This document shows, piece after piece, positions 1-56,339 of a stretch of 56,339 nucleotides of DNA. How positions within the stretch are numbered: the first letter of the stretch is position 1; each line of letters begins with the position of its first letter. Location: assembly GCA_964523975.1 (NCBI GenBank), contig CAZGBM010000003.1, forward strand, positions 1 through 56,339. The letters are read 5' to 3'. The DNA is from an uncultured bacterium (GTDB lineage Bacteria; Hydrothermota; UBA3072). The translations under genes and the position numbers were made by a program. The notes under the pieces are model-generated. The model made no database searches, had not been told where the DNA came from, and worked only from the letters and a program-made list of their open reading frames with translations.

Positions 1-139
1 CTGCACTCTGGCAGCCGTGGTCATATATCCGGGCTTCCGCTTTTCCCACATTGACCATTTTAACAATCTGGGCATGGACACCGCTCACGAAAAAAAAGAC
101 AAGCAGAAAGATTAACATAAATAATTTCCTCTGTTTCAT
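1..139 (-). CDS. Secreted protein, 5' part only (runs off the window edge)
   Basis: Manual translation MKQRKLFMLIFLLVFFFVSGVHAQIVKMVNVGK...; AAGGAGG RBS before the ATG at 139; Sec signal peptide ending VHA-Q. Confidence 0.75.
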   Translation of the reverse strand, partial: MKQRKLFMLIFLLVFFFVSGVHAQIVKMVNVGKAEARIYDHGCQSA

Positions 140-171
140 TTTCAACAACCTCCTTTTTATCTATTAAAAGT

Positions 172-217
172 ATTTGGTGTGTTTCGTGGTTTAATATTTT
201 TCCACATCTTCGTGGCT
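172..217. repeat. Orphan repeat arms of the AACCAC/AGCCAC family
   Basis: atttggtgtgtttcgtggtt (172-191) and tcttcgtggct (207-217) end in the same GTGGTT/GTGGCT termini as the arms at 16960 and 40515. Confidence 0.45.
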
Positions 218-220
218 AGT

Positions 221-3200
221 TTAAAAATCAACTCTTACTCCTAAATTCAAAAACCTCGGGTTGGTATAGTATAAATATTTAAAATCAGGTTTATTTATAT
301 AAACCTTATTGACTTCTCCTACTTTATCATTTCCTCCGATTAGAAGAGTATCAGAGGCGTATCTTTCCTCTTCATACATTGGTAGATGAAGAGAACGCAG
401 ATATTCTATCTTATCCGTGTTTGCGGAATCGGACCTGAAGCAATTGTCGCCGGTCATGTATTTCGAGCCAAACAGATTGTTTACTTCGGCGTAAAGACTG
501 AATTTAAAACCGCGTAACGAGACATCTTTACAGAGGAGCAAATTCCAGTAACCCTCATCCTGCCATTTGAGATTGTTTATGTAGTCCGGGTCGTCGGGCG
601 AAAGAGGGTCCGGCGCAAGAGGGTCGAAACTGAAATAATCGCCGCCAGTTCTGGTATAAAGAATACTGCCGGAAATATTCTTCGCTATCTTTCCCCAATC
701 GTCGGCAGTATAAAAAGTAAGGAGAAGGCAAAGAGTCCCTTTTGGTCCTATCTCGATTTCCTCGAATCCTTCTCCCCGGTATGCGCCCGTATTGAAGTCA
801 TATGACAAAAAGCCTTTAAAAAGTTTGCCGTATCTTTTTCGTAGAGAAATTTCAAATCCTTCTATATTGCCGTAAGCGTTGTTCGTGTAGGTCGTATAAG
901 AAATCTCCCCGTTATCATCATAATCTGTCTCTCCTGTCTGGTAATCATAATTGTTGTAATAACCTGAAACGTGAAACAAATACCGGTCGAAGAAACTCAT
1001 TTCGAAACCCAGTTCATAAGAAATTCTTACAGGTAAGTCCATTTGAGGATTGCCCAGGTATCCGGTCGAGTCCGAATAATCATTAAATAAACCAAAAAGT
1101 CTTTCGGTTTCGGGCAGTAAGTAAAAATACCCAAAGTTGAAGTAAATTTTGCCGGATTCGCCAAGTAAAGAAGATACGCCCAGTCGAGGGCTTATTTTCC
1201 ATTCGACGTCATTCCTTCCCGAATTGTAATAATCCAGTCTTAACCCGAATTTAGTGTAAGCGTTTTCAAAAGAAAATTTATCCTGCACATAAAGCCCGGC
1301 CCGGAAAAGTTCTGCTTCCCAGTCGGCAACATTCATGAGTTCTCCCGTTCCTCCGGAGATATAATTGGACGAATTCGAATATATCCTGTCATGATTGATT
1401 TGGAGCCCGGTTTCGAGCTGATGGCGGGAAGAGACTTGCGAAGTTGCCTCAACGCTGAAGTTGATGGTGTTGACCCAGGAGGCGTCCTGCACTATCCTTC
1501 CGAAGTTACTGAACACAAAATCGGAAGGTAGCAAGTCCCGATAATAACAATAATTGCCGGGGAAACTTTCATAGCCGAATGGTGTTTCTCTCGGTATCGC
1601 TATATTTCCGAAGTATATAAGGTCAGTCGTATCTCTGTAATTTTCGGGGAAATCCGGTTCTTCCCATACCGGGGTCGTTAAGTATCTCGACCGCGAATAA
1701 GAAAGCCTTAAATTATAAAATGTAGATGGACTTAGAGAATGGCTAAAATCCAGACCCCATAAGTATCTTCTTATATCATAAGGATTAAGAGCGTCCACCC
1801 AGTACATAAAATCCTTTTCTGCAACATTTTCAAGTATATTACCGCTACCTGCCCAGATTCTGCCGTTCGGGTATATTTCCCGTGAGTCTCTGGTGACGGT
1901 TTCTATGGTTTCGAATATTCCTTTTATATTGAGTTTTACTTCGGGTTTTAAGCGAAACGTTATTTTCCAGTCTGTTTTATTGTCGACGTAATTTTCTCTC
2001 GTAACGGGAAGAGAGAAAGGCTCTATGTTCCTTACATTAGAGACAAAAAAAGTTATATTGTTTATCCCCGGGAAAGGGCCCCCGAAGCCGAAATCAAACA
2101 TATACCCGGGTTTATCCCCATAAGTTCCAGGTATCTGACCAAGAGCCTCGCTCTCTTCTACCCTGTAGATATACATAAATAAATCTCTCCACTCCTCGGG
2201 TGTAAGGGTATCTCCTTCGGATTCTCTCTCTCTGGAATACTGAATCCAGCCGTCGAATTCCTCGTAATCATCTTCTTCCTCCGGCAGTACTGTTGTACCA
2301 TTCCAGCAGAGACTGTCCGTTGTATCGACGAACGGACGAATGTGGACGTTATCCCGGCTGAAAATTCCATTGCCTTCGTGCGGCATGTGAGGAAGAGTGT
2401 ATCGAAAATTAGCTGAACCATGATAAGAATCTCTCCTTCCTTCTTTTTCTATTATGTTGATTATACCTGAACTTGCATTGCCATACGCGGCATCGAACCA
2501 TCCGTCAAGCACGACGACATTATCGACGGCAGACAAAGGGGGAGACAATATCGATGTATTTATTCTGTTGTCAGATATAGGGAACCCATCGGTTACAAAC
2601 ACATTCTGCGGGGATTTTCTTTCCCTGTAGCCTAAATCCGCCATTCTATGAAAAGCAAGATAATCTTCAAGGCTGGCAACTAAAGGGATTTCATTTATTT
2701 CTTCGATAGTTGAATAATAGTTTCTTGAAGAGATATCCGTTTTGATAATTTCTTTTTCCGCTTCCAGGGTCACATCTCTGCCCTTAACCGTTCTGGGAGC
2801 GAATAGTTTAAGATTCAGGACGGTATTGTGGTCTGTTTCGACGGTAACACTTTTTACGGTCAGGGGCAGGTACCCGATTCCCCTGGCTTGAATCTCATAG
2901 GTTCCGGGAGAAACATTGTTAATATGGTATGACCCGTCTTTTCTGGAATCTACACCTAAACTTGTTCCTACAACTATTATGTTAACTTCTGACAGAAGTT
3001 TACCCGTTTTAGCATCAACAACTGTGCCTTCGATTTGTCCTTTAATACTTGCTGAAGACTTTAAAGAAAAAACAAAGAGAAAAAAAACTATAATGGGACG
3101 CAGATGAACACAGATTAAGAAAGGATTTTTGTTTATTTGTCTGCCCTCGTACCCGGTACCGGAAACTCGGTGCCTGAAATATTTTTCCCATCTACGATAT

Positions 3201-3226
3201 TTTAATTTTACCAAATAACCAATCAA
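221..3226 (-). CDS. TonB-dependent outer membrane receptor with N-terminal carboxypeptidase-regulatory-like domain
   Basis: GQIEGTVVDAKTG...GTYEIQARGIGY N-domain, plug motif GWFDAAYGNASSGIINII, barrel motifs ISPRLGVS and YELGF, C-terminal Phe. True start is probably downstream of 3226. Confidence 0.9.
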   Translation of the reverse strand: MIGYLVKLKYRRWEKYFRHRVSGTGYEGRQINKNPFLICVHLRPIIVFFLFVFSLKSSASIKGQIEGTVVDAKTGKLLSEVNIIVVGTSLGVDSRKDGSYHINNVSPGTYEIQARGIGYLPLTVKSVTVETDHNTVLNLKLFAPRTVKGRDVTLEAEKEIIKTDISSRNYYSTIEEINEIPLVASLEDYLAFHRMADLGYRERKSPQNVFVTDGFPISDNRINTSILSPPLSAVDNVVVLDGWFDAAYGNASSGIINIIEKEGRRDSYHGSANFRYTLPHMPHEGNGIFSRDNVHIRPFVDTTDSLCWNGTTVLPEEEDDYEEFDGWIQYSRERESEGDTLTPEEWRDLFMYIYRVEESEALGQIPGTYGDKPGYMFDFGFGGPFPGINNITFFVSNVRNIEPFSLPVTRENYVDNKTDWKITFRLKPEVKLNIKGIFETIETVTRDSREIYPNGRIWAGSGNILENVAEKDFMYWVDALNPYDIRRYLWGLDFSHSLSPSTFYNLRLSYSRSRYLTTPVWEEPDFPENYRDTTDLIYFGNIAIPRETPFGYESFPGNYCYYRDLLPSDFVFSNFGRIVQDASWVNTINFSVEATSQVSSRHQLETGLQINHDRIYSNSSNYISGGTGELMNVADWEAELFRAGLYVQDKFSFENAYTKFGLRLDYYNSGRNDVEWKISPRLGVSSLLGESGKIYFNFGYFYLLPETERLFGLFNDYSDSTGYLGNPQMDLPVRISYELGFEMSFFDRYLFHVSGYYNNYDYQTGETDYDDNGEISYTTYTNNAYGNIEGFEISLRKRYGKLFKGFLSYDFNTGAYRGEGFEEIEIGPKGTLCLLLTFYTADDWGKIAKNISGSILYTRTGGDYFSFDPLAPDPLSPDDPDYINNLKWQDEGYWNLLLCKDVSLRGFKFSLYAEVNNLFGSKYMTGDNCFRSDSANTDKIEYLRSLHLPMYEEERYASDTLLIGGNDKVGEVNKVYINKPDFKYLYYTNPRFLNLGVRVDF
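3095..3116. repeat. Orphan 9-bp-period repeat arm (gacgcagat gaacacagatt)
   Basis: Same CACAGAT unit as the arms around the GxxExxY gene. Confidence 0.45.
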
Positions 3227-3250
3227 CTAATTCGCTGATATACTATAAAC

Positions 3251-3529
3251 CTAATCCGATTCTATCTCTATTGCGTTTTTCGGACACGAGGCGACACACG
3301 CCTGACATTCAATGCACCCCGGCATATCGAATTTCAGCACAAGTTTAGAAGAATCATTAGAGTCAACTTCTTTATAGTATTTATCAAGCTCTTTCTTATT
3401 CGTGACCTCATTGTCAACAGGTTTACACCATCTTCCGCTCTTGCTACCTTCTAAGATTTCTACCGGGCAGGCATCCGCACAAGCAGCAAGACCCGTGCAT
3501 TTACTATAATCGTATATAACCTTAGGCAT
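3251..3529 (-). CDS. Dicluster-type ferredoxin
   Basis: CTGLAACADACP and CIECQACVASCP motifs; GGAGG RBS. Confidence 0.85.
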   Translation of the reverse strand: MPKVIYDYSKCTGLAACADACPVEILEGSKSGRWCKPVDNEVTNKKELDKYYKEVDSNDSSKLVLKFDMPGCIECQACVASCPKNAIEIESD

Positions 3530-3718
3530 TGAAACCTCCTTCCTTCGACTGAAAAATTAATAAGCTGATTCAATCTTTTGTCAAGGGGGAGCGGAGCTAA
3601 AACGGGCTGAATGTTAAAAGTAAACGATAAAGTGAAATTGGAAGTCATATTATCGGTGTTGACTAATAGTTATATATAGCCATTTGATAAGATAAAAATT
3701 CGTCTTAAAAAAATAGTT

Positions 3719-3753
3719 AGGGGGCAATATCATATTGTTGAGTGTTGCCCCCT
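3719..3753. terminator. Probable intrinsic terminator, possibly bidirectional
   Basis: Perfect 9-bp stem agggggcaa/ttgccccct with A/T tracts on both sides, just downstream of the lipoprotein gene. Confidence 0.5.
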
Positions 3754-3772
3754 GTAATTTTTTTTCGTCGGT

Positions 3773-3991
3773 TTATTCCTCCGGTTCTTCTGCTTCAGTT
3801 GTCTCTGCAGCAGGAGCTTCTTCTTCCGCAGTTGTATCGGCTTCTTCTGTCATTGTTTCTTCTGCGGTACTCTCTTCTACTGTAGTTGTTTCTTCTGTAG
3901 TTGTTCCAGCCTCAGACGGCTTTCCGCATCCGGAAAAGAAAACCATCAACAAAAATACACAGCAGACAAGAATAAATGCTTTAAATTTCAT
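3773..3991 (-). CDS. Small acidic low-complexity lipoprotein (72 aa)
   Basis: AAGGAGG RBS before the ATG at 3991; signal peptide with lipobox FSG-C; Glu/Thr/Ala-rich mature part. Confidence 0.75.
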   Translation of the reverse strand: MKFKAFILVCCVFLLMVFFSGCGKPSEAGTTTEETTTVEESTAEETMTEEADTTAEEEAPAAETTEAEEPEE

Positions 3992-4023
3992 GGAACCTCC
4001 TTTTCCTTGTGTGTTAGCTGAAA

Positions 4024-4051
4024 AGTGTATGCATATTTTACTATTTGTCAA
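4024..4051 (-). promoter_or_regulatory. Putative sigma70-type promoter of the lipoprotein gene
   Basis: TTGACA-16 nt-TACACT. Confidence 0.45.
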
Positions 4052-4181
4052 GGGTTTGAATGTTGGGAAGTGATTTTGCCGGTGTGCAGGTGGTTTTTCC
4101 CGACCTGTCAGGAATTTCGGCAGCCGGTTAATAGACTTATGATTTTGATTTTTCCGCAATTGTTCTACGGGGATTAGCCTC

Positions 4182-4210
4182 TTGACTTATCGTTATATCA
4201 TTCATATATT
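4182..4210 (+). promoter_or_regulatory. Putative sigma70-type promoter of the accB-pilT-accC-che run
   Basis: TTGACT-17 nt-TATATT, 27 nt before the accB ATG. Confidence 0.6.
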
Positions 4211-4237
4211 TTAAGAAATGATAACGGGGGTGAAACA

Positions 4238-4696
4238 ATGAATATAGGATTTATCAAAAAGTTAATAAACGTAGTAGAAGAGAGCAATATAGAAGAAGTT
4301 GAAATCCGGCGTTTCTGGACAAGAATAAGAATATCTAAAGATAAAAGTCGGAAAGTATCTTCCGTAAAAGTATTGGCAGCCGATTTGGGAACCGAAACAG
4401 TAGAAAAAACAGAAAAAAAATCAATTAAAGAGGAATCACAAAAAGAAGACACGGATATACATACTATCAAATCTCCGATGGTGGGAACTTTCTATCGGGC
4501 GCCGGCTCCCGATGCGCCTCCGTATGTTGAGAAAGGAGATATGATCAAAAAAGGAGATATTGTTTGCATTATTGAGGCCATGAAAATAATGAACGAAATC
4601 GAATCCGATATAAGAGGGGAAATTGTTGAAGTTCTGGTTTCCAACGAAGACCCCGTTGAATATAATCAACCATTGTTCACCGTTCGTAAATCGTAA
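4238..4696 (+). CDS. accB: Acetyl-CoA carboxylase biotin carboxyl carrier protein
   Basis: IKSPMVGTFYRAP and the IEAMKIMNEI biotinylation motif. Confidence 0.95.
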   Translation: MNIGFIKKLINVVEESNIEEVEIRRFWTRIRISKDKSRKVSSVKVLAADLGTETVEKTEKKSIKEESQKEDTDIHTIKSPMVGTFYRAPAPDAPPYVEKGDMIKKGDIVCIIEAMKIMNEIESDIRGEIVEVLVSNEDPVEYNQPLFTVRKS

Positions 4697-4699
4697 CGT

Positions 4700-5782
4700 A
4701 TGGATATTAAACCACTCTTAAAGAAAATGATAGAAACCGATTCTTCCGACCTTCACCTGAAGGTAGGAACGCCCCCGATACTGAGGATAAACGGAGAACT
4801 TACTCCCATGGAGATGAATAAACTTAGTAAAGAAGACGTAAGAATAGCGGCATCTTCTCTTATGACGAAAAAACAGCAGGAAGCATTTTTGAAAGATAAG
4901 GAAGCGGACTTCGGTATCGGCATCCCCGGGATATCCAGATTCAGGGTTAACATATATATACAAAGAGGCAGTATAGCTCTTGCCATAAGACCTATATCGA
5001 GGGAAATAAAGACCGTCGAGGAGTTAAACCTGCCTCCTGTACTTAACGAGCTGGCGTTCGCGGCAAGAGGTCTTATTCTGGTAACGGGCACAACTGGTTC
5101 GGGAAAATCCACTGCGCTGGCTTCAATGATAGACTATATCAACAAAAACAAGAGAAAACACATTATTACTATCGAAGACCCCATAGAATATCTGTTGACG
5201 GACAAAAAATCCATCATATCTCAAAGAGAAATCGGCACCGATACGAAAAGCTTCGCCAATTCTCTTCGATACATTCTCCGTCAGGACCCCGATGTTATAA
5301 TGATAGGAGAGATAAGAGACGCCGAAACTATGGAAACAGCAATAAAAGCAGCAGATACGGGACATCTGGTTTTTTCGACTCTCCACACTTTAAATGCGCC
5401 GGAAACGATAAACAGAATAATAACCTTCTTCCCTCCTTATCAACATCATCACATTAGAACTTTGCTGACCAGTGTATTGAAAGGGATTATTTCACTACGT
5501 TTGCTTGCCAAGATGGATGGTACAGGACGTATCCCCGCCACAGAAGTTCTCGTCTCCACCTCGACAATAAGAGAATATCTGTTGGACGAGGAAAAAATAA
5601 TGGCAATTTTAGACGCTATCAGGGAAGGAGAAAAATACAAAATGCACTCTTTCGACCAGAGTGTAATGAATCTGTACAAAGACAGGATAGTTGACCTTGA
5701 AACTGCCCTGGATAATGTCAACAATCCGGATGAATTTAAGATGAGGCTAAAGGGCATTGAACAGTCTTCTAAACGCTGGTAA
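4700..5782 (+). CDS. pilT: PilT/PilU-family type IV pilus retraction ATPase
   Basis: SDLHLKVG, Walker [31 protein letters not shown] and His box TLHT. The AIRNLIRE motif is replaced by TIREYLLD, so it may be a PilU-like paralog. Confidence 0.9.
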
Positions 5783-5786
5783 AGAG

Positions 5787-7127
5787 ATGAAAAAAATCCT
5801 TATCGCGAACCGGGGAGAAATAGCGCTCCGGATAATAAGAGCAGCCAAAGACTTAGATCTCAAAACTGTAGCAGTTTTCTCGGAAGTCGATAATGATTCC
5901 CTCCATGTGAGGTTTGCAGATGAATCGGTCTGTATAGGAGGAGCTCCGCCTTCCGAGAGTTATCTGAATATACCCCGTATCATCGCGGCCGCGGAAATTA
6001 CCGGAGCAGATGCCATTCATCCCGGATACGGATTTCTGGCAGAAAACCCTTCCTTTGCGGAGGCGTGTGAAGACAATAAATTCACATTTATCGGACCTTC
6101 CTCCGGAGTCATAAAAAAAATGGGGGACAAAGCCGAAGCAAAAAAATTTATGAAAGATGCAGGAGTGCCGGTAACCCCCGGTAGCGACGGAATCATAAAC
6201 ACTGAGGAAGAAGCCCTTTCCGTTGCCGGTAAGGTTGGTTATCCTGTACTCGTAAAAGCTGTTGCCGGTGGAGGAGGGCGAGGGATGCGACTGGCAAAAA
6301 ACGAATTGGAACTTAAAACGGGTTTTTTAATGGCGCAATCGGAATCTCAAGCTACATTCGGAGATAAGAGATTGTATGTGGAAAAGGCTATTGAAAATCC
6401 ACGCCACATAGAAATACAGATTATAGCCGATTCTTTCGGAAACGTCATACATCTTGGCGAAAGAGAATGTTCTATCCAGAGAAGACATCAAAAATTGGTC
6501 GAAGAAGCTCCGTCTCCGGCTGTGGATAAAAAACTCCGGGAAAAAATGGGAGAGGCAGCTAAAAAAGGGGTGAAGGAATTAGGTTATAAATCTGCAGGAA
6601 CTATTGAATTTATAGTTGACGAAAAAGGGACTTTTTATTTTATGGAAATGAATACGCGCATACAGGTCGAGCATCCGGTGACCGAAATGACGACAGATAT
6701 CGATATCTTGACGGAGCAGATTAAAATCGCAAATGGAACGCCTCTTGAGATTAAGGATCAGAGTAAAATACAAATAAGAGGACATGCCATGGAAGCTCGC
6801 ATCAATGCAGAAGACCCATCCGCCTCTTTCTCGCCGAGACCCGGAACGATACATGCCCTGCATCTGCCAGGAGGTGCAGGAATACGAATAGATTCTCACA
6901 TTTACCAGGGTTATAAAATTCCTCCCAATTACGATTCTCTTCTCCTTAAATTGATTACCTATGGAAAAAACAGAGAGCAAAGCAGGAAAAGAATGCTTAG
7001 GGCTCTAAACGAATTTGTGATAAGAGGAGTTCCTACGACTATACCCGTGCATAAAGAGATTTTTAATCATCCTGATTTCATTCAAGGCAATATAAATACA
7101 AACTTTCTGAAGAGACTTGGATATTAA
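5787..7127 (+). CDS. accC: Acetyl-CoA carboxylase biotin carboxylase
   Basis: [56 protein letters not shown]; start moved to the ATG at 5787. Confidence 0.97.
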
Positions 7128-7136
7128 AGTTAAAAC

Positions 7137-7730
7137 ATGGCTGTAATTAAATATGCATCAAAAGAAATTGTCTGTAAAATTGTTTATTATGGACCCGGTA
7201 GGGCAGGGAAGACTACCAATGTGAAATATATTTTCTCGCGCATCCCGGAGCAAAGAAAGTCTGATATTATCTCAATGGCAACCAAACAGGATAGGACTCT
7301 TTTCTTCGACTTTATGCCTGTAGAATTAGGTGCTTTTAAGGGCTTCAATACAAGGCTCCAGATCTATACCGTCCCCGGTCAGGTAATCTACGATTCTACC
7401 AGAAGGCTGGTTTTAAGGGGAGCTGACGGAGTGGTTTTCGTAGCCGACTCGCTAAGAAGCAGAATGGAAGACAATATATGGAGCTGGGAAAACATGATTG
7501 AAAACTTGACGGAGAATAATATTAATATTAAAGAAATCCCGATAATTTTAGAGTACAACAAAAGAGATTTAGACGATATCGCACCTATGGAAGAACTGGA
7601 GGATGAGTTGAATCCTGATAATTATCTTTCTTTCCCTTCTATTGCTACCACAGGAGAAGGAATTATTGAAGTGTTTAAGACTATAGGTACGGAAGTATTG
7701 AAAAACGTAAAAAGTAAACTCGGAAATTAA
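7137..7730 (+). CDS. mglA: MglA-family small Ras-like GTPase
   Basis: KIVYYGPGRAGKTTN, DRTLFFDF, YTVPGQV, GADGVVFVADS, NKRDL. Confidence 0.88.
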   Translation: MAVIKYASKEIVCKIVYYGPGRAGKTTNVKYIFSRIPEQRKSDIISMATKQDRTLFFDFMPVELGAFKGFNTRLQIYTVPGQVIYDSTRRLVLRGADGVVFVADSLRSRMEDNIWSWENMIENLTENNINIKEIPIILEYNKRDLDDIAPMEELEDELNPDNYLSFPSIATTGEGIIEVFKTIGTEVLKNVKSKLGN

Positions 7731-7732
7731 AT

Positions 7733-8917
7733 TTGGAAAAAATAATTTATTCAAGGTTCAACGTAGAAGTTATCAAAGCCATAAAGAAAGCTCTTTCTTC
7801 AAAAGAAGTTAATCCTCTTTTTATATATGGACCGTCAGGTTCAGGCAAAACATTCCTGGTCCAAAATATGCGGGAAGAATTTAAGGGTACTTCTGCCGTC
7901 ATTAAAGCGGAAGAGATTGATTCATCGCTCTTAGAAAAATACTTGAAAAACGATTTACTAATAATTGAGGATCTTCAATTGGTGAGACCTTCAAGAAATG
8001 TGATAGATACTCTGTTTAATATACTTGAACACTTTACAAAGACGGGCACCAAACAGATAACGTTTACATCCGATCGCCATCCGGGAGGATTAAATCTGCA
8101 AAACCGTATAATATCCCGGATTGAAAGCGGAGTTACCGTTCCGATAAAGGTGTTTGATTCTGTTTCGAAGAGGATCGTCATAGAAACGCTCGGGAAAGGA
8201 TTATCCGATAATTTTTTAAAAAAACTTCAGAAATTGGACATAAAAACGATGAGCCAGGCGATCGGAGCTATAAGGAAAGTAAGGGTTCTCGGATACGTTC
8301 CGGACGAAAAAGACAGGATGGAGGAGGCAGATAAAAAGAAAAAAGAAGAGGAAAAGAAAAAGGAAGAAGTAAAGAAGCAAGCCGGGGAATTTGAAAAGTT
8401 CATTCAGGATGTCAAAAGAGGTTTTCCGGAAAAGTTGGTTGAGACAGAAAAAGCGGAAATTCTCAGGGATGAATATCGCGCTAAGATGTTCGTCTGGAAA
8501 ATGAAAGGTTTTAATACAGATAGGATAAAAAAAGTCATAGACGGTAATTTGGACCTGTTAACAGGAGAATTCGTATCTTACACAACAGATATACAGAGGC
8601 TGATAGAACTACAGAAAAGATATGGTATGTTAACTACGGACAATCTAATAAAGGGTTCTATACTGTCGGAAGAAGAAAACAAAGAAGTAGAAAAGGCGCT
8701 TTTCAATCCGGATAAAGTTGAGTGGCTGGCAAAAACAATTGAAAAACTCGAAGAAGAAGAGGATAAACTTGCAGAAAAGGCCCGTAAGAAACTTGAAGTC
8801 ACAGGGAAAAAATTAATACCGGATGAGGAAATTTCGAAAGAAAAAATAAAAAATTTGAATAAAGTATTATCAATAAAGTTGCAGGACGAAAGTTTCAGGC
8901 TTATAGAGGATTTTTAA
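7733..8917 (+). CDS. DnaA/Hda-like AAA+ ATPase with an unrelated C-terminal domain
   Basis: PLFIYGPSGSGKT Walker A, LLIIEDLQ Walker B, TSDRHP sensor, RIISRIESG; no recognisable DnaA domain IV; TTG start. Confidence 0.7.
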   Translation: MEKIIYSRFNVEVIKAIKKALSSKEVNPLFIYGPSGSGKTFLVQNMREEFKGTSAVIKAEEIDSSLLEKYLKNDLLIIEDLQLVRPSRNVIDTLFNILEHFTKTGTKQITFTSDRHPGGLNLQNRIISRIESGVTVPIKVFDSVSKRIVIETLGKGLSDNFLKKLQKLDIKTMSQAIGAIRKVRVLGYVPDEKDRMEEADKKKKEEEKKKEEVKKQAGEFEKFIQDVKRGFPEKLVETEKAEILRDEYRAKMFVWKMKGFNTDRIKKVIDGNLDLLTGEFVSYTTDIQRLIELQKRYGMLTTDNLIKGSILSEEENKEVEKALFNPDKVEWLAKTIEKLEEEEDKLAEKARKKLEVTGKKLIPDEEISKEKIKNLNKVLSIKLQDESFRLIEDF

Positions 8918-8918
8918 T

Positions 8919-10502
8919 ATGCCTATAAAAGGTTCTCTTTCGGATCTCTCAATTATGGATATTCTGCAGATGTTGCACATAGGAAGTAAAACAGGAGAAC
9001 TCGCAATAACAAATGAGGAAAATCTGGTCTACCTTTACCTGGATTCGGGGGATCTTACCAGCATTCATTGGATGAACAGAAAAGATAGACTCGGCTCTAT
9101 ACTGGTTGAAAACGGAGTCATAAAAGAGAAACAACTTCAGGAAGCTCTATCACTTCAAAGTGAAAGAGAAAATGCGCATCTGGGAGAGCTTTTCCTGGAA
9201 CTCGAATTAGTTAGTAGGGAAACCTTGACCGAATATCTGAGAAAACAGATGAGAGATACAATAATAGAATTATCGGGATGGGCAAAAGGGTACTTTGTAT
9301 TTGAATCGAGAGAATCTTACGAGCCGGAAGTGCTTCCGGTTTCAATTAAAATAGATGACGTCCTGCTTGAATCCGCAGCGCTTAAAGACGAAATGGCTGC
9401 ATCTTCACTTCCCGACAAAGATTCTATACTTGTAATTTCTCCGGATTGGAGCGATTATTCCATTCTGACGGATGAAGAGGAAATGGTGTTGAGCAAAGTG
9501 GACGGAGAAAGGACCTTGTCTTCTCTTATAAATGCGCTTCCGGTAGAAGAATTTAAGGCTCTAAAGCTCCTTTCCGACCTCATAAATAAAGGAGTCTTAA
9601 AAGAACTTAAAATAGAAAGGCAAACATTATTAAAAGATAAAGAAAGGATAGATGAGCACAGGAATCTGGGAGTCGCTTTTGTGAAAATAGGAATGCTGAA
9701 TGAGGCTTTACGGGAAATTCACCGTATACTTGAACTGCGGCCCAATGATGCTGAGGCTCTTTTCTACAAAGGAATAATAAGCTTCAAGATGGACGATCTT
9801 GACGAGGCCGAAAAATCCTTTAGAGAAAGTCTGTTAGTCGTCAAGCATACTTCCACGCTGAACAATATATACCTGATAAACGAACTTAAAGGAAACAGTG
9901 AAGTCGCACTGGATTATTTGTCGCAGGCTTTGAAGAAAGAAGAAAACAACGAAAAAATTCTTTTAAATAAAGCGATTATATACTTAAAACTTAAAAAGGA
10001 TGAAGAAGCTCTGGATATTTTGAATGATCTCAAATCAAAAACTCCGTATACGGAATTCTATCGAGCTTACATTCTGGCGAGAAAGGGGAAAATCAAAGAT
10101 GCCATGAATCTCCTGGAAGAAGGATTGTCGCTTGCTCCTGAGTTCGGAGAGTATTTTTACAATCTTGGCAGATTATACGAAACCTGCGGAGACGAAAAGA
10201 AAGCCACAGAGATGTATCAACAGGGATTAAAATCCGACCCTGATTGTCTTATACTCTCAAAGGCATTGATTGACTACTACTATAGGAATAAACTTTTTGA
10301 CCTCTGCGAAGTCAGAATAGATACTCTTATGTCTTCGGGTGTTCGAGATTGGGATTTATTTTTCAAAAAAGGTAATATTCTTTTCCAGAGAGGGAGAACG
10401 AAAGAGGCGGTCGAATTATGGAAGAAAGCTTTGGATTTGAACCCTGATAACAAATTAATAAAAAGGACGATTGAACTTGCAGAAGGACATGAAGAAATTT
10501 AA
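8919..10502 (+). CDS. DUF4388 (PatA-N-like) domain plus TPR-repeat protein
   Basis: IKGSLSDLSIMDILQMLHIGSKTGEL N-terminus, RLGSILVENGVI repeat resembling MshEN/T2SSE-N, WAKGYFVF, many C-terminal TPRs. Confidence 0.78.
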   Translation: MPIKGSLSDLSIMDILQMLHIGSKTGELAITNEENLVYLYLDSGDLTSIHWMNRKDRLGSILVENGVIKEKQLQEALSLQSERENAHLGELFLELELVSRETLTEYLRKQMRDTIIELSGWAKGYFVFESRESYEPEVLPVSIKIDDVLLESAALKDEMAASSLPDKDSILVISPDWSDYSILTDEEEMVLSKVDGERTLSSLINALPVEEFKALKLLSDLINKGVLKELKIERQTLLKDKERIDEHRNLGVAFVKIGMLNEALREIHRILELRPNDAEALFYKGIISFKMDDLDEAEKSFRESLLVVKHTSTLNNIYLINELKGNSEVALDYLSQALKKEENNEKILLNKAIIYLKLKKDEEALDILNDLKSKTPYTEFYRAYILARKGKIKDAMNLLEEGLSLAPEFGEYFYNLGRLYETCGDEKKATEMYQQGLKSDPDCLILSKALIDYYYRNKLFDLCEVRIDTLMSSGVRDWDLFFKKGNILFQRGRTKEAVELWKKALDLNPDNKLIKRTIELAEGHEEI

Positions 10503-11277
10503 AGACGAAGATTTAGGGGAAGTCCTTGCAGTAATAAAAAATTTCATGGACTTTAATCCTGAAAATTATAAGTTGAAACCTTTGGTAAGAAGAATTCGTT
10601 CCAGGATGAGGAAGGTCGGTATTGATATTTATGGTGAATATGCCGAGTTGCTTAAAAGAAACAAAGGAGAAAAAGAAAATCTTAAAAAAGCACTCACAAT
10701 AAATCTGACGAGTTTTTTCAGAAACAAGACCGTATTCGATACCTTGAAGAACGAAATTCTTCCTCCCATGAAAAACCCGGTGATCTGGAGTGCGGGGTGC
10801 TCTAACGGTGCCGAACCTTACGCAATTGCGATACTATGCAGGGAACTAAATCTTAAATGTATTATTCTGGGAACGGATATAGATAAAGAATCGATAAGGA
10901 AAGCCTACGATGGCTTTTATAACGAAGCTGCTTTAGCGGAATTACCGTCTTATTACAGATTAAAGTACTTTGAAAAAACGGAAGACGGATACAGGGTAAA
11001 CCGCGAGATTAAAAATTCCGTGGATTTTCAAAACCTGGATTTGAAGGATATAAACTTCGAAAACAAATTCGATTTGATAGTTTGTAGGAATGTGCTTATA
11101 TATTTAAACAAACAATTTCAGGAAAGCATTCTTAACTCATTTTCGATAGCTTTAAAAGAAAACGGGTTTCTGGTACTCGGCCAAGTTGAATCCATCCCCA
11201 ATAAGGTAAGAAGTCTGTTTTCTCCGGTAAACATAAGAAATAGAATTTATGCAAACAACAAAAGAAATATTAGTTGA
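10489..11277 (+). CDS. cheR: Chemotaxis methyltransferase CheR
   Basis: TINLTSFFRN, IWSAGCSNGAEPY, GTDID, FDLIVCRNVLIY; AGAAGGA RBS before the ATG at 10489. Confidence 0.92.
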   Translation: MKKFKDEDLGEVLAVIKNFMDFNPENYKLKPLVRRIRSRMRKVGIDIYGEYAELLKRNKGEKENLKKALTINLTSFFRNKTVFDTLKNEILPPMKNPVIWSAGCSNGAEPYAIAILCRELNLKCIILGTDIDKESIRKAYDGFYNEAALAELPSYYRLKYFEKTEDGYRVNREIKNSVDFQNLDLKDINFENKFDLIVCRNVLIYLNKQFQESILNSFSIALKENGFLVLGQVESIPNKVRSLFSPVNIRNRIYANNKRNIS

Positions 11278-11731
11278 AACAGGTAATCTTAAAGTATCCA
11301 ACGGTTCCAATACTCTTACGACGAGAGCACTGGGGTCGTGTGTTGCCATAACCTTATACGATAAAACAAAAAAATTGGGGGGTATGGTACACTTTATTCT
11401 CCCTGAAAATCCCGGAGGCAAGAAGAGGGGAAAATACGCGGATACCGGAATAAAACTTCTTTTAGAAAAAATGATAGAGGGAGAAGCGAGAAAGGAAAAC
11501 CTTGTAGCAAAAATGATCGGTGGAGCGATAATGTTTGCCGAATTTACGGACGATGTTGCAAATTCCATTGGAAGAAGAAATGTAAAAAAGGCCAAAAACG
11601 TTCTAAGAGAGCTGGGAATCAAACTGACAGCGCAAGACATAGGTGGCGACTACGGTCGCTCGGTGAAATTTCATTTATCCGATGGTAAGGTTTATATAAA
11701 TTCATATAAGACCGGAGGTAAAATAATTTGA
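11249..11731 (+). CDS. cheD: Chemoreceptor glutamine deamidase CheD
   Basis: ALGSCVAI, GGMVHFILP, KYAD, AKMIGGA, IGRRNV, DIGGDYGRSV. Confidence 0.92.
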   Translation: MQTTKEILVETGNLKVSNGSNTLTTRALGSCVAITLYDKTKKLGGMVHFILPENPGGKKRGKYADTGIKLLLEKMIEGEARKENLVAKMIGGAIMFAEFTDDVANSIGRRNVKKAKNVLRELGIKLTAQDIGGDYGRSVKFHLSDGKVYINSYKTGGKII

Positions 11732-12744
11732 TTGATGTTTTAGTTATTGAAGATTCGGCGTTTATGAGAAAGGTTCTTTCCGAAATCTTGAATGATGACC
11801 CGGAAATCAACGTTGTTGATACTGCTATAAACGGAATGGAAGGGGTTCGAAAAAGCTTACTTTTAAAACCCGACGTAATAACGATGGATATAGAGATGCC
11901 TTATATGGATGGCATAGAAGCCGTAAAAACAATAATGGAGAAAAACCCGACACCTATAATAATGATATCCGCTTATACGAAAAAAGGAGCGCAAAAAACC
12001 ATAGAAGCCCTCATAGCCGGAGCTGTAGATTTTGTGGAGAAACCCGGAGGACCGATTTCTCTTAATATAATAGATACTAAAGAAGAAATAATAAAGAAAA
12101 TCAAAATTGCCTCAGAAGCCAACCTCAAAACGGCAAAAAAAAGTAAAAAAATTAATTTAAATCAGGAGAAAATGAGCGACAGTTTAGTTATAATAGCGGC
12201 GTCTACAGGCGGCCCGAAGATTATTACCTCTATCCTTAAAAAACTTCCATACGATTTTCCCGCACCGATAGTGGTCGTTCAACATATGCCCGAAACTTTT
12301 ACTAAAGAATTTGCCCATAGATTGAACGAAAATTCTCCCTTGTCGGTTAGTGAGGGAAAAGACGGAGCTCCGCTTAAGAAAGGCAAAGCTTTCATTGCAC
12401 CCGGCGATTTTCATCTTGAGTTTACCGATGATCGACGAATAAAATTAAGCAAAAAACCAGCTCTTCATGGAGTTCGCCCTTGTGCCGATATCACGATGAA
12501 CTCTGCCTCGGAAAATTTTGATGGTAACCTTATAGGAGTTGTCCTCTCAGGGATGGGGAAAGACGGAGCCATAGGAGTAAGAAATATCAGCAAAAGAGGC
12601 GGATTTGTAATAGCGCAGGATAAAGATACATCCGTCGTTTACGGAATGCCCAAGGCAGCTGTTGAAAGCGGCTGCGTGAATCTGGTTTTGCCGTCTCATG
12701 AAATTGCTGACAAATTAACTGATTTGGTTAAGAAAGATGTTTGA
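11728..12744 (+). CDS. cheB: Chemotaxis response regulator methylesterase CheB
   Basis: Receiver domain VITMDIEMP...DG; catalytic ASTGGP, VQHMP and GMGKDGA all intact. Confidence 0.95.
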   Translation: MIDVLVIEDSAFMRKVLSEILNDDPEINVVDTAINGMEGVRKSLLLKPDVITMDIEMPYMDGIEAVKTIMEKNPTPIIMISAYTKKGAQKTIEALIAGAVDFVEKPGGPISLNIIDTKEEIIKKIKIASEANLKTAKKSKKINLNQEKMSDSLVIIAASTGGPKIITSILKKLPYDFPAPIVVVQHMPETFTKEFAHRLNENSPLSVSEGKDGAPLKKGKAFIAPGDFHLEFTDDRRIKLSKKPALHGVRPCADITMNSASENFDGNLIGVVLSGMGKDGAIGVRNISKRGGFVIAQDKDTSVVYGMPKAAVESGCVNLVLPSHEIADKLTDLVKKDV

Positions 12745-13552
12745 AAAAATAAAGAATTTGTTGTTAGAGATCGAAGAAACAGGAGTAAAAAATAAAGGTG
12801 AAAAAGAAGAACAATTAAAAACAATTCTATCAACAATCAGTAAGATAAAAGAAGAAATACTTGATATAGAAAAAAAGACAATAACTTTATTGAACACGGT
12901 TAAAGGGGTTGAAGATAAAGAAACCCGGGAGAATAATGAAACTGCCGAAGAGAGCAGCTTTATCAACAAGATTCAATCGGCCAGGGTTAATATAACAACC
13001 TTAATCGACAAAGGCTGGAATCTTATAGTAAGCGGCAAATATGAGGAAGCGGTAAAAGCGCTCACCAAGGCGAAGAAAATGGACCCCAAGAATATAAAAG
13101 TATATAATCTGCTCGGCTGGGCTTACATACACCTCAAAAAATATGATAAAAGTTCTCTCATTTTTCAGGAAGTTTTAACAATGGACCCGAAAAACGAGAT
13201 GGCTCACGCAAACCTCGGTTATATAAATCACAAAAAAGGATTATATGGCGAAGCAATCGAAAAACTATCCTCTATAGAAAAAAACGCAAAAGACAGACAG
13301 GCTGTTCTTTACGCTTTATTTTACCTTGGGCTGGTTTATTACGAAAGAGAGATGTATGAGGACTCGATTGAATTTTTGAATAAAGCCATCAACGCGGGGC
13401 CGAATTTATACGAAGCTTATTATTATTTAGGAAAAGCTTACGAAAAACAGGGATTGAAAAACCTCTGCAATCAAATCTGGGAAAAGTTGATAAAAATTAA
13501 TAAATACAATATTTGGGCAGAAAAAGCGAGGGCGGAATTGGATGGTAAATGA
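12737..13552 (+). CDS. Coiled-coil plus TPR-repeat protein
   Basis: Charged helical N-terminus followed by repeated TPR patterns (YNLLGWAY, HANLGY, FYLGLVY, YYLGKAY). Confidence 0.8.
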   Translation: MFEKIKNLLLEIEETGVKNKGEKEEQLKTILSTISKIKEEILDIEKKTITLLNTVKGVEDKETRENNETAEESSFINKIQSARVNITTLIDKGWNLIVSGKYEEAVKALTKAKKMDPKNIKVYNLLGWAYIHLKKYDKSSLIFQEVLTMDPKNEMAHANLGYINHKKGLYGEAIEKLSSIEKNAKDRQAVLYALFYLGLVYYEREMYEDSIEFLNKAINAGPNLYEAYYYLGKAYEKQGLKNLCNQIWEKLIKINKYNIWAEKARAELDGK

Positions 13553-14342
13553 ATATTGGGGGCTTTCAAAAAAGCCGTTTTCCAACACGCCTGACTTGAG
13601 TTTTCTCTTTAATAACGATGGCTTTGAAGAGGGTTATGCAAGACTTTTATATAATTTAACCGAGATCAAAGGTGGTTTGACTCTGGTTACCGGAGAGGTC
13701 GGCAGCGGTAAGACATACCTTGCGAATGCGCTTAAAGAAAACCTAAAAGAACAAAACACTCTTCTGTTTATAATAAGAAATCCGAAACTCTCTTCAACTC
13801 AATTATTAAAAGTAATATTGCAACATATAGGGGAAAAAAATATTCCGAGAATCAAACTTGCGGTCTTAAACGCTCTTGAAAAGGCTCTCTTGGCTCTGAA
13901 TGGAAAGGGGATAACAGTGATAGGCCTGATTGACGAAGCCCAGATACTCTCGTTTGACGCTCTTAGGGAAATACGCCTTCTCTTGAACCTTGAAACTCCG
14001 GAGGAAAAACTTTTGCACCTTGTGTTGCTTGGTCAGCCTGGTTTGAAGAAAAGAATCGACAGGGTGCCTCAGTTGAAACAAAGAGTCAATGTCCGTTTTC
14101 ATCTTGGACCTCTCACCGGAGACGAAACCCAATCTTATATAAAACACAGACTTGGAGTAGCGGGAAGCAAAAAAGAAATATTCGAACAAGAAAGTTTAGA
14201 TAAGCTCTACACGATCAGCAAAGGTATTCCCAGAGTGATAAATAATATTGCCCAGAATGCTCTTTTCGTAGGAGCAACGGAAAACCTGAAAAGTATCCCT
14301 CCGGATATAATAGACTCCGTAGCCGAGGATCTGGAGATCTGA
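13542..14342 (+). CDS. ExeA/GspA/MshM-family AAA ATPase
   Basis: YWGLSKKPF, TGEVGSGKT, LIDEAQ, LVLLGQPGL, GIPRVINNIA. Confidence 0.88.
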   Translation: MVNEYWGLSKKPFSNTPDLSFLFNNDGFEEGYARLLYNLTEIKGGLTLVTGEVGSGKTYLANALKENLKEQNTLLFIIRNPKLSSTQLLKVILQHIGEKNIPRIKLAVLNALEKALLALNGKGITVIGLIDEAQILSFDALREIRLLLNLETPEEKLLHLVLLGQPGLKKRIDRVPQLKQRVNVRFHLGPLTGDETQSYIKHRLGVAGSKKEIFEQESLDKLYTISKGIPRVINNIAQNALFVGATENLKSIPPDIIDSVAEDLEI

Positions 14343-15020
14343 GTGAAAGAAAGAAAGAAGATAAGTTTTAAAAAAATGCTATCGAAAGAAGAAAAGAAAC
14401 AAGAAACAACTCCGAAAGATACAAAGATCTCAAAAGAAAAGCATATCGCGGCGAGGGAATCCCTTACAAAGATGGAGCCTGTAGTTAAAGAAGAGAAGGT
14501 GGATAAGGACAAATCCGTGAGGATAAAGCCGGCTGAACGAAAAGAAATTATTAAAGAACCGAAGCGAGAAGAGATAATGATTGTGAGGGTGGGAAAAGAG
14601 TTTTACGGGATACCTCTTTCAAACGTTGAAGAAATCAGAAGAGAAATAAATTTGACCAGCACTCCTCAACTCTCCGAATTTTTATCCGGGATTGCCGAAA
14701 TAAGGGATTTGATAATCCCTGTAGTTAATTTTGGACAGCTTTTTGGAATTCGGATAGAGGATAACAAAACAAAAAAAATACCTCTTATCGTCGTGCAAAT
14801 TTCAAAACAACTTATAGGTCTTCAAGTGTCCGAAATCGTTGAAATTAAAGAAATCCAGAAAAAAGAAATACTTTCTCTTCCCGACATATTTCCTCCGAAA
14901 CTTTTTTCCGGGGGGTATTCTTATAAATCAATCGTTGTGGGCATTTTAAACGTCGAAAGCTTATTGAAAGGTAAACAAATTCAATCGTTTAAGGAGAAAA
15001 TAGATGAAGTTATCAAATAG
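14343..15020 (+). CDS. cheW: CheW adaptor with a charged N-terminal extension
   Basis: YGIPLSNVEEI, LSGIAEIRDLIIPVVN, IGLQVSEIVEI; about 75 aa Lys/Glu-rich leader. Confidence 0.8.
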   Translation: MKERKKISFKKMLSKEEKKQETTPKDTKISKEKHIAARESLTKMEPVVKEEKVDKDKSVRIKPAERKEIIKEPKREEIMIVRVGKEFYGIPLSNVEEIRREINLTSTPQLSEFLSGIAEIRDLIIPVVNFGQLFGIRIEDNKTKKIPLIVVQISKQLIGLQVSEIVEIKEIQKKEILSLPDIFPPKLFSGGYSYKSIVVGILNVESLLKGKQIQSFKEKIDEVIK

Positions 15021-16668
15021 ATTTGCCTTAATATCTTCTCTCGTGAGTAGTGTGACCGGAGTTCTGCTCGTACTTTCATGTGTCTGGTGGACCATTCCGC
15101 TTGATGTTTACGGTAGAACACTTTCCTGTCTTGGAATTATAGCTCTTGTTTTAGGGATAGTATTTTATTTTTTTCAGGAAAACAGGTTACGAAAAGCAAT
15201 TGGTGGAGGAGACACTAAGACTATTTATGATACGCCGGTAGTATGCGGTTTGCATACGCTTCTGGATTTCGGCGTCTTTATTTGTGTATTTGCTCTGCTT
15301 GTAAATATTTTTATGGAAATAACATCTTTAAAGAATATCGTCAGAATAGGCTTTTCTCTCTTGCCGGTAGGACTAATCGAGATGAGTCTTATTTACTCTT
15401 TAAGTTTCTTTTTGCTCACTCCTTACTATGAGACAATCGAAAAAGAAAAATTCACAGGACTTAACATAAGCCGAAAAATTTTATTATTGGTTGTTCCCGC
15501 GATAATATTTACCGGATTTACCGGATACGTTATAACAAAGTCGTGGGGCGGCTTGGTTTACCTCGTATTTCCATGCTTCGTAGTCTGGACTCTGATTAGA
15601 ATGATAAAAGAACCTGTCGATTATATAAATGAAAGAATGCAAAACCTACTTAAAGAATCTCCTTCCTTAGAAGAGAGGAAGAAAGTCATTTCCGGAGACG
15701 AAATAGCTAATATAGACGAAGTTCTTTCGCTGTTTTTGAAAAAAACAGTTTCTTTGGTCTCAGATATAAAAAGTGCAGCTGATAATGTTCGAACTCAAGG
15801 GGAGGCAATAATGACTGGCATAAGAAGAGGTTCTTCTTCTGCCAAACAGATTGATAAATCCGTACGTGAAATCCTGAGTAATAAAGAAGAAAGCGAACAG
15901 ATTATCGATTCGGTCGAGAAGAATAACGAAGGGCTCTCTTCTCTTTCCACGGAGATAGAATCACAAATTAAAACTTTGATGACCACTTCCAAAAATTTGA
16001 TTGATCTCTCAAACTCGGGAGAAGAAAAATCGGAAGAAGGAATCAATAGAATCAGTGTTTTTGTCCAGAAAATAGGTGAAGGTTCGAAAAGTCTGGAAGA
16101 ACTGTCTTCTGCTTTCGAAGAAATAAAAGAATTTAACTCTTTAATGGAACAGATATCCGATGACACCAATTTGTTGGCACTAAACGCTTCCATTGAAGCC
16201 ACAAGGAAAGAAGGTGAGGAGAGCAAAGGCTTCAGCGTTATTGCGGATGAGATCCGTAAACTCTCTAATGATTCAGCTTCTTACCTGGAAAAAACGAAGG
16301 AAAACATAAAAAGAATGAGCGAAGCAGTGCACTCGATAGTCGAATCTACGGAAAAGTCGATATCTATATTCGAAGAAAGTAAATCTATAATACAGAAAAC
16401 GGCAGGTGACTTAAAGAGCATTTCGGAAACAATCGGTATGACCACGAACATGGCAGAACAGATTTCTTCTGTACTGAAGGAAGGGTCCAATTTTACCGAC
16501 GAGATAAAGAAATCGGTAAAAAAAATATCGTCGTTAAATGAAAAGCAAGTAGAATCGGCTCTGGCACTTTCGAAAGAAACGAATGAACAGGTAGCGTCGA
16601 TGGAAGACACCGAGGTAAGAGTTCAAACGTTAATGTCGTTGACAGATAAGATTAAGGAGATTAAATAA
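15004..16668 (+). CDS. Methyl-accepting chemotaxis protein with about 6 TM segments and a HAMP-like linker
   Basis: Signalling hairpin TNLLALNASIEA...GFSVIADEIRKLS; multiple hydrophobic N-terminal helices. Confidence 0.9.
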   Translation: MKLSNRFALISSLVSSVTGVLLVLSCVWWTIPLDVYGRTLSCLGIIALVLGIVFYFFQENRLRKAIGGGDTKTIYDTPVVCGLHTLLDFGVFICVFALLVNIFMEITSLKNIVRIGFSLLPVGLIEMSLIYSLSFFLLTPYYETIEKEKFTGLNISRKILLLVVPAIIFTGFTGYVITKSWGGLVYLVFPCFVVWTLIRMIKEPVDYINERMQNLLKESPSLEERKKVISGDEIANIDEVLSLFLKKTVSLVSDIKSAADNVRTQGEAIMTGIRRGSSSAKQIDKSVREILSNKEESEQIIDSVEKNNEGLSSLSTEIESQIKTLMTTSKNLIDLSNSGEEKSEEGINRISVFVQKIGEGSKSLEELSSAFEEIKEFNSLMEQISDDTNLLALNASIEATRKEGEESKGFSVIADEIRKLSNDSASYLEKTKENIKRMSEAVHSIVESTEKSISIFEESKSIIQKTAGDLKSISETIGMTTNMAEQISSVLKEGSNFTDEIKKSVKKISSLNEKQVESALALSKETNEQVASMEDTEVRVQTLMSLTDKIKEIK

Positions 16669-16687
16669 TCTGGCGCGATAAAGACGT

Positions 16688-16960
16688 CAAAATGCAAAAA
16701 TCAAATATTAAAATGAAAAATGACAAATCAAAATTTAAAAAAAATCAAACCACGAGATTCCACAAGATTAACACCAGATTTTTGGTTTCGTTTCCCCATC
16801 CCCAAAACCCATAAAATTAGCCACGGATTAACACGGATGTACACCCTTGTACGGTCGTTTCTCTCTACAGGGCAGGCAGATATGAAAAAGTTTTTTGAAT
16901 TAACTACAATAAAAGATGGTTGGGAAGGGAATCCGTGATTATCGGTGCAGATCTGTGGCT
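16688..16960. repeat. Cluster of short-tandem-repeat arms including an inverted pair
   Basis: 7-mer array caaaatg/caaaaat/caaatat (16688-16740); aaccacgagattccacaagatt (16748-16780); agccacggattaacacggat (16819-16844) inverted to atccgtgattatcggtgcagatctgtggct (16931-16960). Confidence 0.7.
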
Positions 16961-16980
16961 AATAAAAATATAGGTTTACC

Positions 16981-17418
16981 ATGAATAAAATTCTTATATT
17001 TTGTTTGGATAATATTCTCTTTGGAGTTAATATCGACCAGGTTAAGGGGCTTGGCAAATTAGGTAAAACAAAAAATTTTACCGAAAGTCCTAAATGGATT
17101 GGCGGGTTTGTAAAATACAGAGACAGTGTATTCCCGCTGGTAAAATTCTGGGAGCTACTGAATCTGGAGACACCTGAGAAGAAAGTGTTACTGCTACCTG
17201 CGGCTTTCGATTACTGTGCGTTTTTGATTTCGGGGGTTATGGGGATTTATGAACTCGAAACGGATAGAAAATCCAGCAGGGTATATTCTCTTCCTTACCT
17301 TTCGGGTTTTGGGACTTTTGAGAAAAAAATCGTACTTGAAATAGAATTGGGAAACCTGCTGACGGAAAATCAAAAGAGGACCATAAAAAAACTGAATAAA
17401 GAAAATGAAAGAAAATAA
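16981..17418 (+). CDS. Divergent CheW-like protein
   Basis: LFGVNIDQVKGL, WIGGFVKYRDSVFPLV, CAFLISGVMGI pattern of a CheW domain. Confidence 0.65.
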   Translation: MNKILIFCLDNILFGVNIDQVKGLGKLGKTKNFTESPKWIGGFVKYRDSVFPLVKFWELLNLETPEKKVLLLPAAFDYCAFLISGVMGIYELETDRKSSRVYSLPYLSGFGTFEKKIVLEIELGNLLTENQKRTIKKLNKENERK

Positions 17419-17433
17419 AAATTCATTTATATT

Positions 17434-17462
17434 AACCACAAAGTACACAGAGGAACACAAAG
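17434..17462. repeat. Orphan repeat arm
   Basis: aaccacaaag tacacagag gaacacaaag, 9-10 bp period starting with AACCAC. Confidence 0.55.
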
Positions 17463-17537
17463 AATTCGGTAACGGGGAGCCAGAAGTTAAAATTCCTAAA
17501 ACTTTGAAATTTTTGGTTTGGCAAAAGGAAATAAACT

Positions 17538-18320
17538 GTGATAATATTTTTATTTATTTTTAGTATTGGGGAGATAACAGAACTTACTATTCAGGACTCT
17601 TTGCCAATAAAGAATGAATCCTTCTGGGAAAAGTTGGTTTTTGGAGTTGGCTATTCGGGAGGTCTATATTATACCAGTGAATATCTAAGTCCATTTACTT
17701 ATTCAGGTCTTGAATTAACTGTTCCTTTATATGTTTTGCATTCGGTTGAGGGAAGTATCTTTTACCAGACGAGGAGAGAAGGGTCTCCCTTACCAAGAAC
17801 AACTGATCTCTATCCCCTTGTTCGTATTTTTTTACCCAATAAATGGGGTGTTGAAATAGGAGGAGGATACAGGTGGGCACATCTAAGTAACACGGAAAGA
17901 TTAAGCATGTATATTCCACCAGAAGAATGGAGTGATACATTGAGTCATGGTTACCTAGAAAACTCAGGGAATTGGGATTTATCTTTCCAAAATATATTCC
18001 TGAACTATAACTTTGATAGATGGACTGTTGGTATTGTGTTCAACCTCTGTAATGCAGTAACAGAGGAAAGTCTTTACGAAGGTTATACTGAATATTTAGA
18101 AAGTGCGAAAGTTTCTCGGAAGTGTAGAGGATTCAGTCTCGGTATTACATATTCCATTCCAACCGAATTCATAACTCCTTATTTCAAATTAGAGCTGGGT
18201 TCTGCCGGAGAATACAATAACAATTCACCCTGGCAATGGGAATGGAAAGAAAAGCTTTCTGTAAATTTAAGTGGAATTGCTTTGGGATTAAGGATAGATT
18301 TTTTAAAAACTAAGTTTTGA
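17538..18320 (+). CDS. Hypothetical exported protein, possible outer-membrane beta-barrel
   Basis: Short hydrophobic N-terminus, alternating aromatic/Gly strands, near-terminal GIALGLRIDF. Confidence 0.55.
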   Translation: MIIFLFIFSIGEITELTIQDSLPIKNESFWEKLVFGVGYSGGLYYTSEYLSPFTYSGLELTVPLYVLHSVEGSIFYQTRREGSPLPRTTDLYPLVRIFLPNKWGVEIGGGYRWAHLSNTERLSMYIPPEEWSDTLSHGYLENSGNWDLSFQNIFLNYNFDRWTVGIVFNLCNAVTEESLYEGYTEYLESAKVSRKCRGFSLGITYSIPTEFITPYFKLELGSAGEYNNNSPWQWEWKEKLSVNLSGIALGLRIDFLKTKF

Positions 18321-18339
18321 ATTAGAGAATTTATAAAAT

Positions 18340-18795
18340 ATGAATAAAAAAATTCCCAAAAATAAAGTCGCGCTCTGGAAGAAAATCATAGGAAGTTCGT
18401 TTCTCTTAGGGAAAATCAAAGGCGGAGGAACGTATTCGTCTGTAGCCGCCGGGTTACTTCTGTTTTTTTTCCTAAATTGGACTTCACCCTATTATTTTAT
18501 AATTCTTTTCGTGGTCTTGTCATTGAGTATGTTCTTATCCCTTGAAATTAAGGATGACCCCTCCTGGTTTACTTTTGACGAAGTTGCCGGGACAATGGTA
18601 ACATTTGCTTTTCACAATAAAGATTTATCGACGTTGATAATCGGGTTGATTCTATTTCGTCTGTTCGACATTTTTAAAATTCCTCTTATAAAAAAAGTCG
18701 AACATTTTAAGAGTGGAATAGTCCTTGACGATATTATAGCAGGACTATTGGCAAGTATCTTCTTATTTGTCTTGCACTCCCTCAAGCCTTTATAA
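18340..18795 (+). CDS. pgpA: Phosphatidylglycerophosphatase A
   Basis: GTYSS, DPSWFTFDEVAG, LFRLFDIFK, GIVLDDIIAG. Confidence 0.88.
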   Translation: MNKKIPKNKVALWKKIIGSSFLLGKIKGGGTYSSVAAGLLLFFFLNWTSPYYFIILFVVLSLSMFLSLEIKDDPSWFTFDEVAGTMVTFAFHNKDLSTLIIGLILFRLFDIFKIPLIKKVEHFKSGIVLDDIIAGLLASIFLFVLHSLKPL

Positions 18796-19286
18796 TGCAA
18801 AAAACCACTCTAAAATTACTTGAGAATATCGGAAATCTTCTGCGAGAGAAAGGATGGACAATTTCCGTTGCCGAATCCTGCACCGGAGGTCTGATTGGTA
18901 GTCTTTTAACCTCTGTTCCCGGTAGCTCGGATTATTTCCTTGGAGGAATAATAGCTTACTCCGATAAAATAAAGATTGGAGTGCTTTCTATCTCTGCTTT
19001 GACTTTGAGAAAGTTCGGCGCAGTCTCCGAAGAGGTTGTAGGAGAGATGGCTTCCGGAATAAAAAAACTTATTAAAACCGATGTCGGGATAGCCGTTTCG
19101 GGGATTGCGGGACCCACCGGAGGAAGCGAAAAAAAACCGGTTGGGACTATCGCTCTGGGAGTTGACATTCCGGGGAAGATAATTACTAATATAGTGCATT
19201 TTGAGGGAGAAAGGAATCGGATAAGAGAGAAGGCAGGTATAAAAGTTTTAGAAATGCTAAAAAAACTGCTGGAGGAGATAAAATAA
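18795..19286 (+). CDS. CinA C-terminal domain / NMN deamidase (PncC)
   Basis: SVAESCTGGLI, GSSDYFLGG, GAVSEEV, SGIAGPTGGS...KPVGT. Confidence 0.9.
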   Translation: MQKTTLKLLENIGNLLREKGWTISVAESCTGGLIGSLLTSVPGSSDYFLGGIIAYSDKIKIGVLSISALTLRKFGAVSEEVVGEMASGIKKLIKTDVGIAVSGIAGPTGGSEKKPVGTIALGVDIPGKIITNIVHFEGERNRIREKAGIKVLEMLKKLLEEIK

Positions 19287-19822
19287 GACTGTTCTCTGCA
19301 ATTACCATACCGGAAAAAGCAAAAGATTTAATTTCAGCTCTTTACGTTAATCTCAAAGCCCCGCCTTCCGTTAAATGGGTGGAAAAAGAAAATTTGCATA
19401 TTACTATGAAGTTTTTCGGAGAGACGGATAAGCTCGTTTCAATCAAAGAAAAGCTGAGCGAATTGGAGGGAGAAATTGCTCCGTTTAGTGTCTCCCTGAA
19501 AGGAATAGGTGCTTTCCCTTCCGCACAAAGAGCGATGGTCCTCTGGGTCGGAATCGAAGAGGGGCAAAACAATCTCAAAGAATTGTTTTCATCTATCGAA
19601 AATAAAATAGTAAATCTTGGTTTCGAGAAGGAAGATAGAGCTTTTTCTCCGCACATAACATTCGGAAGGATAAAAAAGGGAAAGTACAGTTTACCGGAAA
19701 ACCTTGACTTCTCGTTCGACTCTTTCCCCGTAAATGAGTTAACTCTTTTTAAGAGCACCCTGACGCCAAAAGGGCCGATATATGAAGTCGCTTATCAGGT
19801 TCCCTTAGGAGGCAAATCTTGA
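19283..19822 (+). CDS. thpR: RNA 2',3'-cyclic phosphodiesterase (2'-5' RNA ligase)
   Basis: Two HxT motifs (NLHITMKF, PHITFGR). The canonical N-terminus (M)RLFSAI begins at an ATA codon at 19283 behind GGAGGAG. Confidence 0.88.
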   Translation: MRLFSAITIPEKAKDLISALYVNLKAPPSVKWVEKENLHITMKFFGETDKLVSIKEKLSELEGEIAPFSVSLKGIGAFPSAQRAMVLWVGIEEGQNNLKELFSSIENKIVNLGFEKEDRAFSPHITFGRIKKGKYSLPENLDFSFDSFPVNELTLFKSTLTPKGPIYEVAYQVPLGGKS

Positions 19823-20817
19823 CTTTTTATCCACCGATAGCATACCTTTTTGTAACCCTTATGCTTGCTTTTATGACTGCTTCAATCAAGAAATCTCAGA
19901 TAATCGACTTCTTCGGCGAAAAAATCCTGAAAGATTCGAACGAACAAAAAGCAACTCTCTTGCTCGTCGCATTATCTTTTATCCTGGCGCCCTTTTTTCT
20001 CTCTTTTGTTCTTATTTCTACTTTCGATAAATGGCTCCTGCGCTTTCAAGAAAAGAAGAAAACATTAACCTTACTGGTCGCCTCCGCCTTAATGGGAAGC
20101 ATAATCACTCCATTCGGGAACCTCAGTAATGTTTTCATATCCATAGCCTCGGGTAACGGGAAACCGAATTTGAATGTCTCTGCTTTTGTCTCGATAATGT
20201 TGCCTTTATGGATATCAGGCCTTGTGATTATTCTTGTTATGACTTATTTTCTATGCAGTAAAAATAAAATAAAAGAAACAGGCAGCACCGTCCAGTGGAG
20301 AAAAAAAGAGCTGATTTTCTCGCTGGTCCTTTTCTTTTTTATATTCGGATATTTTAATGCTGGAAAACACTATAATCTAAATCTGTTCGGCTTAATTATC
20401 TTGGGAGGAGTTTTTACAATTGCTTTTATGGGGACCGAACCCTTAAAGGCTGTAAACTGGTGGCTTTTGATACCTGTAGGAGTTTCCTTTGTGGTTTACT
20501 ACCTGTTCCGGTTCTTTCCTTTGGACGGTTTTAAACTTAATCCGCTGATAATGTATTGTATCGGCAGTCTCAGCTCGGCAGGGCTTTCATCCAATGTTGT
20601 TTCATTCGTACTTCCTTTATTAAAATATGATGTGAACCTTATCCTGTATTCGGTTTCAGTCGGAAGTCTTGCGGGAATGCTTGGTTCCTACGAATCGATA
20701 TTGGTCTGGAGAAAAGGAAGAACAAAAATCAAATGGAGTTTGATGTTTGAAATATTTGCTATATTTTTACTAATATCTCTCATAATACTCTTTAAGAGAG
20801 GAGGTCTTTATGGATAA
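19819..20817 (+). CDS. ArsB/NhaD/SLC13-like membrane transporter (short, divergent)
   Basis: Many TM helices; [12 protein letters not shown] motif. Confidence 0.6.
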
Positions 20818-21850
20818 AGATAAAGAAAAAGCTCTTGATTCGGTGATGAGCAAAATAAACAAGCAATACGGAGAAGGAGCTTTAATGAAACTGGGTAGCA
20901 AAAAAACAGTAGAGGTGCCTTATATACCGACAGGTTCTCTTTCACTCGATGCCGCACTCGGAATAGGAGGAATACCCAAAGGTAGAGCCATCGAAATATA
21001 CGGCATGGAAGCTTCGGGTAAAACTACTCTTGCACTCCATATTGCCGCCGAATCACAGAAAAGAGGAGGAACGGTCGCTTTTATAGACGTGGAGCATGCC
21101 CTTGACCCTAAGTACGCTAAAAGACTCGGCGTTAATACGGAAAATTTACTGATATCCCAGCCCGATACGGGAGAAGAAGCTTTAGAGATAGCCGAAATGC
21201 TGGTTAGAAGCGGAGCCGTGGACTTGATTGAAATCGACTCGGTCGCAGCCCTGGTACCGAAAGCTGAAATCGAAGGAGAGATGGGAGACGCTCATATGGG
21301 GCTAAGAGCCCGTCTTATGTCACAGGCACTAAGAAAATTAACAGGTGTTCTGAGTAAAGCTTCGACTTCCGCTATTTTTATAAATCAGGTGAGGCAGAAA
21401 ATAGGAATCTCCTTTGGGAATCCCTACACCACGCCCGGAGGTCTGGCGCTCAAATTTCACGCATCGGTACGAATGGATATCAGAAGAATCAGTACTTTAC
21501 AGCAAGGGGAGGAGTCAATAGGTATAAGGGTAAAAGTTAAAGTCGTGAAAAACAAACTTGCACCGCCTTTCAAGGAAGCTGAGTTCGATATAATGTACGG
21601 TATAGGTATATCTAAAGAAGGTGAAATTCTTGATATCGGGCAATCCTTGAAACTTATAGAAAAGTCCGGAGCCTGGTATACTTACGGCGAGACTTCACTC
21701 GGTCAGGGAAGAGAAAACGTAAAACTTTTTCTCAAGGAAAACCCCGAAATATCGGCGGAATTAGAAAGCAAAATAAAAAAGGAATTAAACATCTCCCATG
21801 AGCAGGATAACCAGGATAGAGGAGCAGAAGAAGAAAAAGACAAGAGTTAA
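20810..21850 (+). CDS. recA: Recombinase RecA
   Basis: [40 protein letters not shown]. Confidence 0.98.
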
Positions 21851-22403
21851 CATATATATAGACGGCGAGTTTTCTTTCGGTCTATATAAAGATACAGTCG
21901 TCAAATATCATCTTTATGAAGGTAAAGAAATTACCCAAGAGCAAATATCTTCTATAAGGGAATTCGAAAAACTTACCGAAGCAAAAGAAAAAGTCAGAAA
22001 CTACATTTCATATAGAGAAAGGTCAAAAAAAGAAATAAAAGACTATCTTACCAATAAAGGTGTTCAAGAAGAAGTGGCGAAAGAAGTACTGGATGATTTC
22101 GAGAATGCGAATTTGATTGACGATAATAGATTTGCCTTGTCCTGGGTAAAAAACAGAAATAAAATTAACCCTAAAGGCAATTTCGCTCTTAAGATGGAAT
22201 TGAGGGACAAAGGAGTGGATGAAAACGAAATAGAAAATTTATTACAATCCGTCGACGAGAAAGAAAACGCGCGAAAAGCGCTGGAAAAAGCAATTAAAAA
22301 ATACGGTAAGAAAAGTGCTTCAAAGAAGAAAATACTTGAATATCTAAAACGCAGGGGCTTTGAGTTCCAAACCGCGCTGGATGTGATAAACGAAGTCTTG
22401 TGA
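21798..22403 (+). CDS. recX: RecA regulator RecX
   Basis: Follows recA; [35 protein letters not shown]. Confidence 0.88.
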
Positions 22404-23332
22404 ATATTGAAATAAAGATAAAAAATAAGGCTAAGAAAATAGGATTCAACCTTGTAGGGATAACCGACCTGGAACCTTCCATTTATCAAAAGGAATATAG
22501 AAATTCTGTACAAAAAGACATGTATGGTGGTTTTGAATATTTGAGGGAAACAGAAAAAGAAAGACTTTTCCCCAAGGTGAAGTTTCCCTGGGCGAGGAGC
22601 GTTGTGGTTCTGGGGTTAAATTACTGGCAGGGGAATTTTCCTCCACTTGAACCAGGAGAAGTCCGTATATCAAGATATGCTCTGGCTAGAGATTATCATA
22701 GCGTTATCGGCGAAAAATTATTTCTTCTTTCGAAATTTATTGAGGAGCAAACCGGAACAAAAAAAATAAAATATTATACGGATACGGGAACCCTTCTCGA
22801 AAAGGAGTTTGCCCAGAGAGCGGGTCTCGGGTGGATAGGTAAAAACACAATATTAATAACGGAAGAATTCGGGTCCTGGGTATTTCTGGGAGAGATACTT
22901 CTCGACATTGAACTAAAATCCGACGAAGAAAAGGACAACAAATGTAAAGACTGCGATATTTGTATCTCTTCCTGTCCGAGTAATGCTTTTCTCAGACCAT
23001 ATTCTTTGAATGCCGAAAAATGCACTGCGTACCATACTATCAATAAAAAAAACGGGTTGCCGAACTGGTTTCCTTCTCCTTCGAATGAGTACATATTCGG
23101 CTGTGATATATGCCAGGAAGTATGTCCTTTCAACAGTAATGCGAAAGCGACCAGAACAAAAGATTTCTTTCCCGATGAAAGAAAGATAAATCCTTCTCTC
23201 AGGTACCTTGAATCTCTATCAGAAGAAGATTTTGAAAGTTTGTTCGATAACACTTCAATTGGTTGGGCGGGGAGAGACGTACTGCTCAGGAACCTAAACG
23301 CTTTTAGAAAACAAAAAACCTTTTTGTATTAA
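22400..23332 (+). CDS. queG: Epoxyqueuosine reductase
   Basis: ISRYA..RDYH, AGLGWIGKN, GSWVFLGE, CKDCDICISSCP, GCDICQEVCPFN. Confidence 0.93.
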   Translation: MNIEIKIKNKAKKIGFNLVGITDLEPSIYQKEYRNSVQKDMYGGFEYLRETEKERLFPKVKFPWARSVVVLGLNYWQGNFPPLEPGEVRISRYALARDYHSVIGEKLFLLSKFIEEQTGTKKIKYYTDTGTLLEKEFAQRAGLGWIGKNTILITEEFGSWVFLGEILLDIELKSDEEKDNKCKDCDICISSCPSNAFLRPYSLNAEKCTAYHTINKKNGLPNWFPSPSNEYIFGCDICQEVCPFNSNAKATRTKDFFPDERKINPSLRYLESLSEEDFESLFDNTSIGWAGRDVLLRNLNAFRKQKTFLY

Positions 23333-23340
23333 CAATCGAT

Positions 23341-23628
23341 TGAAATTAAATATCAAAAATTAAAAAGCGAAATGATTTAGTACGCTATCAGCCATCCTGT
23401 TTCTGCTTTCCGCTAAACTCAACCCCACACACCATTTTTTAACATGTAGAAAATGTAGAACCTGTAGTTTTTTGTTTTTAATTCTATATGGACTACATGA
23501 CCTACATGTGCAATTTTTTTTGTTTTTTATGCGGTTAGCCGTAAGCGGTAAGCCGAAAGCGATTTATTGATATTTGATTTTTTAAATTCAGTGGCTTTGC
23601 CACTTGGCGTTCTTTGCATCTCTGCGGT
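23341..23628. repeat. Nested inverted tandem-repeat arrays (A-B-C-C'-B'-A') plus a trailing arm
   Basis: 9-mer catgtagaa x3 vs ctacatg x3; 7-mer tttccgc array vs gcggtaa array; AT-rich 7-mer aaatatc vs gatattt; trailing cttggcgttctttgcatctctgcggt. Confidence 0.75.
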
Positions 23629-23643
23629 CAATCACGGTTCAAC

Positions 23644-25266
23644 TCAAAAACCGAATATTTTCTTCATTTTAATTTCAACTTCCCCGGCTTCTTTCTCCAT
23701 ATTTTTTTCTCTATAATCTCTAATAAGAAGCTCGTATAATTTCCTGTTTGTAGGGTTTAATTCGATTGCCTTCAAAAGAAATGCTTCGGCAGTAGCATCG
23801 GCATCTTCATTTTTTATATTTTTTTTATGTCTTTTAAAAAACTCATATTTTTTAAAAGGTAATTCCCAATCGATCGGATTACTTTCCATAGCCCTTGAAT
23901 GCAGGTAAAAAGCAAAAGACAGATATCCAACCATTCCGGTTTCATAGAACAACTGCTCGTTCGCCATGGCGAGAGATGTGGAATAAGCAGGCAGGGGCCA
24001 TAGTGATTCTGCCAGAGAAAGATAATACAGGGCTTTTCCGTATTTCTGGTTGTTAAACTCTTTTTCTCCTTTCTTTTCTAAAAAATATGCGGATAAAGGT
24101 ATCAGATAAATGAAAGATAGCAAAACGAATATAAACTTAACCGGTAACGAAAATCTGGCCTTATACTCTTCCGGTGAGTCGTCTGCCGTGAAAAGGAGAA
24201 CAATGAAAATGAGGAAATTTGCGGGAAGGTACAAAACATTATCGAATAGTGAATGAATGAAAACAACCGTCATTAAAATTCTCTCAAATTTGCCGATTTT
24301 TTTAAAATTCATAAAGAACACAACAAATAAATATAGATAGGCTAAAAATAAAATTATTCCGCCTTCGGCAAAATAATACAGGAATTCATTATGCGCGATT
24401 TTTGCCTTTCTTGAATAATTTCCTCGTACAGGAAAATTATACCGAAGAGAAGCTTTTTCAAAACTTCTTAACCCCCAGCCGGATAAAGGTCTGTCCAGCC
24501 CCGTCTTTATTGCCTGTTTCCAGATATTCGGACGCTGAAGAGAATACACCTCTACTTTCCCAGTTACCCTTTTCTTAACGGGGTTAGGTACTAAAAGCAC
24601 AAATCCCAGCAGAATCGGGGCAACAAGCGCGAGGATTTTACGCTTAAAAAGGAAAAAAGGCAAAACGAGAATTAGGACGAGCACAATTCTCGAGCCTGTA
24701 AGAATTGAAAAAATAAAAAACAGTACCATTAAAGAATATCTTATTATTTTATTTTTTAGACTTAAACTGTAAACGAAACCAAAAACAAGTGGAAACACGA
24801 AAAAATTAGCGTATCCGTAAGTGCCTTTAACTCTCGGCAAACCAATTTGGAAAAAACAAAAAATAAGTTCAATCAAACAAAATACGAAAATACTAGATAA
24901 TAACAATTTTTTATCCGGTTTGATTAAAAGCAAGGAAACAAAAAAAACAAGATAAACAAAATACTCTAAGAATCCTTCCATCGAGGATAATAAAGCGGGA
25001 GAAAACAAGGTTACAACGAATGAAGCGACGGTAAAAATCGTTAGTGGCAGAAGAAATCTGTTTTTTCGAATACTGGTTTCTTTACTTGTAAATAAGAAAA
25101 CGGAGAAGAGAATAACCATATAAAATCCCATCAAATAGATAGTTGCTGGCGTTTCGCCACCTTTGTAAAAGCCGGTGGCAAATATGGGTATAGAACAAAC
25201 GATGAGTTTAGTTGATTCTCTATTTTCTGTTTTCAGCTGTTTGCTAAAAAAAAGATTTTCGGGCAT
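23644..25266 (-). CDS. O-antigen ligase (Wzy_C/WaaL-like) membrane protein with TPR-like C-terminus
   Basis: Many TMs; SILTGSR, RPNIWKQAI, GWGLRSF, AHNEFL motifs. Confidence 0.85.
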   Translation of the reverse strand: MPENLFFSKQLKTENRESTKLIVCSIPIFATGFYKGGETPATIYLMGFYMVILFSVFLFTSKETSIRKNRFLLPLTIFTVASFVVTLFSPALLSSMEGFLEYFVYLVFFVSLLLIKPDKKLLLSSIFVFCLIELIFCFFQIGLPRVKGTYGYANFFVFPLVFGFVYSLSLKNKIIRYSLMVLFFIFSILTGSRIVLVLILVLPFFLFKRKILALVAPILLGFVLLVPNPVKKRVTGKVEVYSLQRPNIWKQAIKTGLDRPLSGWGLRSFEKASLRYNFPVRGNYSRKAKIAHNEFLYYFAEGGIILFLAYLYLFVVFFMNFKKIGKFERILMTVVFIHSLFDNVLYLPANFLIFIVLLFTADDSPEEYKARFSLPVKFIFVLLSFIYLIPLSAYFLEKKGEKEFNNQKYGKALYYLSLAESLWPLPAYSTSLAMANEQLFYETGMVGYLSFAFYLHSRAMESNPIDWELPFKKYEFFKRHKKNIKNEDADATAEAFLLKAIELNPTNRKLYELLIRDYREKNMEKEAGEVEIKMKKIFGF

Positions 25267-25267
25267 C

Positions 25268-25843
25268 TTAACTGATGCATTTGACTTTTAGCTTATTTAT
25301 TTTTCTGTATTTCTTGCCACATTTATCGCAAGCCGTTTCCTCATCAGTAAAAACAATTTTATTTCCGCATTCACACACCCAGCCCTTAATTTTTGCCGGC
25401 ACTCCATAGACCATTGCATAGTCCGGAACATCTCTTGTTATAACAGAACCTGCTCCAGCAAAAGAGTGTTTTCCAAGGGTAACACCACAAACTATGGTAG
25501 AATTTGCTCCTATTGTTGCTCCTTTTTTAACAAGAGTTTTCAAATATTCGCTTTTATCTTTTGGATAAGCTGAACGTGGAGTACTAACGTTGGTAAAAAC
25601 CATAGAAGGGCCGCAAAATACATTGTCCTCCAAGGTTACCCCTTCATAGACCGAGACATTATTCTGAATTTTTACATTATTTCCAATCTTAACATTGGGA
25701 CCGATACATACATTCTGACCAATGACGCAATTTTCTCCAACATTAACATTAGATAATATATGGGAAAAATGCCAGATTTTAGTGCCTTTTCCAATTTTGA
25801 TATTTTCATCTATATAAACTGACTCATGTACAAAATATTCCAT
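25268..25843 (-). CDS. Hexapeptide-repeat N-acetyltransferase (WbpD/WlbB-like)
   Basis: [48 protein letters not shown]. Confidence 0.9.
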
Positions 25844-26821
25844 TTATCTCTTCTTCTCCAGAGACTTCTGGGCTTCCCTCAAAATTTTTAACACCTGGAG
25901 CCCGCTATCACCATCGCTCTTTGGCTTTTTACCGTTTTCCACGCAATCGATGAAATGTTCACAGACTGCCTTTAAAGGTTCATATAAAGGAATACTCGGT
26001 ATATAGATATCTCCGTAACGAACACTAATTCCACCTTTTTCTGTCCATTCAACGCCTTTATCAAAAATCGTCAGTTTGTTTCTCGGTTCCATATCATCAA
26101 AAACCACCATTTTCTTATCACCCACAATGGTCAACTTTCTTGTTTTATGAGGGTCAAGCCAGCTAAGATGAGCATGGGCGTCTACGCCAGAGGGGAAACT
26201 CAAATGAAGAAAAACAGCGTCTTCAATCTCCTGGCTTTCCTGGATATACACACCTCCGGAAGCTTCAATTCGCGAAGGAAACTCATTTAATAAATATAGC
26301 ACAACCGAAATATCATGGGGGCCCAGGCTCCACAAGGCATTTTCTTTAGAACGTACCACACCTAAGTTAAGCCGTTGACTGTATAAATAATATATTTTTC
26401 CAAGTTCTTCTTTCTCTATAAGTTCTTTTATTTTACAGACAATGGGATGATAAACAAGTAGATGATCTACCATTAACGTTAACTTGTTTCTATCTGCGAT
26501 TTCTATTAATTCTTCGGCTTCTTCTATTTCAAGAGCAATAGGCTTTTCCACCAAAACGTGTTTGCCTGCAAGGAGAGCTTTTTTTGTGATTTCGTAATGA
26601 CTTTCAGCAGGGGTTGCTATTACGATTAAATCAATTTTATTGTTAGAAATAATTTTATCGGGATTGAGAAAAGTTTCAATACCCGAAAACTCGGATTCTA
26701 TTGATGAAAGTCTACTTTCATCTAAATCGCAGACTGCTACATTATCTGTTCTTGAAATTTTACAAAAATTTCTAACCAAATTGATTCCCCAATTTCCTGC
26801 TCCGATTATTCCTAATTTCAT
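25844..26821 (-). CDS. Gfo/Idh/MocA oxidoreductase (WbpB-like)
   Basis: GIIGAGNWG, HVLVEKP, WSLGPHDIS; GGAG RBS before the ATG at 26821. Confidence 0.88.
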   Translation of the reverse strand: MKLGIIGAGNWGINLVRNFCKISRTDNVAVCDLDESRLSSIESEFSGIETFLNPDKIISNNKIDLIVIATPAESHYEITKKALLAGKHVLVEKPIALEIEEAEELIEIADRNKLTLMVDHLLVYHPIVCKIKELIEKEELGKIYYLYSQRLNLGVVRSKENALWSLGPHDISVVLYLLNEFPSRIEASGGVYIQESQEIEDAVFLHLSFPSGVDAHAHLSWLDPHKTRKLTIVGDKKMVVFDDMEPRNKLTIFDKGVEWTEKGGISVRYGDIYIPSIPLYEPLKAVCEHFIDCVENGKKPKSDGDSGLQVLKILREAQKSLEKKR

Positions 26822-26839
26822 CAAGTCTCCAATTAATTC

Positions 26840-26868
26840 AATATACAAAGCCTTGAGGAAAGTGTCAA
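26840..26868 (-). promoter_or_regulatory. Putative sigma70-type promoter of the oxidoreductase-acetyltransferase-ligase unit
   Basis: TTGACA-17 nt-TATATT. Confidence 0.7.
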
Positions 26869-26878
26869 GTAGGGCTAC

Positions 26879-26906
26879 TTGAAAATAAGTATTAACATAG
26901 TATATT
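26879..26906 (+). promoter_or_regulatory. Putative divergent promoter of the GT4 gene
   Basis: TTGAAA-16 nt-TATATT, 9 nt before the ATG. Confidence 0.45.
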
Positions 26907-26915
26907 AATGCTTAA

Positions 26916-28052
26916 ATGGCAAAACACAAGATTTTATTTGTTGCACGAATGTATCCCTCGATTAAAAGTCCGGTTCCGGGGATTTTTATAAAAGAACACG
27001 CTAAAGCTGTTTCCTTATATGAGGAAGTAGTAGTAATTACTTCGGAATATAGTCGGGAAATACAAAGTATATATAAGATTGAGGACGATATGAAGGAAGG
27101 AATTCGCGTCTTACGTGTCTGGTGTCATAAATTGCCAATACCTAAAATCACTTATTTTATATCTTTATGGGGGATTTTTTCTGCTTTTCGCATTCTCTTA
27201 AAAGAAAGATGGAGACCAGATATAATTCATGCGCATTTTTACTCTGCAGGGGTTCCAGCTATAATTTTAGGAAAATATTATAAGATACCAGTAGTTATTT
27301 CGGAACATTTTAGTGGTTTTCCCCGACGCATGATAAAGGGATTTGACAAACTTAAAGCTATCTTTGCCTTGAATAGAGCAGAATTAATAATCTCAGTAAG
27401 CGAAAATCTAATCGAATACATACAACTTTATGGCATAGAAAATATATTTAAGGTAATTCCGAATGCAGTTGATACGAAAGTTTTTCATCCGGCGAGTGAG
27501 AGAAAGTTCCGAACCACAAAAAAACTTCTTCTCGTCGCCTCGTTAATCCCCATAAAGGGAATTTCTTATTTGTTAGAATCACTCACGAAACTCAAAGAAA
27601 AGCGAAATGATTTTCTTTTAGATATTATTGGTGATGGAGCAGACAAAAAGAGATATGAAAAGTATGCTTACGAACTGGGGGTTCAAGATAAAGTGAATTT
27701 CCGTGGCTTGAAAACAAAGGAAGAAATAGCCCAATTTATGAGGAATGCCGATATTTTCATTTTACCAAGTATATGGGAAAATTTGCCGTGTGTTCTTATT
27801 GAAGCAATGGCTTGTGGTCTACCAATAATTGCTACGGAGGTAGGCGGAGTCCCCGAAATTATGAATAAAAAAACAGGAATAATGATACCATCAAAGGATA
27901 AAGAAGCATTATCCGCTGCCATTTCATATATGTTAGACCATGTTCAAGACTATTCTAAGGAACAAATAGCTTCCTATGCTAAAAGGAAATTCAGTCTTGA
28001 GGTTGTAGGCAAACGGTTTGACAATATTTACAAAAAGCTTTTGCATAGTTAA
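26916..28052 (+). CDS. GT4 family glycosyltransferase
   Basis: PDIIHAHF, ENLPCVLIEAMACGLPIIATEVGG. Confidence 0.92.
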   Translation: MAKHKILFVARMYPSIKSPVPGIFIKEHAKAVSLYEEVVVITSEYSREIQSIYKIEDDMKEGIRVLRVWCHKLPIPKITYFISLWGIFSAFRILLKERWRPDIIHAHFYSAGVPAIILGKYYKIPVVISEHFSGFPRRMIKGFDKLKAIFALNRAELIISVSENLIEYIQLYGIENIFKVIPNAVDTKVFHPASERKFRTTKKLLLVASLIPIKGISYLLESLTKLKEKRNDFLLDIIGDGADKKRYEKYAYELGVQDKVNFRGLKTKEEIAQFMRNADIFILPSIWENLPCVLIEAMACGLPIIATEVGGVPEIMNKKTGIMIPSKDKEALSAAISYMLDHVQDYSKEQIASYAKRKFSLEVVGKRFDNIYKKLLHS

Positions 28053-28091
28053 AGACTTCGGGTAAAATATTTATAATTAGGAAAAGTTACT

Positions 28092-29984
28092 TCAAGCTTC
28101 GTATAAGAGGTCGATTCTCTTGACTAAGATCTTCCAATCGTAATTTATTTTCACTCTTTCCTGCGCTTTTTCTCCAATTTCTTTTGATATTAAAGCTCTT
28201 TTTGTCTTGTCAATTAGATCGTCAAAAGCTTCCGGTTCGTATAGGTATCCATAATTCTCATTGCGTACTGCTTCTTTACAGCCGCTATGATCCGGAGCCA
28301 CAACGGGTTTACCCATTCCCATTGCCTCAAGAAGAACAGTTGGAAATCCTTCTCGTCTGCTTGTCATTACAAATACTTTACATGCGGATATGGCATTCAA
28401 TGTATCTTCATGTGAAATTTCGGGGACGAACATTAAATTTTTAGATATTGGTACTTTATAATTCTTAATTAAGTTTATTTTATTAATACCTTTTCCTAAC
28501 ATAAGAAAAATTACATCAGGCATTTGAGCTGCCAATTTAACAAAAATTTGTGGATTCTTGATTTCATTTATGTTGCCAACAAAAAGAATGAAATCTTTTA
28601 CTCCGAACTTTTTTATGAATTTTTCGGGATTTGCACTGTTGCATTTTTCCATATCAACACCATTGGGAATAATTAAAGATTGAATAGAATATTTCTCTAC
28701 CAGATAATCATGTACCCATTTTGATATCGAAATTTTAATATCTGCTTTGGAAGCAACTTTTACTAAGCTTTCATTAATTTTTTTCTGCCATGGTTGTAGC
28801 CCTCCGGAATAATCTTCTTCAAAATAAAAAGTATGATAAGTATGAATCCATTTATTAGTATTTCTTTTCGATGAATCACATAAACCTACAAACCAGGAAT
28901 TTACATGGGAGTGCAAGATATTATAATGATTAAGCCCGGTTTTGTTTATTGTTTTCTCATACATGCATTTTACTCTATTACTTTTATTTACAATATTCCT
29001 GATAAACTTAGAAGGAACTTCTTCCACTTTATGAGTAGAGTATTTCTTAATGCCAAATATATGCTGACTTACTCCTCCAGACTCATCAAACACTGGCCCT
29101 ATTGCAACCTTGAGTTGTTCTTTCTGAATTCGCCGGTTTCTTTTAGAAGACACGTCAACTTTCAGCGTTTTTTCGGTTTGCCTGGCCACCCAATTTTTCC
29201 AGCTGCTTACCAGGATAATATTATGTTTTTCGGTAATCCGTTTGTAAGACTTTTGGATAATATTTGTATCGTATCTGGTTAAAATAGCTCTTTTATCTTC
29301 GTTGTTTCTAAAACCACTATGGGTGTGTAGAAGCTCAACATCATGAATCAAACGAGCTTTTACTGGCTTTTCTGAAAGTACACCCCTAATACAGAGTTCA
29401 AAGTCCTCAAAACCTGTAAACATCTTGTTATCATAAACCCCTAAACGTTTAAAAAGATTCCGATTGACAATTGATGCTCCTCCCGGAAAAGTGTTTGTTA
29501 GATCGTTTTCGACCTCCAAATCATGAATCGCTTTATTTTCCACTATTCTTATTGAACGATACGAAACATAACTGTCTTCATGTACATTAAACAATAGAGG
29601 TATAAAGACTTCGATATCGGGGTACTCAGAAATATGATTTGTAAGTATTTGTAGCCAGTTCCTGGTTTTAACAACGATATCGCTGTCCACAAAAAATAGC
29701 CATTTCTCTTTTGTTTTATTTATCAAGTAGTTCCTTCCTACTCCTACTCCTAAATTCTTATCAGAGTCGAAAATCTTGACCTGTTTATAACTTTTGCAAA
29801 ATTCACCTAATATGCTTCGTGCTAAAGAAGAAGAACCATTATTTAAAATATAAATGTTTACGTCAGACAATAAGAAGCTTTTAATGCACTCAATAGTCTG
29901 TTCTACTCTTTCAAAGAATAAAACACATATAGCTATTTTTATTTTTTTTTCGTATGCATTGATTCCCCTTTTTTTCTTATTCAT
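28092..29984 (-). CDS. Bifunctional GT2 + GT4 glycosyltransferase
   Basis: N-terminal LFFVDSD (DxD) GT-A domain; C-terminal REGFPTVLLEAMGMGKP GT-B domain. Confidence 0.88.
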   Translation of the reverse strand: MNKKKRGINAYEKKIKIAICVLFFERVEQTIECIKSFLLSDVNIYILNNGSSSLARSILGEFCKSYKQVKIFDSDKNLGVGVGRNYLINKTKEKWLFFVDSDIVVKTRNWLQILTNHISEYPDIEVFIPLLFNVHEDSYVSYRSIRIVENKAIHDLEVENDLTNTFPGGASIVNRNLFKRLGVYDNKMFTGFEDFELCIRGVLSEKPVKARLIHDVELLHTHSGFRNNEDKRAILTRYDTNIIQKSYKRITEKHNIILVSSWKNWVARQTEKTLKVDVSSKRNRRIQKEQLKVAIGPVFDESGGVSQHIFGIKKYSTHKVEEVPSKFIRNIVNKSNRVKCMYEKTINKTGLNHYNILHSHVNSWFVGLCDSSKRNTNKWIHTYHTFYFEEDYSGGLQPWQKKINESLVKVASKADIKISISKWVHDYLVEKYSIQSLIIPNGVDMEKCNSANPEKFIKKFGVKDFILFVGNINEIKNPQIFVKLAAQMPDVIFLMLGKGINKINLIKNYKVPISKNLMFVPEISHEDTLNAISACKVFVMTSRREGFPTVLLEAMGMGKPVVAPDHSGCKEAVRNENYGYLYEPEAFDDLIDKTKRALISKEIGEKAQERVKINYDWKILVKRIDLLYEA

Positions 29985-29994
29985 AATCTATTTT

Positions 29995-30954
29995 TCAGGA
30001 TAAAATATCATTATTTATGTCTTTCATCCTAAGATTTGCTTCTTCGTAACTGATTTTGTCTTTTTCGAAGTCTTTTAATATTTTTGTTATTTTCTTTGAA
30101 AATCTAAGTCTATATAAGAGACAGTAAAGAGTTGCAACCTTTATTCTATTTAAAGTCAAAATCTGAATTAGTTTAAAAAGTGTATTAAAAGAAGAACCCT
30201 TAAAATTTTTTATTTTATATGTTGTAACATTAATGAATTGTACGGCAACTTTTCCGGCATCAGAAATTCTGTTTTTAACTTTAGCAAGAGCAACAAATAT
30301 GTTTTGCTCTATTAAGTTTTTTGCCTCGATATTGTCCGCATGTTTTCTCCACAAATAAAGGTATTCGGGAATGTTGGCTAAGAGATATTTCTTCAATACC
30401 CTTAACCATAGATCGTAATCCTGAGATCTTAACATGTTCTCATCGTATTGTCCTACTTTATTAAGGTATGTCCTTCGTATCATTGTAGAACCATGGTTTA
30501 TACAGTTACGAATTTCAAGAATTTTTCTAATTTGTTCGTCTTTAGTTGGTCTATCCAGAAGCCCAATAATTACGCTATCCTCGTCTATTATCTTTACTGA
30601 AGTACCTACTACGGCATGGTTTTTGTGTTTTTCAAGAAAATTCACTTCTGTTCTTAAACGTTCAGGGGCGGAAATATCGTCAGCGTCTTGCCGCGCTATA
30701 TACTCTCCTTTTGCAGCTCTTAAACCTTTATTTAAAGAGCGAGTTAATCCAATATTTTCTTTGTTGTTGATGATCTTTATCCTTGGATCATTATAATCAT
30801 ACAAAAATTTTTGAGTTTTATCAGTAGAACCGTCATTTATTATTATAAATTCAAAATCTTTAAAAGTCTGATTCAGTATACTATCAACAGCCTCGCGAAG
30901 ATATCTCTCTCCGTTGTAAACTGACATTAAGACCGTAACCTTCGGTTTAGTTAT
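29995..30954 (-). CDS. GT2 family glycosyltransferase
   Basis: KVTVLMSVYNGERYLREAVDSIL, IARQDADD, DYDLWLR; probable ATA start behind GGAGG (ORF track start is 30987). Confidence 0.9.
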   Translation of the reverse strand: MTKPKVTVLMSVYNGERYLREAVDSILNQTFKDFEFIIINDGSTDKTQKFLYDYNDPRIKIINNKENIGLTRSLNKGLRAAKGEYIARQDADDISAPERLRTEVNFLEKHKNHAVVGTSVKIIDEDSVIIGLLDRPTKDEQIRKILEIRNCINHGSTMIRRTYLNKVGQYDENMLRSQDYDLWLRVLKKYLLANIPEYLYLWRKHADNIEAKNLIEQNIFVALAKVKNRISDAGKVAVQFINVTTYKIKNFKGSSFNTLFKLIQILTLNRIKVATLYCLLYRLRFSKKITKILKDFEKDKISYEEANLRMKDINNDILS

Positions 30955-31732
30955 GATTGCCTCCTGTTTTCGTTGGTTCGGCAACACACCATATTTCTCC
31001 CCATTTATATTCTAATCTTGAAGGCTTGAGTCCCGCACTATTAAGTTCTTCTAAAAAGTTTTCATGCGTGTATTCGATAAAATGTGTCGCATCCAATCTG
31101 TAATCCAGTCCTAATTCTTTTTTTAAAGGGACTCTCCAATCTCTTTCAAAAACAGGTACCCGGATTATGAAACGCTCAGGGTTAAACTTCTGTGTTAGAC
31201 TTTTAAGAAAATCCACTCTTTTATCGATATGTTCAAGAACATTAGACATTGTAATAACGTCGAATTTCCCTTCAGGTAGTTCTTTCAAAACATCACCTTT
31301 AACGAAACCGAGATTCTCATGAGAGTAATGACTGCGCGCAAACTCAATATTTTTTTCATTAAGTTCAATCCCGGTGACTTTTACTCCTTTAACTTTTGTT
31401 GCCATATCGTAGCTAAGAAATCCGTTACCGGAGCCGATATCCAGAATTTTTTCATTTGGGTTAAGATGCTTCACGAAGAAGTCGTGATATTTAATGTGTT
31501 TGTGTTTTGTATGAATTCCTCCGCCGTATTTTACCGAAGTCTCACCTTCTAATAAATAAAGCTTGTTCTCAAATTCAAAAAGAAACTTTAAAGCCTTTTT
31601 GGGGTCAATTTCGTAAATTATTTTTCGAAACAGACGAATAAGAATTTCGGCATTTTCAAAAGGTGATTTACGCTTTAAAATTCCGGCAAATATATTTAGT
31701 AACAAATTTAATCTACGAGATTTCATTTCCAC
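30947..31732 (-). CDS. Class I SAM-dependent methyltransferase
   Basis: ILDIGSGNG motif I, FDVITMSNVLEHI. Confidence 0.88.
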   Translation of the reverse strand: MEMKSRRLNLLLNIFAGILKRKSPFENAEILIRLFRKIIYEIDPKKALKFLFEFENKLYLLEGETSVKYGGGIHTKHKHIKYHDFFVKHLNPNEKILDIGSGNGFLSYDMATKVKGVKVTGIELNEKNIEFARSHYSHENLGFVKGDVLKELPEGKFDVITMSNVLEHIDKRVDFLKSLTQKFNPERFIIRVPVFERDWRVPLKKELGLDYRLDATHFIEYTHENFLEELNSAGLKPSRLEYKWGEIWCVAEPTKTGGNHN

Positions 31733-32862
31733 ATAACTTCTCTTATAGCTTCCATTTCCATTTTAAAAATCTTATCCAGAGAATAATTGCTCAAGACATA
31801 ATCTCTTGCATTTTTCCTCATTTTCTTCTGAAGCGATTCATCAAAAGCTACTAAATTAAGAGCGTCTACAATACTTTTATAATCGGTACCGCACAAGTAA
31901 CCGGTTTCCATATGATCGATAACTTCATTTATCCCCGTAACGTTGCAGCCAATACACGGGAGTCCACAACCCATAGCTTCAATGAGTGTTTTTGGATGGC
32001 CTTCATATTTGGAAGGCAGAATGAAAATCTTTGATTTGTTAAGAAACAACGGTAATTCAAAATTCGGGACATTGTCTCTGAAGATAACATCGAGATCATA
32101 CTGAACGGCCAATTTTCTTAACTTTTTATCTCTATAGCTACCACCTATTAAAAGTAAAGATAGGTTTTTATTTTTTTTCTTTAAAAAATGGAGAGCTTTT
32201 AACAGGCTCCCCAAATTTTTCCCCTCATCTGAACGACCTACATAGATTAGATCAAATTCCTTTTCTAAACCGGAATACGGTTTAAAAATTTCAGTAATGA
32301 CATAATTTGGAATAACTTTTACTTTTTCCGGATCTATGTTGTAATTCTTAACGACGAAGTCTTTTTGCCATTTAGCTGTAACAATTCCTAAATCCGCAGA
32401 AGTAAATGCTTTTGCTTCTAATTGAATGGCTTTTTCTATTTTTTTCTTATCTTTTGTTTGTTTTCTGGTACAATAACTGTGCAGATAACCGCATCTCACA
32501 ATCAGTTTTTTTTCGAAATGTTTTTTTATCCATATAGGAATTTCAGAGCCATGTATCTGGTTCGTTTTCAATATATCTGTATTCTTGATTTCAGGATGAT
32601 GTTTTGCCAATAAATGGAGAATGGTGAATGGTTGTCTTTTATACCAGTTTATTGGTAATAGCTTGATGGCCCCGATTCTGTTAGCGTATATTTTATCTTG
32701 TTTACCCCCATAGGTAACAAAATTAACTCCCTTTAAATGATTGGTTAATCTCTTATAAATTTCAACTTCTCTATCAAGATTCCCAACCTGCGCCCAGGTC
32801 TTTAAAGTGATTCCCCCTGTAAAAAATAAAGTCAAGGTTGTATCTTTCAATTTTTTAATCAT
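31723..32862 (-). CDS. GT4 family glycosyltransferase
   Basis: YVGRSDEGKN, EGHPKTLIEAMGCGLP. Confidence 0.9.
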   Translation of the reverse strand: MIKKLKDTTLTLFFTGGITLKTWAQVGNLDREVEIYKRLTNHLKGVNFVTYGGKQDKIYANRIGAIKLLPINWYKRQPFTILHLLAKHHPEIKNTDILKTNQIHGSEIPIWIKKHFEKKLIVRCGYLHSYCTRKQTKDKKKIEKAIQLEAKAFTSADLGIVTAKWQKDFVVKNYNIDPEKVKVIPNYVITEIFKPYSGLEKEFDLIYVGRSDEGKNLGSLLKALHFLKKKNKNLSLLLIGGSYRDKKLRKLAVQYDLDVIFRDNVPNFELPLFLNKSKIFILPSKYEGHPKTLIEAMGCGLPCIGCNVTGINEVIDHMETGYLCGTDYKSIVDALNLVAFDESLQKKMRKNARDYVLSNYSLDKIFKMEMEAIREVMWK

Positions 32863-34892
32863 TTATATACAACCCCTTCAATAATTTCTAAATATTTCTT
32901 TACAGTCTCTTTTATAGATGTCACCTGAATTAGATTTCTAAAGAAGTCATAGTTTTCAACTATTTTATCAAGTAATGCTGGAATATCCTCATAAGTTTCA
33001 AATCCCAGGCCGCCATTTTGCACAATTTCCGGATGGCCGCCCTGATTTAAATATACGACCGGTAAACCGCATGAAAGTGCTTCCAATACGGCATTGGAGC
33101 AGGGGTCGTTTTGACTCGCTGCGATAAAAATATCTTGTCTTCTCAATATTTCTGCCAATTGCTTTGAACTCTGCGGCGGAATGCGTCTTATATTGTCGAA
33201 CTTAATAGGTGTTCTTCCGACAAATGTGTATTCGAATTTATCCCAATCGAGGTTTTCGTCAAGCCATTTATAACAGCTAAATCCTTTCCTTATATTATCC
33301 GACCAGGAAGAACTAATTAATCTAACCTTCCTGTTTTTTAAACCAGAATATTTCTTGGGAGGATAAAATATTTCATGATCAACAGAGTTTAGAACTATAT
33401 ATGGATTGACCGGGTTAAATCCAAGTTCTTTTGATTTTTTGTAGCACCAAAACGATTGGAATATTGTAACATCCGCTATACTTGAATTAATTTCAAAACA
33501 TTTCTCGTCCAACTCGGCATCCTTGCCTCTGACTAATTGAATTGGGCCGTCTATTCTTTGAACAATTTTCAAATCTATATGTTTACTCTTAATATTTAAT
33601 AAGCTTTTTCCAAATTCCTTAATATTGTAAGGAGATGCGCTAAAAATGATTGCTCTTGTATCTTTAGCAATTTTATTCACGCTTATTTTATAGCCAAACT
33701 TCCTCATATATTTCCTTAGGGCTATCATAAATTGGTTCCCGCCGCCCCAGGGAGGTTTATGAAAAGTATGAAATAAAGCGATCTTTTTTTTTCTTTTTTT
33801 ATTAAATTTCAGTTTTTTAAAAAATACTATAGTCTTACTACTGGAAGACTGTTCTGTATCCTTGGGATTAAAAGCATTGTATTTAAATGGTTCGCATTGA
33901 TCTAGGTGGGCATAAACTTCTTTATATTTAGCTCCTCTGCTAGAAGCGGAATGCTCCTGTGTTTTTTTGAAATTGTAATCAATCGTATCATTTAAATAAC
34001 CTGAGTTTATATCTTTTAAGATTGAATCAACAGCCTCTAATGGATGATTATAAATGCACCTCTTATCCAAAATATCTTCTGCAAGACCTGCATTGGAGCT
34101 AATTATCTTGCACTTTGTCGCGGAAGATTCAAGGACAGATTTTGGGCCTCCTTCCCATCGACTGCTCACGACATATAAATCTATTAGATTGTAAAATAAA
34201 TTTATTTCGATGTGAGAGAGGGTATTTAGATAAATATCCTCGTCATTAGTAATTTTACCTATAAACGTAAAAGGTATCCCATACTCGTTTAGTTTTTTTC
34301 TTATCCAAAATCTACGGGGTCCGGCGAGCACAACATGGATATTTTTATTGGTTTCAAATACTTTATTCAAAATCTCTGCAAGTATATCGGGGCCTTTTTG
34401 CAATTTTGGACTTTTTAAATCTTTCCCTACTGTGTCTCTCTGGAAACTCCCGATAAGATATTTATCAGTCGGAATACCCCATTTATTTAAAATATCCTTG
34501 ACCCTTTTGTTATTTTTAGGAAGATGATAAAAATTAGAAGAATCATATCCGGCAGGGACCACTGTAGATAAAATCCCGAATTCAGTAAGTCTATTAAACG
34601 CTTGATTTGATGGTGCAATCCAAATATTTACTAATTTTAGTATTTTTCTGAAATTTGGAAGGAGCATACGATGATACGGATCATTTGCAATTTGACAAAT
34701 TATTCTCTTTCCATTTAACTCACAGAGCGGTATATTAAATAGAGCCTCCCACCAAACCGAATGTACGATATCACATTCTTTCAGCTCTGTGAACCTGACA
34801 AAGTTAAGTGAATCTTTTGCGTTTTGAAGATCATCGTCCAGTGCCCAATTTACATTATCCCCGCCAGTCAGAAAAACCTTTATTTTATTCAT
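32859..34892 (-). CDS. Tandem double GT4-like glycosyltransferase
   Basis: Two acceptor/nucleotide motifs: WEGGPKSVLESSA and NDPCSNAVLEALSCGLP. Confidence 0.82.
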   Translation of the reverse strand: MNKIKVFLTGGDNVNWALDDDLQNAKDSLNFVRFTELKECDIVHSVWWEALFNIPLCELNGKRIICQIANDPYHRMLLPNFRKILKLVNIWIAPSNQAFNRLTEFGILSTVVPAGYDSSNFYHLPKNNKRVKDILNKWGIPTDKYLIGSFQRDTVGKDLKSPKLQKGPDILAEILNKVFETNKNIHVVLAGPRRFWIRKKLNEYGIPFTFIGKITNDEDIYLNTLSHIEINLFYNLIDLYVVSSRWEGGPKSVLESSATKCKIISSNAGLAEDILDKRCIYNHPLEAVDSILKDINSGYLNDTIDYNFKKTQEHSASSRGAKYKEVYAHLDQCEPFKYNAFNPKDTEQSSSSKTIVFFKKLKFNKKRKKKIALFHTFHKPPWGGGNQFMIALRKYMRKFGYKISVNKIAKDTRAIIFSASPYNIKEFGKSLLNIKSKHIDLKIVQRIDGPIQLVRGKDAELDEKCFEINSSIADVTIFQSFWCYKKSKELGFNPVNPYIVLNSVDHEIFYPPKKYSGLKNRKVRLISSSWSDNIRKGFSCYKWLDENLDWDKFEYTFVGRTPIKFDNIRRIPPQSSKQLAEILRRQDIFIAASQNDPCSNAVLEALSCGLPVVYLNQGGHPEIVQNGGLGFETYEDIPALLDKIVENYDFFRNLIQVTSIKETVKKYLEIIEGVVYK

Positions 34893-35937
34893 CTTCTCTA
34901 AAAAAAAGCTTTTTAATTTTTCCCATTATTTTTTGATAGCTAGATGTTTCTGTACTCCAAGTTAATCCAACTCTTTCACATTCTTCTCTAACAACGTTAT
35001 GAACATCATTATGTTTAGTTGTAAACTCTAATAAGTCTTTTGGAATGTTAGTCTTTATTAACCTCTTACTGGTTGCCATCTCTCGAATTTTACTTCTTAA
35101 ACTATTTATAATTTTTTCATTACTTAAATCCTCCCCCCCAAAATTTAATCTATAAGGACCAGGTAATTTCTTATATCCCCTAAAAGAAGTCCTTTTTTGT
35201 TTAATAATAAATTCATCAGGTAGAAAGTTAACATCAGTATTGATAAAATATTTATCTAAATAAAAGATTCTATGGTCATTTGGATTACTGTAACCCTTAG
35301 GGGTTTCTCCGTTCAACAGCCTTTCTATCGCATCATTACTTTCAATTAGCAATGGACGCGGTAAATCTACTGTATTTTCACCATCAAACCATTTAGTTGT
35401 ATCTATAGGCTCATCAAATATCCTGAACAAATTTTGTTCCGTTTGTTTATAATTTACCATGCCGTATCCAAATTCACTGTTGGTTTTGAAAAAAGTGTTT
35501 TTTTGACGGTAAGGGAACACATAACGGCTTCCTAATAAATAGTATCTTCCTACAGATACGACTTTATATTTCTCAGGTAAGTTTGTAAGTATCTTTTTAA
35601 TGTTGAGAAACATCTTTTCTGGAAATATCTCATCATATAAAACCCTAAAACACCAATCTCCTTTTACATGTAGTTGACCAAAGGTTAAATTTCTTGTTAT
35701 CTGAGTCCAATCAAAATCATCTTTCCATGGAAAAGTATATAATTTTACTTTCGGATTATTTAGATTACTAATATAGTCGTACGTAGACATTTCGCAATTT
35801 TGAAGTTTCCTTTTTCCTCCGTGAATTACAATAACTTCATCAGAAAACTTCAAAACGCTATTTAATGAAATAGTCCATGGTATATAATCATTCTGTAAAA
35901 ATTCATCTATCAGAAAAATCGCAGATACTGTTTCCAT
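34885..35937 (-). CDS. Glycosyltransferase-like protein (GT-A/GT2-like)
   Basis: SVLKFSDEVIVIHGG, GDWCFRVLYDE; position in the glycan locus. Confidence 0.55.
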   Translation of the reverse strand: METVSAIFLIDEFLQNDYIPWTISLNSVLKFSDEVIVIHGGKRKLQNCEMSTYDYISNLNNPKVKLYTFPWKDDFDWTQITRNLTFGQLHVKGDWCFRVLYDEIFPEKMFLNIKKILTNLPEKYKVVSVGRYYLLGSRYVFPYRQKNTFFKTNSEFGYGMVNYKQTEQNLFRIFDEPIDTTKWFDGENTVDLPRPLLIESNDAIERLLNGETPKGYSNPNDHRIFYLDKYFINTDVNFLPDEFIIKQKRTSFRGYKKLPGPYRLNFGGEDLSNEKIINSLRSKIREMATSKRLIKTNIPKDLLEFTTKHNDVHNVVREECERVGLTWSTETSSYQKIMGKIKKLFFREDE

Positions 35938-36094
35938 TGATCTTTTTAGTTTACCCCTTCATTTCTATTAATTTGGAGGTGTTACCGGTTTTTCTAATCC
36001 GCATTGCTTCATATAGCCATTCAATATTTGTTTTAAAGTTTGAACTCTCATTCTATTTTCCTTTCTTTCTGTAGATTGGTCTTCCTATATTATT

Positions 36095-36607
36095 TCAATT
36101 ATTTAAAGAACCTGACAAAACGAGAAAATGACTCTCAATAAAATCGAGAGTCTCATCTCTCTGTTTGGCGGCGCTCAAGGTATCTAAACCTTTTCCTTCG
36201 GATTTAATAAAATCAAAAACAAATATCCCATTTTTATCAAGTAAATTGTATAGGTGTTTCACCACGGATAAAGGCCGCGGAAGATGTTCCAGTACTTGTA
36301 TGCGAAAAATCATATCATAATTACCAGAAAGTCCGTCATCAATTTCAGGATTGATAAGAAACGGTTTTATAAACTGGTGCTTTGAAAGTCGCCATCCTGC
36401 AAGTAAGTTCGCACGGATTAATTTTTCATATAAACCTTTTCTCCTGAGACGTCTAAATATCTTATATCTCAAAGGGTAATAAAAATATCTCCTGTAAAAC
36501 GAAAGGCTCTGTCCGCTTTTGAATTTTACTTGAGGATCAAATAATATCTTTTGTTTTCCCCAGAGGTTTTCAATGTCTAACTCGACTTTATCATATTTAT
36601 TTGCCAT
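36095..36607 (-). pseudogene. Truncated or internally deleted methyltransferase
   Basis: Keeps YDMIFRIQVLEHLPRP (post-II) but lacks SAM motif I; the frame stays open after the TGA (NNIGRPIYRKKGK*). Confidence 0.55.
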
Positions 36608-36619
36608 ACTTTATGCTCC

Positions 36620-38191
36620 CTAACGTTTAACTGCTACTATTCCATACCCGGTAGTAAATCTATTAAAAAATTTATGCTTCTTAAAATATGGCTTCTTCTC
36701 GAGCTCAAAAGCCTTCTTTTCTCCCCAGGCAACCGATTTGTGGAATAATCTCCTTTTCAACCTATTCTTTGGTTTTTTCTCTTTTTGCATCTCATAAGCA
36801 AAAGTCTTTACCATATTTGCAAGAACACTAAAAAACAAACCTTGTTTCTCAATAAAAATGTCAGAAAACTCTATTTCTTTAAGAGTGTTTTTCCAATAAA
36901 AACCAGTATATCTGCCGTAATCATACGGATCCGCGTGAATATGGAACATAAAGGGCGCACACAAAAGCAAGACTCCTTCGGGTTTCAAGACCCGATAAGC
37001 TTCACGAAGAACTGCTTTTGGGTCAGGAACGTGCTCTAAAAGTTCAGAACAAATAACTCCATCGAAAAGGTTATCTTTAACATTGATATTTGTTGCGTCA
37101 CAAAGGTAGTCCGGTTCTGTTTTCTCATCTATGTTTACATATTCCACTCTAAATTCATATTTTTCAATATCGAACTGTCCTCGTTTCCTCTTTTTCTTTC
37201 CTCCAATGTCCAAAATCCTTCCACCTTTCGGAAAGTAAGAGATAGCGCGTGAGTAAAACTCATCCACATAATAACGGCGAACAGAATAACCCATATTTTT
37301 AAAGCAAGGCTGAATAATATTGGTCCCACCTAACTTAGACAAAATATATCTTTCCCCAAATTTAATCCACTCTTGCGGTAAAGTTTTTCCTTTAAAATCC
37401 CCTTTCTTTTCAGATTTAACAACCCCTCTACCGAGATGCAAAAAAAAGATTTGATTGTTTTCATCAAAAGAACGATCAACATTGAGCCTTTTTAGTGGAG
37501 AATTATCCGGGATCAGCCGAATAAGGCTGGTATCATGCAGGGTATTAGGAAAGGCAAAAATGTCAAAACCTGCTTTCCGAATACCCGAAATAGCCAGATC
37601 TCCGGCATCATAATCAGGTAATCGGGGAAGAAAACTTAATTTTAATTTTTTTAAAATTTGAAAGTCTATAATACAACCAAGTATATGTAAAGTACCCTCC
37701 GGAATTCTGCCCTTATCCATTCTTACTCCGACAGCTTTAATCTTGTTATCCATTTTTGATAACATAGTTGACAACCATCCATTTTTGCACACCATTGTGT
37801 CCTGATGGAATGTCATTATATATTGAGTTTTATTATTTATGATATGAGAAGCCAGTTCTAATCCAACTCCATTGTCATAACTTGCCATTTTTATATATCG
37901 AGAACGATTGAAAATAACATTTATGCCTGGAAACTTATAAAGCCAATTTACACTTATCTCGGGAGAGTTGTTGTCAACTACCCATAACTCATATTCTTCC
38001 GGGGTATATTCTTGAATGCTTTTTAAGCAAATTTCAAGAATTTTTCTGGTTAATTTATTAGGTAAATAGGAAACAATTATTAATTTAGTTGAAGCATTTT
38101 TTCCCGGCTTTTCTCTTTTAATAAAAATATTGTATTGATTGCCATCGATAATTATTCTTTGGGTTTCTAATTGTTCTATTAGTTGATTCAT
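36620..38191 (-). CDS. GT2-like glycosyltransferase fused to a SAM methyltransferase
   Basis: N-terminal LWVVDNNS and FHQDT; C-terminal ILDIGG and FDGVICSELLEHVPDP. Confidence 0.82.
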   Translation of the reverse strand: MNQLIEQLETQRIIIDGNQYNIFIKREKPGKNASTKLIIVSYLPNKLTRKILEICLKSIQEYTPEEYELWVVDNNSPEISVNWLYKFPGINVIFNRSRYIKMASYDNGVGLELASHIINNKTQYIMTFHQDTMVCKNGWLSTMLSKMDNKIKAVGVRMDKGRIPEGTLHILGCIIDFQILKKLKLSFLPRLPDYDAGDLAISGIRKAGFDIFAFPNTLHDTSLIRLIPDNSPLKRLNVDRSFDENNQIFFLHLGRGVVKSEKKGDFKGKTLPQEWIKFGERYILSKLGGTNIIQPCFKNMGYSVRRYYVDEFYSRAISYFPKGGRILDIGGKKKRKRGQFDIEKYEFRVEYVNIDEKTEPDYLCDATNINVKDNLFDGVICSELLEHVPDPKAVLREAYRVLKPEGVLLLCAPFMFHIHADPYDYGRYTGFYWKNTLKEIEFSDIFIEKQGLFFSVLANMVKTFAYEMQKEKKPKNRLKRRLFHKSVAWGEKKAFELEKKPYFKKHKFFNRFTTGYGIVAVKR

Positions 38192-38826
38192 TATTCTTTT
38201 TCTCCGACAATCAATATACTATCACACCAATCGATACGATAAATACGATTGATATACTTTGCCAGTGTTCTTTCTATAATTCCCTGAGGATGCCTTTTGC
38301 TATATCGTGATATTTCAATCACCTTAAGATTTGCGTACTTATATAACATATAAAGAGCTTTATAATCCCAAGCTGTTATATGAGTTATGTTTGTTTGTTG
38401 TCTGATTGGGTGTTGAATATTTGGAACAGTGGAAATAAAATACCCCTTTTCTTTCAGATGCCGGGCAAGATCACAGACTAAATTTATACTATCCTCCACA
38501 GTAATATGTTCGAAAAACTGGTTTGCCGTAATTAAAGAAAATAATTCATCTTCAGGTATCTCTTCAATTGAATTATAATCGAATTTTACGCATGGGTCAT
38601 TGTCCAGTGAAAAATACAGATCATCTCCCAGATTCAAACATTTCTGTACAGGTTTCTCTTTTCCGGCGCCGATATCCAATACTTTTCCTCCGGAGTATAT
38701 TTCGGATATTTTTTTATACGGTCCATTTATAATTGGCAAGTCCTCAATAGAACCGAATTTCTTAATACATTCTTTTAAGCAGTCAGAGTAAAAGCCATAT
38801 CCAAATTTCTGTTTTTTATCTCTCAT
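38191..38826 (-). CDS. Class I SAM-dependent methyltransferase
   Basis: VLDIGAG, LITANQFFEHI. Confidence 0.8.
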   Translation of the reverse strand: MRDKKQKFGYGFYSDCLKECIKKFGSIEDLPIINGPYKKISEIYSGGKVLDIGAGKEKPVQKCLNLGDDLYFSLDNDPCVKFDYNSIEEIPEDELFSLITANQFFEHITVEDSINLVCDLARHLKEKGYFISTVPNIQHPIRQQTNITHITAWDYKALYMLYKYANLKVIEISRYSKRHPQGIIERTLAKYINRIYRIDWCDSILIVGEKE

Positions 38827-38832
38827 AGATTT

Positions 38833-40077
38833 TCATAATTTTTTAATCTTCCATTCCCCTTCAGCATGGACAATTCCTCTTTCCAGCAAATTGCCGGAAA
38901 CCTTAAAAGCCCGTTTAGGTAAGATTCTTTCATAAGTTTCACCTGTAGCACTATTCCGGATAGAAACCATAGGTATATAAGCTCCCGGCATAAGATGGTG
39001 TTTTTTATATTGCACAACAATCCGGTATCTTCCCTTATTCAGGTTTCTAAAATTTACCTTATCATTGTCATTGCTTACAGTCCAAATACAAGGTCTCTTT
39101 TGCTCATCAAGAATTCCCATGGAAAAATGTAATTCTTCAACATCTTTTTCTAATTTAAAATCACAGAATTGATTCAACGGCTCATTCATGTCAATAGAAT
39201 AGGTCTTTTCTCCATTATCATTGAGTATTCCCGAATCTATATACTCAATTTCCCCTGAGGAAATTCTGGCTTCTATACCTTTTGCGTTTTCTTTTTTCAT
39301 TGATTCTAATCTTAAATTTCTCGCCAGCTCATGATATTTCACTATTCCCGTAAAAGTATCTCCAAAATAAACTGGTTTGCCATGAGAAAGAATCATCACT
39401 TTAGAACAGATATTGCGAACTTGCCCCAGGTTGTGCCCGACAAAGACAACACCTTTTGCTCTCTTTCTTAAGTCTGCAAGATACCTGAAGCATTTATTCT
39501 GAAAACTTAAATCTCCTACTGCAAGTACCTCGTCAATTAGCAAAATTTCTGGTTCACAATGAATTGCAACAGCAAAGCCCAATCTGACAAACATTCCACT
39601 TGAATAATACTTTACAGGTGCATCCAGAAAATCTCCAATGGCGGCAAATTCTACTATGGAATTCATTTTCCTATCTACTTCTTTCTTTGTCATTCCCAGT
39701 ATTGCGGCATCGAGGTAAACATTTTCTCTTCCTGTAAGTAATGGATGAAAGCCTGCTCCTATTTGTATCAATGCTCCTACTTTTCCCTTAACAGTAATTT
39801 TTCCTTTGTCAGGCCAAAAAATACCGTTTAGAAGTTTAAGCAAGGTCGTTTTCCCGGCACCATTAGGACCTATGATACCCAATGTCTCTCCCTTTTTGAC
39901 TTCGAAAGAAACGTCATCTACCGCCCAGAATTCGCCTTTTCTAAGTAAATGAGAATGCGAGCTCATACCAAAAGCATTTTTCGTAATATCTTTAATACCA
40001 TAAAGCATAGACCTTCTTAAAGACTTGCAGTATTTTTTCGAAACATTTTCGACTTTGATTGCAATTTCATTATTCAT
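38833..40077 (-). CDS. wzt: Polysaccharide ABC transporter ATPase with C-terminal Wzt_C domain
   Basis: GPNGAGKTT, YSSGMFVRLGF, LLIDEVLAVGD; about 170 aa C-terminal extension. Confidence 0.93.
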   Translation of the reverse strand: MNNEIAIKVENVSKKYCKSLRRSMLYGIKDITKNAFGMSSHSHLLRKGEFWAVDDVSFEVKKGETLGIIGPNGAGKTTLLKLLNGIFWPDKGKITVKGKVGALIQIGAGFHPLLTGRENVYLDAAILGMTKKEVDRKMNSIVEFAAIGDFLDAPVKYYSSGMFVRLGFAVAIHCEPEILLIDEVLAVGDLSFQNKCFRYLADLRKRAKGVVFVGHNLGQVRNICSKVMILSHGKPVYFGDTFTGIVKYHELARNLRLESMKKENAKGIEARISSGEIEYIDSGILNDNGEKTYSIDMNEPLNQFCDFKLEKDVEELHFSMGILDEQKRPCIWTVSNDNDKVNFRNLNKGRYRIVVQYKKHHLMPGAYIPMVSIRNSATGETYERILPKRAFKVSGNLLERGIVHAEGEWKIKKL

Positions 40078-40081
40078 ATTT

Positions 40082-40515
40082 AACCACAGATTCCACAGAT
40101 TTTCACAAGATTTTTCTTTTTATTTCTAAACTTTTCGTGCCAAAATTGAGCAGCAAACCAATACGCATTCTAGTCGCTTTAAGATAATTCAGCAATTGAG
40201 CTTCATCAATCTCAGTTAAAGCCTGCGTTGCCTTTACTTCAACAATAATTTTATCCTCTATTAAAATATCAGGTATGTATTTCCTATGAATAATTAGATC
40301 TTTATAGTAAACATCAATATCTTTCTGTCTTTCGAAAGAAATATTTCTTAATTTCAACTCATGATATAAGGCCTCCTGATATACATATTCCAAAAAACCA
40401 CAACCCAATTCTCGGTGAACTTCTATTGCTGCCCCTATTATTTTCTCTGTTAAATCCCTATATAACCAATTAATATTATTTTTTTTCTGTGTTAATCTCG
40501 TGTAATCTCGTGGTT
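40082..40515. mobile_element. Putative cassette: GxxExxY gene bounded by inverted tandem-repeat arms
   Basis: Left arm aaccacagattccacagattttcacaaga (40082-40110), right arm tctgtgttaatctcgtgtaatctcgtggtt (40486-40515); interrupts wzm-wzt adjacency. Mobility is inferred, not shown. Confidence 0.55.
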
Positions 40516-40519
40516 CCAT
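40103..40519 (-). CDS. GxxExxY protein (PD-(D/E)XK nuclease superfamily)
   Basis: GFLEYVY motif, PDILIEDKIIVEVKA, AQLLNYLKAT, GLLLNFG; ATG at 40519. Confidence 0.93.
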   Translation of the reverse strand: MEPRDYTRLTQKKNNINWLYRDLTEKIIGAAIEVHRELGCGFLEYVYQEALYHELKLRNISFERQKDIDVYYKDLIIHRKYIPDILIEDKIIVEVKATQALTEIDEAQLLNYLKATRMRIGLLLNFGTKSLEIKRKIL

Positions 40520-40521
40520 TT

Positions 40522-41364
40522 TTATATCCTCTCCGTTATTCTTGTTTCCGTAAGATGAAAAATTATTAAGCCCACAAGAAAAACAAGAATAGAAGTTGTA
40601 ACCGATAACAGATAACCTTTCCATTCTACCATTGTACCTTTTAATATAAGTTCTCTGGGCATCGAGATCAAATAATATAGAGGATTAAAATTTGTAATGG
40701 GCATAAGTATACCTGTTTTAGGCTTAGCATATAGCACGGGTGTCAAAAACATTACGAAAGTCATAAGAACAGATAAAGCGTTACCTATATCTCTTACTAC
40801 GCTGTTGAAAAGAGAAAAGATAAAACCAAAACCAAGAGTCAATAAAAATATAGGTACCATAAAGATCGGAAGAAATAATATTTTTATGTTTGGACTTACG
40901 TTGTAAACAAAAAACAACACAATTACCAAGATAATTTGTACTATAAAAGCTATCAGCGACTGAGCAGCAGAGGCAAACACAAGCGATTTTTTAGAAAAAT
41001 TTATTTTTACAAGCATGGAACCAGCGTTAACCAGAGAATTTGAAGTGGCAATTAATCCGGTCGAAAACAATTGCCAGAAAGCCATTCCAAGTATCGCGTA
41101 AATCGGATAGGGAACCTCTATATCCCCGAATTTAAAAATACCTGAACGATTGAGAATTATAAATGTTCCCACACTTATTATCGGTATAATAAAAGCCCAG
41201 AGAATACCAATTAATGACTGCTTGTATATTGTTAAAAAATCTCTCTTAAATAGTTGAGAAATAAGCCATTTGTTTTCTCTTAACTCCTGGACAATTTCCT
41301 TCCCTAAAGAGAGGTACCCTTTTTTTATCGAATTGTCCGGTTCATAGGTCTTTAATTCGTTCAT
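40522..41364 (-). CDS. wzm: Polysaccharide ABC transporter permease
   Basis: RDFLTIYKQSLIGILW, MFLTPVLY, NPLYYLI. Confidence 0.92.
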   Translation of the reverse strand: MNELKTYEPDNSIKKGYLSLGKEIVQELRENKWLISQLFKRDFLTIYKQSLIGILWAFIIPIISVGTFIILNRSGIFKFGDIEVPYPIYAILGMAFWQLFSTGLIATSNSLVNAGSMLVKINFSKKSLVFASAAQSLIAFIVQIILVIVLFFVYNVSPNIKILFLPIFMVPIFLLTLGFGFIFSLFNSVVRDIGNALSVLMTFVMFLTPVLYAKPKTGILMPITNFNPLYYLISMPRELILKGTMVEWKGYLLSVTTSILVFLVGLIIFHLTETRITERI

Positions 41365-41375
41365 TTCTTAAGCTT

Positions 41376-41404
41376 AATATAAAAATAGAAGATTCAACTG
41401 TCAA
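41376..41404 (-). promoter_or_regulatory. Putative sigma70-type promoter of wzm-GxxExxY-wzt-GT operon
   Basis: TTGACA-17 nt-TATATT, 11 nt before the ATG. Confidence 0.7.
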
Positions 41405-41450
41405 GTGTAGCTGGAACTAGAATCAAATTGTCCAACCTGTAAAACGACCT

Positions 41451-42626
41451 TTAATTTTCAACTATATTCAAAATTTCTGCCGCAACGTTCTTCCATGAAA
41501 ATCTTTCTTCTGCTAATTTTCTCCCTTTTCTACCCATCTTACTTCTTAAAGCCTTATTTTCAATGAGTTTTATTATTGCCTTTGATAAATCTTGGGGATC
41601 ATCCGGCGACACAAGAATTCCAATGTCTTTTTCCTCTACGAATTCTAGCCCCGATATTTTTGTAGTTACAATAGGTACTCCGCAAGCAGCATAATCTCTG
41701 ACTTTCAGTGGAGAGTAGCCAATCGTTATATTAGGCCGTTTCGGAGCAACTCCTACATCAAATGCGTTGATATAATTGTTTGTCAACACATATTTAACTA
41801 TACCGGTAAGTATAACTTCTTTATTTTTAAAATCAGCAACTTTTTTTCTTATTTTTATCATTTCCGGGCCATCACCGACAAGTATAAAACGGACATTTTT
41901 TTTTCTTCTTAAAACCTCAGGAATCGAAATGAGCAGATTGTCTAACCCCTGCCAGACCGAAAAAATACCGATAAATCCGACGTATAAAAGATTAGGGTCA
42001 AGACCAATTTTCTTTTTCGCTTCTCTTTTATCCATTGGGATAAAATGATTTATATCTGTTCCGTTGCCAATTACGACAATCTTACTGCAATCTGCTCCGA
42101 GCGAATACAGCTTATCTTTAATACCAGAAGTCACCACTCTAACATAATCTGCAAAAATGATGCTTTTTAATTGAAGAAAGTCGATTAATTTAACTTTTAA
42201 TTTTCTTTCACCCTGTATTGCTCTTTCTTCGGAAACCCAATCATTAAATTCAAGGATTATTTTGAAATTAAAAGAAAAAATTTTTAATAAATTTAAGATC
42301 AACAAGTAGAGGAAAGCAGGTGGCGAAAACCTGAAGTACACTATAGTAGGTTTGAACCTTAGAAAAATTCTCAAAATTACTGGTACTAAAATAAGATATT
42401 TAAATACTCGAAAGAGCAGATTACCTCTAAGTGGATTAGGTGTAAATGCTATCTCAACATTTTTGATGCCAGTATCGGTAGCTTTTGTTTCCGCTGAATA
42501 AATAATACACGAAACCTTATGTCCTAAATTAGAAAACTCTTTAGCTAAATTGGAAAAATGAACTTTAGGAGCATTGTCCATTGAAAAATCTACAGGGCCA
42601 ACCATTAAAATGCGTTTTTCTATCAT
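41451..42626 (-). CDS. GT4 family glycosyltransferase
   Basis: VGFIGIFSVWQG, SPLKVRDYAACGVPIV. Confidence 0.9.
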   Translation of the reverse strand: MIEKRILMVGPVDFSMDNAPKVHFSNLAKEFSNLGHKVSCIIYSAETKATDTGIKNVEIAFTPNPLRGNLLFRVFKYLILVPVILRIFLRFKPTIVYFRFSPPAFLYLLILNLLKIFSFNFKIILEFNDWVSEERAIQGERKLKVKLIDFLQLKSIIFADYVRVVTSGIKDKLYSLGADCSKIVVIGNGTDINHFIPMDKREAKKKIGLDPNLLYVGFIGIFSVWQGLDNLLISIPEVLRRKKNVRFILVGDGPEMIKIRKKVADFKNKEVILTGIVKYVLTNNYINAFDVGVAPKRPNITIGYSPLKVRDYAACGVPIVTTKISGLEFVEEKDIGILVSPDDPQDLSKAIIKLIENKALRSKMGRKGRKLAEERFSWKNVAAEILNIVEN

Positions 42627-42893
42627 ATTAAAATCTTATTAAATCATAAACTATTGTATTGAATTTCTTCATTTCGCTGTTAGCATTTAAAACTTTAGCT
42701 GCTTCCATAGAAGCTTTTTCTTTTCCATAATATCTTTTAAAACTAAATAATTTATCATCTCTACTATATTTTTAGATCTTCAACTTTAAACGAATACGCG
42801 ATTTCGTTTTTCTTTAACTCTAAAGTGGTCATATTATACTTTCCTTTCAAAGCATAAATTTGTCTTCGTACCTTTGGATTTTTTCTTAGATTG

Positions 42894-43850
42894 CTAAATA
42901 ATATTACGCAAACCCTTAAACCACTCAACTGTCCTTCTTATACCTTCTGCAAATTTATATTCAGGTTCATAACCGATTTTATTTCTTGCTTTGCCGATAT
43001 CAGCCAATGAATGTTTCACCTCTCCGATTCTACCTTCTTTGAAGATAGGTGTTATATTTTTATTTAAAATCTTGTTTAGTATTCGAACTAACTCTTTAAG
43101 AGATACCCTTTCTCCGCAGGCTATATTAAAAACTTCACCTGATATATCAGATTTAGCCGCAAGGATATTAGCTTCAACTACATTTTCTACATAAGTAAAA
43201 TCTCGAGACTGCTCGCCATCTCCAAAAATTACAGGTTGTTTATCCTCTAGCATCAGGTTTATAAACCTGGGAATCGCTGCCGAATACTCCGAATTTGGGT
43301 CCTGATAAGGGCCAAAAACATTGAAATACCTTAAACATATCGTAGGCAAATTATAGATTTCGGAAAAAATCCGGCAATATCTTTCACCGGCGTATTTTGA
43401 AAGGGCATAAGGTGAAATAGGCTCAACCGGCATATCTTCTTTCTTGGGCAGCTTTTCATTAAGCCCATAAATAGAAGAAGAACTTGCATATATCACCTTT
43501 TTTACTCCCTCTTCTTTTGCGGCTACCAATAGATTTAGAGTGCCGTTAGTGTTTGAATCGTTAACGAAAACGGGATTCTCGATTGAGCGTTGCACTGAAG
43601 GAACGGCAGCTTCATGCATAACAATATCCACATTTTTGAGTGCTTTCTTTATCTCATTTAGATTTCTCAAATCACCTTCTATTAATTCAAAATTATCATT
43701 TTCCTTAAAATCCTTCAAGTTTTTCGGTTTACCGGTTGAAAAATTGTCGAAACCGCGAACATCGCAATTGTCTTTCAACAGTCTCCGTATTATATTAGAG
43801 CCTATAAATCCCGCTGCACCTGTGACAAGATATCTCATATCATTTTCCAA
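42894..43850 (-). CDS. NAD-dependent epimerase (WbpP/GalE-like UDP-hexose 4-epimerase)
   Basis: TGAAGFIGS, YASSSSIYG, YALSK (YxxxK), RYFNVFGP. Confidence 0.92.
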   Translation of the reverse strand: MENDMRYLVTGAAGFIGSNIIRRLLKDNCDVRGFDNFSTGKPKNLKDFKENDNFELIEGDLRNLNEIKKALKNVDIVMHEAAVPSVQRSIENPVFVNDSNTNGTLNLLVAAKEEGVKKVIYASSSSIYGLNEKLPKKEDMPVEPISPYALSKYAGERYCRIFSEIYNLPTICLRYFNVFGPYQDPNSEYSAAIPRFINLMLEDKQPVIFGDGEQSRDFTYVENVVEANILAAKSDISGEVFNIACGERVSLKELVRILNKILNKNITPIFKEGRIGEVKHSLADIGKARNKIGYEPEYKFAEGIRRTVEWFKGLRNII

Positions 43851-43887
43851 TAAAGGGTATGCGTAATCTCATCTTTCTTCATAATAT

Positions 43888-45054
43888 TTACGAATTTGCA
43901 ATCTTATTTCCAAAGAAAGTTTTTATCGAATCACACACATATTCAATCTCTTCTTCTGTTAATTCGGGAAAAATCGGTAATGAAAGAACCTCATCGGCAG
44001 CCTCTTCGGAAAGCGGGAGATCGCCTTTCTTATAACCAAGAGAAATAAAACATTCCTGCAAATGTAAAGGTAAAGGATAATATATCTTGCTCCCAATGCC
44101 TTTTTCCGACAGAAAGTTCATCAATTCCTCTCTTTTATTATTCTTGACACGAATTGTGTACTGATGAAAGATATGCGTGCATTCTCCCGCAGCATAAGGA
44201 CAGTCTATTTCGTCGATATCTTTCAATATATCAGAATAAAGCGCCGCGTTTTCTTTCCTCTTCTTATTCCAATCATCAAGGTATGGCAATTGTGCGAGAA
44301 GAATAGCTGCCTGAAGCGTATCTAATCTGCTGTTATACCCTACTGATAAATGATGATAGTCTTTTTCGGAGCCATGGATCCTCATTTTTTTTAACTCAAC
44401 TGCAAGCTCTTCCCTTGCGGTAGTGATAATTCCTCCGTCTCCGTAAGCTCCTAAATTTTTAGTCGGGAAAAAAGAAAAACAGCCGAGTGCTCCTATAGAA
44501 CCCGCTTTTTTATCTTTATATTCCGCTCCGATAGCCTGACATGCATCCTCAATTACATTTAAGTTGTATTCTTTTGCAATCTCGACAATTGAATCCATAT
44601 CAGCCATCTGTCCGTATAAATGTATGGGTATTATCGCCTTTACCTTCGATAAATTGACCCGTAGTCTGGCAATATGAAATGTTTTTCCCTCTAATAATTC
44701 TTTTATTTTTTCGGGATCTATGTTAAATGTATCCGGCTTAATATCGACGAAAATCGGCGTAGCTCCAACATTATGAATAGCTCCTGCCGTCGAAAAGAAA
44801 GTAAAAGGAGTGGTTATTACAAAATCTCCTATTCCAACTCCTAAATTTCTTAAACTCAGCAAAAGCGCGTCAGTCCCGGAAGCAACAGCAATCGCATACT
44901 CTGTATTGCAATAGTCGGAGATTTCTGATTCTAACTGTCTTACCTCTTCTCCGAGAATGAAATGCTGAGAATTTAAAACATTTTCGATAGCTTTATCGAT
45001 TTCTCCTTTTATCAAATCATAGCGGCGTTTCAAATCTAACAAAGGGACTTCCAC
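43888..45054 (-). CDS. DegT/DnrJ/EryC1/StrS aminotransferase (WbpE-like)
   Basis: ASGTDAL, IEDACQAIG, SFFPTKNLGAYGDGG, NSRLDTLQAA. Confidence 0.94.
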   Translation of the reverse strand: MEVPLLDLKRRYDLIKGEIDKAIENVLNSQHFILGEEVRQLESEISDYCNTEYAIAVASGTDALLLSLRNLGVGIGDFVITTPFTFFSTAGAIHNVGATPIFVDIKPDTFNIDPEKIKELLEGKTFHIARLRVNLSKVKAIIPIHLYGQMADMDSIVEIAKEYNLNVIEDACQAIGAEYKDKKAGSIGALGCFSFFPTKNLGAYGDGGIITTAREELAVELKKMRIHGSEKDYHHLSVGYNSRLDTLQAAILLAQLPYLDDWNKKRKENAALYSDILKDIDEIDCPYAAGECTHIFHQYTIRVKNNKREELMNFLSEKGIGSKIYYPLPLHLQECFISLGYKKGDLPLSEEAADEVLSLPIFPELTEEEIEYVCDSIKTFFGNKIANS

Positions 45055-45065
45055 TAATTCCTCCT

Positions 45066-46049
45066 TTACAATACAGTTTTATACCATTCGAAAAATCTTT
45101 TGATCCCTTCTTTTATAGGGACTTTCGGATTGTAACCTAACAGTTTTTTTGCCTTACCTATATCTGCGTAAGTTGTGGGTACATCACCTGGTTGCATATC
45201 AAGCTGTTTTATCGAGACTTTTTTGCCCGTAACCTTTTCTAAAACTCCTATAAGTTCTTTTAAGCTTATGGTTCTTCCGCTTCCGATATTAATTATTTCA
45301 AAATCCATTGGAGTCTCAACGGCAGATAAAACACAATCAACGCAATCACTTATATAAGTGTAATCACGTAGTGAGCTACCGTCACCAAACATCGGTATTG
45401 GAGTTTCCTTCATTATAAAATCTGTAAATTTTCTTATAGCCATATCCGGACGCTGTCTTTCGCCGTAAACCGTGAAAAATCTTAAAATAGTAACAGGTAT
45501 CCCATATAGATTGTTATATGTTTTGCAAAATATTTCGGCAGCCCTTTTAGCTGTCGCGTACGGGGAAATTTGAAGTTCGACAGAATCTTCTTCCGAGAAG
45601 GGCGTTTTTTCATTTAATCCATAAACCGAGGAGGAAGAAGCGAATATAAACTGTCCCACTTTATATTTTTTTGCCATTTCAAGTAGATTAACAGTTCCTT
45701 TAACATCCACGTCCACATAAATACTTGGATTCGCAATAGATGAGCGCACCCCAGCTATGGCGGCAAGGTGGACCACTTTGGTGGGTCTTGGGTATGGGGT
45801 TCCGGAAAAAATATCATTGAGAAGCGGAATGTTTAAAATGTCACCCCGAATTAGTTTAAAATTAGGATTTTTAATAACACCTGAAAGGTTGTTTTCTTTT
45901 AACTTGGGATCATAGTAATCGTTAAAATTATCAAGACATAAAACGAAATACTCTTCCTTGATTAACTTCTCAACAAGATGAGAGCCAATGAAACCTGCAC
46001 CTCCTGTAACTAAAATAGTTTTTCCCTTCATTTTAAATTTCCTTTCCAC
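45066..46049 (-). CDS. NAD-dependent epimerase/dehydratase (UDP-glucuronate 4-epimerase-like)
   Basis: TGGAGFIGS, HLAAIAGVR, YATAK, RFFTVYGERQRPDMA; likely start at 46031. Confidence 0.92.
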   Translation of the reverse strand: MERKFKMKGKTILVTGGAGFIGSHLVEKLIKEEYFVLCLDNFNDYYDPKLKENNLSGVIKNPNFKLIRGDILNIPLLNDIFSGTPYPRPTKVVHLAAIAGVRSSIANPSIYVDVDVKGTVNLLEMAKKYKVGQFIFASSSSVYGLNEKTPFSEEDSVELQISPYATAKRAAEIFCKTYNNLYGIPVTILRFFTVYGERQRPDMAIRKFTDFIMKETPIPMFGDGSSLRDYTYISDCVDCVLSAVETPMDFEIINIGSGRTISLKELIGVLEKVTGKKVSIKQLDMQPGDVPTTYADIGKAKKLLGYNPKVPIKEGIKRFFEWYKTVL

Positions 46050-47146
46050 AGACTTTCAATTTTATCCACGGTCTTATCTATAGAGAATTTTTCTTTAACT
46101 CTCTTAAAGCCTGCTTCCCCAAAATCTTTTCTCATTTTTTCATCTCCGAGGAGTTCTTTAATCTTCTCTGCTAATTCATAAGGATTTCCGGGTTCTACAA
46201 GAAGACCTGTTTTCCCATCTAATATAACTTCTTTATTGCCTTCTACATTCGTTGCAACTACTGGAATGCCACAAGCCATAGCTTCCAAAACAGAAACTGG
46301 TAAACCTTCATACAGAGAAGGAAGGACAAAAACATCAATTACCTGAAGAATCTCTGACACATCTTCTCTTTCTCCTAAGAAAAGAGCATTTATTTCTTCT
46401 CTTTCGGCCATCAGTCTCAATTTTTTTTCGTCTTTCCCTGTCCCGACAATAAGTAATTGAAAACAAATTTCTTTCTGTAGGCTCTTGATTGCTTCGAGTA
46501 AAATTTTCACTCCTTTTTTAGGTTCGTGAAGCCGACAAACCGTGCCGACTATTTTTAAATTGCTGTTTAAACCTAATTCCCGTAGTTTTTTTTCTCTATT
46601 TATTTTAATAGAGAAAGAATCTACGTCGATACTATTTGGTATTGTGACAACTTTTTCTCTTTTAATTCCTATATCATGAATTAAAAATCGGGTAACGGCA
46701 TTTGAACAAGAATAAATTACTGTGCTGAATTTTGCCGTAATCCTTTCAAGAAAAATTTCAAGCGAATTCATCCATTGCGAGATATCTTGAACAGAAGAAA
46801 TATTTGGTATGCCGAGAAAAAAACCAAAAATACGAGTTGGGATGTAGGCTCGATAAAGAAAAGCAATTATTAAATCCGGGGGTGCATTTCTTAAATAAAG
46901 AAAATATCTCCATAGAACCCGAAAATCAAATCTCCCTTTGCCATGCAGAGCTATACAGTCAATTCCTTTATTTCTCAATTTATCGGAGACAGGCCCCCAA
47001 CCTTTAAAAGCGAGAACTCGTACCTTATAACCACGTGATTTCAGCCTGGGGGCGATGAGCGCAATCATGCTTTCGCCCCCCCCGAGCGTAAAACCAACCG
47101 TAACAAAAAGAATATCTTTAACCGGTTTTTTCAAAAATCTTCCCAA
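46028..47146 (-). CDS. GT4 family glycosyltransferase
   Basis: YEGLPVSVLEAMACGIPVVAT. Confidence 0.92.
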   Translation of the reverse strand: MGRFLKKPVKDILFVTVGFTLGGGESMIALIAPRLKSRGYKVRVLAFKGWGPVSDKLRNKGIDCIALHGKGRFDFRVLWRYFLYLRNAPPDLIIAFLYRAYIPTRIFGFFLGIPNISSVQDISQWMNSLEIFLERITAKFSTVIYSCSNAVTRFLIHDIGIKREKVVTIPNSIDVDSFSIKINREKKLRELGLNSNLKIVGTVCRLHEPKKGVKILLEAIKSLQKEICFQLLIVGTGKDEKKLRLMAEREEINALFLGEREDVSEILQVIDVFVLPSLYEGLPVSVLEAMACGIPVVATNVEGNKEVILDGKTGLLVEPGNPYELAEKIKELLGDEKMRKDFGEAGFKRVKEKFSIDKTVDKIESLWKGNLK

Positions 47147-49722
47147 CCTATATCCTCCACAAAACTGCTATATATTTTCCCTTCCCCAAACCAGGACTTT
47201 AGCGCATTTTGTGCTTCAAGACTTGACCGGACGATAGAAATCTCGGTTGGCAAGGAATCTAAAAATGCCGAGCCGTAAGACTTATCAAGAACCCTCCTGT
47301 CAAGAATGAGAACCACTCCCATATCTCTGGTAGAACGAATCAGCCTTCCAAAACCCTGTTTGAATCTTAAAACCGAAAGTGGAAGAATATAATAGGAAAA
47401 ACCGCCAAGACCTTTTTTTTCAAAATAGGCGGATTTGGCTCCGACCAGCGGCTCCGAAGGATTGGGAAAAGGTAATTTCTCGATAACCACTATTTCCAAG
47501 GACTCACCCGGTACATCAATTCCCTGCCAGAAAGAACCAGTTCCAAAAAGAACGGAGTTTTTGTTCTCCCTGAAGAGTGTAAGTAGTTTTTTTCTTGACT
47601 TACCAAAACCCTGCATCAACAACTCCCTGCCTAACTTCTCGAAATCAGAGGATACCTGCTGGTAAACACCTTTCATATGCTTGTAGGACATAAATAGAAC
47701 CAGTGTTCCTCGTTCTTCAGGTATAATAATATCTTTTATAAACTGACTTACTTGTTCAATAAAATCGTCTTCTCCCGGGTCCGAGAGGTAAGCCGGAATG
47801 ATTGTTAAAGCCTGTTCCTTAAATTTATAGGTCTCGGGGAGAGAGACTTCTTTTAAGCGATCGCCGAGGCTGTTTAATCCTAAGATATTTTTTATAAAAT
47901 CGAAAGACTCACCAACTGTAAGAGTCGCCGAAGTCATCACAAATGAGTCTAAATTTGGGTAAAGAAAATTTTCAAGATAAGGAGCAACGTCAAGAGGAGC
48001 TGCAATTAATTCGATTGAAGAAGGGCGCTGTTTATTCAAAAACTTATAATAAAAAACTCTGTCATCTTCTTTCTGCTCGGTAATGATTTTAAAATTAAGA
48101 ACAATTTCTTTCAATTTTTCTTTTTCCGTTTCATCCTCCAATTCGACCGGCTCAAGAAGAGACAGAATTTGCTCCAGCGCCTCTTCAAGGAAACGCAGAG
48201 CTGAAATTTCCTCATCTTTATATAACCCTTCCTGATAATCGCTATTGGAAAGAATCTTTTCGGCAATCTTCTCAAAGGATTCTTTTGCTTTATCGATGGT
48301 ATTTTTTATTTCTTTAATAATTTTAGTGTTTTTCAAACTTCTTGAGATATTGTTGAGTACTGCCTGAATTTCTCCGAAACCGATACTGATCGAGAATCCC
48401 GAGGTGGCGGCACTTTCCAGTTCGTGAGCCTCGTCGAATATAACCTTATTGACATTTAAATTTCCGGTGAAAAAAAGAGCATGGTTGACAAGGATGAGGT
48501 CTGCGTCCTTTAATCTTTTCTTCATATTATAGTAAAAGCAACCTTCAAAATATGGACATATATCTTTTCTGCAGGATTCATCCATGGCGATTAACCCTTT
48601 ATTGATTTCTCTGAAAACATAAGAAATTTCCGAAAGGTCGCCTGTCCTTGTAAGCGAACTCCATAGAAGTAGAGAACAAAGAGAGACCGGCTCGATATCC
48701 GTTGGCAATCCTTTGATTTTCTGCAGGCAGAGATAATTTGAGCGTCCTTTTTGCAAAACAGTATTAACTCCGCAACCGGTTATTTTCTCGGCAAAAGGAA
48801 TATCCTGGTAAAAAAGCTGTTGCTGAAGATTTTTTGTAAAACTTGAAATGTAAATAGGATTTTTTTCATCTCTACTAATTAATATACCTGGAATCAGATA
48901 AGCGAGAGATTTTCCGGTACCTGACGAAGACTCGACAAGAAGAAACTCGCCGTTACTAAGGGAAGAATCAACCAGTTCCGCCATCTGGAGCTGTGAAGGT
49001 CTGTTTTCCAGGGTTTCATGTTCGAAATATTCTTTTATCGAAGAACGCTTCTGGCAGCTTTCATTTCCCCTGTTTTCCCTGAAATTTACCGGAATCTCAA
49101 AAGGATACGGTTTCCTGTTAAGACCCTTACGCAAAGAAATTTCCAGAGCGCTCTTTATTATTTCACTCTCCGTAAATTTCTTCTCCATAACATCCAGTTG
49201 CCTTTTTAAGAGTTCAGGATTTAAGTCTGTCATCAAATCAAATATTTTTAAGAATATTTCGCCTGCCATTTCGGCATCTTCGGCTGCTCTATGGGCATTT
49301 TCATAAGGGATATTCAGATACTCGACAATATTCGAAAGTTTATGACTCGTAACGAAAGGCAGATATATTCTGCTAAGAACAAATGTATCATAAGTCGAAT
49401 TTCCGACCGGGAAACTTTTACTTAAAAAATTTATATCGAATGCAACATTGTGTCCCACTATTGGTTTGTCTTTTATAAAATCTTTAATGTCGGGGATAAT
49501 TTCCTCTAAAGGTTCACTCGAGTCAAGGTCCTTCTGTCTTATTCCCGTAAGTATTAAGACGTTATCGGAAACGGTTTTTCCGGGATTTACAGTTCTTGAA
49601 AATTTTTCGGCAACTTTTCCTTTCTCAAAAAGAACCAGGCCTACCTCAATTATTTTTTCGAGTTCCCAGTCCAACCCTGTAGTCTCAAGGTCAAGCGCAA
49701 CAAACGATTCAATTGGTCCCAC
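47131..49722 (-). CDS. dinG: DinG/YoaA-family helicase with N-terminal DEDDh 3'-5' exonuclease
   Basis: LDLETTG, GHNVAFD, HRAAEDA; GTGKS, FDEAH, SATL, FWQGIDVPG, QGFGRLIR. Confidence 0.9.
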   Translation of the reverse strand: MGPIESFVALDLETTGLDWELEKIIEVGLVLFEKGKVAEKFSRTVNPGKTVSDNVLILTGIRQKDLDSSEPLEEIIPDIKDFIKDKPIVGHNVAFDINFLSKSFPVGNSTYDTFVLSRIYLPFVTSHKLSNIVEYLNIPYENAHRAAEDAEMAGEIFLKIFDLMTDLNPELLKRQLDVMEKKFTESEIIKSALEISLRKGLNRKPYPFEIPVNFRENRGNESCQKRSSIKEYFEHETLENRPSQLQMAELVDSSLSNGEFLLVESSSGTGKSLAYLIPGILISRDEKNPIYISSFTKNLQQQLFYQDIPFAEKITGCGVNTVLQKGRSNYLCLQKIKGLPTDIEPVSLCSLLLWSSLTRTGDLSEISYVFREINKGLIAMDESCRKDICPYFEGCFYYNMKKRLKDADLILVNHALFFTGNLNVNKVIFDEAHELESAATSGFSISIGFGEIQAVLNNISRSLKNTKIIKEIKNTIDKAKESFEKIAEKILSNSDYQEGLYKDEEISALRFLEEALEQILSLLEPVELEDETEKEKLKEIVLNFKIITEQKEDDRVFYYKFLNKQRPSSIELIAAPLDVAPYLENFLYPNLDSFVMTSATLTVGESFDFIKNILGLNSLGDRLKEVSLPETYKFKEQALTIIPAYLSDPGEDDFIEQVSQFIKDIIIPEERGTLVLFMSYKHMKGVYQQVSSDFEKLGRELLMQGFGKSRKKLLTLFRENKNSVLFGTGSFWQGIDVPGESLEIVVIEKLPFPNPSEPLVGAKSAYFEKKGLGGFSYYILPLSVLRFKQGFGRLIRSTRDMGVVLILDRRVLDKSYGSAFLDSLPTEISIVRSSLEAQNALKSWFGEGKIYSSFVEDIGWEDF

Positions 49723-50416
49723 AAGTAAGTCCTTTTAGTTTACTGACCTCATCTTTTGTGAGCTTCCGCCACGCTCCAACCTTAAGATCCGAAAGTTCAA
49801 GACTTCCCAATTTTACCCTTTTAAGTCTCTTCGCGCTATAACCCAGCGTACCAAGCATTCTTCTTATTTCTCTGTTTTTACCTTCCTTTAAGGTTACAAG
49901 TATCTTGTTTTTTCCTTTAAAAACGACTCTGCTTGCCTTGAGATAATCTTTCCCAATAGGCATACCCTCTTCCATTTTTTTTAACTCTTTTCCTGGAACT
50001 ACCGGCAGGATGACTTCATATTCTTTTTCGATCTCAAAAGAAGGGTGCGTTAAACTATGTACCATATCTCCGTCGTTCGTTATCAGAAGAAGTCCTTCGG
50101 AATCTTCATCCAGCCTGCCTACGGGAACCAGTCCCTTTTCCCGGGTATGTATCAAATCCATCACTGTTTTTCTTTTCAATTCGTCGGAAACCGTGGTAAT
50201 GACTCCTCTCGGTTTGTTTAGCATTATATATGTAAATTTTGCCGGAATTTTTAGCTTTTTTCCTTCAAACTCTATTAAATCTTTCTCGGGTTCAACCTGA
50301 AAGAAAGGTTCAAATATGACTTTTCCGTTAACCTTTACCAGGCCTTTTTCAATCAGAGTCGCTGCCTGTCGTCGGGGAACCAGGCCTGCTCTCGACAAAA
50401 AACGCTGAATCCTCAT
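49709..50416 (-). CDS. rluB: RsuA/RluB-family pseudouridine synthase
   Basis: S4 domain, NKPRG, GRLDEDSEGLLLITNDG, EGKNREIRRM. Confidence 0.88.
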   Translation of the reverse strand: MRIQRFLSRAGLVPRRQAATLIEKGLVKVNGKVIFEPFFQVEPEKDLIEFEGKKLKIPAKFTYIMLNKPRGVITTVSDELKRKTVMDLIHTREKGLVPVGRLDEDSEGLLLITNDGDMVHSLTHPSFEIEKEYEVILPVVPGKELKKMEEGMPIGKDYLKASRVVFKGKNKILVTLKEGKNREIRRMLGTLGYSAKRLKRVKLGSLELSDLKVGAWRKLTKDEVSKLKGLTCGTN

Positions 50417-50921
50417 TTTCTATTTCAGGAAGATCTCCAAGAGATTCTAAATGAAAAGTTTCCAAAAATTTACCGGTAGTACCATATAAAAAGGGATGCC
50501 CGAAACCATCTTCCTTACCTACAACCTTTATTAACCCGGCATCCTGCAGAGTGTAAATCACACCGGAACTATCCACTCCTCTAATAGCTTCTATATCTCT
50601 GCGTGTTATAGGCTGTTTGTAGGCGATTACCGCAAGTGTCGTTAAAGCAGCTCTGGACAGATACAATTCTTTTTTATCGGATAACTGTTTTATAATTTCG
50701 GCAAATTCAGGTTTTGTAAAAAGTCTATATCCCTTATTTACCTTTTTGATAACGAATGCTCTATCGGTTTCCTCGTATTCTTTTTCCAGCATAGAGACCA
50801 TTTTCTCGACAACCGCGACGGAACATCTTAAGACATCAGCCATTCTCCTCGAACTCAATGGTTCGGGAGATGCAAACAGTAAAGCCTCTACCGCTTTTTT
50901 ATTATTTCCGTCAATCTGCAT
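50349..50921 (-). CDS. scpB: SMC-Scp complex subunit ScpB
   Basis: VEALLFAS, LSRAALTTLAVIAYKQPITR..IEAIRGV, LYGTT..FL..F.L.SL.DLP; GAGG RBS before the ATG at 50921. Confidence 0.92.
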   Translation of the reverse strand: MQIDGNNKKAVEALLFASPEPLSSRRMADVLRCSVAVVEKMVSMLEKEYEETDRAFVIKKVNKGYRLFTKPEFAEIIKQLSDKKELYLSRAALTTLAVIAYKQPITRRDIEAIRGVDSSGVIYTLQDAGLIKVVGKEDGFGHPFLYGTTGKFLETFHLESLGDLPEIENEDSAFFVESRPGSPTTGSDSD

Positions 50922-52372
50922 ATTTCCTCGATTTTTAATATATAACCCATACAGAGAAAAATCAAGCCAAAAACCGCAGTTCCCGTAATAAAAGACAAAA
51001 AACAATCATGGATTCTTTGGCTATAAATAGCCGCAATAAAAGCTATAGAAGAAACCAGTATTATACGTATAAAAAATGAACGTAAATCTCTCAAGATTTT
51101 CCAATACGGTCTAACAAGCAAAATAAACTGAACCAAACCTGAAAGAGATACAGCAAGAGCCAATCCTCTGGCTTGTAAAGTATTGAGGAGGAATATGGCT
51201 AAAACAACATTGATTAAGAGAGCAATATAGCTTATTCTCATTGGAGTTTTTGTATTCTTTTGTGAAAAATATACGTTTATTATTACTTGATTACCTGAAA
51301 TAAAAGGTATTCCCAGAATATAAAAAAGAAGAATAGAAGCGGTTCGGACTGAATCCTGCAGGGTAAATGCTCCATGTTCATAGAGAATACGAATTGCGGA
51401 CATGCGGACCGTAATGAGTAAAAAAACCGAGGGAATGGAAAGGAGAAAAACAGTTCGGATAGACGACAATATATAGGGGTATTGGTCAAGTTTTTGGGCC
51501 GCTTTTCTTGAAAGTTCGGGAAGGGTAACTGCAGCAACCGCTACCCCGAACATTCCCAGGGGAAGCTGCATTACCCTGTATGCATAACTCAGATGAGAGA
51601 TGTTACCGGCGGGAAGTAAAGAAGCAAGAAAAAGAGTAACGCTCACATTTATTTTGCTGGCGGCAAAGGCAAAAAAAACAGGAATGACAAGACAAAGAGA
51701 TTGTTTTACTCCCGGGTGACCCCACTCGGGTTTCTTTAATCTTATCCCGGCTTTTGGAAGAAAGAAAAGCAAAAATATTAATTGCACTCCACCGCCGACG
51801 AGAACTCCTACGGCTGCTCCGAAGATTCCTAAATTTCTGTATAATAAAAAAGAACATATAATAACAGCAAGATTAAAGAAAACAGTATAAATTCCGGTTA
51901 TAAAAAAGCGGTCAAAATATATAAGGATACCCATAACCACAGAAGCAAATGAAATTAGCATCAAAAATGGGAACATCAATCTTGTAAGCTTGACGGCAAC
52001 TTCAAACTGTAGAGGGTCCCTGGTAAAACCTCTTGCCAGAAGCGAAACTATTTGAGGAGAGAATATAATACCCAGAGATACTATAATAGAAAGCACTATA
52101 ATCAGAGGTAAGAGAAAAGAAGACAAATATCTATTGGCACTTTCTTCTCCTTCTCTGGTGCGGTACTCCGAAAAAATCGGCACAAAAGCGGCGTTCATAC
52201 TACCTTCTCCAAAAAAGTCTCTTAAAAGATTGGGAATATTAAAGGCTATCCGGAAAGCGTCCATAAAGGCAGAAGAACCGAAAAGGTAAGCGAAAACCAC
52301 CTCTCGTCCCATTCCTGTTATTCTTGAAATTAGAGTCCCGATGCTGAATCCGCCGACTTTTTTCAATTTCAT
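50888..52372 (-). CDS. murJ: Lipid II flippase MurJ
   Basis: SRITGMGRE, DAFRIAFNIPNLLRDFFGEG, QLPLGMFG. Confidence 0.93.
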   Translation of the reverse strand: MKLKKVGGFSIGTLISRITGMGREVVFAYLFGSSAFMDAFRIAFNIPNLLRDFFGEGSMNAAFVPIFSEYRTREGEESANRYLSSFLLPLIIVLSIIVSLGIIFSPQIVSLLARGFTRDPLQFEVAVKLTRLMFPFLMLISFASVVMGILIYFDRFFITGIYTVFFNLAVIICSFLLYRNLGIFGAAVGVLVGGGVQLIFLLFFLPKAGIRLKKPEWGHPGVKQSLCLVIPVFFAFAASKINVSVTLFLASLLPAGNISHLSYAYRVMQLPLGMFGVAVAAVTLPELSRKAAQKLDQYPYILSSIRTVFLLSIPSVFLLITVRMSAIRILYEHGAFTLQDSVRTASILLFYILGIPFISGNQVIINVYFSQKNTKTPMRISYIALLINVVLAIFLLNTLQARGLALAVSLSGLVQFILLVRPYWKILRDLRSFFIRIILVSSIAFIAAIYSQRIHDCFLSFITGTAVFGLIFLCMGYILKIEEICRLTEIIKKR

Positions 52373-52382
52373 AGAACTAAAG

Positions 52383-52858
52383 GGATCAAGGGGTCAAGGG
52401 TTCGAGGGTTCAAGGGTTAGAATCCTTTTTCTCCAGAGATTTAATAAGAGCCTTCAGCATCCTCTCAACTTCCCTTGCGTTTTCCAGAAGCTTATCTTTG
52501 TTTTCTTGAGTCATATAATCTAAATCATACGATAAAAGAAGTTGAGTTTTCAATTCGCAATACGAACCATAAGCTACATACAGAAACCTTATATACTCTT
52601 TAATTGTTCCTCTCCCATAACCTTCTGCAATATTAGAAGGAATAGAAATAGATGAACGCCTTATTTGAGAAGTTAAACAGTATGTTTCTTCTTTGGGAAA
52701 ACTACTGGTTACTTTATAAATACTAATACATAATTTATATGCTTTTTGCCATACTTTTAAGTCCATATAATTCTTCAACATAATATGCCAGAACTTTGAA
52801 TCTTTAAAATTTTCTTGAAGCTTTCTTCCTCGACCCCTCGACTCCTTGGTCCCTTAAC
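52383..52858. mobile_element. Putative cassette: four-helix-bundle gene bounded by inverted 8-bp tandem-repeat arms
   Basis: ggatcaag gggtcaag ggttcgag ggttcaag (52383-52414) vs cctcgacc cctcgact ccttggtc ccttaac (52828-52858). Mobility is inferred. Confidence 0.55.
52410..52781 (-). CDS. Four helix bundle protein (23S rRNA IVP / TIGR02436-like family)
   Basis: DLKVWQKA, FPKEETYCLTSQIRRSSISIPSNIAEGYGR, GSYCELKTQL. Confidence 0.93.
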   Translation of the reverse strand: MLKNYMDLKVWQKAYKLCISIYKVTSSFPKEETYCLTSQIRRSSISIPSNIAEGYGRGTIKEYIRFLYVAYGSYCELKTQLLLSYDLDYMTQENKDKLLENAREVERMLKALIKSLEKKDSNP

Positions 52859-52903
52859 TTTCTTCTTCCTAACTTGGGATGTGGTAATGTTGGAAGGGTA
52901 GTA

Positions 52904-52978
52904 TCGGGGCGAGTGGATTCGAACCACCGACCTCCTGCTCCCGAAGCAGGCGCGCTAACCAGGCTGCGCTACGCCCCG
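52904..52978 (-). tRNA. tRNA-Pro(CGG), CCA not encoded
   Basis: CGGGGCG/CGCCCCG acceptor stem, anticodon arm CCTGC-TTCGGGA-GCAGG, T-loop GGTTCGAATCC. Confidence 0.96.
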
Positions 52979-53589
52979 TTTTGCCATCCTTTTTTCCCTT
53001 TAAGAGGCACAAATCTTACACCTATACTTTTACTTTTAACTATCTTCCCGGCTTCTTTTTTTAGAACAACGAGCTCTTGAGTAATTATATTGCCAACCGG
53101 TATCACAATCTTTCCTTTATCTGCCAGTTGCTCTATTATATCATCCGCTACATAAGGAGCGGCGGCTGTGACTATAATCCTGTCATAGGGAGCATATTCC
53201 TTGTAGCCTATACTCCCATCTGCCATTACTACAGTTATATTATTATAACCCAATTTACGCAAGGTCTCTTTTGCTTTTTTAAAAAGTTCCGGAATTCTTT
53301 CCACTGTGATGACACTCATTGCAAGGCGTGAAATTACCGCGGCCTGATAACCGCTGCCCGTTCCCACTTCAAGGACTTTATGTTCATTCGATACGTCTAA
53401 GAGGTCCGTCATTAATGCGACAATATATGGCTGAGAAATCGTCTGGTCCGAACCGATTGGGAGCGGGCCATCCTGATATGCTACACCTTTTAGACCCTCT
53501 TCGACGAATCTATGTCTGGGGACTTCTTTCATTGCTGTAAGAATTCTTTCGTCGGTAATACCTCTACTTCTTATTTGATTTTCTACCAT
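52969..53589 (-). CDS. pcm: Protein-L-isoaspartate O-methyltransferase
   Basis: VPRHRFV, QTISQPYIVA, VLEVGTGSGYQAA, PYDRIIVTAA, RFVPL. Confidence 0.95.
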   Translation of the reverse strand: MVENQIRSRGITDERILTAMKEVPRHRFVEEGLKGVAYQDGPLPIGSDQTISQPYIVALMTDLLDVSNEHKVLEVGTGSGYQAAVISRLAMSVITVERIPELFKKAKETLRKLGYNNITVVMADGSIGYKEYAPYDRIIVTAAAPYVADDIIEQLADKGKIVIPVGNIITQELVVLKKEAGKIVKSKSIGVRFVPLKGKKGWQNGA

Positions 53590-53611
53590 TGCTTCACGCT
53601 GAAACTCGTAG

Positions 53612-54355
53612 CTAATAATCTTTCTCCCAGTGAAGAAGTTTCTCTATCATATCAAAATCGGTATATTCCATATGAATAGGGGTGATAGAAACAAAACCTT
53701 CATGAACGGCATCGAAGTCCGAATTCGGACTTGAAACCCATGTTGGTTTTTCACCTTCCAGTGAGTATATAAATTTATCGTCTTTTTCCCTGACTTTTGA
53801 AATCTCGTCCCGGTAAATTCTGTTACCCAGACTGGTTATTTTTATCTTACCGTTAGGTGAAGGAGGCAGATTAACGTTCAAAAAAACACCTTCGGGCAGT
53901 TTATCCTTCAGGACTTGCCTTGCCAGCCAGTTTACTACACTTTTGGCAAAATCCGTGTTAAATGAATTATAAAAATCAAGCTGGGAAAATGCAACCGAAG
54001 GAATACCGAGCAAAGTCCCTTCCATAGCCACCGCAACCGTGCCTGAGTAAGATACATCGCTTCCGAGATTGGGACCATGATTGATGCCGCCGAGTATGAG
54101 GTCTGGTTTACCTTTTAAGATACCGCGTACGCTGTAAAGTATGCAATCTGTCGGAGTTCCATCGGTGGAATAAGTATCTTCATCGATTTTTTTCACTGTT
54201 ATACTCTTATGTATGGTAAGGGAATGGCTTGAGCCGCTTCTTTCGCCTTCCGGCGCGAAAACTATTGTGTGACCCAGGTCACTCACCGCCTCCCGGAGGA
54301 TGTTTAATCCCAGAGCATCTATCCCGTCGTCGTTAGAAATAAGTATCAACGCCAT
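53612..54355 (-). CDS. surE: 5'/3'-nucleotidase SurE
   Basis: ILISNDDGI, RSGSSHSLT, GTPTDC, GINHGPNLG, YSGTVAVAMEG. Confidence 0.96.
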   Translation of the reverse strand: MALILISNDDGIDALGLNILREAVSDLGHTIVFAPEGERSGSSHSLTIHKSITVKKIDEDTYSTDGTPTDCILYSVRGILKGKPDLILGGINHGPNLGSDVSYSGTVAVAMEGTLLGIPSVAFSQLDFYNSFNTDFAKSVVNWLARQVLKDKLPEGVFLNVNLPPSPNGKIKITSLGNRIYRDEISKVREKDDKFIYSLEGEKPTWVSSPNSDFDAVHEGFVSITPIHMEYTDFDMIEKLLHWEKDY

Positions 54356-55020
54356 AACATACGCATAACAAGTTTAATAAATCTTGGAGTATCAATAAAC
54401 GGATTTATATGACTTTTGAATTTTTCGAAATATATGGTACAGATTGGTAACTCCTTTATGGAAAATCCCGCCCTCGCCGCTTTGATGATTATCTCGGTTT
54501 CCATCTGGAAACGATTGGTCATCAGATTGATTTCCTTAAGTAATTTTTTCTTTATGATGCGGAACCCCGATTGGCTGTCATGGATTCTCACTCCTGATAG
54601 AATTGAAGTGACAAGTGAGGACGTATTGTTCGCAAAAAACCGTAAAAAAGGCATGTCGGACAAATTATGTTTTCTCGTCCCGACAATCAAATCGGCTCCG
54701 CTTTCCCTAAATTTTTCGAGAAACCTCGGTATTTCACCCGGGTCATGCTGCCCATCCCCGTCCATAGTTATAACGGCATCATATCCGTTTTTAATGGTGA
54801 AATCAAATCCCGCTCTAAGAGCTAAACCTTTCCCCTGATTACTCCTAAGACTCAGCACCTTTGTTCCGGATTTCTTTGCGATAAGCGAGGTTTTGTCTTT
54901 AGAACCATCATCCACAACAAGAACGTTTTTAAGAGAAAAGACAGAAGATACTTTTTTAAGTAAGTTTCCTATGTTCTTTTCTTCATTAAAAGCCGGTATT
55001 ACTATTAATATTTTATTCAT
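54346..55020 (-). CDS. GT2 glycosyltransferase (polyprenol-phosphate mannose synthase-like)
   Basis: IPAFNEE, VVDDGSKD, MDGDGQHDP, DSQSGFR. Confidence 0.9.
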   Translation of the reverse strand: MNKILIVIPAFNEEKNIGNLLKKVSSVFSLKNVLVVDDGSKDKTSLIAKKSGTKVLSLRSNQGKGLALRAGFDFTIKNGYDAVITMDGDGQHDPGEIPRFLEKFRESGADLIVGTRKHNLSDMPFLRFFANNTSSLVTSILSGVRIHDSQSGFRIIKKKLLKEINLMTNRFQMETEIIIKAARAGFSIKELPICTIYFEKFKSHINPFIDTPRFIKLVMRMLWR

Positions 55021-55850
55021 AACCGGTCAAACAAAAGCCATTGTTCGGGATATTTCTCAATATATCTCTCCAGTATCTCAACATATCTTTTAATGCCCAA
55101 CTCAATTTCTCCTTCTGTGATCTTGAACGGTTTTTCAAAATAAACATGATAAAAATTATCCTTCTCTCTTAAACAGAAACCTGGGACAACAGGTGCTCCC
55201 AATTTCGAAGCTAGGAAAAACGCACCTCTTGGAATCTCTACATCTTTATCAAACATTTTAACTGTCACAGTAGAACCCTCAAAACTTCTATCTCCGGCAA
55301 TTGATAGAACCCCTCCATTTTTCAAAAATCTAACCGGTCCAGAAAAACTTCTTCGTACATAAAAAACACCGATGCCCGCTCTCTTTCGATTAAATTCATA
55401 AAGATCTCTTATAAATTCAGTTTTATATTCTACCGAAATAACGGCAACGGAAAATCCATTATAACTCATAAGAGAAGCACCCCATTCGTAATTACCCAGA
55501 TGACCTGTCAAAATTATAACTCCCTTCCCTTCCTTATGTGCATCAAAAAGATTATGAATGTTTTCCGCTTTCAAAAACTTATGATAATTTCGCTTGTTCA
55601 AAACTCTACCCATAATGAGCTGTTCATAAAGACAAATGGAAAGATTGATACCGGCTTTTTTTGAAATTTGCAGGAGCTCCTGTTCGCTTTTGTCTTTGAA
55701 AACACTTTTGAGATTAGAAAGGTGGTTACGGACCCCCCTCTTATATGTAAAAGTATATGAAAAACGCGCGGAACCTCTGGCAATAAGGTCGCCTATCCCT
55801 TTGGGTAGAAAACTCGCTAAAAATTTCAAAAACAAAAACAGGAAATTCAT
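55017..55850 (-). CDS. Lysophospholipid / lipid A-type (LpxL-like) acyltransferase
   Basis: TGHLGNYEWGA (HxxxxE), GDR, YPEQWLLF. Confidence 0.85.
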   Translation of the reverse strand: MNFLFLFLKFLASFLPKGIGDLIARGSARFSYTFTYKRGVRNHLSNLKSVFKDKSEQELLQISKKAGINLSICLYEQLIMGRVLNKRNYHKFLKAENIHNLFDAHKEGKGVIILTGHLGNYEWGASLMSYNGFSVAVISVEYKTEFIRDLYEFNRKRAGIGVFYVRRSFSGPVRFLKNGGVLSIAGDRSFEGSTVTVKMFDKDVEIPRGAFFLASKLGAPVVPGFCLREKDNFYHVYFEKPFKITEGEIELGIKRYVEILERYIEKYPEQWLLFDRL

Positions 55851-55891
55851 TTAAAAGAGCAAATATTCCCCTCTTTAAAATATTTTTAAAA

Positions 55892-55966
55892 TCGGGGCGA
55901 GTGGACTTGAACCACCGACCTCCAGCACCCCAAGCTGGCGCGCTAACCAGGCTGCGCTACGCCCCG
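55892..55966 (-). tRNA. tRNA-Pro(GGG), CCA not encoded
   Basis: Same body as the CGG tRNA; anticodon arm CCAGC-TTGGGGT-GCTGG; T-loop GGTTCAAGTCC. Confidence 0.96.
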
Positions 55967-55974
55967 TTATCTTG

Positions 55975-56002
55975 AATATAGTAAAAAAGACCCTATTTGC
56001 AA
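55975..56002 (-). promoter_or_regulatory. Putative promoter of tRNA-Pro(GGG)
   Basis: TTGCAA-16 nt-TATATT, 8 nt before the tRNA 5' end. Confidence 0.55.
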
Positions 56003-56014
56003 GGGGGAATTAAG

Positions 56015-56339
56015 ATGGCAACCACGAGATTACGAAGATTACCAAAAGACTACCCCACGACACCAAAAATTAATATCACACAGAGGCACCCGATACGGTC
56101 ATTCTTTCCTACGGGGCAGGTCCAGTGGAATAGAAGTTGCTGCATGATGTACTACTATTCCACAGGGCAGGCAGAGAACACAGAGAAAAAAATATAGTGT
56201 TGCTTAAAACCCATCCCACAACACCAAATTAATCTCACAAAAAGCCACAGAGACACAAAGAAAAAACTTTTTTATTTTACCAATTAACTAATATAATAAT
56301 TAACCAATCAACTGATTAGAAGAATTCACGAATTCAAAT
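56015..56339. repeat. Cluster of degenerate repeat arms
   Basis: atggcaaccacgagattac (near-identical to the GxxExxY 5' end), cagggcaggcaga (also at 16868-16880), agccacagagacacaaag, 8-mer ccaattaa/ccaatcaa array. Confidence 0.6.

Follow-up and report, generated by a model that had tools for sequence, protein, structure and literature searches.

The window analyzed here (56,339 nucleotides [nt] of contig CAZGBM010000003.1 from an uncultured Hydrothermota bacterium with a WOR-3-like genome) carries two small genes, each set between arms of short tandem units, and because the same design surrounds relatives of these genes in bacteria and archaea as well as classic 23S rRNA intervening sequences (IVSs), it looks like a widespread mobile-element type, for which we found no description in the literature. 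Each cassette consists of one promoter-less gene of ~120 to 140 codons, coding for either a four-helix-bundle (4HB) protein or a GxxExxY nuclease, and of two mutually reverse-complementary arms, each comprising 3 to 5 tandem units of 7 to 10 nt and sometimes many more. Cassettes are co-directional with their neighbors and occupy the few bases that separate a stop codon from the following start codon; others adjoin tRNA genes or interrupt 23S rRNA. An orthologous junction can be filled, empty or occupied by a different cassette; gene and arms have moved jointly from host to host, also across the divide between bacteria and archaea; arm type follows cargo clade; and palindromes that share the arms but have no cargo occur alongside. 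We lean toward regarding the cassettes as small selfish DNA elements of IVS-type design, moved by cargo-arm recognition and tolerated by looping out.

The first cargo gene (52410..52781, minus strand) encodes a 123-aa, Avd-like protein of the S23p/23S rRNA IVS protein family, matching TIGR02436 (E = 2e-40), PF05635 (E = 1e-40) and PDB entry 2GSC (E = 4e-20). It has no catalytic motif, a point against the explanation favored above, in which it would move DNA. Its 3' arm (52375..52419, minus strand) holds about five 8-nt units of sense-strand GAACCCTT type, recovered by TRF as a AAGGGTTC array at 52380-52418 (period 8, 4.9 copies), and its outer end comes within 3 to 6 nt of the start codon of murJ (52372). 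The 5' arm (52828..52860, minus strand; sense strand AAGGGACCAAGGAGTCGAGGGGTCGAGG), in which TRF detected the complementary CCTCGACC array at 52828-52846, lies downstream of the tRNA-Pro(CGG) gene (52904-52978). The two arms (52375-52407 and 52828-52860) are 82% complementary over 33 nt and form the strongest inverted repeat of its kind in the window, with a flank score of 36 versus ≤25 for other ORFs (170 scored). Moreover, both the minimum-free-energy (MFE) and the centroid folds predict pairing between the arms (z = -3.46), and the unit type seen at 52828-52860 recurs in another organism (L132), around a 68%-identical 4HB gene that occupies a different junction.

The second cargo gene (40103..40519, minus strand) encodes a 138-aa GxxExxY protein of PD-(D/E)XK nuclease fold (TIGR04256, E = 1.5e-45; PF13366, E = 4e-43). 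Residues E33, D84, E94 and K96 occupy invariant alignment columns, and the D...ExK nuclease motif is intact; the predicted structure (low confidence, pLDDT 61) weakly matches restriction-endonuclease-like folds. The 3' arm (40082..40112, minus strand; AACCACAGATTCCACAGATTTTCACAAGATT), whose three units read AACCACAGATT CCACAGATT TTCACAAGATT on the plus strand, includes the stop codon of the cargo gene and terminates 4 nt short of the start codon of the ABC-ATPase gene (40077). The 5' arm (40487..40515, minus strand), the reverse complement of AACCACGAGATTACACGAGATTAACACAG with sense strand AACCACGAGATT ACACGAGATT AACACAG, begins 2 nt past the cargo ATG, so that it is translated as residues 2 to 11; the ATG itself follows the ABC-permease stop codon by 2 nt. 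Pairing of these arms requires one-base gaps (score 25), and their fold is modest (z = -1.57; 7/100 shuffles fold equally well), with the arms again paired in the predicted MFE and centroid structures. Thus, the claim of the first-pass annotation that two unrelated small genes are bracketed by inverted tandem arms of 8- to 10-nt units holds for both cassettes, its proposal that the arms loop out the cargo agrees with the predicted pairing in both, and a long RNA stem formed by the arms is plausible, with stem mismatches giving no sign of an RNA-strand wobble bias (39 G-U vs 48 A-C).

One-base bulges are conserved among type-A GxxExxY arms, a feature that would also suit integron-type gene cassettes with attC-like arms, in which small promoter-less ORFs are flanked by imperfect palindromes that could fold single-stranded. 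We give this reading next to no weight, as the arms stand at both ends rather than as a single 3' attC, the cassettes are single and scattered in operons rather than arrayed by an intI gene, and no integrase was found among the scanned window ORFs. More specifically, profile families identified no transposase or integrase in 49 of 53 selected ORFs, as had been stated at first pass, and orthologues of two further ORFs are SurE and a glycosyltransferase. The scan excluded a 277-aa ORF (55017-55850) and a 388-aa ORF (43888-45054), the latter with NCBIfam aminotransferase matches only. The label "transposase-free" given earlier may mislead, since the GxxExxY motif is intact.

Related arms without cargo occur elsewhere in the window, all of them at gene junctions. 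Arrays of at least three C-R-C..R-R-A units with 8- to 11-nt spacing were found five times (at 16751, 17437, 40085, 40483 and 56236) versus 0.015 expected from 200 shuffles, and arrays of at least two units 12 times versus 2.0 expected; likewise, the 12-mer AACCACGAGATT has the three exact copies previously reported, and five copies at ≤1 mismatch versus 0.31 expected. Between MCP and CheW genes, an AT-rich heptamer array (16689-16741) precedes an orphan 5'-type arm of three units (16748..16780, plus strand) that contains the shared 12-mer; in L008, a homologous module comes after tRNA-Pro. Beside it lies a cargo-less element (16814..16963, plus strand) with a 102-nt insert between arms of CACGGATT units (16816-16838 and 16941-16963; 78% complementary over 23 nt), predicted to fold arm-closed (z = -3.40, 0/200 shuffles). 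"Nested" copies were not confirmed in the window: the elements at 16.7 kb are side by side, and a nested or replacement remnant occurs only in the relative L111. An orphan three-unit array (AACCACAAAGTACACAGAGGAACACAAAGAA; 17434..17464, plus strand) separates CheW from the next gene, and the convergent QueG/O-antigen-ligase spacer contains a cargo-less palindrome of 9-nt units of ACATGTAG type (23442..23509, unstranded; arms 73% complementary over 26 nt), with a predicted tandem-unit hairpin at 23438-23512 (z = -4.63, 0/200 shuffles). Upstream of tRNA-Pro(GGG), a cluster of orphan arms (56020..56262, plus strand; fold z = -2.73) comprises a 12-mer arm (56020-56048), hairpins (56085-56178) and a three-unit array (56236-56262), and may extend past the window end. 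Three other sites proposed earlier proved weak: two-unit CACGAA-type arrays between two minus-strand genes (171..217, minus strand); a two-unit CGCAGATGAACACAGATTA array directly upstream of the start of a 957-aa gene (3099..3117, plus strand); and partnerless tandem arrays (23531..23628, minus strand), namely GCGGTAA-type units (23531-23561) and the complement of CCGCAGAG/GCAAAG units (23595-23628), where the fold test of 23525-23632 gave no signal (z = -0.38).

Across other genomes, 48 of 63 metagenomic GxxExxY genes were flanked by inverted repeats scoring >25, the null maximum among ordinary genes (170 scored). The usual arm has three C-R-C-N-R-A units, 9 to 10 nt apart and of fixed polarity; a C-R-C array lay within 220 nt of 59/63 genes, clean split palindromes numbered 29, and in 40/46 cases the sense strand of the 5' arm carried the units (spacing 9 to 10 nt). 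Arm complementarity was concentrated in the core positions (80 to 99% vs 44 to 62% expected; spacer positions, 57 to 76%), and protein identity was 62% within an arm type versus 50% between types (permutation p < 0.0005). The arms are not arbitrary microsatellites: they repeat a conserved, polar core of 7 nt that varies together with the protein clade and recurs in hosts with GC contents of 0.32 to 0.63. Near GxxExxY genes, we found 21 cargo-less palindromes with the same arms; arm-to-arm gaps were bimodal (0 to 77 nt or ~360 to 420 nt), and some genes were flanked by two full hairpins. In 26/32 cases, a start codon on the same strand followed the end of the 3' arm within 22 nt, and in 16/28 the 5' arm started ≤8 nt from a same-strand stop codon; in some cassettes, arms have been absorbed into neighboring ORFs and are translated. 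Arms analogous to the GxxExxY type placed 9 of 13 4HB genes above the null, including those of Calothrix, Pseudanabaena (cas6-cas4), Geminocystis, Picosynechococcus (cmr2-cmr3) and an Azospirillum 23S IVS; the Nostoc pCC7120gamma and L008/L102 cassettes are without a complementary 3' arm. In Calothrix and Pseudanabaena, these arms are heptamer arrays of exactly the short tandemly repeated repetitive (STRR) kind, i.e., the intergenic arrays of 7-nt units in heterocystous cyanobacteria. To our knowledge, STRRs have been described without an associated gene or inverted partner, and our search on STRR heptamers returned tangential papers only; by analogy, a link between cassette arms and STRRs is a lead.

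Comparison of orthologous junctions provided evidence of turnover. In WOR-3 relatives whose flanking proteins are 75 to 83% identical, the ABC-permease/ATPase junction is empty in L007 (stop-start gap of 2 nt) and L114-L119; it carries a type-A GxxExxY cassette in the window, L002/L111 and L125, a type-B cassette (45 to 47% identical, CGCAGAG arms) in L003 and L005, and a 4HB cassette in L008/L102 and L011. In L111, an 8-nt tail of a type-B arm remains behind the type-A arm. At the tRNA-Pro/murJ junction, the 4HB cassette has an orthologue in L129/L130 and a decayed remnant in L007, with other arms or none beyond these. A near-identical GxxExxY cassette (protein 73% identical, arms nearly the same) occurs in Methanophagales archaea, where the identical cassette is found behind two distinct left flanks, divergence starting precisely at the end of the arm. 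Contigs with an identical flanking protein always shared the same junction state, so movement is rare on that timescale. Mobility of window-type cassettes, as first proposed, is thus supported at the level of sequence by filled, empty and exchanged junctions and by sharing between bacteria and archaea. That the arms are instead regulatory or insulating hairpins (terminators, RNase sites or translational couplers) arisen in situ around accessory genes would fit their positions exactly at stop/start junctions and the translation of some within neighboring ORFs; we regard this as very improbable, because the presence/absence and cross-domain data already contradict it, as do the constancy of the arm core across host GC and the L007 remnant.

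The anticipated filled and empty sites were thus seen, but without consistent target-site duplication, the only clean cases being 9 bp (L036) and 10 bp (L125). Those two direct repeats, together with one architecture around two unrelated cargo types, the excess of cargo-less palindromes and orphan arms over full copies, and the lack of a transposase among scanned window ORFs, would suit non-autonomous MITE-like elements, whose arms would be terminal inverted repeats (TIRs) recognized by an enzyme (transposase or recombinase) from another genomic locus and whose 4HB and GxxExxY genes would be passengers. Indeed, TIRs of repeated short motifs and short non-autonomous copies are features shared with MITEs and TIR transposons with subterminal repeats. 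We consider this reading unlikely, though deserving of some weight: the cassettes have no DDE or other known transposase and are strictly co-oriented with host transcription; unit type co-varies with cargo clade; unit polarity relative to the cargo gene is fixed (40/46) and such arrays stand at 59/63 GxxExxY genes; target-site duplication is not consistent; and the whole cassette crosses domains, which are unlikely to share a trans-acting enzyme.

Co-direction with host transcripts, absence of promoters and predicted arm pairing in RNA also raise an RNA route, in which the arm-closed transcript is reverse-transcribed and re-integrated. Avd is a reverse transcriptase cofactor in diversity-generating retroelements, a role that the Avd-like 4HB protein, which matches PHROG Avd (1e-11), bAvd (PF22296, E = 7e-9) and NCBIfam Avd, would take here. 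This is improbable in our estimation, given that no reverse transcriptase was found in the window or beside examined cassettes, GxxExxY cassettes contain no Avd-like protein, and stem mismatches (39 G-U, 48 A-C, 115 other) displayed no RNA-strand wobble bias.

The favored explanation, selfish cassettes moved by their cargo, has partial parallels in known systems. REPs/REPINs with RAYT are dispersed intergenic palindromes with one protein gene between inverted repeats and many cargo-less copies; RAYT is an IS200/IS605-type HUH tyrosine transposase. Our cassettes share the short intergenic palindromes, inverted flanks of one gene and numerous cargo-less copies, and some GxxExxY genes likewise lie between two full hairpins; in contrast, the protein is a PD-(D/E)XK nuclease or 4HB, the arms have at least three tandem units, and the gene is usually found inside a single split palindrome. 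Homing endonuclease genes, such as that of I-Ssp6803I (a small PD-(D/E)XK homing endonuclease in a cyanobacterial tRNA intron), resemble the cassettes in placing a small nuclease gene in a symmetric site that also exists empty, in horizontal spread, and in being tolerated since the insert is removed or, as predicted here, looped out in RNA. They differ in that the cassettes have no self-splicing intron or intein, with at most excision without religation, and that 4HB cassettes have no nuclease. The same design is seen in 23S IVSs with an S23p/4HB ORF (Leptospira, Coxiella, Alphaproteobacteria), of ~430 to 480 nt with complementary ends and a ~28- to 33-bp stem; the Azospirillum lipoferum IVS has tandem 7-nt-unit inverted arms resembling the window cassette, which upholds the kinship suggested at first pass. 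Unlike IVSs, which interrupt rRNA, the window cassettes occupy junctions of protein-coding and tRNA genes, a second unrelated cargo uses the same design, and tandem-unit arms and cargo-less copies are absent from the IVS descriptions found. IVSs are sporadically distributed, spread horizontally and are regarded as selfish, and in Coxiella, experiments have demonstrated that RNase III excises an IVS that carries a 4HB gene and has a 28-bp stem (PMC4990558).

Together, the intact D...ExK motif and the conserved, clade-covarying arm core make the GxxExxY protein a candidate mobility enzyme, and cassettes probably move via recognition of arm units by the cargo protein. In such a scheme, the arm units would be putative binding sites; the nuclease would target palindromes formed by the arms and so promote copying or insertion, either by homing into an empty palindrome or by staggered-cut insertion, and a 4HB pentamer would do the equivalent by nucleic-acid binding. 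In the transcript, pairing of the arms would then loop out the cargo, so that the upstream stop codon comes to lie beside the downstream start codon; as in 23S IVSs, the arms may in addition serve as a site for RNase III. The cassettes would be tolerated because of this pairing and looping-out, which would render insertions harmless wherever cutting without religation is tolerated, i.e., between cistrons, in tRNA spacers and in rRNA surface helices.

Two small genes of the window, which has 37% GC and densely packed genes (a chemotaxis operon, recA/recX, a large polysaccharide locus, dinG, murJ, and two tRNA-Pro genes), are each enclosed by mirror-image arrays of tandem 8-10-nt units, here called arms. 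The ORF at 52410-52781 (-), between tRNA-Pro and murJ, encodes a four-helix-bundle (4HB) protein that passes the curated cut-off of TIGR02436/PF05635 (137 bits versus a cut-off of 24; PF05635 E 1e-40) and that of NF008911 (146 versus 137 bits), and is related to PDB 2GSC (E 4e-20) and DGR Avd. The ORF at 40103-40519 (-), between ABC-permease and ABC-ATPase genes, encodes a GxxExxY protein of the PD-(D/E)XK nuclease fold (TIGR04256/PF13366; 154 bits versus a curated cut-off of 35), whose G41-E44-Y47, D84, E94, and K96 vary little or not at all among 38 relatives, D84/E94/K96 being catalytic. A PDB sequence search with the GxxExxY protein matched nothing, and its AlphaFold model (pLDDT 61) gave weak restriction-endonuclease-like matches in Foldseek, none at E <= 0.001. 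PADLOC assigned no defence family, reporting marginal Cas4-like similarity only, and a scan of viral contigs yielded no GxxExxY relatives.

More specifically, an array of AAGGGTTC (x4.9) at 52380-52418 pairs with a complementary array at 52828-52846 on the other side of the 4HB gene, and these arms are 82% complementary over 33 nt. For the GxxExxY gene, AACCACAGATT-CCACAGATT-TTCACAAGATT pairs, with one-base bulges, with the complement of AACCACGAGATT-ACACGAGATT-AACACAG. RNA duplex energy between gene flanks was uninformative as a null, as every gene came out at -30 to -50 kcal/mol owing to long interior loops, and we therefore employed a gapped local-alignment score of flank against flank. Among 170 ORFs of the window and relatives, this score had a median of 17, a 95th percentile of 22, and a highest value of 25 excluding the 4HB gene; the 4HB arms reached 36 and the GxxExxY arms 25. 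In a window-wide ungapped scan, inverted repeats were not above direct repeats (24 versus 32), so the signal is cassette-specific rather than global.

Arms without cargo are also present in the window. Arrays of the form C-R-C..R-R-A, with at least three units at 8-11-nt spacing, number five versus 0.015 expected, and all five fall at sites where the first-pass annotation had placed arms; the 12-mer that it had listed, AACCACGAGATT, indeed occurs in three exact copies. Three further sites (171-217, 3099-3117, and 23531-23628) are weak, and the ordinary intergenic regions of the window hold nothing resembling arms. In two different cargo-less elements, a ~30-nt motif, ACGGTC(G/A)TT..CT..CTAC(A/G)GGGCAGG, lies directly 3' of the C-R-C array (16852-16880 and 56096-56120, with a partial third copy at 56160-56175); it is missing from every fetched locus and possibly represents a small non-coding cargo. 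The orphan arm at 16748 is immediately preceded on its 5' side by an AT-rich heptamer array, (AAAATCA)n (16689-16741), whose unit type is unlike that of the arm and which has no inverted partner. Hairpins and orphan arms cluster most densely in a convergent spacer at about 23300-23650, where a gene-strand switch and the cumulative GC skew maximum are also located. Both tRNA-Pro genes (anticodon CGG at 52904-52978; anticodon GGG at 55892-55966) adjoin arm sequences; their backbones are nearly identical and they are separated by 3 kb. Rfam at gathering thresholds detected only these two tRNAs in the window, and no intron family.

A genome scan via DinG identified ten relatives (61-81% identity), one of which is labelled candidate division WOR-3. 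We compared the ABC junction, i.e., from permease stop to ATPase start, in relatives with flanking proteins 75-83% identical, and observed five states (L-numbers denote loci or contigs of relatives or other carriers): empty, with a stop-start gap of 1-2 nt (L007, L114-L119); a cassette with a GxxExxY gene of the window type, or type A (L002/L111, L125); another GxxExxY cassette, type B, 45-47% identical and with CGCAGAG-type arms (L003, L005); a 4HB cassette with GGGTAGAT-type arms (L008, L102-L110); and a 4HB cassette with GTTGAA-type arms (L011). At 3270-3296 of L111, the type-A 3' arm is followed by GCGGTGAT, the terminal 8 nt of the type-B arm as in L003 and L005; one cassette has thus replaced or entered another. 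The orthologous cassette occupies the tRNA-Pro/murJ junction of a closer relative (4HB 92% identical); L011 shows an empty C-R-C arm pair there, and in further relatives orphan arms accompany a conserved murJ promoter. A decayed 4HB cassette was observed at this junction in L007 (7090-7350), where approximately the last 35 codons and the 3' arm are left, with a AATTAGTA-type array in place of the 5' arm. The first-pass annotation had described full and empty copies of these cassettes, and among the orthologous sites compared at the two junctions both filled and empty ones were found. Looking up contigs with an identical flanking protein revealed no presence/absence polymorphism within populations; as the junction state was constant, turnover is slow relative to strain divergence.

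The murJ promoter is sigma70-like (CCTTGACTTTAACTT...TATTCTCT) and is conserved in relatives without the 4HB cassette (L002, L004, L005, and L008 compared). No such promoter is present in the window (52372-52904) or in L130, in which murJ starts 3-6 nt past the 3' arm; judging from this arrangement, transcription of murJ in the window probably runs through the tRNA-Pro/4HB cassette.

GxxExxY proteins 70-75% identical to that of the window occur in Methanophagales archaea and in Omnitrophica, which is about the level of identity of housekeeping proteins among the WOR-3 relatives themselves. The Methanophagales cassette has arms almost identical to those of the window (AATCACGAGATTACACAAGATTACACAG ... 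AATCTTGTGAGAATCTGTGTAATCTGGTGGTT) and unrelated neighbour genes. Similarly, a 4HB protein 68% identical to that of the window also has GGGTYSAA-type arms, at another junction in another organism. Because these close relatives of both cargoes keep their arms in new surroundings, gene and arms move as a unit. We rejected the explanation that the arms are terminators or regulatory hairpins arisen in situ, as it is contradicted by presence/absence at the junctions and by sharing between bacteria and archaea. Two Methanophagales loci, L120 and L122, are identical in the GxxExxY cassette and right flank and differ in the left flank (Fe-ADH or MoaE), with the breakpoint precisely at the outer end of the arm; the difference stems either from a second copy, from rearrangement at the arm, or from contigs joined across a repeated cassette during assembly.

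The same anatomy was found well beyond these relatives. A metagenome scan for GxxExxY returned 80 loci, of which 63 were evaluable (GC 0.32 to 0.63). The inverted-repeat score exceeded the null maximum for 48/63 genes (median 35), a C-R-C array was at most 220 nt away for 59/63, and a clean split palindrome, i.e., 5' arm, gene, 3' arm, was seen for 29/63. The typical arm consists of three units, (T/G)(C/A)C(A/G)C(N)(G/A)A(T/G)(T), at 9-10-nt spacing; in 40 of 46 cases, the 5' arm carries these units on the sense strand. The distance separating a 5'-type array from the 3'-type array that follows it is bimodal: 21 gaps are short (0-77 nt) and represent cargo-less palindromes, found in 311 kb of sequence surrounding GxxExxY genes, and 39 are gene-sized, mostly about 360-420 nt. 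Complementarity holds at variable core positions in 80-99% of units, versus 44-62% by chance, and at bases between cores in 57-76% only. GxxExxY proteins sharing an arm type are 62% identical, versus 50% for those with different arm types (p < 0.0005). Cultured carriers include Bacteroides finegoldii (radA/cassette/FAD protein), Gemmatirosa, and Treponema saccharophilum. The GxxExxY arms of L087 (1585-2259) exceed 100 nt, with an inverted-repeat score of 141.

Likewise, 9 of 13 4HB cassettes examined scored above the null, their arms consisting of 7-9-nt units, mostly purine-rich on the 5' side, and reaching 100 nt or more. Such cassettes interrupt cas6/cas4 in Pseudanabaena and cmr2/cmr3 in Picosynechococcus, and in Azospirillum lipoferum the cassette is a true intervening sequence (IVS) of 23S rRNA, with tandem arms of the GAGGACG type. 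The earlier proposal of mobile, IVS-like cassettes is thus borne out by the junction states, the sharing of gene together with arms, and the arms of the Azospirillum 23S IVS. Some 4HB arrays are long: a GGAGCRGR array extends ~170 nt before the gene in L017 (1400-1560), and AAAGCTA occurs in >16 copies before the gene between cas6 and cas4 in L095 (1280-1500). At 3830-4600 of L017, the cassette is flanked by a long direct duplication (direct-repeat score 133) of part of the host epimerase gene.

Cassettes are co-directional with their neighbour genes. The 3' arm ends at most 22 nt before a same-strand start codon in 26/32, and the 5' arm starts no further than 8 nt from a stop codon on the same strand in 16/28. 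Arms may even be translated, as the N-terminus of the cargo (window), the C-terminus of the upstream gene (L122, L132), or the N-terminus of the downstream gene (L011, L102). Across 36 cassettes, direct repeats were at control level and no consistent target-site duplication of fixed length was detected; clean direct repeats abut both cassette ends in only two. These are an exact 10-bp repeat, TAAAAATGAA, in L125 (2495-2510, 2950-2965), whose left copy provides the ATG of the cargo and right copy the ATG of the ATPase, and an exact 9-bp repeat, CCCATTTCA, in L036 (around 1976 and 2424).

Among known systems, the 23S IVS is the closest in form for the 4HB cassette: complementary borders enclose both window cassettes, with arms paired in MFE and centroid structures, and the 52.4 kb cassette contains an S23p/4HB ORF, which the 40.1 kb GxxExxY cassette does not. 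However, 23S IVSs are sited in 23S helix 25 or 45, whereas the window cassettes lie between protein or tRNA genes. The 4HB cassette works like a 23S IVS yet lacks its defining location. The GxxExxY system follows a logic akin to that of REPIN-RAYT and of homing endonucleases, but its enzyme belongs to another family and it has no intron. Like REP/REPIN palindromes, its arms are dispersed, intergenic, of the same sequence, and inverted around a gene; however, RAYTs are HUH (Y1) IS200/IS605-like transposases, whereas the cargoes match only PF13366/TIGR04256 and PF05635/TIGR02436, on which ground IS200/IS605 ends were rejected as well. Homing endonuclease genes encode nucleases that cut their own target site in its empty form; empty palindromes with GxxExxY-cassette arms exist and may be cut likewise by the cargo protein. 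Those genes reside in self-splicing introns or inteins, whereas the cassettes are free-standing ORFs between genes. TIR transposons and MITEs have a cognate transposase of a known family, and integron cassettes have a single 3' attC and are arrayed by intI/attI, whereas here arms stand on both sides of cassettes placed singly in operons, with no integrase among the window ORFs scanned. Membership in MITEs or integrons fails on the transposase, missing among those ORFs, or on the attC. CRISPR-like arrays were also considered and rejected. The first-pass annotation had read the elements as transposase-free stems; transposase and integrase Pfam/NCBIfam families are indeed missing among the window ORFs scanned, while the intact nuclease motif of GxxExxY makes both the transposase-free label and a pure-stem reading doubtful.

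At the DNA level, the arm units are putative protein-binding sites, as suggested by their conserved core separated by loose spacers, their recurrence roughly once per helical turn, their constant polarity relative to the gene, and their co-variation with cargo clade. The GxxExxY nuclease, with its motif intact, would be the natural candidate to act on arm palindromes. Homing, i.e., insertion at the centre of an empty palindrome, would fit the bimodal full and empty gaps; alternatively, insertion at a staggered cut would fit the 9-10-bp flanking repeats of L036 and L125.

At the RNA level, predicted arm pairing would loop out the cargo and bring the upstream stop beside the downstream start. 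The RNA stem that had been proposed is plausible: both cassettes are predicted to fold with arms paired around the entire cargo in MFE and centroid structures (z -3.46 for 4HB; -1.57 for GxxExxY), and cargo-less elements form arm-closed folds (16814-16963, z -3.4; 23438-23512, z -4.6), but a comparison of G-U with A-C among arm mismatches, as a test of RNA versus DNA pairing, revealed no bias of the kind that would mark selection at the RNA level. The 5' arm units of type-A GxxExxY cassettes carry one base more (CAC-G-AGATT) than the 3' arm units (AATCT-GTG); this base is kept in three bacterial lineages and an archaeal copy (window, L111, L125, L120) and would yield regularly spaced bulges if the arms fold. 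In Coxiella, RNase III cuts out a 4HB IVS with a 28-bp stem (PMC4990558), and by analogy RNase III may excise these cassettes from their transcripts. Such excision without religation would explain their confinement to cistron gaps, tRNA neighbourhoods, and rRNA helices.

What the data establish is the anatomy, distribution, and turnover of the cassettes, the joint transfer of arms with their gene, and the association of arm type with cargo clade. Beyond this, we tentatively propose, while considering it somewhat less probable than not, that 4HB and GxxExxY cassettes together form a class of minimal, autonomous mobile elements of bacteria and archaea that has gone undescribed, with one branch for each cargo. 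Such elements would be composed of a single ~120-140-aa protein and inverted arrays of the units that it binds, would spread via palindromes, and would survive through "excision without splicing" at the RNA level. The literature on both families, IVS-like elements, and STRR yielded no description of the arms or of cassettes outside rRNA, although coverage was incomplete and an earlier description is possible.

Each cargo family has 6,000-8,000 close relatives per search, and both are annotated without function; a survey of PD-(D/E)XK proteins lists the function of PF13366 as "Unknown", with multiple transfers between bacteria and archaea (PMC3424549). For annotation, arms lengthen neighbour genes or provide their start or stop codons; cassettes interrupt cas and polysaccharide operons, and arms can break metagenome assemblies. 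The origin and movement of 23S rRNA IVSs have been an open question since their discovery (PMC4990558). Our data show that a general cassette type has the IVS as one of its habitats and operon junctions as another, and that the same design is used by a nuclease family with sequence-specific arms. The question thereby becomes accessible in cultured organisms, i.e., Bacteroides finegoldii, Picosynechococcus PCC 7003, Nostoc PCC 7120, and Azospirillum lipoferum. If true, the proposed class would provide a single account of the origin of 23S rRNA IVSs, of many REP-like and STRR-like intergenic repeats, and of the function of two very large protein families.

Follow-up and report, generated by a model that had tools for sequence, protein, structure and literature searches.

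A WOR-3 operon combining chemosensory and MglA GTPase genes, probably for the steering of type IV pili

A chemoreceptor gene, two cheW-like genes and a complete set of receptor adaptation genes may occur together with a polarity GTPase gene, and with neither cheA nor cheY beside them. What such a locus controls, and whether it works with a kinase at all, are the questions raised by the DNA analyzed here, a stretch of 56,339 nucleotides (the 56-kb window) from an uncultured member of candidate phylum WOR-3. The module is probably a Frz-like type IV pilus polarity (steering) system, with chemosensory and GTPase components in a single operon.

Gene content and distribution

Domains were assigned to the ORFs by Pfam and NCBIfam scans, yielding the following features.

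4238-4696, + strand: accB, biotin carboxyl carrier protein (Biotin_lipoyl 78 bits)
4700-5782, + strand: pilT, PilT/PilU-family type IVa pilus ATPase, retraction-motor family (TIGR01420)
5757-7127, + strand: accC, biotin carboxylase (CPSase_L_D2 265 bits, Biotin_carb_N, Biotin_carb_C)
7137-7730, + strand: mglA, small GTPase (PDB 5ymx match, 5.5e-61)
7733-8917, + strand: DnaA/Hda-type AAA+ ATPase (Bac_DnaA 64 bits)
8919-10502, + strand: DUF4388/PATAN and TPR protein (DUF4388 92 bits, TPR families)
10471-11277, + strand: cheR, receptor methyltransferase (CheR 178 bits, CheR_N)
11249-11731, + strand: cheD, receptor deamidase (CheD 102 bits)
11728-12744, + strand: cheB, receiver (REC) and methylesterase (NF001965, 400 bits)
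12737-13552, + strand: TPR protein, 271 aa (TPR families)
13542-14342, + strand: AAA_22 P-loop ATPase of ExeA/GspA/MshM type (AAA_22 78 bits)
14343-15020, + strand: cheW1 (CheW 81 bits over residues 77-209)
15004-16668, + strand: MCP (MCPsignal 91 bits)
16669-16980: AT-rich intergenic gap, 312 nt
16981-17418, + strand: cheW2, divergent CheW-like protein (CheW 41 bits)

The initial annotation had described eleven genes, from mglA to cheW2, ten of them abutting or overlapping. Positions, domains and every gene call were borne out by the scans, and the spacing agrees with the measured junctions: all those from mglA to the MCP gene lie between +2 and -32 nt, and cheW2 is the one gene set apart, by the 312-nt gap that follows the MCP gene. 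Some overlaps may be smaller than listed, since each ORF was taken from its first possible start codon. The gap gave no Rfam match and is not conserved in relatives. The extent of the cluster had been drawn too narrowly, as the packed unit starts three genes upstream of mglA, with accB, pilT and accC (accB/pilT, pilT/accC and accC/mglA junctions of +3, -26 and +9 nt), and no junction from accB through the MCP gene exceeds 9 nt. Both accB and accC are context genes, and accB is no part of the signalling; the order accB-pilT-accC is kept in WOR-3 and Cloacimonadota loci.

A core of pilT, mglA, the DnaA-like AAA+ gene, the PATAN-TPR gene, cheR, cheD, cheB and the TPR gene recurs in ~50 species-level genomes labelled WOR-3, Cloacimonadota, TA06, Edwardsbacteria and UBP2, so that the arrangement is more than chance. 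In sister loci of TA06/Edwardsbacteria-type MAGs this core lies inside a longer operon which also encodes cheA and cheC. On one side of the core these sister operons carry cheA-cheC and genes for a large TPR protein, a PATAN-TPR protein, a TPR-Roadblock protein, a Roadblock protein and MglB, and on the other side cheW and two MCP genes. Three of their products are Roadblock proteins, among which a true MglB (PDB 6h5b, 6.8e-14), and cheY was seen in one sister locus, L029. The nearest outside relatives of their CheA, among the matches listed, are from Firmicutes and Euryarchaeota. This embedding of the core among Che and mglB genes indicates that Che signalling and the MglA/MglB switch form one functional unit, and in at least one lineage the module belongs to a CheA-based pathway.

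Probable links to the pilus motor

Judged by its sequence, the mglA product is a true MglA and thus a polarity GTPase of the Ras-like type. It matches Myxococcus xanthus MglA over its full length (residues 1-193; PDB 5ymx, 5.5e-61) with ~57 % identity, and its P-loop, R53, T78 and Q82 are invariant or almost so in 49 orthologues. The PATAN-TPR protein is proposed to be an MglA effector and pilus-motor adaptor. Its PATAN domain, followed by ~8 TPRs, holds a helical insert (residues 54-121) homologous to MshEN, the domain with which pilus ATPases bind c-di-GMP, with matches to PilF (PDB 6f8l, 8e-7), MshE (PDB 5htl, 6.5e-6) and the PilB MshEN domain. The protein scores 46 bits, with a cutoff of 38, against NF053729, an MshE-related c-di-GMP motif, and tandem RLG...Q motifs can be recognised in almost every one of 50 orthologues. 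A PATAN domain alone was shown to bind PilB1 and PilC and to switch pilus polarity (10.1101/2021.06.11.447907), the TPR protein SgmX relays the action of MglA to PilB (PMC11580455), and MglA-PATAN gene neighbourhoods have been noted before (PMC4316618).

PilT scores 445 bits against TIGR01420 (cutoff 319) and 163 bits against T2SSE. In nearly all loci lacking cheA its gene keeps a syntenic place upstream of mglA, and the protein shares 60-92 % identity with the relatives compared. No pilB, pilC or pilin genes were found within the 56-kb window, and PatA-type PATAN regulators were negative for PilT binding in cyanobacterial two-hybrid assays. Pili are present in a cultured WOR-3 strain (PMC12285271). 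The link to type IV pilus polarity that had been suggested for the cluster is thus strengthened by the pilT gene within the packed unit, by the MshEN-like insert and by the published data on PATAN and on MglA and the pilus motor.

The AAA+ gene lies 2 nt after mglA and 1 nt before the PATAN-TPR gene. Its product matches PDB 2hcb (2e-10) over residues 8-202 only, and Foldseek placed residues 1-200 of an AF2 model (pLDDT 78.8) on DnaA domain III with an rmsd of 2.9. Walker A residues G36, G38 and K39 and Walker B residue D80 are invariant. A conserved helical middle domain (~residues 215-345), rare among proteins (75 of 1.84 billion representative proteins), is followed by a charged C-terminal tail.

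It is improbable that the target is not a pilus and that the module serves type II secretion or an MSHA-like system, exopolysaccharide export, or cell-cycle or replication control. The DnaA/Hda type of the AAA+ domain hints at replication, but the protein lacks both domain I and the DNA-binding domain IV of DnaA. MglA homologues do govern processes besides motility in some bacteria. The 266-aa AAA_22 ATPase, which carries GSGKT and DEAQ motifs, aligns over its full length with TIGR03015, a family of PEP-CTERM-associated ATPases related to GspA and MshM, and the TPR gene in front of it recalls the MshM/MshN pair. However, its score of 201 bits stays under the cutoff of 324, it lacks an ExeA-type C-terminal domain, and its gene is restricted to a subset of WOR-3 and absent from most core-bearing lineages. 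The ATPase is therefore accessory rather than core, and of the earlier reading the call of an ExeA-like ATPase stands, while the link to type II secretion or MSHA pili is weak. In addition, pilT, PATAN and the MshEN-like insert all indicate pilus motors.

Chemosensory genes and the kinase

The locus encodes a polytopic MCP, two CheWs and the complete adaptation set CheR, CheD and CheB. CheD has its Cys and His in 'GSCVA' and 'MVHF', and in both types of operon the TPR gene comes after cheB at almost every locus. The window has neither cheA nor cheY, which confirms the initial annotation. Pfam scans covering the ORFs of at least 110 aa at positions 221-52372, apart from some in alternative frames and with five further ORFs lying beyond 52372, revealed neither Hpt, H-kinase_dim or HATPase_c nor a second receiver domain. 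When every window ORF of 60 aa or more was searched with a CheA profile and with CheY, CheC and Roadblock seeds, the matches were confined to CheB and the CheWs, so that these searches found no CheA, CheY, CheC or MglB-like genes in the 56 kb. The same holds for relatives: CheA, CheY, CheC and MglB/Roadblock are missing within about 9-10 kb from all 23 pilT-linked kinase-less loci with 9 kb or more of sequence on each side. The window version thus lacks the kinase/phosphatase half (cheA, cheC, cheY) and the MglB-type GAPs of the sister operons.

These absences could mean that the system is genuinely kinase-less, a view considered rather unlikely as a whole. It holds that WOR-3 and Cloacimonadota genomes have no CheA, that CheW2 replaces the CheA P5 domain in a lattice of MCP, CheW1 and CheW2, and that receptor conformation or methylation is passed on by contacts to the TPR proteins, the ATPases and MglA. 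The degenerate receptor tip, the eroded methylation motifs and the extra, divergent CheW2 are in its favour. The MCP, an orthologue of the second of the two MCPs in the long, cheA-bearing operons, has ~six membrane helices at its N-terminus and lacks a large periplasmic domain; its hairpin tip, IEATRKEGEESKGF, is degenerate and exceeds the canonical EAARxGExGKGF by one residue. In the sublineage of the window both the tip and the methylation motifs are degenerate, a pattern easier to reconcile with altered or lost kinase coupling than with a standard array. CheW1, with a Lys/Glu-rich N-terminal extension of ~75 residues, is closer by score to the long-operon CheW than it is to CheA P5. CheW2 reaches at most 21 bits with CheW or P5 profiles, has no NCBIfam match and retains the G...R hairpin WIGGFVKYRD. 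It is exclusive to kinase-less WOR-3 loci, where it invariably follows the MCP, whereas CheA-containing operons have a single CheW. No WOR-3-labelled CheA was found among the best 120 CheA matches and no WOR-3 MglB among 44 MglB-profile matches, but in both searches an orthologue of 35-40 % identity would not be recognisable as WOR-3.

Other data speak against this view. The canonical receptor tip is retained in the basal kinase-less loci L026-L031. Some kinase-less loci have no MCP or CheWs in cis, so those parts must be encoded elsewhere. The CheB receiver and catalytic residues, described as intact in the initial annotation, indeed are so and proved to be invariant (D9, D54, S81, K105, S159, H186 and D279) in all 44 distinct orthologues, every kinase-less locus included. 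Unphosphorylated receivers such as FrzS and AglZ have lost residues of this pocket (PMC4546325), and an invariant phospho-acceptor pocket (D9, D54, S81, K105) argues for a phosphodonor and for a kinase in trans. The beta4-beta5 hairpin kept by both CheWs also counts as evidence that phosphorylation persists. No literature precedent for kinase-independent MCP output was found, and nothing in the analysis points to receptor methylation being 'read' by the GTPase, the ATPases or the TPR proteins, as had been suggested. On balance, the most likely arrangement, at little better than even odds, is that a kinase whose gene lies outside the locus continues to phosphorylate CheB and to provide input to the switch.

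A split or decayed chemotaxis operon had also been envisaged. One part of this idea was found, namely cheA and cheC (and cheY in L029) in homologous operons elsewhere. The decay part, in which a standard operon lost cheA and cheY and is heading to pseudogenisation, is very improbable and is largely refuted by the conservation data, in spite of the degenerate MCP tip and methylation sites. Every gene is intact and full length compared to its profile, and MglA, CheB and the AAA+ protein show no variation in their catalytic residues. The architecture is kept across ~40 species with more than one phylum label, and the kinase-less layout is conserved in at least 23 fully flanked loci. Furthermore, per-gene identities with relative L006 grade from 92 % for PilT to 67 % for the MCP, as is typical of purifying selection.

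Comparison with known polarity systems and proposed mechanism

The operon is best read as a condensed equivalent of the polarity circuit that Myxococcus builds from Frz, MglA-MglB and SgmX. As in M. xanthus Frz, a Che-type pathway (MCP, two CheW-like proteins, CheR and CheB) is tied to MglA, and MglA is predicted to reach the extension motor of the type IV pilus via a TPR effector. Both MglAs have R53, T78 and Q82 in common, and a true MglB exists as well, here in the sister operons. One of the two CheWs is divergent, as is FrzB, but FrzB lacks the beta4-beta5 hairpin (PMC6952110), which both window CheWs keep. The genes form one operon instead of separate frz, mglBA and sgmX loci; FrzE-type CheA-CheY, FrzZ, FrzX, RomR and RomX are absent from the window, and CheD and the DnaA-type AAA+ ATPase are added. 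In contrast to the cytoplasmic, nucleoid-bound FrzCD, the receptor is polytopic and membrane-bound, and the effector is a PATAN-MshEN-TPR fusion rather than a protein of 14 TPRs such as SgmX.

In cyanobacterial Tax/Pix phototaxis, too, PATAN is the output domain of a chemosensory pathway; its binding partners are PilB1 and the N-terminal domain of PilC, and it determines the polarity of the pili (10.1101/2021.06.11.447907). The cyanobacterial PATAN is joined to a receiver phosphorylated by a cluster-encoded CheA (PixL), whereas in the window it is fused to TPRs, beside MglA and the AAA+ ATPase and with no kinase in cis. In Bdellovibrio bacteriovorus, MglA, the TPR partner Bd2492 and a c-di-GMP-binding protein meet at the piliated pole (MglA-Bd2492-RomR-CdgA hub), and mglA has no adjacent MglB, as in the window. 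That hub has no attached chemoreceptor or adaptation genes and no known AAA+ partner, and binds c-di-GMP by a degenerate GGDEF protein instead of an MshEN-like insert. The combination of CheD, CheR and CheB is shared with the F1-type chemotaxis systems of Bacillus, Thermotoga and Archaea, which have CheC and CheD, and cheA adjoins cheC in the sister operons. F1-type systems act on flagella or archaella via CheY; the window has pilus and GTPase parts in place of CheA, CheY and CheC. The AAA_22 ATPase paired with a TPR protein resembles MshM/MshN and ExeA/GspA; it differs in being short (266 aa), in lacking a peptidoglycan-binding domain and in being an accessory, not a defining, component.

In the mechanism proposed for the steering system, a membrane or surface cue would be sensed by the membrane-embedded receptor, which would adapt via methylation and deamidation. 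The signal would fix the nucleotide state or the location of MglA. MglA-GTP may engage the TPR part of the PATAN-TPR protein, comparable to MglA with SgmX, and the PATAN domain may contact the PilB/PilC motor like cyanobacterial PatA-type regulators, with c-di-GMP as a putative second input via the PATAN insert. Speculatively, the AAA+ ATPase could assemble or reset the MglA-effector complex. Retraction would be supplied by the co-transcribed PilT. As sister phyla hold the operon with a kinase, the WOR-3 operon looks like a compact, hitherto undescribed system for steering type IV pili.

Gene content and surroundings of the locus

The initial annotation described 11 co-oriented genes at 7137-17418 and the absence of cheA and cheY from the window. 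Scans with Pfam and NCBIfam confirmed these 11 ORFs, on the plus strand and with the domains claimed for them, encoding in order a Ras-like GTPase (MglA), a DnaA-type AAA+ protein, a DUF4388/PATAN-TPR protein, CheR, CheD, CheB with a receiver and a methylesterase domain, a TPR protein, an AAA_22 protein, CheW, a methyl-accepting chemotaxis protein (MCP) and a second CheW. With the first possible start codons taken as ORF starts, the junctions from mglA to the MCP gene range from +2 to -32 nt, and a gap of 312 nt lies ahead of the last cheW. The absence of cheA and cheY was likewise borne out. Neither Pfam, applied to ORFs of 110 aa or more from 221 to 52372, nor a CheA profile together with seeds for CheY, CheC and Roadblock, applied to all window ORFs of at least 60 aa, detected cheA, cheY, cheC or a Roadblock gene in the 56 kb. 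CheB carries the sole receiver domain of the window.

Features of the cassette
7137-17418, plus strand, cassette of 11 ORFs
7733-8917, plus strand, DnaA-type AAA+ protein
8375-8767, plus strand, middle domain of the AAA+ protein (residues 215-345)
8919-10502, plus strand, PATAN-TPR protein
11728-12744, plus strand, CheB
13542-14342, plus strand, AAA_22 protein
14343-15020, plus strand, CheW1
15004-16668, plus strand, MCP
16186-16240, plus strand, hairpin tip of the MCP
about 16560-16600, plus strand, C-terminal methylation helix of the MCP
16981-17418, plus strand, CheW2

The packed unit is larger than first stated: immediately ahead of mglA come accB, a gene for a PilT/PilU-family ATPase and accC, whose junctions measure +3, -26 and +9 nt. 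The ATPase matches TIGR01420 over its full length (445 bits, cutoff 319) and is a member of the PilT/PilU type IVa pilus ATPases; it reads STIREYLL at the canonical AIRNLIRE motif, and because this match is inexact the assignment stays at PilT/PilU rather than at one of the two. Linkage of this gene (pilT below) to mglA is kept in nearly all relatives of the same type, with pilT placed within the accB/accC pair or directly before mglA. On gene content, the enlarged unit points at type IV pili. The genes accB and accC are ordinarily adjacent; the insertion of pilT between them (4238-7127 in the window) was also seen across the WOR-3 and Cloacimonadota orthologous loci L001, L003 and L005-L039.

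Rfam gave no match to the AT-rich gap between the MCP gene and cheW2 (16669-16980), which is not repeated and is not conserved in relatives; one stretch of 27 nt shows 93% identity to 40489-40515. Elsewhere in the window are recA/recX, housekeeping genes and, on the minus strand at 23644-47146, a large cluster for lipopolysaccharide and O-antigen, with many glycosyltransferases, methyltransferases, a Wzm/Wzt ABC exporter, an O-antigen ligase and sugar-modifying enzymes. Within this cluster the G+C content at about 28-44 kb is 0.33-0.35, versus 0.38-0.41 elsewhere, and a PD-(D/E)XK nuclease-family gene (40103-40624; PDDEXK_3, 146 bits) is located between the Wzt ATPase and Wzm permease genes, overlapping the start of the permease ORF. 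The ligT ORF (2'-5' RNA ligase family; 19379-19822) is short at 147 aa; its product measures 120-156 aa in the closest relatives of the window and 172-188 aa in more distant loci, which points to a start that is shifted, or an N-terminus that is truncated, in the window's sublineage. Two tRNA-Pro genes with anticodons CGG and GGG lie 3 kb apart on the minus strand (52904-52978 and 55892-55966). Look-ups with the terminal genes of the window matched only contigs of 2-7 kb and added nothing new.

Two architectures of the Che-MglA operon

A pattern scan with one genome per species yielded 53 loci. All relatives are metagenome-assembled genomes with labels given by their submitters, among which are WOR-3/Stahlbacteria, TA06, Cloacimonadota, Edwardsbacteria and UBP2; synteny within a contig is reliable. 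One locus, L050 (DYMB01000001.1), is labelled 'Acetofilamentum sp.', a Bacteroidota genus, and since its gene order is that of the WOR-3 UBA-type loci L054-L058 the label is probably wrong. The survey of synteny showed that a near-invariant core of mglA, AAA+, PATAN-TPR, cheR, cheD, cheB and TPR genes recurs. The AAA_22-cheW-MCP-cheW tail is limited to a subset of WOR-3; other lineages have only a cheW, or no receptor, in cis.

The same core is embedded in a longer sister operon, found in the loci L029, L040, L043 and L053; L042, L049 and L051 are apparently of the long type too, their flanks being too short to reach the far end. The sister operon starts with (cheY)-cheA-cheC, followed by genes for a TPR protein of ~900 aa, a PATAN-TPR protein of ~415 aa, a TPR-Roadblock protein, a Roadblock protein and MglB, and continues with mglA, AAA+, PATAN-TPR, cheR, cheD, cheB, TPR, cheW and two MCP genes. 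Its CheA has Hpt, dimerisation, HATPase_c and P5 domains. A CheA profile scan of the loci detected CheA in L029, L040, L043 and L053 only, and cheY is present in L029. Within L029 (2126-15140), cheY, cheA and cheC are accompanied by three Roadblock-domain genes (one TPR-Roadblock and two Roadblock, one of them MglB-like); no mglA intervenes between the AAA+ gene and the last of these Roadblock genes, and the CheA of 514 aa is without a P2 domain. The presence of cheA and mglB with the core in one operon means that Che signalling and the MglA/MglB switch are joined in a single operon in one group of candidate phyla.

Among the 23 loci of the pilT-linked type (called kinase-less here) that have at least 9 kb on both sides, none carries cheA, cheY, cheC or a Roadblock gene. 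The window belongs to a second, stable arrangement: its locus lacks the cheA/cheC/mglB half and has pilT attached. It is not a decayed operon.

The GTPase matches M. xanthus MglA (5ymx) at 5.5e-61 over residues 1-193 of 197 and T. thermophilus MglA (3t12) at 7e-61. The G3 motif (TxxGQ, with Thr replacing Asp) reads YTVPGQ in all 49 sequences compared, and among these orthologues the MglA signatures R53 (the intrinsic Arg, in 48 of 49), T78 and the catalytic Q82 are conserved. The protein can therefore be classed, by homology, as a true MglA. The window gave no match to a Roadblock-type GAP (MglB), nor did the kinase-less loci to a distance of 10 kb; a cognate MglB is the usual companion of MglA and not a strict defining trait. 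In the sister operons mglB lies directly upstream of mglA, and the Roadblock protein adjoining mglA, which matches PDB entry 6h5b at 6.8e-14, qualifies as a genuine MglB.

The AAA+, PATAN-TPR and AAA_22 proteins

The similarity of the AAA+ protein to DnaA (Bac_DnaA, 64 bits) covers AAA+ domain III only. A Foldseek superposition on PDB entry 2hcb gave an rmsd of 2.9 over ~200 columns, and the Walker A residues G36, G38 and K39 and Walker B D80 are invariant across orthologues. Matches in PDB and NCBIfam are limited to residues 3-231, those in PDB ending at ~202. The protein scores far under the family cutoffs (72 versus 410 bits for DnaA, 48 versus 195 for Hda), and neither domain I and the DNA-binding domain IV of DnaA nor the size and N-terminal clamp-binding motif of Hda were found in it. 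On these missing features and low scores both identities were rejected: the protein is neither DnaA nor Hda. Its C-terminal half is a different helical region, consisting of a helical middle domain and a charged tail. The middle domain is conserved but very rare, being found in 75 of 1.84 billion representative proteins, and is covered by no Pfam family; in a fold search the AAA+ domain dominated, with no match of its own for the C-terminal half. In a set of 5.8 billion proteins, 61 clusters of homologues of the AAA+ protein were found, the named ones being labelled candidate division WOR-3.

Several variants of this protein were seen. In the cassettes of Cloacimonadota and basal WOR-3 it has a second DnaA-type AAA+ domain and measures 550-650 aa. 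A ~65-residue part of the middle domain forms 5-10 tandem repeats in proteins of ~600-1579 aa, one with a DUF835 domain and another with a weak KaiC-like match. A paralogue in L024 (10001-11830) and L025, loci from the genomes that also hold L006 and L007, is a fusion of the DnaA-like N-terminal domain and the middle domain with an LptB-type ABC ATPase, encoded in a conserved lptC-lptA-lptB-rpoN context, which indicates that the DnaA-like/middle-domain module can be attached to other ATPases.

The PATAN-TPR protein matches PF14332 (92 bits, cutoff 25) in two stretches that flank an alpha-helical insert at residues 54-121. The insert matches NF053729 (46 bits, cutoff 38) and the N-domains of MshE, PilF and PilB, and is probably homologous to the c-di-GMP-binding MshEN domain of these pilus ATPases. 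It was compared with the tandem 24-residue MshEN motif RLGxx(L/V/I)(L/V/I)xxG(L/V/I)(L/V/I)xxxxLxxxLxxQ. The first RLG...Q motif is complete in the window; in the second, the window's lineage has His or Pro for the expected Arg and Glu for the expected Gly. Of 50 orthologues, nearly all show recognisable tandem motifs, the first being hardest to recognise in L029.

The AAA_22 protein had been called ExeA-like, which is fair at the level of the superfamily. It has a GxxGxGKT P-loop and a DEAQ motif and aligns over the full length of TIGR03015 (GspA/MshM-related) at 201 bits against a cutoff of 324. The ExeA-type C-terminal domain is absent, and the protein is a relative rather than a member of this equivalog.

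The kinase question, proposed mechanism and significance

The MCP (MCPsignal, 91 bits) and the two CheW proteins (81 and 41 bits) are a receptor and coupling proteins by their domain scores. The MCP, with its approximately six membrane helices, lacks a large periplasmic domain, and CheR, CheB and CheD, the adaptation enzymes, are present with intact active sites. On balance, a kinase encoded in trans appears somewhat probable. Alternatively, WOR-3 and Cloacimonadota might be without any CheA, with a methylated MCP lattice containing two CheWs acting through TPR scaffolds, the AAA+ protein and the ExeA-like ATPase on MglA and the pilus motor, and with CheB fed by a donor other than CheA, e.g. 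acetyl phosphate; we regard this as rather unlikely. The CheB residues D9, D54, S81 and K105 and the catalytic triad, noted as intact at the outset, proved invariant in 44 distinct sequences that include all kinase-less loci, whereas receivers that are no longer phosphorylated, e.g. FrzS and AglZ, lose these residues (PMC4546325). Both CheW1 and CheW2 also keep the beta4-beta5 hairpin, which mediates P5 binding and is missing from FrzB (PMC6952110). An origin of the CheWs from a CheA P5 domain was tested as well: CheW1 is CheW-like, and CheW2 is too divergent to place.

The receptor bears on both readings. In the window's own sublineage, and there only, the hairpin tip is IEATRKEGEESKGF, one residue longer than the canonical form by an insertion and with the Gly-Glu turn lost, and the methylation motif EEQMASMEE is altered to NEQVASMED, which is in favour of signalling without a kinase. 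Basal WOR-3 loci and the CheA-containing operons have the canonical tip and methylation consensus, and the retention of the canonical tip in basal kinase-less loci speaks against it. The second, very divergent CheW is restricted to kinase-less loci, a point for a kinase-free lattice; for some loci, however, an MCP or CheW is demonstrably encoded elsewhere.

Neither a search with the sister-operon CheA nor one with an MglB profile returned a protein labelled WOR-3, which agrees with the absence of a kinase, both being weak tests. In the set of 5.8 billion proteins the CheA query found a tight TA06/Edwardsbacteria family with 59-100% identity and then generic CheAs with at most 48%. Two of the matches that came next are from an archaeal archaellum cluster and another long-type cluster. 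The name WOR-3 is absent among the best 120 of 7,491 matches, most of them unlabelled, and the search is without decisive power as a WOR-3 orthologue is expected to be only ~35-40% identical. All 44 matches of the MglB profile were of TA06/Edwardsbacteria type; this search requires shared 5-residue words, and its outcome makes a close MglB in WOR-3 slightly less likely. In L006 (1-357) and L011 (138-923) a hybrid histidine kinase is represented by its C-terminus (HATPase_c and receiver) ~6 kb upstream of accB. It was set aside as unlikely to be the missing kinase: genes on the opposite strand intervene and it is absent from the window.

With the parts list and its conservation taken from sequence, we infer the following course of signalling. 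The polytopic MCP would sense a membrane-proximal cue and be adapted by CheR, CheB and CheD. Its output, carried either by CheA and CheY from other loci or by direct scaffolding, would set the state or location of MglA. MglA-GTP may then bind the TPR region of the PATAN-TPR protein, on the model of SgmX, whose C-terminal TPRs are bound by MglA, leading to PilB recruitment (PMC11580455). The PATAN domain may contact PilB and PilC as in cyanobacterial PatA-type regulators, for which this contact was found by two-hybrid analysis and phenotype (10.1101/2021.06.11.447907), and c-di-GMP could modulate the contact with the motor by way of the MshEN-like insert. The AAA+ ATPase, whose gene lies between mglA and that of the effector and is translationally coupled, would assemble or reset the complex, and PilT would supply retraction. 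Gene neighbourhoods of MglA, MglB and PATAN have been reported earlier (PMC4316618), and pili were observed on a cultured WOR-3 strain (PMC12285271).

In function the cassette would most resemble Myxococcus Frz with MglAB and SgmX, and the cyanobacterial Tax systems with PATAN output, but it is a member of neither. Unlike Frz it has no FrzE-type kinase, and unlike the Tax systems its PATAN domain is fused to TPRs and not to a receiver. Its receptor is membrane-bound, and the AAA+ ATPase and CheD come in addition. No description of a Che-MglA operon, of this AAA+ family or of the kinase-less form was found in the literature searched, and the WOR-3 papers searched contained nothing usable on chemotaxis genes.

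Almost all that has been established on the coupling of chemosensory systems to MglA comes from Myxococcus, whose components are encoded at scattered sites and in which the coupling is still under debate. Here the whole circuit, from the receptor and its adaptation enzymes through MglA (plus MglB in the long form) and PATAN-TPR to PilT, is present as one operon in several uncultured phyla, which supports an old and general functional link among Che signalling, MglA and PATAN. The cassette also contributes two new candidates for core components: a DnaA-type AAA+ protein whose middle domain is very rare, and a PATAN protein with an MshEN-like c-di-GMP module. The family also holds a built-in comparison between operons with CheA, CheC and MglB in cis and at least 23 fully flanked loci without these, with pilT and often with a second CheW. 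Comparing both forms would show what a receptor array is capable of without an adjacent kinase, or without any. For WOR-3, a phylum with a single cultured representative, regulated twitching would be the first behavioural prediction.

What the first reader, a model, noticed from the sequence alone, without database searches (positions are those of the whole stretch)
23341..23590. Russian-doll palindrome: three different microsatellite arm pairs nested A-B-C-C'-B'-A'
Seen between convergent queG and the ligase gene. Innermost 9-mers: catgtagaa/aatgtagaa/cctgtag (23443-23467) vs ctatatgga/ctacatgac/ctacatg (23484-23508). Middle 7-mers: tatcagc/tttctgc/tttccgc (23383-23420) vs gcggtta/gccgtaa/gcggtaa/gccgaaa (23531-23561). 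Outer AT-rich 7-mers: tgaaattaaatatcaaaaatt (23341-23361) vs ttgatatttgattttttaaattca (23567-23590). No ORF is enclosed. Inference: the scar of successive insertions of arm-bounded elements into each other with cargo loss, or a large multi-stem RNA acting as a bidirectional terminator.
Basis: seen in the sequence. Interest (0 to 1): 0.72.

Follow-up and report, generated by a model that had tools for sequence, protein, structure and literature searches.

The report
Nested palindromic repeat element, WOR-3
The three-layer palindrome is real, but it is one copy of a multi-copy non-coding repeat family found in uncultured WOR-3 bacteria, assembled from hairpin modules that also occur separately, so it is most likely selfish mosaic DNA rather than a purpose-built regulator.

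Summary
The 311-nt spacer between convergent queG and an O-antigen ligase gene contains three concentric arm pairs, each more complementary than shuffles (p 0.007, 0.0035, <0.0005). The 269-nt element folds better than dinucleotide shuffles (z -4.7 on + and -4.1 on -).

It is not unique. Salt-marsh and peat metagenomes hold 49-74 contigs per run that match the inner 95 nt. Eleven copies were read in full.

The modules occur independently. The inner unit (C-rich leader, T6, ATGTAG-repeat hairpin, T-run) occurs without the outer arms. The outer AT-rich arms enclose other hairpins (CACAGAG or CACAAAT arms) at six further loci. One assembly contig joins the outer arms directly. The whole A-B-C composite recurs at 87-90% identity in at least three other loci.

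The same window carries GxxExxY and four-helix-bundle genes flanked by similar tandem-repeat arms, as in 23S rRNA intervening sequences.

Best reading: a mosaic, MITE/BIME-like palindromic repeat related to IVS-type cassettes. The evidence favours layering by insertion, but this is not proven. Cargo loss is unproven. A bidirectional terminator is not supported: there is a U-tract on one strand only, and orientation to neighbouring genes is mixed. No Rfam match, no dif site, and no transcript data were found. I rate interest as moderate.

The parts
22400..23332 (+). queG (epoxyqueuosine reductase), left flanking gene. Its 3' end faces the element.
   Evidence: Pfam QueG_DUF1730 at 1.4e-17 and Fer4_16. 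It is the last gene of the conserved recA-recX-queG block.
23342..23375 (+). Outer arm A (GAAATTAAATATCAAAAATTAAAAAGCGAAATGA), AT-rich.
   Evidence: Complementary to A' (I4/I5/I9; p=0.007). The same 33 nt occur at 91-97% identity at six further loci with other interiors. Metagenome depth here is about 200 times the flanks.
23382..23413 (+). Middle arm B (ACGCTATCAGCCATCCTGTTTCTGCTTTCCGC), degenerate GC-headed heptamers.
   Evidence: Pairs with B' in the RNA and DNA folds; p=0.0035. Present in the composite copies L006/L009, L012a and L007b, and partly in L010.
23414..23440 (+). C/A-rich, G-free leader ending in T6 (TAAACTCAACCCCACACACCATTTTTT). It has no partner on the 3' side.
   Evidence: Leader versus tail is not complementary (p=0.84). 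A leader of the same composition precedes every arm hairpin seen (note).
23441..23467 (+). Inner arm C: AACATGTAG AAAATGTAG AACCTGTAG (three 9-mers).
   Evidence: TRF period 9, 3.0 copies. Inverted repeat I1. The ATGTAG helices are conserved in 11 copies.
23468..23483 (+). Apical loop TTTTTTGTTTTTAATT.
   Evidence: Unpaired in the folds. Variable among the more distant copies.
23484..23509 (+). Inner arm C': CTATATGGA CTACATGAC CTACATGT.
   Evidence: Inverted repeat I1. 95.7% of pair cells form pairs across 11 copies.
23510..23530 (+). Tail GCAA T8 G T6 AT (T-run after the hairpin on the + strand).
   Evidence: Sequence read directly. Conserved in the copies. The right boundary of the highly repeated core is at 23528.
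23531..23561 (+). Middle arm B': GCGGTTA GCCGTAA GCGGTAA GCCGAAA GCG.
   Evidence: TRF period 7 x4.4 and period 14 x2.2. Found at 93-100% identity beside the core in L006, L012a, L010, L007a and L008, and alone at L007 8793-8819.
23564..23589 (+). Outer arm A' (TTATTGATATTTGATTTTTTAAATTC).
   Evidence: Complementary to A (I4, I9). In other copies it is preceded by the conserved sequence TTTTTGAATTTTGATTTGTAATTTTAAATT (loose ends).
23590..23604 (+). Terminal GC hairpin AGTGGCTTTGCCACT.
   Evidence: Predicted stem. Other copies (L012a, L022, L012-815) have AGCGGCTTTGCCGCT, a change on both sides that keeps the pair.
23644..25266 (-). O-antigen ligase-like gene (Wzy_C), right flanking gene. Its 3' end faces the element.
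   Evidence: Pfam Wzy_C at 9.8e-16. Relatives have birA at this position instead.
40083..40514 (-). Related cassette in the same window: a GxxExxY (PD-(D/E)XK-like) gene between CCACAGATT-type and AATCTCGTG-type arms.
   Evidence: TIGR04256 at 3e-45. Arms seen in TRF and read directly. Conserved between wzm and wzt in relatives.
52380..52860 (-). Related cassette: a four-helix-bundle (23S IVS-type) gene between AAGGGTTC x4.9 and CCTCGACC x2.4 arms.
   Evidence: TIGR02436 at 2e-40. TRF. Sequence.
16669..16980 (+). Second non-coding nest of arms (AAAATCA x7.6, CCACGAGATT, GCCACGGATTAACACGGAT ... AATCCGTG, ATCTGTGG), inserted between the MCP and cheW genes.
   Evidence: TRF. Sequence. The two genes overlap by 8 nt in relatives.

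Best explanation
**What it is.** The 269-bp stretch 23339-23607 is one copy of a dispersed, non-coding, non-autonomous palindromic repeat family of candidate division WOR-3 bacteria.

**How it is built.** It is a mosaic of separable modules:
- (i) An inner unit of about 95-115 nt: a C/A-rich leader, T6, a hairpin whose arms are three ATGTAG-containing 9-mers, and a T-run. GC-headed heptamers (B') usually follow it.
- (ii) A partly complementary B arm on the left side.
- (iii) Outer AT-rich heptamer arms A/A' with a small GC hairpin at the right end.

**How the layers arose (inferred, not shown).** The layers were most likely put together by insertion or replacement at or near the tip of an existing hairpin. 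The finished composite then multiplied as a unit into the 3' spacers of other genes.

**Relation to coding cassettes.** The arms are of the same kind as those that flank four-helix-bundle and GxxExxY genes in this window, and as the terminal repeats of 23S rRNA intervening sequences.

**Behaviour when transcribed (inferred, untested).** On either strand it should fold into a long interrupted hairpin. That would be a likely RNase III substrate, not a classical terminator.
For: **Multi-copy.**
- Assembly depth over 23340-23611 is 40-200 times the 13x flanks in four salt-marsh runs, and the host genome's own contigs break at 23449 and 23484.
- The core is matched by 74, 67 and 49 contigs in two salt-marsh runs and one peat run.
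- A 19-mer scan returned 9 true loci, and nhmmer found 3 more copies, one of them in the GTDB genome with 68% QueG identity.

**Same population.** Contigs carrying other copies have depth 11.6-14.7, against 13.1-14.1 for the window's own contigs.

**Modules are separable.**
- The core occurs without A or B in L013, L014, L001, L008 and L012b.
- The A arms enclose other interiors at L009 9267, L022 15464, L012 815, L012 12104, L016 19501 and L010 133.
- A joint 23373->23567 exists in two runs.

**The composite recurs.** Copies 87-90% identical sit in different gene contexts.

**Gain or loss at an orthologous site.** The spacer 3' of birA is 97 nt in L022, 166 nt in L016 and 214 nt with the core in L001.

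**Structure is real.**
- Fold z-scores of most full copies lie between -2 and -8; three copies are weaker on one or both strands.
- The hairpin helices vary less than the internal loops: 10 of 42 columns against 7 of 10, Fisher p=0.009.
- The GC hairpin shows one compensatory pair change.

**Position.** Of 14 copies, 5 lie between convergent genes, 8 between tandem genes and 1 between divergent genes.

**Kinship with IVS-type cassettes.**
- Searches show the protein cassettes in this window.
- The Coxiella IVS has a 28-bp terminal inverted-repeat stem, tandem heptamers of variable number, an S23p ORF and RNase III excision (PMC4990558).

**Host.** RecA is 87-88% identical to MAGs named candidate division WOR-3.
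Against: - No target-site duplication could be defined for the non-coding copies.
- No transposase, RAYT or reverse transcriptase was seen in the flanks examined.
- No empty allele of this particular site was found.
- Covariation in the inner hairpin is not significant: one pair changed on both sides, and 96 of 500 shuffles reach the observed score. Conservation of the stems could therefore reflect recent spread, or protein binding, rather than structure.
- Five of nine copies with both flanks long enough to test show no significant complementarity beyond the inner hairpin, so nesting is not obligatory.
- The A-only joint rests on one contig per run, with only 19-26 nt on the shorter side.
- The direction of change (insertion or deletion) cannot be told from presence/absence alone.
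Confidence: 0.7

Rival explanations
1. The inner unit is a functional one-way transcription terminator on the + strand, possibly with a Rho-loading C-rich leader. Its spread and orientation are shaped by that function, and the outer arms are incidental.
For: - On the + strand the hairpin (about -20 kcal/mol) is followed by GCAA-U8-G-U6 and preceded by a G-free, C-rich stretch.
- Copies avoid divergent spacers: 1 of 14.
- Between tandem genes 6 of 8 copies are antisense, including one between ilvC and leuA. That is what selection against a terminator inside operons would produce.
- In four convergent cases the + strand faces the left gene.
Against: - The consensus terminator scan finds nothing.
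- The stem is AU-rich, has two internal loops and a 16-nt apical loop, and the U-tract starts 4 nt after the stem.
- The orientation counts are small and not significant.
- The same unit also sits just upstream of a tRNA promoter (L014).
- There are no transcript data.
Confidence: 0.2
2. It is a bidirectional terminator or a single large structured RNA that serves both convergent genes.
For: It lies between convergent genes, and both strands fold better than shuffles.
Against: - The - strand has A-runs, not U-runs, on both sides of the hairpin.
- Most copies are not between convergent genes.
- There is no Rfam match even at E<=5.
- The modules recombine freely, which is unlike a single conserved RNA.
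Confidence: 0.05
3. It encodes a trans-acting small RNA: the C-rich seed, the hairpin and the U-tail.
For: A C-rich single-stranded stretch followed by a hairpin and a U-run is a common small-RNA layout (general knowledge). The core is conserved at 85-100% identity.
Against: - No sigma-70-like promoter was found in the region.
- The sequence upstream of the leader differs between copy classes.
- The leader is conserved in composition only.
- Dozens of diverging copies fit a repeat better than a gene family.
Confidence: 0.04
4. It is a protein-binding array at the DNA level, such as a dif/ter site at a replication terminus, iterons or a centromere. The cue is TGTAG spaced 9 bp apart, three copies in each orientation, at a GC-skew turning point.
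For: Cumulative GC skew peaks near 23 kb. The hexamers are more conserved than the spacers between them.
Against: - No dif-like sequence is present.
- The skew change coincides with the switch of gene strand.
- The motif array occurs at many loci per genome, which a unique chromosomal site would not.
Confidence: 0.03

Closest known systems
23S rRNA intervening sequences (IVS) with S23p / four-helix-bundle ORFs (Coxiella, Leptospira, Salmonella)
   Same: - Small selfish insertions bounded by terminal inverted repeats that form a long stem.
- Arms contain tandem heptamers whose number varies.
- The arm stem is an RNase III site in Coxiella (PMC4990558).
- The same window holds a four-helix-bundle gene and a GxxExxY gene bounded by arms of this kind.
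   Different: - This element is in an intergenic spacer, not in an rRNA helix tip.
- It has no ORF.
- It is present in many copies.
- It has three concentric arm pairs and a one-sided C-rich leader.
- RNase III cleavage is untested.
BIMEs / REP and REPIN elements of gamma-proteobacteria
   Same: Multi-copy intergenic palindromic units, mostly at gene 3' ends, combined into mosaics of variable make-up. GTAG-containing motifs are present. (REPIN paper PMC3116915 was listed; the rest is general knowledge.)
   Different: - Each C arm is not itself a palindrome.
- The arms are tandem repeats.
- No RAYT gene was seen.
- The sequences and the phylum are different.
BOX elements of Streptococcus pneumoniae (boxA-boxB(n)-boxC)
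   Same: Modular non-coding repeats in which the outer modules are mutually complementary and the inner module varies in copy number, predicted to fold into a stem-loop (general knowledge, not tested here).
   Different: There is no sequence relation. Here the inner module is swapped for different hairpins rather than repeated.
Cyanobacterial heptamer repeats (STRR) and small dispersed repeats (SDR; Elhai et al. 2008, cited in PMC5861425)
   Same: Tandem heptamers in intergenic DNA together with very small mobile repeats. I recall from the 2008 paper, which is not held here, that these repeats insert into other repeats.
   Different: The phylum and the sequences differ. The paper could not be read, so the comparison rests on memory and on one citing sentence.
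MITEs (for example Correia and Nezha elements)
   Same: 50-500 bp, terminal inverted repeats, no coding capacity, many diverged copies, and a stable fold-back structure.
   Different: No target-site duplication and no parent IS with matching ends were found. The interior is itself made of further palindromes.

Membership tests
MITE | Terminal inverted repeats | tested here: met
   AAATTAAATATCAAAA ... TTTTGATATTTAATTT in the copies. In the window the arms are 17 nt and 88% complementary (I4).
MITE | Many dispersed copies, 50-500 bp, non-coding | tested here: met
   No ORF is enclosed.
MITE | Target-site duplication | tested here: inconclusive
   No direct repeat was evident at the A-arm boundaries in 9 copies. 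T-runs flank the inner hairpins but may belong to the unit. The GxxExxY cassette in L031 has a 10-nt flanking direct repeat.
MITE | A parent autonomous element with the same ends | not testable with these tools
None was seen in about 400 kb of fetched WOR-3 DNA.
23S rRNA IVS-type element | Terminal inverted repeats forming a stem, with tandem short repeats in the arms | tested here: met
   Compare PMC4990558.
23S rRNA IVS-type element | Located in a 23S rRNA helix tip | tested here: not met
   It lies in the intergenic spacer between queG and the ligase gene. There is no rRNA in the window.
23S rRNA IVS-type element | Carries an S23p / four-helix-bundle ORF | tested here: not met
   No ORF is present. 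No such gene lies beside any other copy. One exists elsewhere in the window with different arms.
23S rRNA IVS-type element | Excised from RNA by RNase III | not testable with these tools
   No RNA runs were available.
REP / REPIN | Each unit is itself a short imperfect palindrome with a GTAG-type head | tested here: not met
   The C arm is three direct 9-mers and has no internal palindrome. GTAG is present, but as a repeated core.
REP / REPIN | A cognate RAYT transposase in the genome | not testable with these tools
   No complete genome was available.
Intrinsic (Rho-independent) terminator, bidirectional | A short GC-rich stem with a U-tract on each transcribed strand | tested here: not met
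   The scan found 0 terminators. T-runs lie on both sides of the hairpin on the + strand, so the - strand has none.
Known RNA family (Rfam 15) | A match at the gathering score | tested here: not met
   Only tRNAs were found in the window. In 23250-23700 the best E-values were 2.4 and 5, for eukaryotic families, which is chance level.
dif / Xer site | A 28-bp site with ATAA-N6-TTATGT-like arms | tested here: not met
   There were no matches between 22426 and 24728, and the total count is below the shuffle expectation.

The most novel reading that the evidence does not exclude
The non-coding dolls, the GxxExxY and four-helix-bundle cassettes, and the 23S rRNA intervening sequences are one class of mobile palindrome. 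These elements would integrate at the tips of existing hairpins, in DNA or RNA, and their arms would be rebuilt as short tandem repeats. That would explain why the elements nest concentrically, why IVSs sit at rRNA helix tips, and why a C-rich leader marks one side of each hairpin unit.
Probability: 0.2. Interest if true: 0.75.

Novelty: new variant of a known kind. Interest (0 to 1): 0.45.

Why it matters
- **A repeat family in an uncultured phylum.** The work documents a family of nestable palindromic repeats in WOR-3, with defined modules and boundaries. This helps annotation: such arms get translated into false N-termini, and they break short-read assemblies exactly as they do here at 23449 and 23484.
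- **A link to an old open question.** The family ties non-coding intergenic repeats to the tandem-repeat arms that bound four-helix-bundle and GxxExxY genes. The origin and mobility of 23S rRNA intervening sequences have been open since 1990. A lineage in which related arm-bounded units are numerous, modular and polymorphic between close relatives offers material to infer the insertion rule by comparison.
- **Local genome evolution.** The element marks the point where conserved synteny (recA-recX-queG-birA) gives way to a variable polysaccharide cluster.

Tried and rejected
- **Rfam.** Tried at gathering scores and at E<=5; nothing relevant.
- **Promoter and terminator scan.** Sigma-70 promoter and intrinsic terminator consensus scans found none.
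- **dif / replication terminus.** The idea came from the GC-skew peak. No dif-like site was found, and the skew change coincides with the gene-strand switch.
- **Other copies inside the 56-kb window.** None by blastn. The one exact 14-mer at 43178 lies in coding sequence.
- **Viral contigs.** Three scans gave only two chance hits in coding regions (L015, L034) and no A arm. L011 from the metagenome scan is also a chance hit.
- **RNA sequencing runs.** None were listed.
- **Four-helix-bundle or GxxExxY genes beside any copy.** None were found in the fetched loci. Fetching GxxExxY relatives returned only the orthologous wzm-wzt site and no further repeat copies.
- **Covariation in the inner hairpin.** Too little variation to say anything.
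- **Mobilising gene in a locus rich in copies (L012).** It holds only housekeeping genes: ilvB, ilvC, leuA, leuB and an OmpA-family gene.
- **Elhai et al. 2008.** The paper could not be read.
- **Empty allele of this site.** No contig joins queG directly to the ligase gene.

Full report
**Setting.** The finding lies in the 311-nt spacer 23333-23643. On the left is queG (22400-23332, +; Pfam QueG_DUF1730 at 1.4e-17). On the right is a Wzy_C O-antigen ligase-like gene (23644-25266, -), convergent with queG. Upstream are recA and recX. RecA is 87-88% identical to proteins named from candidate division WOR-3 MAGs. The DNA comes from salt-marsh metagenomes. No ORF of 40 aa or more lies within 23333-23566.

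- The repeat finder reports the inner pair at 23442-23467 and 23484-23509 (26 nt, 73% complementary) and the outer pair at 23343-23359 and 23564-23580 (17 nt, 88%).
- The middle pair is weaker. It is paired in both the RNA and the DNA minimum-energy folds, about 23400-23414 with 23545-23559.
- Against 2000 shuffles of the right arm, best ungapped complementarity gives p=0.007 (A), 0.0035 (B) and <0.0005 (C). The 22-nt stretches between C and B on either side are not complementary (p=0.84).
- The 269-nt element 23339-23607 folds with z=-4.7 (+ RNA), -4.1 (- RNA) and -3.7 (DNA) against dinucleotide shuffles.
- TRF confirms tandem structure for the left C arm (period 9, 3.0 copies) and for B' (period 7 x4.4, or period 14 x2.2). 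The other arms are too degenerate for TRF.

**It is a repeat family, not a one-off.**
- When Logan contigs of four salt-marsh runs are laid on 23000-24000, depth is 13-14x on the flanks and 150-2800x across 23340-23611. The genome's own contigs stop at 23449 and restart at 23484. About 150 other contigs match pieces at 85-99% identity.
- The core 23425-23535 alone is matched by 74 and 67 contigs in two salt-marsh runs and by 49 in a peat run from another study. An exact 54-mer unitig has depth 107.
- Contigs with other copies have depth 11.6-14.7, like the window's own contigs, so several copies belong to the same population.
- A scan of JGI metagenome contigs with a conserved 19-mer gave nine true loci.
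- nhmmer added three more copies. One is in the only related GTDB genome, which has 68% QueG identity.
- No further copy lies in the 56-kb window.

**Anatomy from comparing copies.**
- *Core.* The most conserved part is 23434-23528: T6, AACATGTAG-AAAATGTAG-AACCTGTAG, a 16-nt T-rich loop, CTATATGGA-CTACATGAC-CTACATGT, then GCAA and a T-run. It is preceded by a C/A-rich, G-free leader.
- *Helices versus loops.* In 11 copies 95.7% of the hairpin's pair cells are paired. The helices vary less than the 3-nt internal loops (10 of 42 columns against 7 of 10, Fisher p=0.009). True covariation is negligible: one pair changed on both sides, not significant.
- *B'.* It follows the core in most copies.
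- *Left B arm.* It is present only in the composite class: the window, L006/L009, L012a, L007b, and partly L010.
- *Other copies.* In L014, L008, L013/L005, L001 and L012b the left side carries CACAGAG, CACAAAG or GCTAA-type repeats. In L013 a CACAAAG/CTTTGTG pair encloses the core (flank complementarity z=10.3). Five of the nine copies with both flanks long enough to test have no significant flank complementarity.
- *A arm.* The 33-nt A arm occurs at 91-97% identity at six additional loci, two of them in the recA regions of related species. There A and A' enclose other interiors. Each interior again consists of a C-rich leader ending in a T-run, a hairpin with tandem-repeat arms (CACAAAT or CACAGAG), and a T-run. 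L016 19501 is itself a three-level nest.
- *A-only junction.* One contig in each of two runs joins 23373 directly to 23567, giving A/A' without the 193-nt interior.
- *Composite copies.* The complete A-B-C composite recurs at 87-90% identity in different gene contexts.
- *GC hairpin.* The terminal GC hairpin differs between copies by a change on both sides that keeps the pair: AGTGGC/GCCACT against AGCGGC/GCCGCT.

**Gain and loss.**
- The spacer after birA is orthologous in three related genomes. It holds 97 nt in L022, 166 nt with a different leader-plus-arm interior in L016, and 214 nt with the ATGTAG core in L001. All three are bounded by the same kinds of heptamers.
- In the window, a 312-nt nest of arms separates the MCP and cheW genes, which overlap by 8 nt in relatives.
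- At the finding's own site no empty allele was seen. Relatives cannot serve as a comparison, because queG is followed by birA in all of them. Synteny therefore ends exactly at the element.

**Relation to coding cassettes.**
- The window holds a GxxExxY gene (TIGR04256, 3e-45) between CCACAGATT and AATCTCGTG repeats. It also holds a four-helix-bundle gene (TIGR02436, 2e-40) between AAGGGTTC and CCTCGACC repeats.
- The four-helix-bundle family is the S23p family of 23S rRNA intervening sequences. In Coxiella the IVS has a 28-bp terminal inverted-repeat stem and tandem GACAGAT heptamers of variable number, and it is cut out by RNase III (PMC4990558).
- Many arms here start AAC(C)AC... and end ...GTGGTT. 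The ATGTAG hairpin starts AACATG.
- No coding version with A, B or C arms was found. Cargo loss therefore remains a conjecture.

**Function.**
- The terminator scan found nothing. The hairpin is AU-rich with internal loops and a 16-nt loop.
- T-runs flank the hairpin on the + strand only, so a bidirectional terminator is excluded.
- Of 14 copies, 5 lie between convergent genes, 8 between tandem genes (6 antisense, 2 sense) and 1 between divergent genes. One antisense copy lies between ilvC and leuA. This fits a repeat that is tolerated at gene 3' ends. It leaves room for weak one-way termination by the + strand (rival 1), but the numbers are small.
- There is no Rfam match, no promoter, no dif site, no viral association and no RNA data.

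**Verdict.**
- The nested palindrome is real and non-random. It is best explained as a mosaic, multi-copy palindromic repeat of WOR-3 bacteria, akin in plan to BIME, BOX and MITE elements and in its arm type to IVS cassettes.
Cargo loss is unproven, and the bidirectional terminator reading is not supported.
- Three things are unexplained: the one-sided C-rich leader, the enzyme that moves these units, and whether insertion is aimed at hairpin tips.

Noticed in passing
window 40083-40514 (-); L025, L031: A GxxExxY gene cassette sits between wzm and wzt, and it is conserved there in relatives. The called ORF starts just outside the 5' arm, so the repeat arm is translated (MEPRDYTRLTQKK...). In L031 a 10-nt direct repeat, TAAAAATGAA, flanks the cassette; this may be a target-site duplication that copies the wzt start codon. 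Proteins 71-75% identical carry names from Methanophagales archaea.
   Followed up: partly
window 52380-52860 (-): A four-helix-bundle (23S IVS-type, TIGR02436) gene lies between AAGGGTTC x4.9 and CCTCGACC x2.4 arms, directly beside a tRNA gene at 52904-52978.
   Followed up: partly
window 16669-16980 and 17427-17465: A 312-nt non-coding nest of repeat arms splits the MCP and cheW genes, which overlap by 8 nt in related genomes. A further AACCACAAAG/CACAGAG run follows cheW.
   Followed up: partly
window 23333-23643 and rightwards to about 52 kb: Synteny with relatives (recA-recX-queG-birA) ends at the element. To its right lies a polysaccharide/O-antigen cluster on the opposite strand with lower GC (33-35%). 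Cumulative GC skew peaks here.
   Followed up: partly
window 16793-16819, 23414-23440; L009, L013, L016: Every arm hairpin is preceded on one side by a C/A-rich, G-free leader ending in a T-run. The leaders are alike in composition but not in sequence, and they are absent from the protein-coding cassettes. This is unexplained.
   Followed up: partly
window 16853-16880; L008 (left flank of its core copy): Another repeated non-coding module, GGTCGTTYCTCYCTACAGGGCAGGCA, is shared between the che-operon nest and an unrelated locus.
   Followed up: no
L014 3191-3400: One copy of the core sits just upstream of a TTGACA-17-TATAAC promoter-like site of a tRNA gene. This suggests sigma-70-type promoters in this lineage.
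   Followed up: no
window 23472/23473 (metagenome contigs): Several contigs match the left C arm and then continue for at least 30 nt with unrelated sequence. They may be solo arms or copies with a larger interior. They could not be retrieved.
   Followed up: no

Follow-up and report, generated by a model that had tools for sequence, protein, structure and literature searches.

A GxxExxY gene bracketed by complementary arms at the wzm-wzt junction of a candidate division WOR-3 bacterium, and similar cassettes in bacteria and archaea

Results and Discussion

The GxxExxY gene and its host operon

The window, i.e. the whole 56,339-nt stretch of DNA analysed here, originates from a candidate division WOR-3 bacterium and carries on its minus strand, in this order, wzm, a GxxExxY gene and wzt, separated by gaps of 2 nt and 25 nt. 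The wzm gene (40522..41364, minus strand) encodes an ABC-2 permease of a polysaccharide exporter with matches to ABC2_membrane (PF01061) and to a Wzm-type permease model, and wzt (38833..40077, minus strand) encodes an ABC ATPase (ABC_tran, PF00005) with a Wzt_C carbohydrate-binding domain (PF14524). The flanking genes of the insertion comprise wzm, wzt, and glycosyl- and methyltransferases. These profile matches bear out the gene identities given in a preliminary description of the locus, which had placed a GxxExxY gene between two exporter genes that are normally adjacent. The adjacency likewise holds, as the co-directional genes for the ABC-2 permease and the ATPase with Wzt_C are 1–10 nt apart in 44 Wzm-relative loci, mostly in the form TAAnATG, the empty junction sequence being GGATATAAAATGAAT. 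The empty relatives support the GxxExxY gene as an insertion into an otherwise tight junction.

The wzm stop codon TAA (40522-40524) is followed by 2 nt (AA) and by the GxxExxY start codon ATG (40519-40517), and the wzt ATG at 40077 lies 4 nt (AAAT) past the closing 3′ arm; both spacings, as previously described, were read directly from the sequence. An SD-like sequence, GGAGAGGA, is located within the last wzm codons. At empty sites it serves wzt, 7 nt upstream of the wzt ATG, when in the window the wzt ATG has no SD-like sequence in front of it and the base of the arm stem is found 4 nt upstream. A promoter-like site upstream of wzm (41376..41404, minus strand, 11/12 matches, by consensus scan only) was the sole strong one in the region. 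Since the consensus scan returned no terminator-like or promoter-like site inside the insertion from wzm to wzt, co-transcription with the operon is plausible.

The GxxExxY gene (40103..40519, minus strand) encodes 138 aa and was assigned to the minimal PD-(D/E)XK nuclease family by profiles, motif and predicted fold. It matched TIGR04256 (GxxExxY) with an E-value of 1.5e-45 and 154.3 bits (cut-off 35) over profile positions 1–115 of 116, and PF13366 (PDDEXK_3) with an E-value of 4e-43 and 146.8 bits (cut-off 22). The signature residues are G41-F-L-E44-Y-V-Y47, P83-D84 and E94-V-K96; among 94 diverse homologues, Y47 and E94 were invariant, and G41, E44, D84 and K96 at least 90% conserved. The AF2 model built with these 94 homologues in the alignment (pLDDT 91.3) displays the alpha-beta-beta-beta-alpha-beta core of PD-(D/E)XK nucleases, with the arm-encoded residues 1–20 disordered, and replaced a run with a shallow alignment (pLDDT 56), which was discarded. 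The best Foldseek match was Cas4 SSO0001 (E-value 7e-4, TM 0.52), and the other nearest folds were lambda exonuclease, RecE, tRNA-splicing endonuclease and Hjc. Judged by predicted residues and fold, the ORF is a catalytically intact minimal PD-(D/E)XK nuclease. Sequence searches of the PDB with protein and profile queries returned no relative, and a pattern scan of IMG/VR viral contigs returned no GxxExxY relative. A known defence system was considered and rejected, as PADLOC gave sub-threshold Cas4 similarity only. With 19,814 clusters at 50% identity, the family is very large, and its unrelated contexts, spread over many phyla, number in the thousands. The function of GxxExxY/PF13366 is listed as unknown, and its phylogeny mixes bacteria and archaea (PMC3424549).

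Complementary arms around the gene

The gene is bracketed by two arms of ca. 30 nt with the termini AACCAC and GTGGTT and the unit core CAC-R-AGATT. The 5′ arm (40486..40515, minus strand; AACCACGAGATTACACGAGATTAACACAGA) consists of two tandem 10-nt units and is translated as codons 2–11 (EPRDYTRLTQ), and the 3′ arm (40082..40110, minus strand; TCTTGTGAAAATCTGTGGAATCTGTGGTT) is composed of 9-nt units and holds the TGA stop codon (40105-40103). The arms are thus complementary, as the preliminary description had claimed together with their overlap with the first residues and the stop codon, though pairing is imperfect: 24 pairs are interrupted by two single-G bulges, one U bulge and two 2x2 internal loops. 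On account of these bulges and indels the arms were missed by a gapless repeat finder (39900-40700), and folding and gapped alignment were used instead. The proposed loop of about 375 nt is exactly 375 nt between the arms.

Folded as RNA with a GAAA loop, the arms reached −25.2 kcal/mol (z = −5.9; 0/200 shuffles as good), and as DNA −16.7 and −14.1 kcal/mol, depending on the strand. When the whole 461-nt segment of the transcript was folded, the MFE and centroid structures both contained the terminal stem, so that the expected pairing stability is indeed predicted. A chance inverted repeat was excluded by the shuffles of this stem and by shuffled control loci. The Rfam scan of the whole window found only two tRNAs, and no known RNA family at the arms.

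In orthologous wzm-wzt copies, the arms were 0.95 and 0.92 identical, compared with 0.69 for third codon positions in the ORF. Of 9 arm substitutions, 7 were located at one of the 11 positions left unpaired (Fisher p = 3e-5). By this substitution pattern, the arms are under purifying selection from which the unpaired positions are spared, and they are kept at the nucleotide level, according to the loci compared, whether translated or untranslated. Within the CACRAGATT arm family, compensatory changes were detected in only 1/21 pairs (RNAalifold, 20 arm pairs), which implies conservation as much of sequence as of pairing; the pairs of this family are almost invariant, which makes covariation uninformative there and visible only between arm classes. 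A strand bias toward RNA pairing was not found in the GxxExxY arms (37 G.U-type versus 33 A.C-type mismatches), nor in the wzm-wzt cassettes, which mostly carry four-helix-bundle genes (52 A.C-type versus 22 G.U-type mismatches on the sense strand, a count confounded by 3′-arm translation and shared ancestry). With no bias of G.U over A.C, sense-RNA pairing is not favoured over a DNA-level inverted repeat.

Cassettes at the wzm-wzt junction of relatives and elsewhere in the window

Among Wzm relatives, 44 junctions were empty and about 25 occupied, the latter by GxxExxY cassettes (5), TIGR02436 four-helix-bundle cassettes (17) and remnants (3). The GxxExxY-bearing lineages have Wzm proteins 75–86% and GxxExxY proteins 79–88% identical. 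The TIGR02436 cassettes at this junction differ in their arms from the GxxExxY cassettes, have their own SD and ATG, and translation of their 3′ arm extends Wzt at its N-terminus. In L109 and L110 the copies are disrupted and their arms have stayed intact. Relatives carrying the GxxExxY gene at this site without complementary arms had been named as grounds for rejecting the proposal; those carrying the gene keep the arms, except for L108, a single recombinant exception in which a hybrid gene is flanked by arms of two different classes that do not align as an inverted repeat.

Elsewhere in the window, between a tRNA gene and murJ, lies another intact cassette built like that of the GxxExxY gene (52375..52860, minus strand), in which a TIGR02436 four-helix-bundle gene (52410..52781, minus strand; E-value 2e-40) is bracketed by inverted 33-nt arms (52828-52860 and 52375-52407), with the stop codon at the start of the 3′ arm. 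Additionally, cassette remnants were identified upstream of cheW (16748..16960, plus strand): an orphan 5′ arm (16748-16778), of which relative L003 has a nearly identical version, and an ORF-less hairpin (16821-16960) that ends 20 nt ahead of the cheW ATG. An arm-like repeat read directly past the cheW stop codon (17436..17465, plus strand; ACCACAAAGTACACAGAGGAACACAAAGA) is probably a remnant as well.

Distribution of arm-bracketed GxxExxY genes

From many bacterial and archaeal phyla, 84 non-redundant GxxExxY loci were drawn, and an inverted-repeat score of at least 30 was obtained for 61 (73%) versus 0% of shuffled controls. The arms are built of tandem 8–10-nt units, the sequence of which varies by lineage (CACRAGATT, CACGGATT, CGCGGATT, CGCGAATGAA, CACAGAGAA, CGCAAAGAA) when the two arms of one copy stay complementary, each class being answered by its complement on the opposite side. 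Nearly all GxxExxY cassettes keep the termini AACC(A/G)C / G(T/C)GGTT, and the units share the core C-R-C-R-R-A. At 33 loci the 5′ arm lay outside the translated sequence, at 19 within it, and at 8 it contained the start codon; in 45/61 loci the 3′ arm began no more than 12 nt from the stop codon. A co-directional ORF started at most 40 nt past the arm in 31/52 loci, versus 27% at random positions, and at many loci the gene after the arm has its own SD-like sequence (e.g. L036, L041). Tandem cassette arrays were occasional (L022, L037).

The same arms surround copies in ANME-1 and other archaea, and arm class tracks the GxxExxY protein clade; between WOR-3 and ANME-1 the arms are nearly identical when the proteins are only ~70% identical. 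Arm near-identity across such distant hosts, together with the co-variation of arm class and protein clade, suggests that the encoded protein recognises its own arms.

No residence inside an rRNA gene was found by Rfam scan (0/40 GxxExxY loci). One archaeal locus, L042, lies merely 2.3 kb downstream of the 3′ end of an LSU rRNA gene. Flanks of 15 nt in 28 contexts gave no sign of target-site duplication, the longest shared word averaging 3.9 versus 4.0 (sd 0.19) for mismatched pairs. An apparent AAA(A/T)ATG duplication in the window was rejected, as ATG-(G/A)-AACCAC is cassette-intrinsic in unrelated contexts, and the A-rich stretch with ATG belongs to the host-gene start. No transposase, integrase or recombinase was encoded near the cassette, the sole ORF of which is the 138-aa PD-(D/E)XK domain, and near-identical copies at different sites of one genome were not seen. 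None of the papers in the literature collection searched describes such arms at GxxExxY genes, or cassettes of IVS type between cistrons of an mRNA. The preliminary description, in turn, had missed that the locus belongs to a very widespread design, common to the four-helix-bundle IVS proteins.

Comparison with known elements

The closest parallels were found in the intervening sequences (IVS) with S23p ORFs in the 23S rRNA of Coxiella, Leptospira, Brucella and Xanthomonas, the origin, spread and purpose of which have been unclear since about 1990 (PMC4990558). [quoted passage not shown] The wzm-wzt cassette shares with these IVS an ORF of ~120–140 aa in the loop of a stem of ~25–33 bp formed by terminal inverted repeats (here 24 bp, when about 20 bp or more enclosing the element is expected of an IVS), an arm of short tandem direct repeats beside the start codon, an ORF in sense to the host transcript with no promoter of its own, a sporadic distribution suggesting horizontal transfer, and ORF decay that may leave the arms intact. 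Moreover, TIGR02436, the IVS ORF family itself, occupies the wzm-wzt junction of relatives and the tRNA-murJ junction of the window. Unlike the rRNA IVS, the cassette resides at an mRNA intercistronic junction instead of 23S helix 25 or 45, its arms abut the translation signals of its neighbours, copies occur also in archaea, and its ORF is of the PD-(D/E)XK type, the four-helix bundle being encoded in the second cassette and in 17 relatives.

Other small elements resemble the cassette in part. REP/REPIN sequences with their RAYT genes likewise combine a small gene between inverted short repeats with ORF-less hairpins of the same repeat elsewhere, and with co-variation of repeat class and protein clade, but RAYTs are HUH Y1 transposases, not PD-(D/E)XK or four-helix-bundle proteins, and REPs are single GC-rich palindromes, whereas the cassette arms are tandem 8–10-nt units that pair across a gene. 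Terminal inverted repeats with conserved tips and miniature ORF-less derivatives (16821-16960, and the L100 remnant) recall MITEs and TIR transposons; however, neither the target-site duplication nor the transposase of such elements accompanies the cassette, and its arms consist of tandem sub-repeats that differ widely between related genomes. Integron cassettes are similarly promoter-less, single-ORF, co-directional units with an imperfect, structured inverted repeat with extrahelical bases, and one site may receive different cassettes or occasional tandem arrays (here L022, L037). However, the whole attC site of an integron cassette, with its RYYYAAC / GTTRRRY cores, follows the ORF and depends on the IntI integrase; the wzm-wzt cassette has one repeat half on each side of its ORF, tips of AACCAC/GTGGTT and no accompanying integrase. 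Free-standing homing endonuclease genes are comparable as small nuclease-family genes wedged between conserved host genes, horizontally spread, with expression left undisturbed, but they lack complementary bracketing arms; furthermore, the nuclease-free four-helix-bundle cassettes, which encode no enzyme, have the same architecture as the GxxExxY cassettes.

Interpretation of the cassette

On balance, the locus probably represents, with somewhat better than even confidence, an IVS-type selfish gene cassette embedded in the wzm-wzt transcript. By sequence comparison, the same architecture is found around GxxExxY genes across bacterial and archaeal phyla, and around unrelated four-helix-bundle genes. 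Devoid of a promoter and terminator of its own, the cassette would be read with the host operon, and the arms would close a 24-bp stem in the transcript that isolates the ORF as a loop, making the insertion tolerable. Tolerance may be achieved by processing of the stem by a double-strand-specific RNase, in the manner of RNase III on rRNA IVS, or by a translational relay, in which termination at wzm would lead to initiation of the GxxExxY gene 2 nt further on, and termination of the latter inside the 3′ arm would open the stem 25 nt ahead of the wzt ATG. To our knowledge, most archaea are without RNase III, and as archaeal copies have the same arms, this enzyme cannot serve as a general explanation. 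The mismatched arms of L108, and the lack of rRNA residence among the 40 GxxExxY loci scanned, likewise speak against the IVS-type reading.

A DNA-level mobile element is the foremost alternative, and appears rather unlikely. The arms would then be terminal inverted repeats, or form a cruciform or hairpin, cut by the PD-(D/E)XK nuclease of the cassette in a homing-endonuclease- or transposon-like manner, with the RNA stem as a by-product. The conserved termini and unit core, the nearly identical arms of WOR-3 and ANME-1 despite protein divergence, and the arm classes that follow protein clades would all fit such an element, as would the (nearly) invariant catalytic residues among the 94 homologues, the ORF-less and orphan-arm derivatives reminiscent of MITEs, the repeatedly hit wzm-wzt junction, the lack of G.U over A.C bias, and the phylogenetic mixing of bacteria and archaea in PF13366 (PMC3424549). 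Against it count the absence of target-site duplication (3.9 versus 4.0) in the flanks compared and of transposase, integrase or recombinase genes nearby (a trans-acting enzyme may be encoded elsewhere in the genome), and the lack of near-identical copies seen at different sites of one genome. Moreover, four-helix-bundle cassettes, which contain no nuclease, share both this architecture and this junction, and the strongly co-directional, start-codon-adjacent placement would be needless for a DNA-only element.

Restoration of near wzm-wzt adjacency by arm pairing, proposed in the preliminary description as the way in which the insertion is rendered non-polar, was considered as a literal bypass, in which the closed stem would place the Shine-Dalgarno sequence at the end of wzm, together with terminating ribosomes, beside the start of wzt, the ribosome-binding site being split. 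The stable and conserved stem, its base 4 nt upstream of a wzt ATG that has no SD-like sequence before it, and the position of GGAGAGGA 7 nt upstream of this ATG at empty sites are consistent with a bypass. Nevertheless, it is improbable, as the path from SD to ATG across the closed stem would still measure about 15 nt plus the width of the helix end, versus the usual 5–9 nt, and with codons 2–11 in the 5′ arm and the stop codon in the 3′ arm, the ORF can be translated only if ribosomes open the stem. In addition, four-helix-bundle cassettes at the same junction use their own SD and ATG with the 3′ arm translated onto Wzt, and the gene after the arm has its own SD-like sequence at many loci (L036, L041). 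A translational relay and stem cleavage by a dsRNA nuclease would fit the anatomy at least as well as restored adjacency. The shortened RT-PCR product suggested as a check would need religation, and we know of no religation after excision for such bacterial stems; cleavage products are the realistic expectation.

A reading in which the GxxExxY gene serves the exporter as a resident partner or regulator, with the inverted repeat as an ordinary regulatory hairpin between cistrons, is very improbable: the arrangement is retained in several diverged lineages (Wzm 75–86%, GxxExxY 79–88% identity), but most relatives lack the gene (44 empty junctions), unrelated four-helix-bundle genes or remnants take the same place elsewhere, GxxExxY genes are known from thousands of unrelated contexts across many phyla, and the disrupted L109 and L110 persist with intact arms.

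Extending the IVS-type cassette reading beyond this locus, GxxExxY and four-helix-bundle (Avd/S23p-like) genes might, tentatively and with the chances somewhat against it, represent two kinds of cargo carried by a single large and undescribed class of mini-cassettes with bracketing hairpins, a class that colonises transcribed DNA of bacteria and archaea at 5′ gene edges, operon junctions and rRNA helices, with the 23S rRNA IVS as its rRNA-resident subset. The protein would then recognise its own tandem-repeat arms, either in RNA or in an extruded DNA hairpin, and help to process or copy the cassette, which, if true, would amount to a new mechanism of mobility or self-excision without transposase or integrase. 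The two very large families GxxExxY and TIGR02436 are found in the same kind of arm-bracketed cassette, and such cassettes occupy mRNA junctions as well as rRNA; together with the alleles of the wzm-wzt junction, this provides a common testable framework. The junction offers natural alleles (empty, GxxExxY-occupied, four-helix-bundle-occupied, hybrid and remnant) that could be cloned for tests of polarity, stem processing and recognition of arms by the protein. In genome annotation, the arms give rise to spurious N-termini of low complexity and lengthen adjacent genes at the N-terminal end, and their tandem units might pass for CRISPR-like repeats.

The GxxExxY gene and its arms

The 138-amino-acid GxxExxY gene (40103..40519, minus strand), identified by TIGR04256 (E-value 1.5e-45) and PF13366 PDDEXK_3 (E-value 4e-43), is located between wzm (40522..41364, minus strand; PF01061, Wzm/RfbD-type permease models) and wzt (38833..40077, minus strand; PF00005 and PF14524 Wzt_C). 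The 5′ arm, AACCACGAGATTACACGAGATTAACACAGA (40515..40486, minus strand), spans codons 2–11 of the ORF, and the 3′ arm, TCTTGTGAAAATCTGTGGAATCTGTGGTT (40110..40082, minus strand), includes its TGA stop. The spacing given in the preliminary description was confirmed by reading the sequence: the wzm TAA is followed by AA and the GxxExxY ATG, and the 3′ arm by AAAT and the wzt ATG.

Both arms are tandem arrays, with a unit of 10 nt (repeat family D7) on the 5′ side and one of 9 nt on the 3′ side, and due to this difference in unit length they pair with single-G bulges. When linked by GAAA, the arms folded as RNA at −25.2 kcal/mol (z = −5.9) with 0/200 shuffles equally good, which upholds the earlier structural premise that the complementary arms pair. 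Folding was predicted for both strands of the GAAA-linked arms as DNA, and the arm stem closes the MFE and centroid folds of the full 461-nt segment. The wzm–wzt interval contained no terminator-like or convincing promoter-like site; the region's best promoter-like match is upstream of wzm. The host belongs to candidate division WOR-3; its biotin carboxylase was 85–87% identical to the counterparts in WOR-3 MAGs.

The wzm–wzt junction as an insertion hotspot

The junction was surveyed in 80 metagenomic loci with Wzm relatives of 59–83% identity. That wzm and wzt are normally adjacent was borne out by the survey, since the gap was 1–10 nt in 44/80 loci, typically ...GGAGAGGATA TAA A ATG AAT.... 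About 25 of the 80 junctions were occupied by 94–820 nt inserted at exactly the TAAA^ATG point, namely by TIGR02436 four-helix-bundle cassettes (n = 17; profile E-values 1e-30 to 1e-35), GxxExxY cassettes (n = 5), and 94-nt remnants (n = 3; L100, L102, L111). In the window, the GxxExxY gene was inserted at TAAA^ATG, a hotspot junction.

Closer GxxExxY relatives (79–88% protein identity) all occupied the wzm–wzt junction of polysaccharide loci that differed in other respects, and none had lost the arms; a copy at the same site without complementary arms had been named as counter-evidence. Among the five GxxExxY cassettes of the junction survey, the copy in L109 and L110 is frameshifted yet its arms are perfect. 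Another of the five, a distant GxxExxY gene (44% identity) in L124, has quite different arms, CACCGCAGAGACGCAAAGAACGCAAAG and its complement, and in this locus (736–1441) the 3′ arm unit block is present four times over. Locus L108 (2341–2780), also of the five, is a hybrid, in which an L124-type 5′ arm and N-terminus are joined to a window-type body and 3′ arm, and its arms are mismatched because of this recombination.

The four-helix-bundle cassettes at the junction carried arms of the classes (GTTGAAnn)n with (nnTTCAAC)n, GAGTGGATG-type with CATCCACTC-type, and CAGTAATGAG-type with CCCATCACC-type, and complementarity was significant for all arm classes. An SD sequence and an ATG precede the 3′ arm in these cassettes, and translation of the arm extends Wzt at its N-terminus.

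In L101, L114, L115, L116, L119, L123, L125, L128, L130–L132 and L162 this extension was 15–55 residues long and of low complexity, its SD and ATG being supplied by the cassette, and some 5′ regions of these inserts contained more than 10 stacked units belonging to two different arm classes. In L160 (about 1366–2170) two short ORFs adjoin the four-helix-bundle cassette and resemble, by eye only, a broken toxin-antitoxin pair (one ORF, of 54 aa, antitoxin-like, the other with a PemK/MazF-like N-terminus). The wzm end overlaps the wzt start by about 19 nt in L106 (around 1729–1744), where the usual TAAnATG is absent, which may represent a deletion or fusion at the hotspot.

Arm architecture and conservation

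Across the GxxExxY family, which comprised 19,814 clusters at 50% identity (E-value ≤0.001), 80 loci of GTDB species representatives were fetched with the GxxExxY alignment. Bacterial hosts were WOR-3, Omnitrophota, Planctomycetota, Chloroflexota, KSB1, Nitrospirota, Desulfobacterota and others, and archaeal hosts were many Methanophagales (ANME-1), Nitrosotalea and Aenigmatarchaeota. Tandem-unit arms were visible in most loci when the sequence preceding residue 17 and that following the stop were printed. Scored as gapped inverted repeats, 61/84 non-redundant GxxExxY loci (73%) and none of the shuffled controls reached 30 or more. The median arm duplex energy was −40 kcal/mol, versus −25 for shuffles.

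The arm units are lineage-specific, i.e. CAC(G/A)AGATT, CACGGATT, CACAGATT, CGCGGATT, CGCGAATGAA, CACAGAGAA and CACGGAAnAA, and in every copy the downstream arm complements the upstream unit of its lineage. With the units changing and the complement retained, the arms covary as whole classes. The tips AACC(A/G)C and G(T/C)GGTT are recurrent, as is a core C-R-C-R-R-A. The 5′ arm was untranslated in 33 loci, translated in 19, and held the start codon in 8, and is therefore a nucleic-acid feature rather than a peptide; disorder of residues 1–20 in the AF2 model of the protein (pLDDT 91.3 overall) is consistent with this. The 3′ arm began within 12 nt of the stop codon in 45/61 loci, and a co-directional ORF of at least 100 aa began within 40 nt past the arm in 31/52 loci versus 27% at random positions, distances of 0–20 nt being common. 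Some Chloroflexota copies are flanked instead by complete short hairpins of the same units.

In five Methanophagales loci (L023, L024, L026, L027, L029) the GxxExxY frame is open for ~700 nt upstream through the 5′ arm, so the cassette looks like an in-frame fusion to the preceding gene's 3′ end, and the ATG of the next gene lies 0–4 nt past the 3′ arm. A new 5′-type arm 9–20 nt past the 3′ arm, downstream of the GxxExxY stop, in L022, L037 and L043 suggests tandem arrays of cassettes. GxxExxY and four-helix-bundle genes were at most 5 kb apart on the same strand in L048 and L060. Many 250–295-aa representatives in the protein library had two tandem GxxExxY domains, which may reflect fusion or read-through of adjacent cassettes.

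Selection was compared in five diverged orthologous wzm–wzt GxxExxY cassettes. Mean pairwise identity reached 0.95 for the 5′ arm (third codon positions, 0.94) and 0.92 for the 3′ arm, which is largely non-coding; outside the arms, third-position identity was 0.69 in the ORF core and 0.70 in the linker. Of nine arm substitutions, seven fell on the 11 unpaired positions and two on the 48 paired (Fisher p = 3e-5). Pairs are nearly invariant within the arm family of the window cassette, and arms of WOR-3 bacteria and ANME-1 archaea hardly differ in sequence although their proteins are ~70% identical; the constraint therefore appears to act on the sequence itself and not only on its pairing.

The GxxExxY protein

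Residues G41xxE44xxY47, D84 and E94-x-K96 were invariant or nearly so in 94 homologues. The modelled fold is a minimal PD-(D/E)XK core, with Cas4 (4ic1; E-value 7e-4, TM 0.52), lambda exonuclease, RecE, tRNA-splicing endonucleases and Hjc as nearest structural neighbours. Sequence search found no solved structure of any GxxExxY member, and PADLOC matched the gene to no known defence system. The family has been listed without known function, with clades mixing bacteria and archaea (PMC3424549).

Cassette interpretation

We read the window element as an intervening-sequence-type cassette resident in mRNA, on the basis of its insertion at TAAA^ATG, its arms (stable, conserved and resistant to substitution where paired), the design common to the four-helix-bundle cassettes, the co-directional placement next to start codons, the lack of own signals, and the precedent of 23S rRNA intervening sequences (IVS), which is the closest. 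TIGR02436, the family occupying the junction in relatives, was first found in 23S rRNA IVS. In the Coxiella IVS, the S23p ORF lies inside a 28-bp stem of terminal inverted repeats, tandem heptamers GACAGAT adjoin the start codon, and RNase III cuts in mid-stem, with the SD sequence removed (PMC4990558).

In the transcript, the arm stem would isolate the GxxExxY ORF, and the insertion may be tolerated through stem processing, translational relay, or both. In the relay, termination of wzm would be followed by re-initiation 2 nt downstream at the GxxExxY ATG, and termination at the TGA in the 3′ arm would open the stem 25 nt upstream of the wzt start. The mRNA reading is restrained by the mismatch counts, which show no sense-strand G·U bias in GxxExxY arms (37 G·U versus 33 A·C); the junction cassettes, mostly four-helix-bundle, gave 22 G·U versus 52 A·C, confounded by coding. 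It is also restrained by the archaeal hosts, as RNase III is absent from most archaea. Nor was any target-site duplication, transposase or integrase found that would point to a mode of spread, a third restraint on the reading.

Recognition of the arms by the encoded protein is a serious possibility, and the main rival, or complement, to the RNA reading; conservation of the arms at the sequence level and the tracking of protein clades by arm classes speak for it. The proposal that loop-out restores wzm–wzt adjacency and hence non-polarity is not needed to explain the anatomy. With the stem closed the SD-to-ATG path would still be ~15 nt plus the helix end, and in sister four-helix-bundle cassettes the SD and ATG for wzt come with the insert.

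The GxxExxY family and rRNA intervening sequences were already known, and the GxxExxY repeats may have been noticed by family curators. Within an incomplete search coverage, no published account was found of GxxExxY genes generally bracketed by covarying tandem-repeat arms, of a design or insertion junction common to GxxExxY and the intervening-sequence protein family, or of such cassettes at mRNA junctions. A large CRISPR-discovery screen listed ‘23S rRNA intervening sequence protein’ among CRISPR-associated genes (PMC10910872); as a guess, tandem-unit arms might have been scored as divergent CRISPR-like repeats.

Further cassettes and remnants in the window

Profile search of the six-frame translation identified a TIGR02436 four-helix-bundle gene (52410..52781, minus strand) within a second intact cassette (52375–52860, minus strand). 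Its inverted arms of 33 nt each (52375–52407 and 52828–52860, minus strand) are 82% complementary and close the predicted structure, and the TIGR02436 stop codon is at the start of the 3′ arm. The cassette lies between a tRNA gene (52904–52978) and murJ (50888..52372), all in one orientation.

Arm remnants were located on the plus strand: an orphan 5′ arm upstream of cheW (16748–16778), almost identical to the arm of the related locus L003 and translating as KPRDSTRLT, an ORF-less hairpin (16821–16960) ending 20 nt before the cheW ATG, and arm-like tandem repeats after cheW (17436–17465) and close to where a TonB-receptor-like gene begins (3096–3125).
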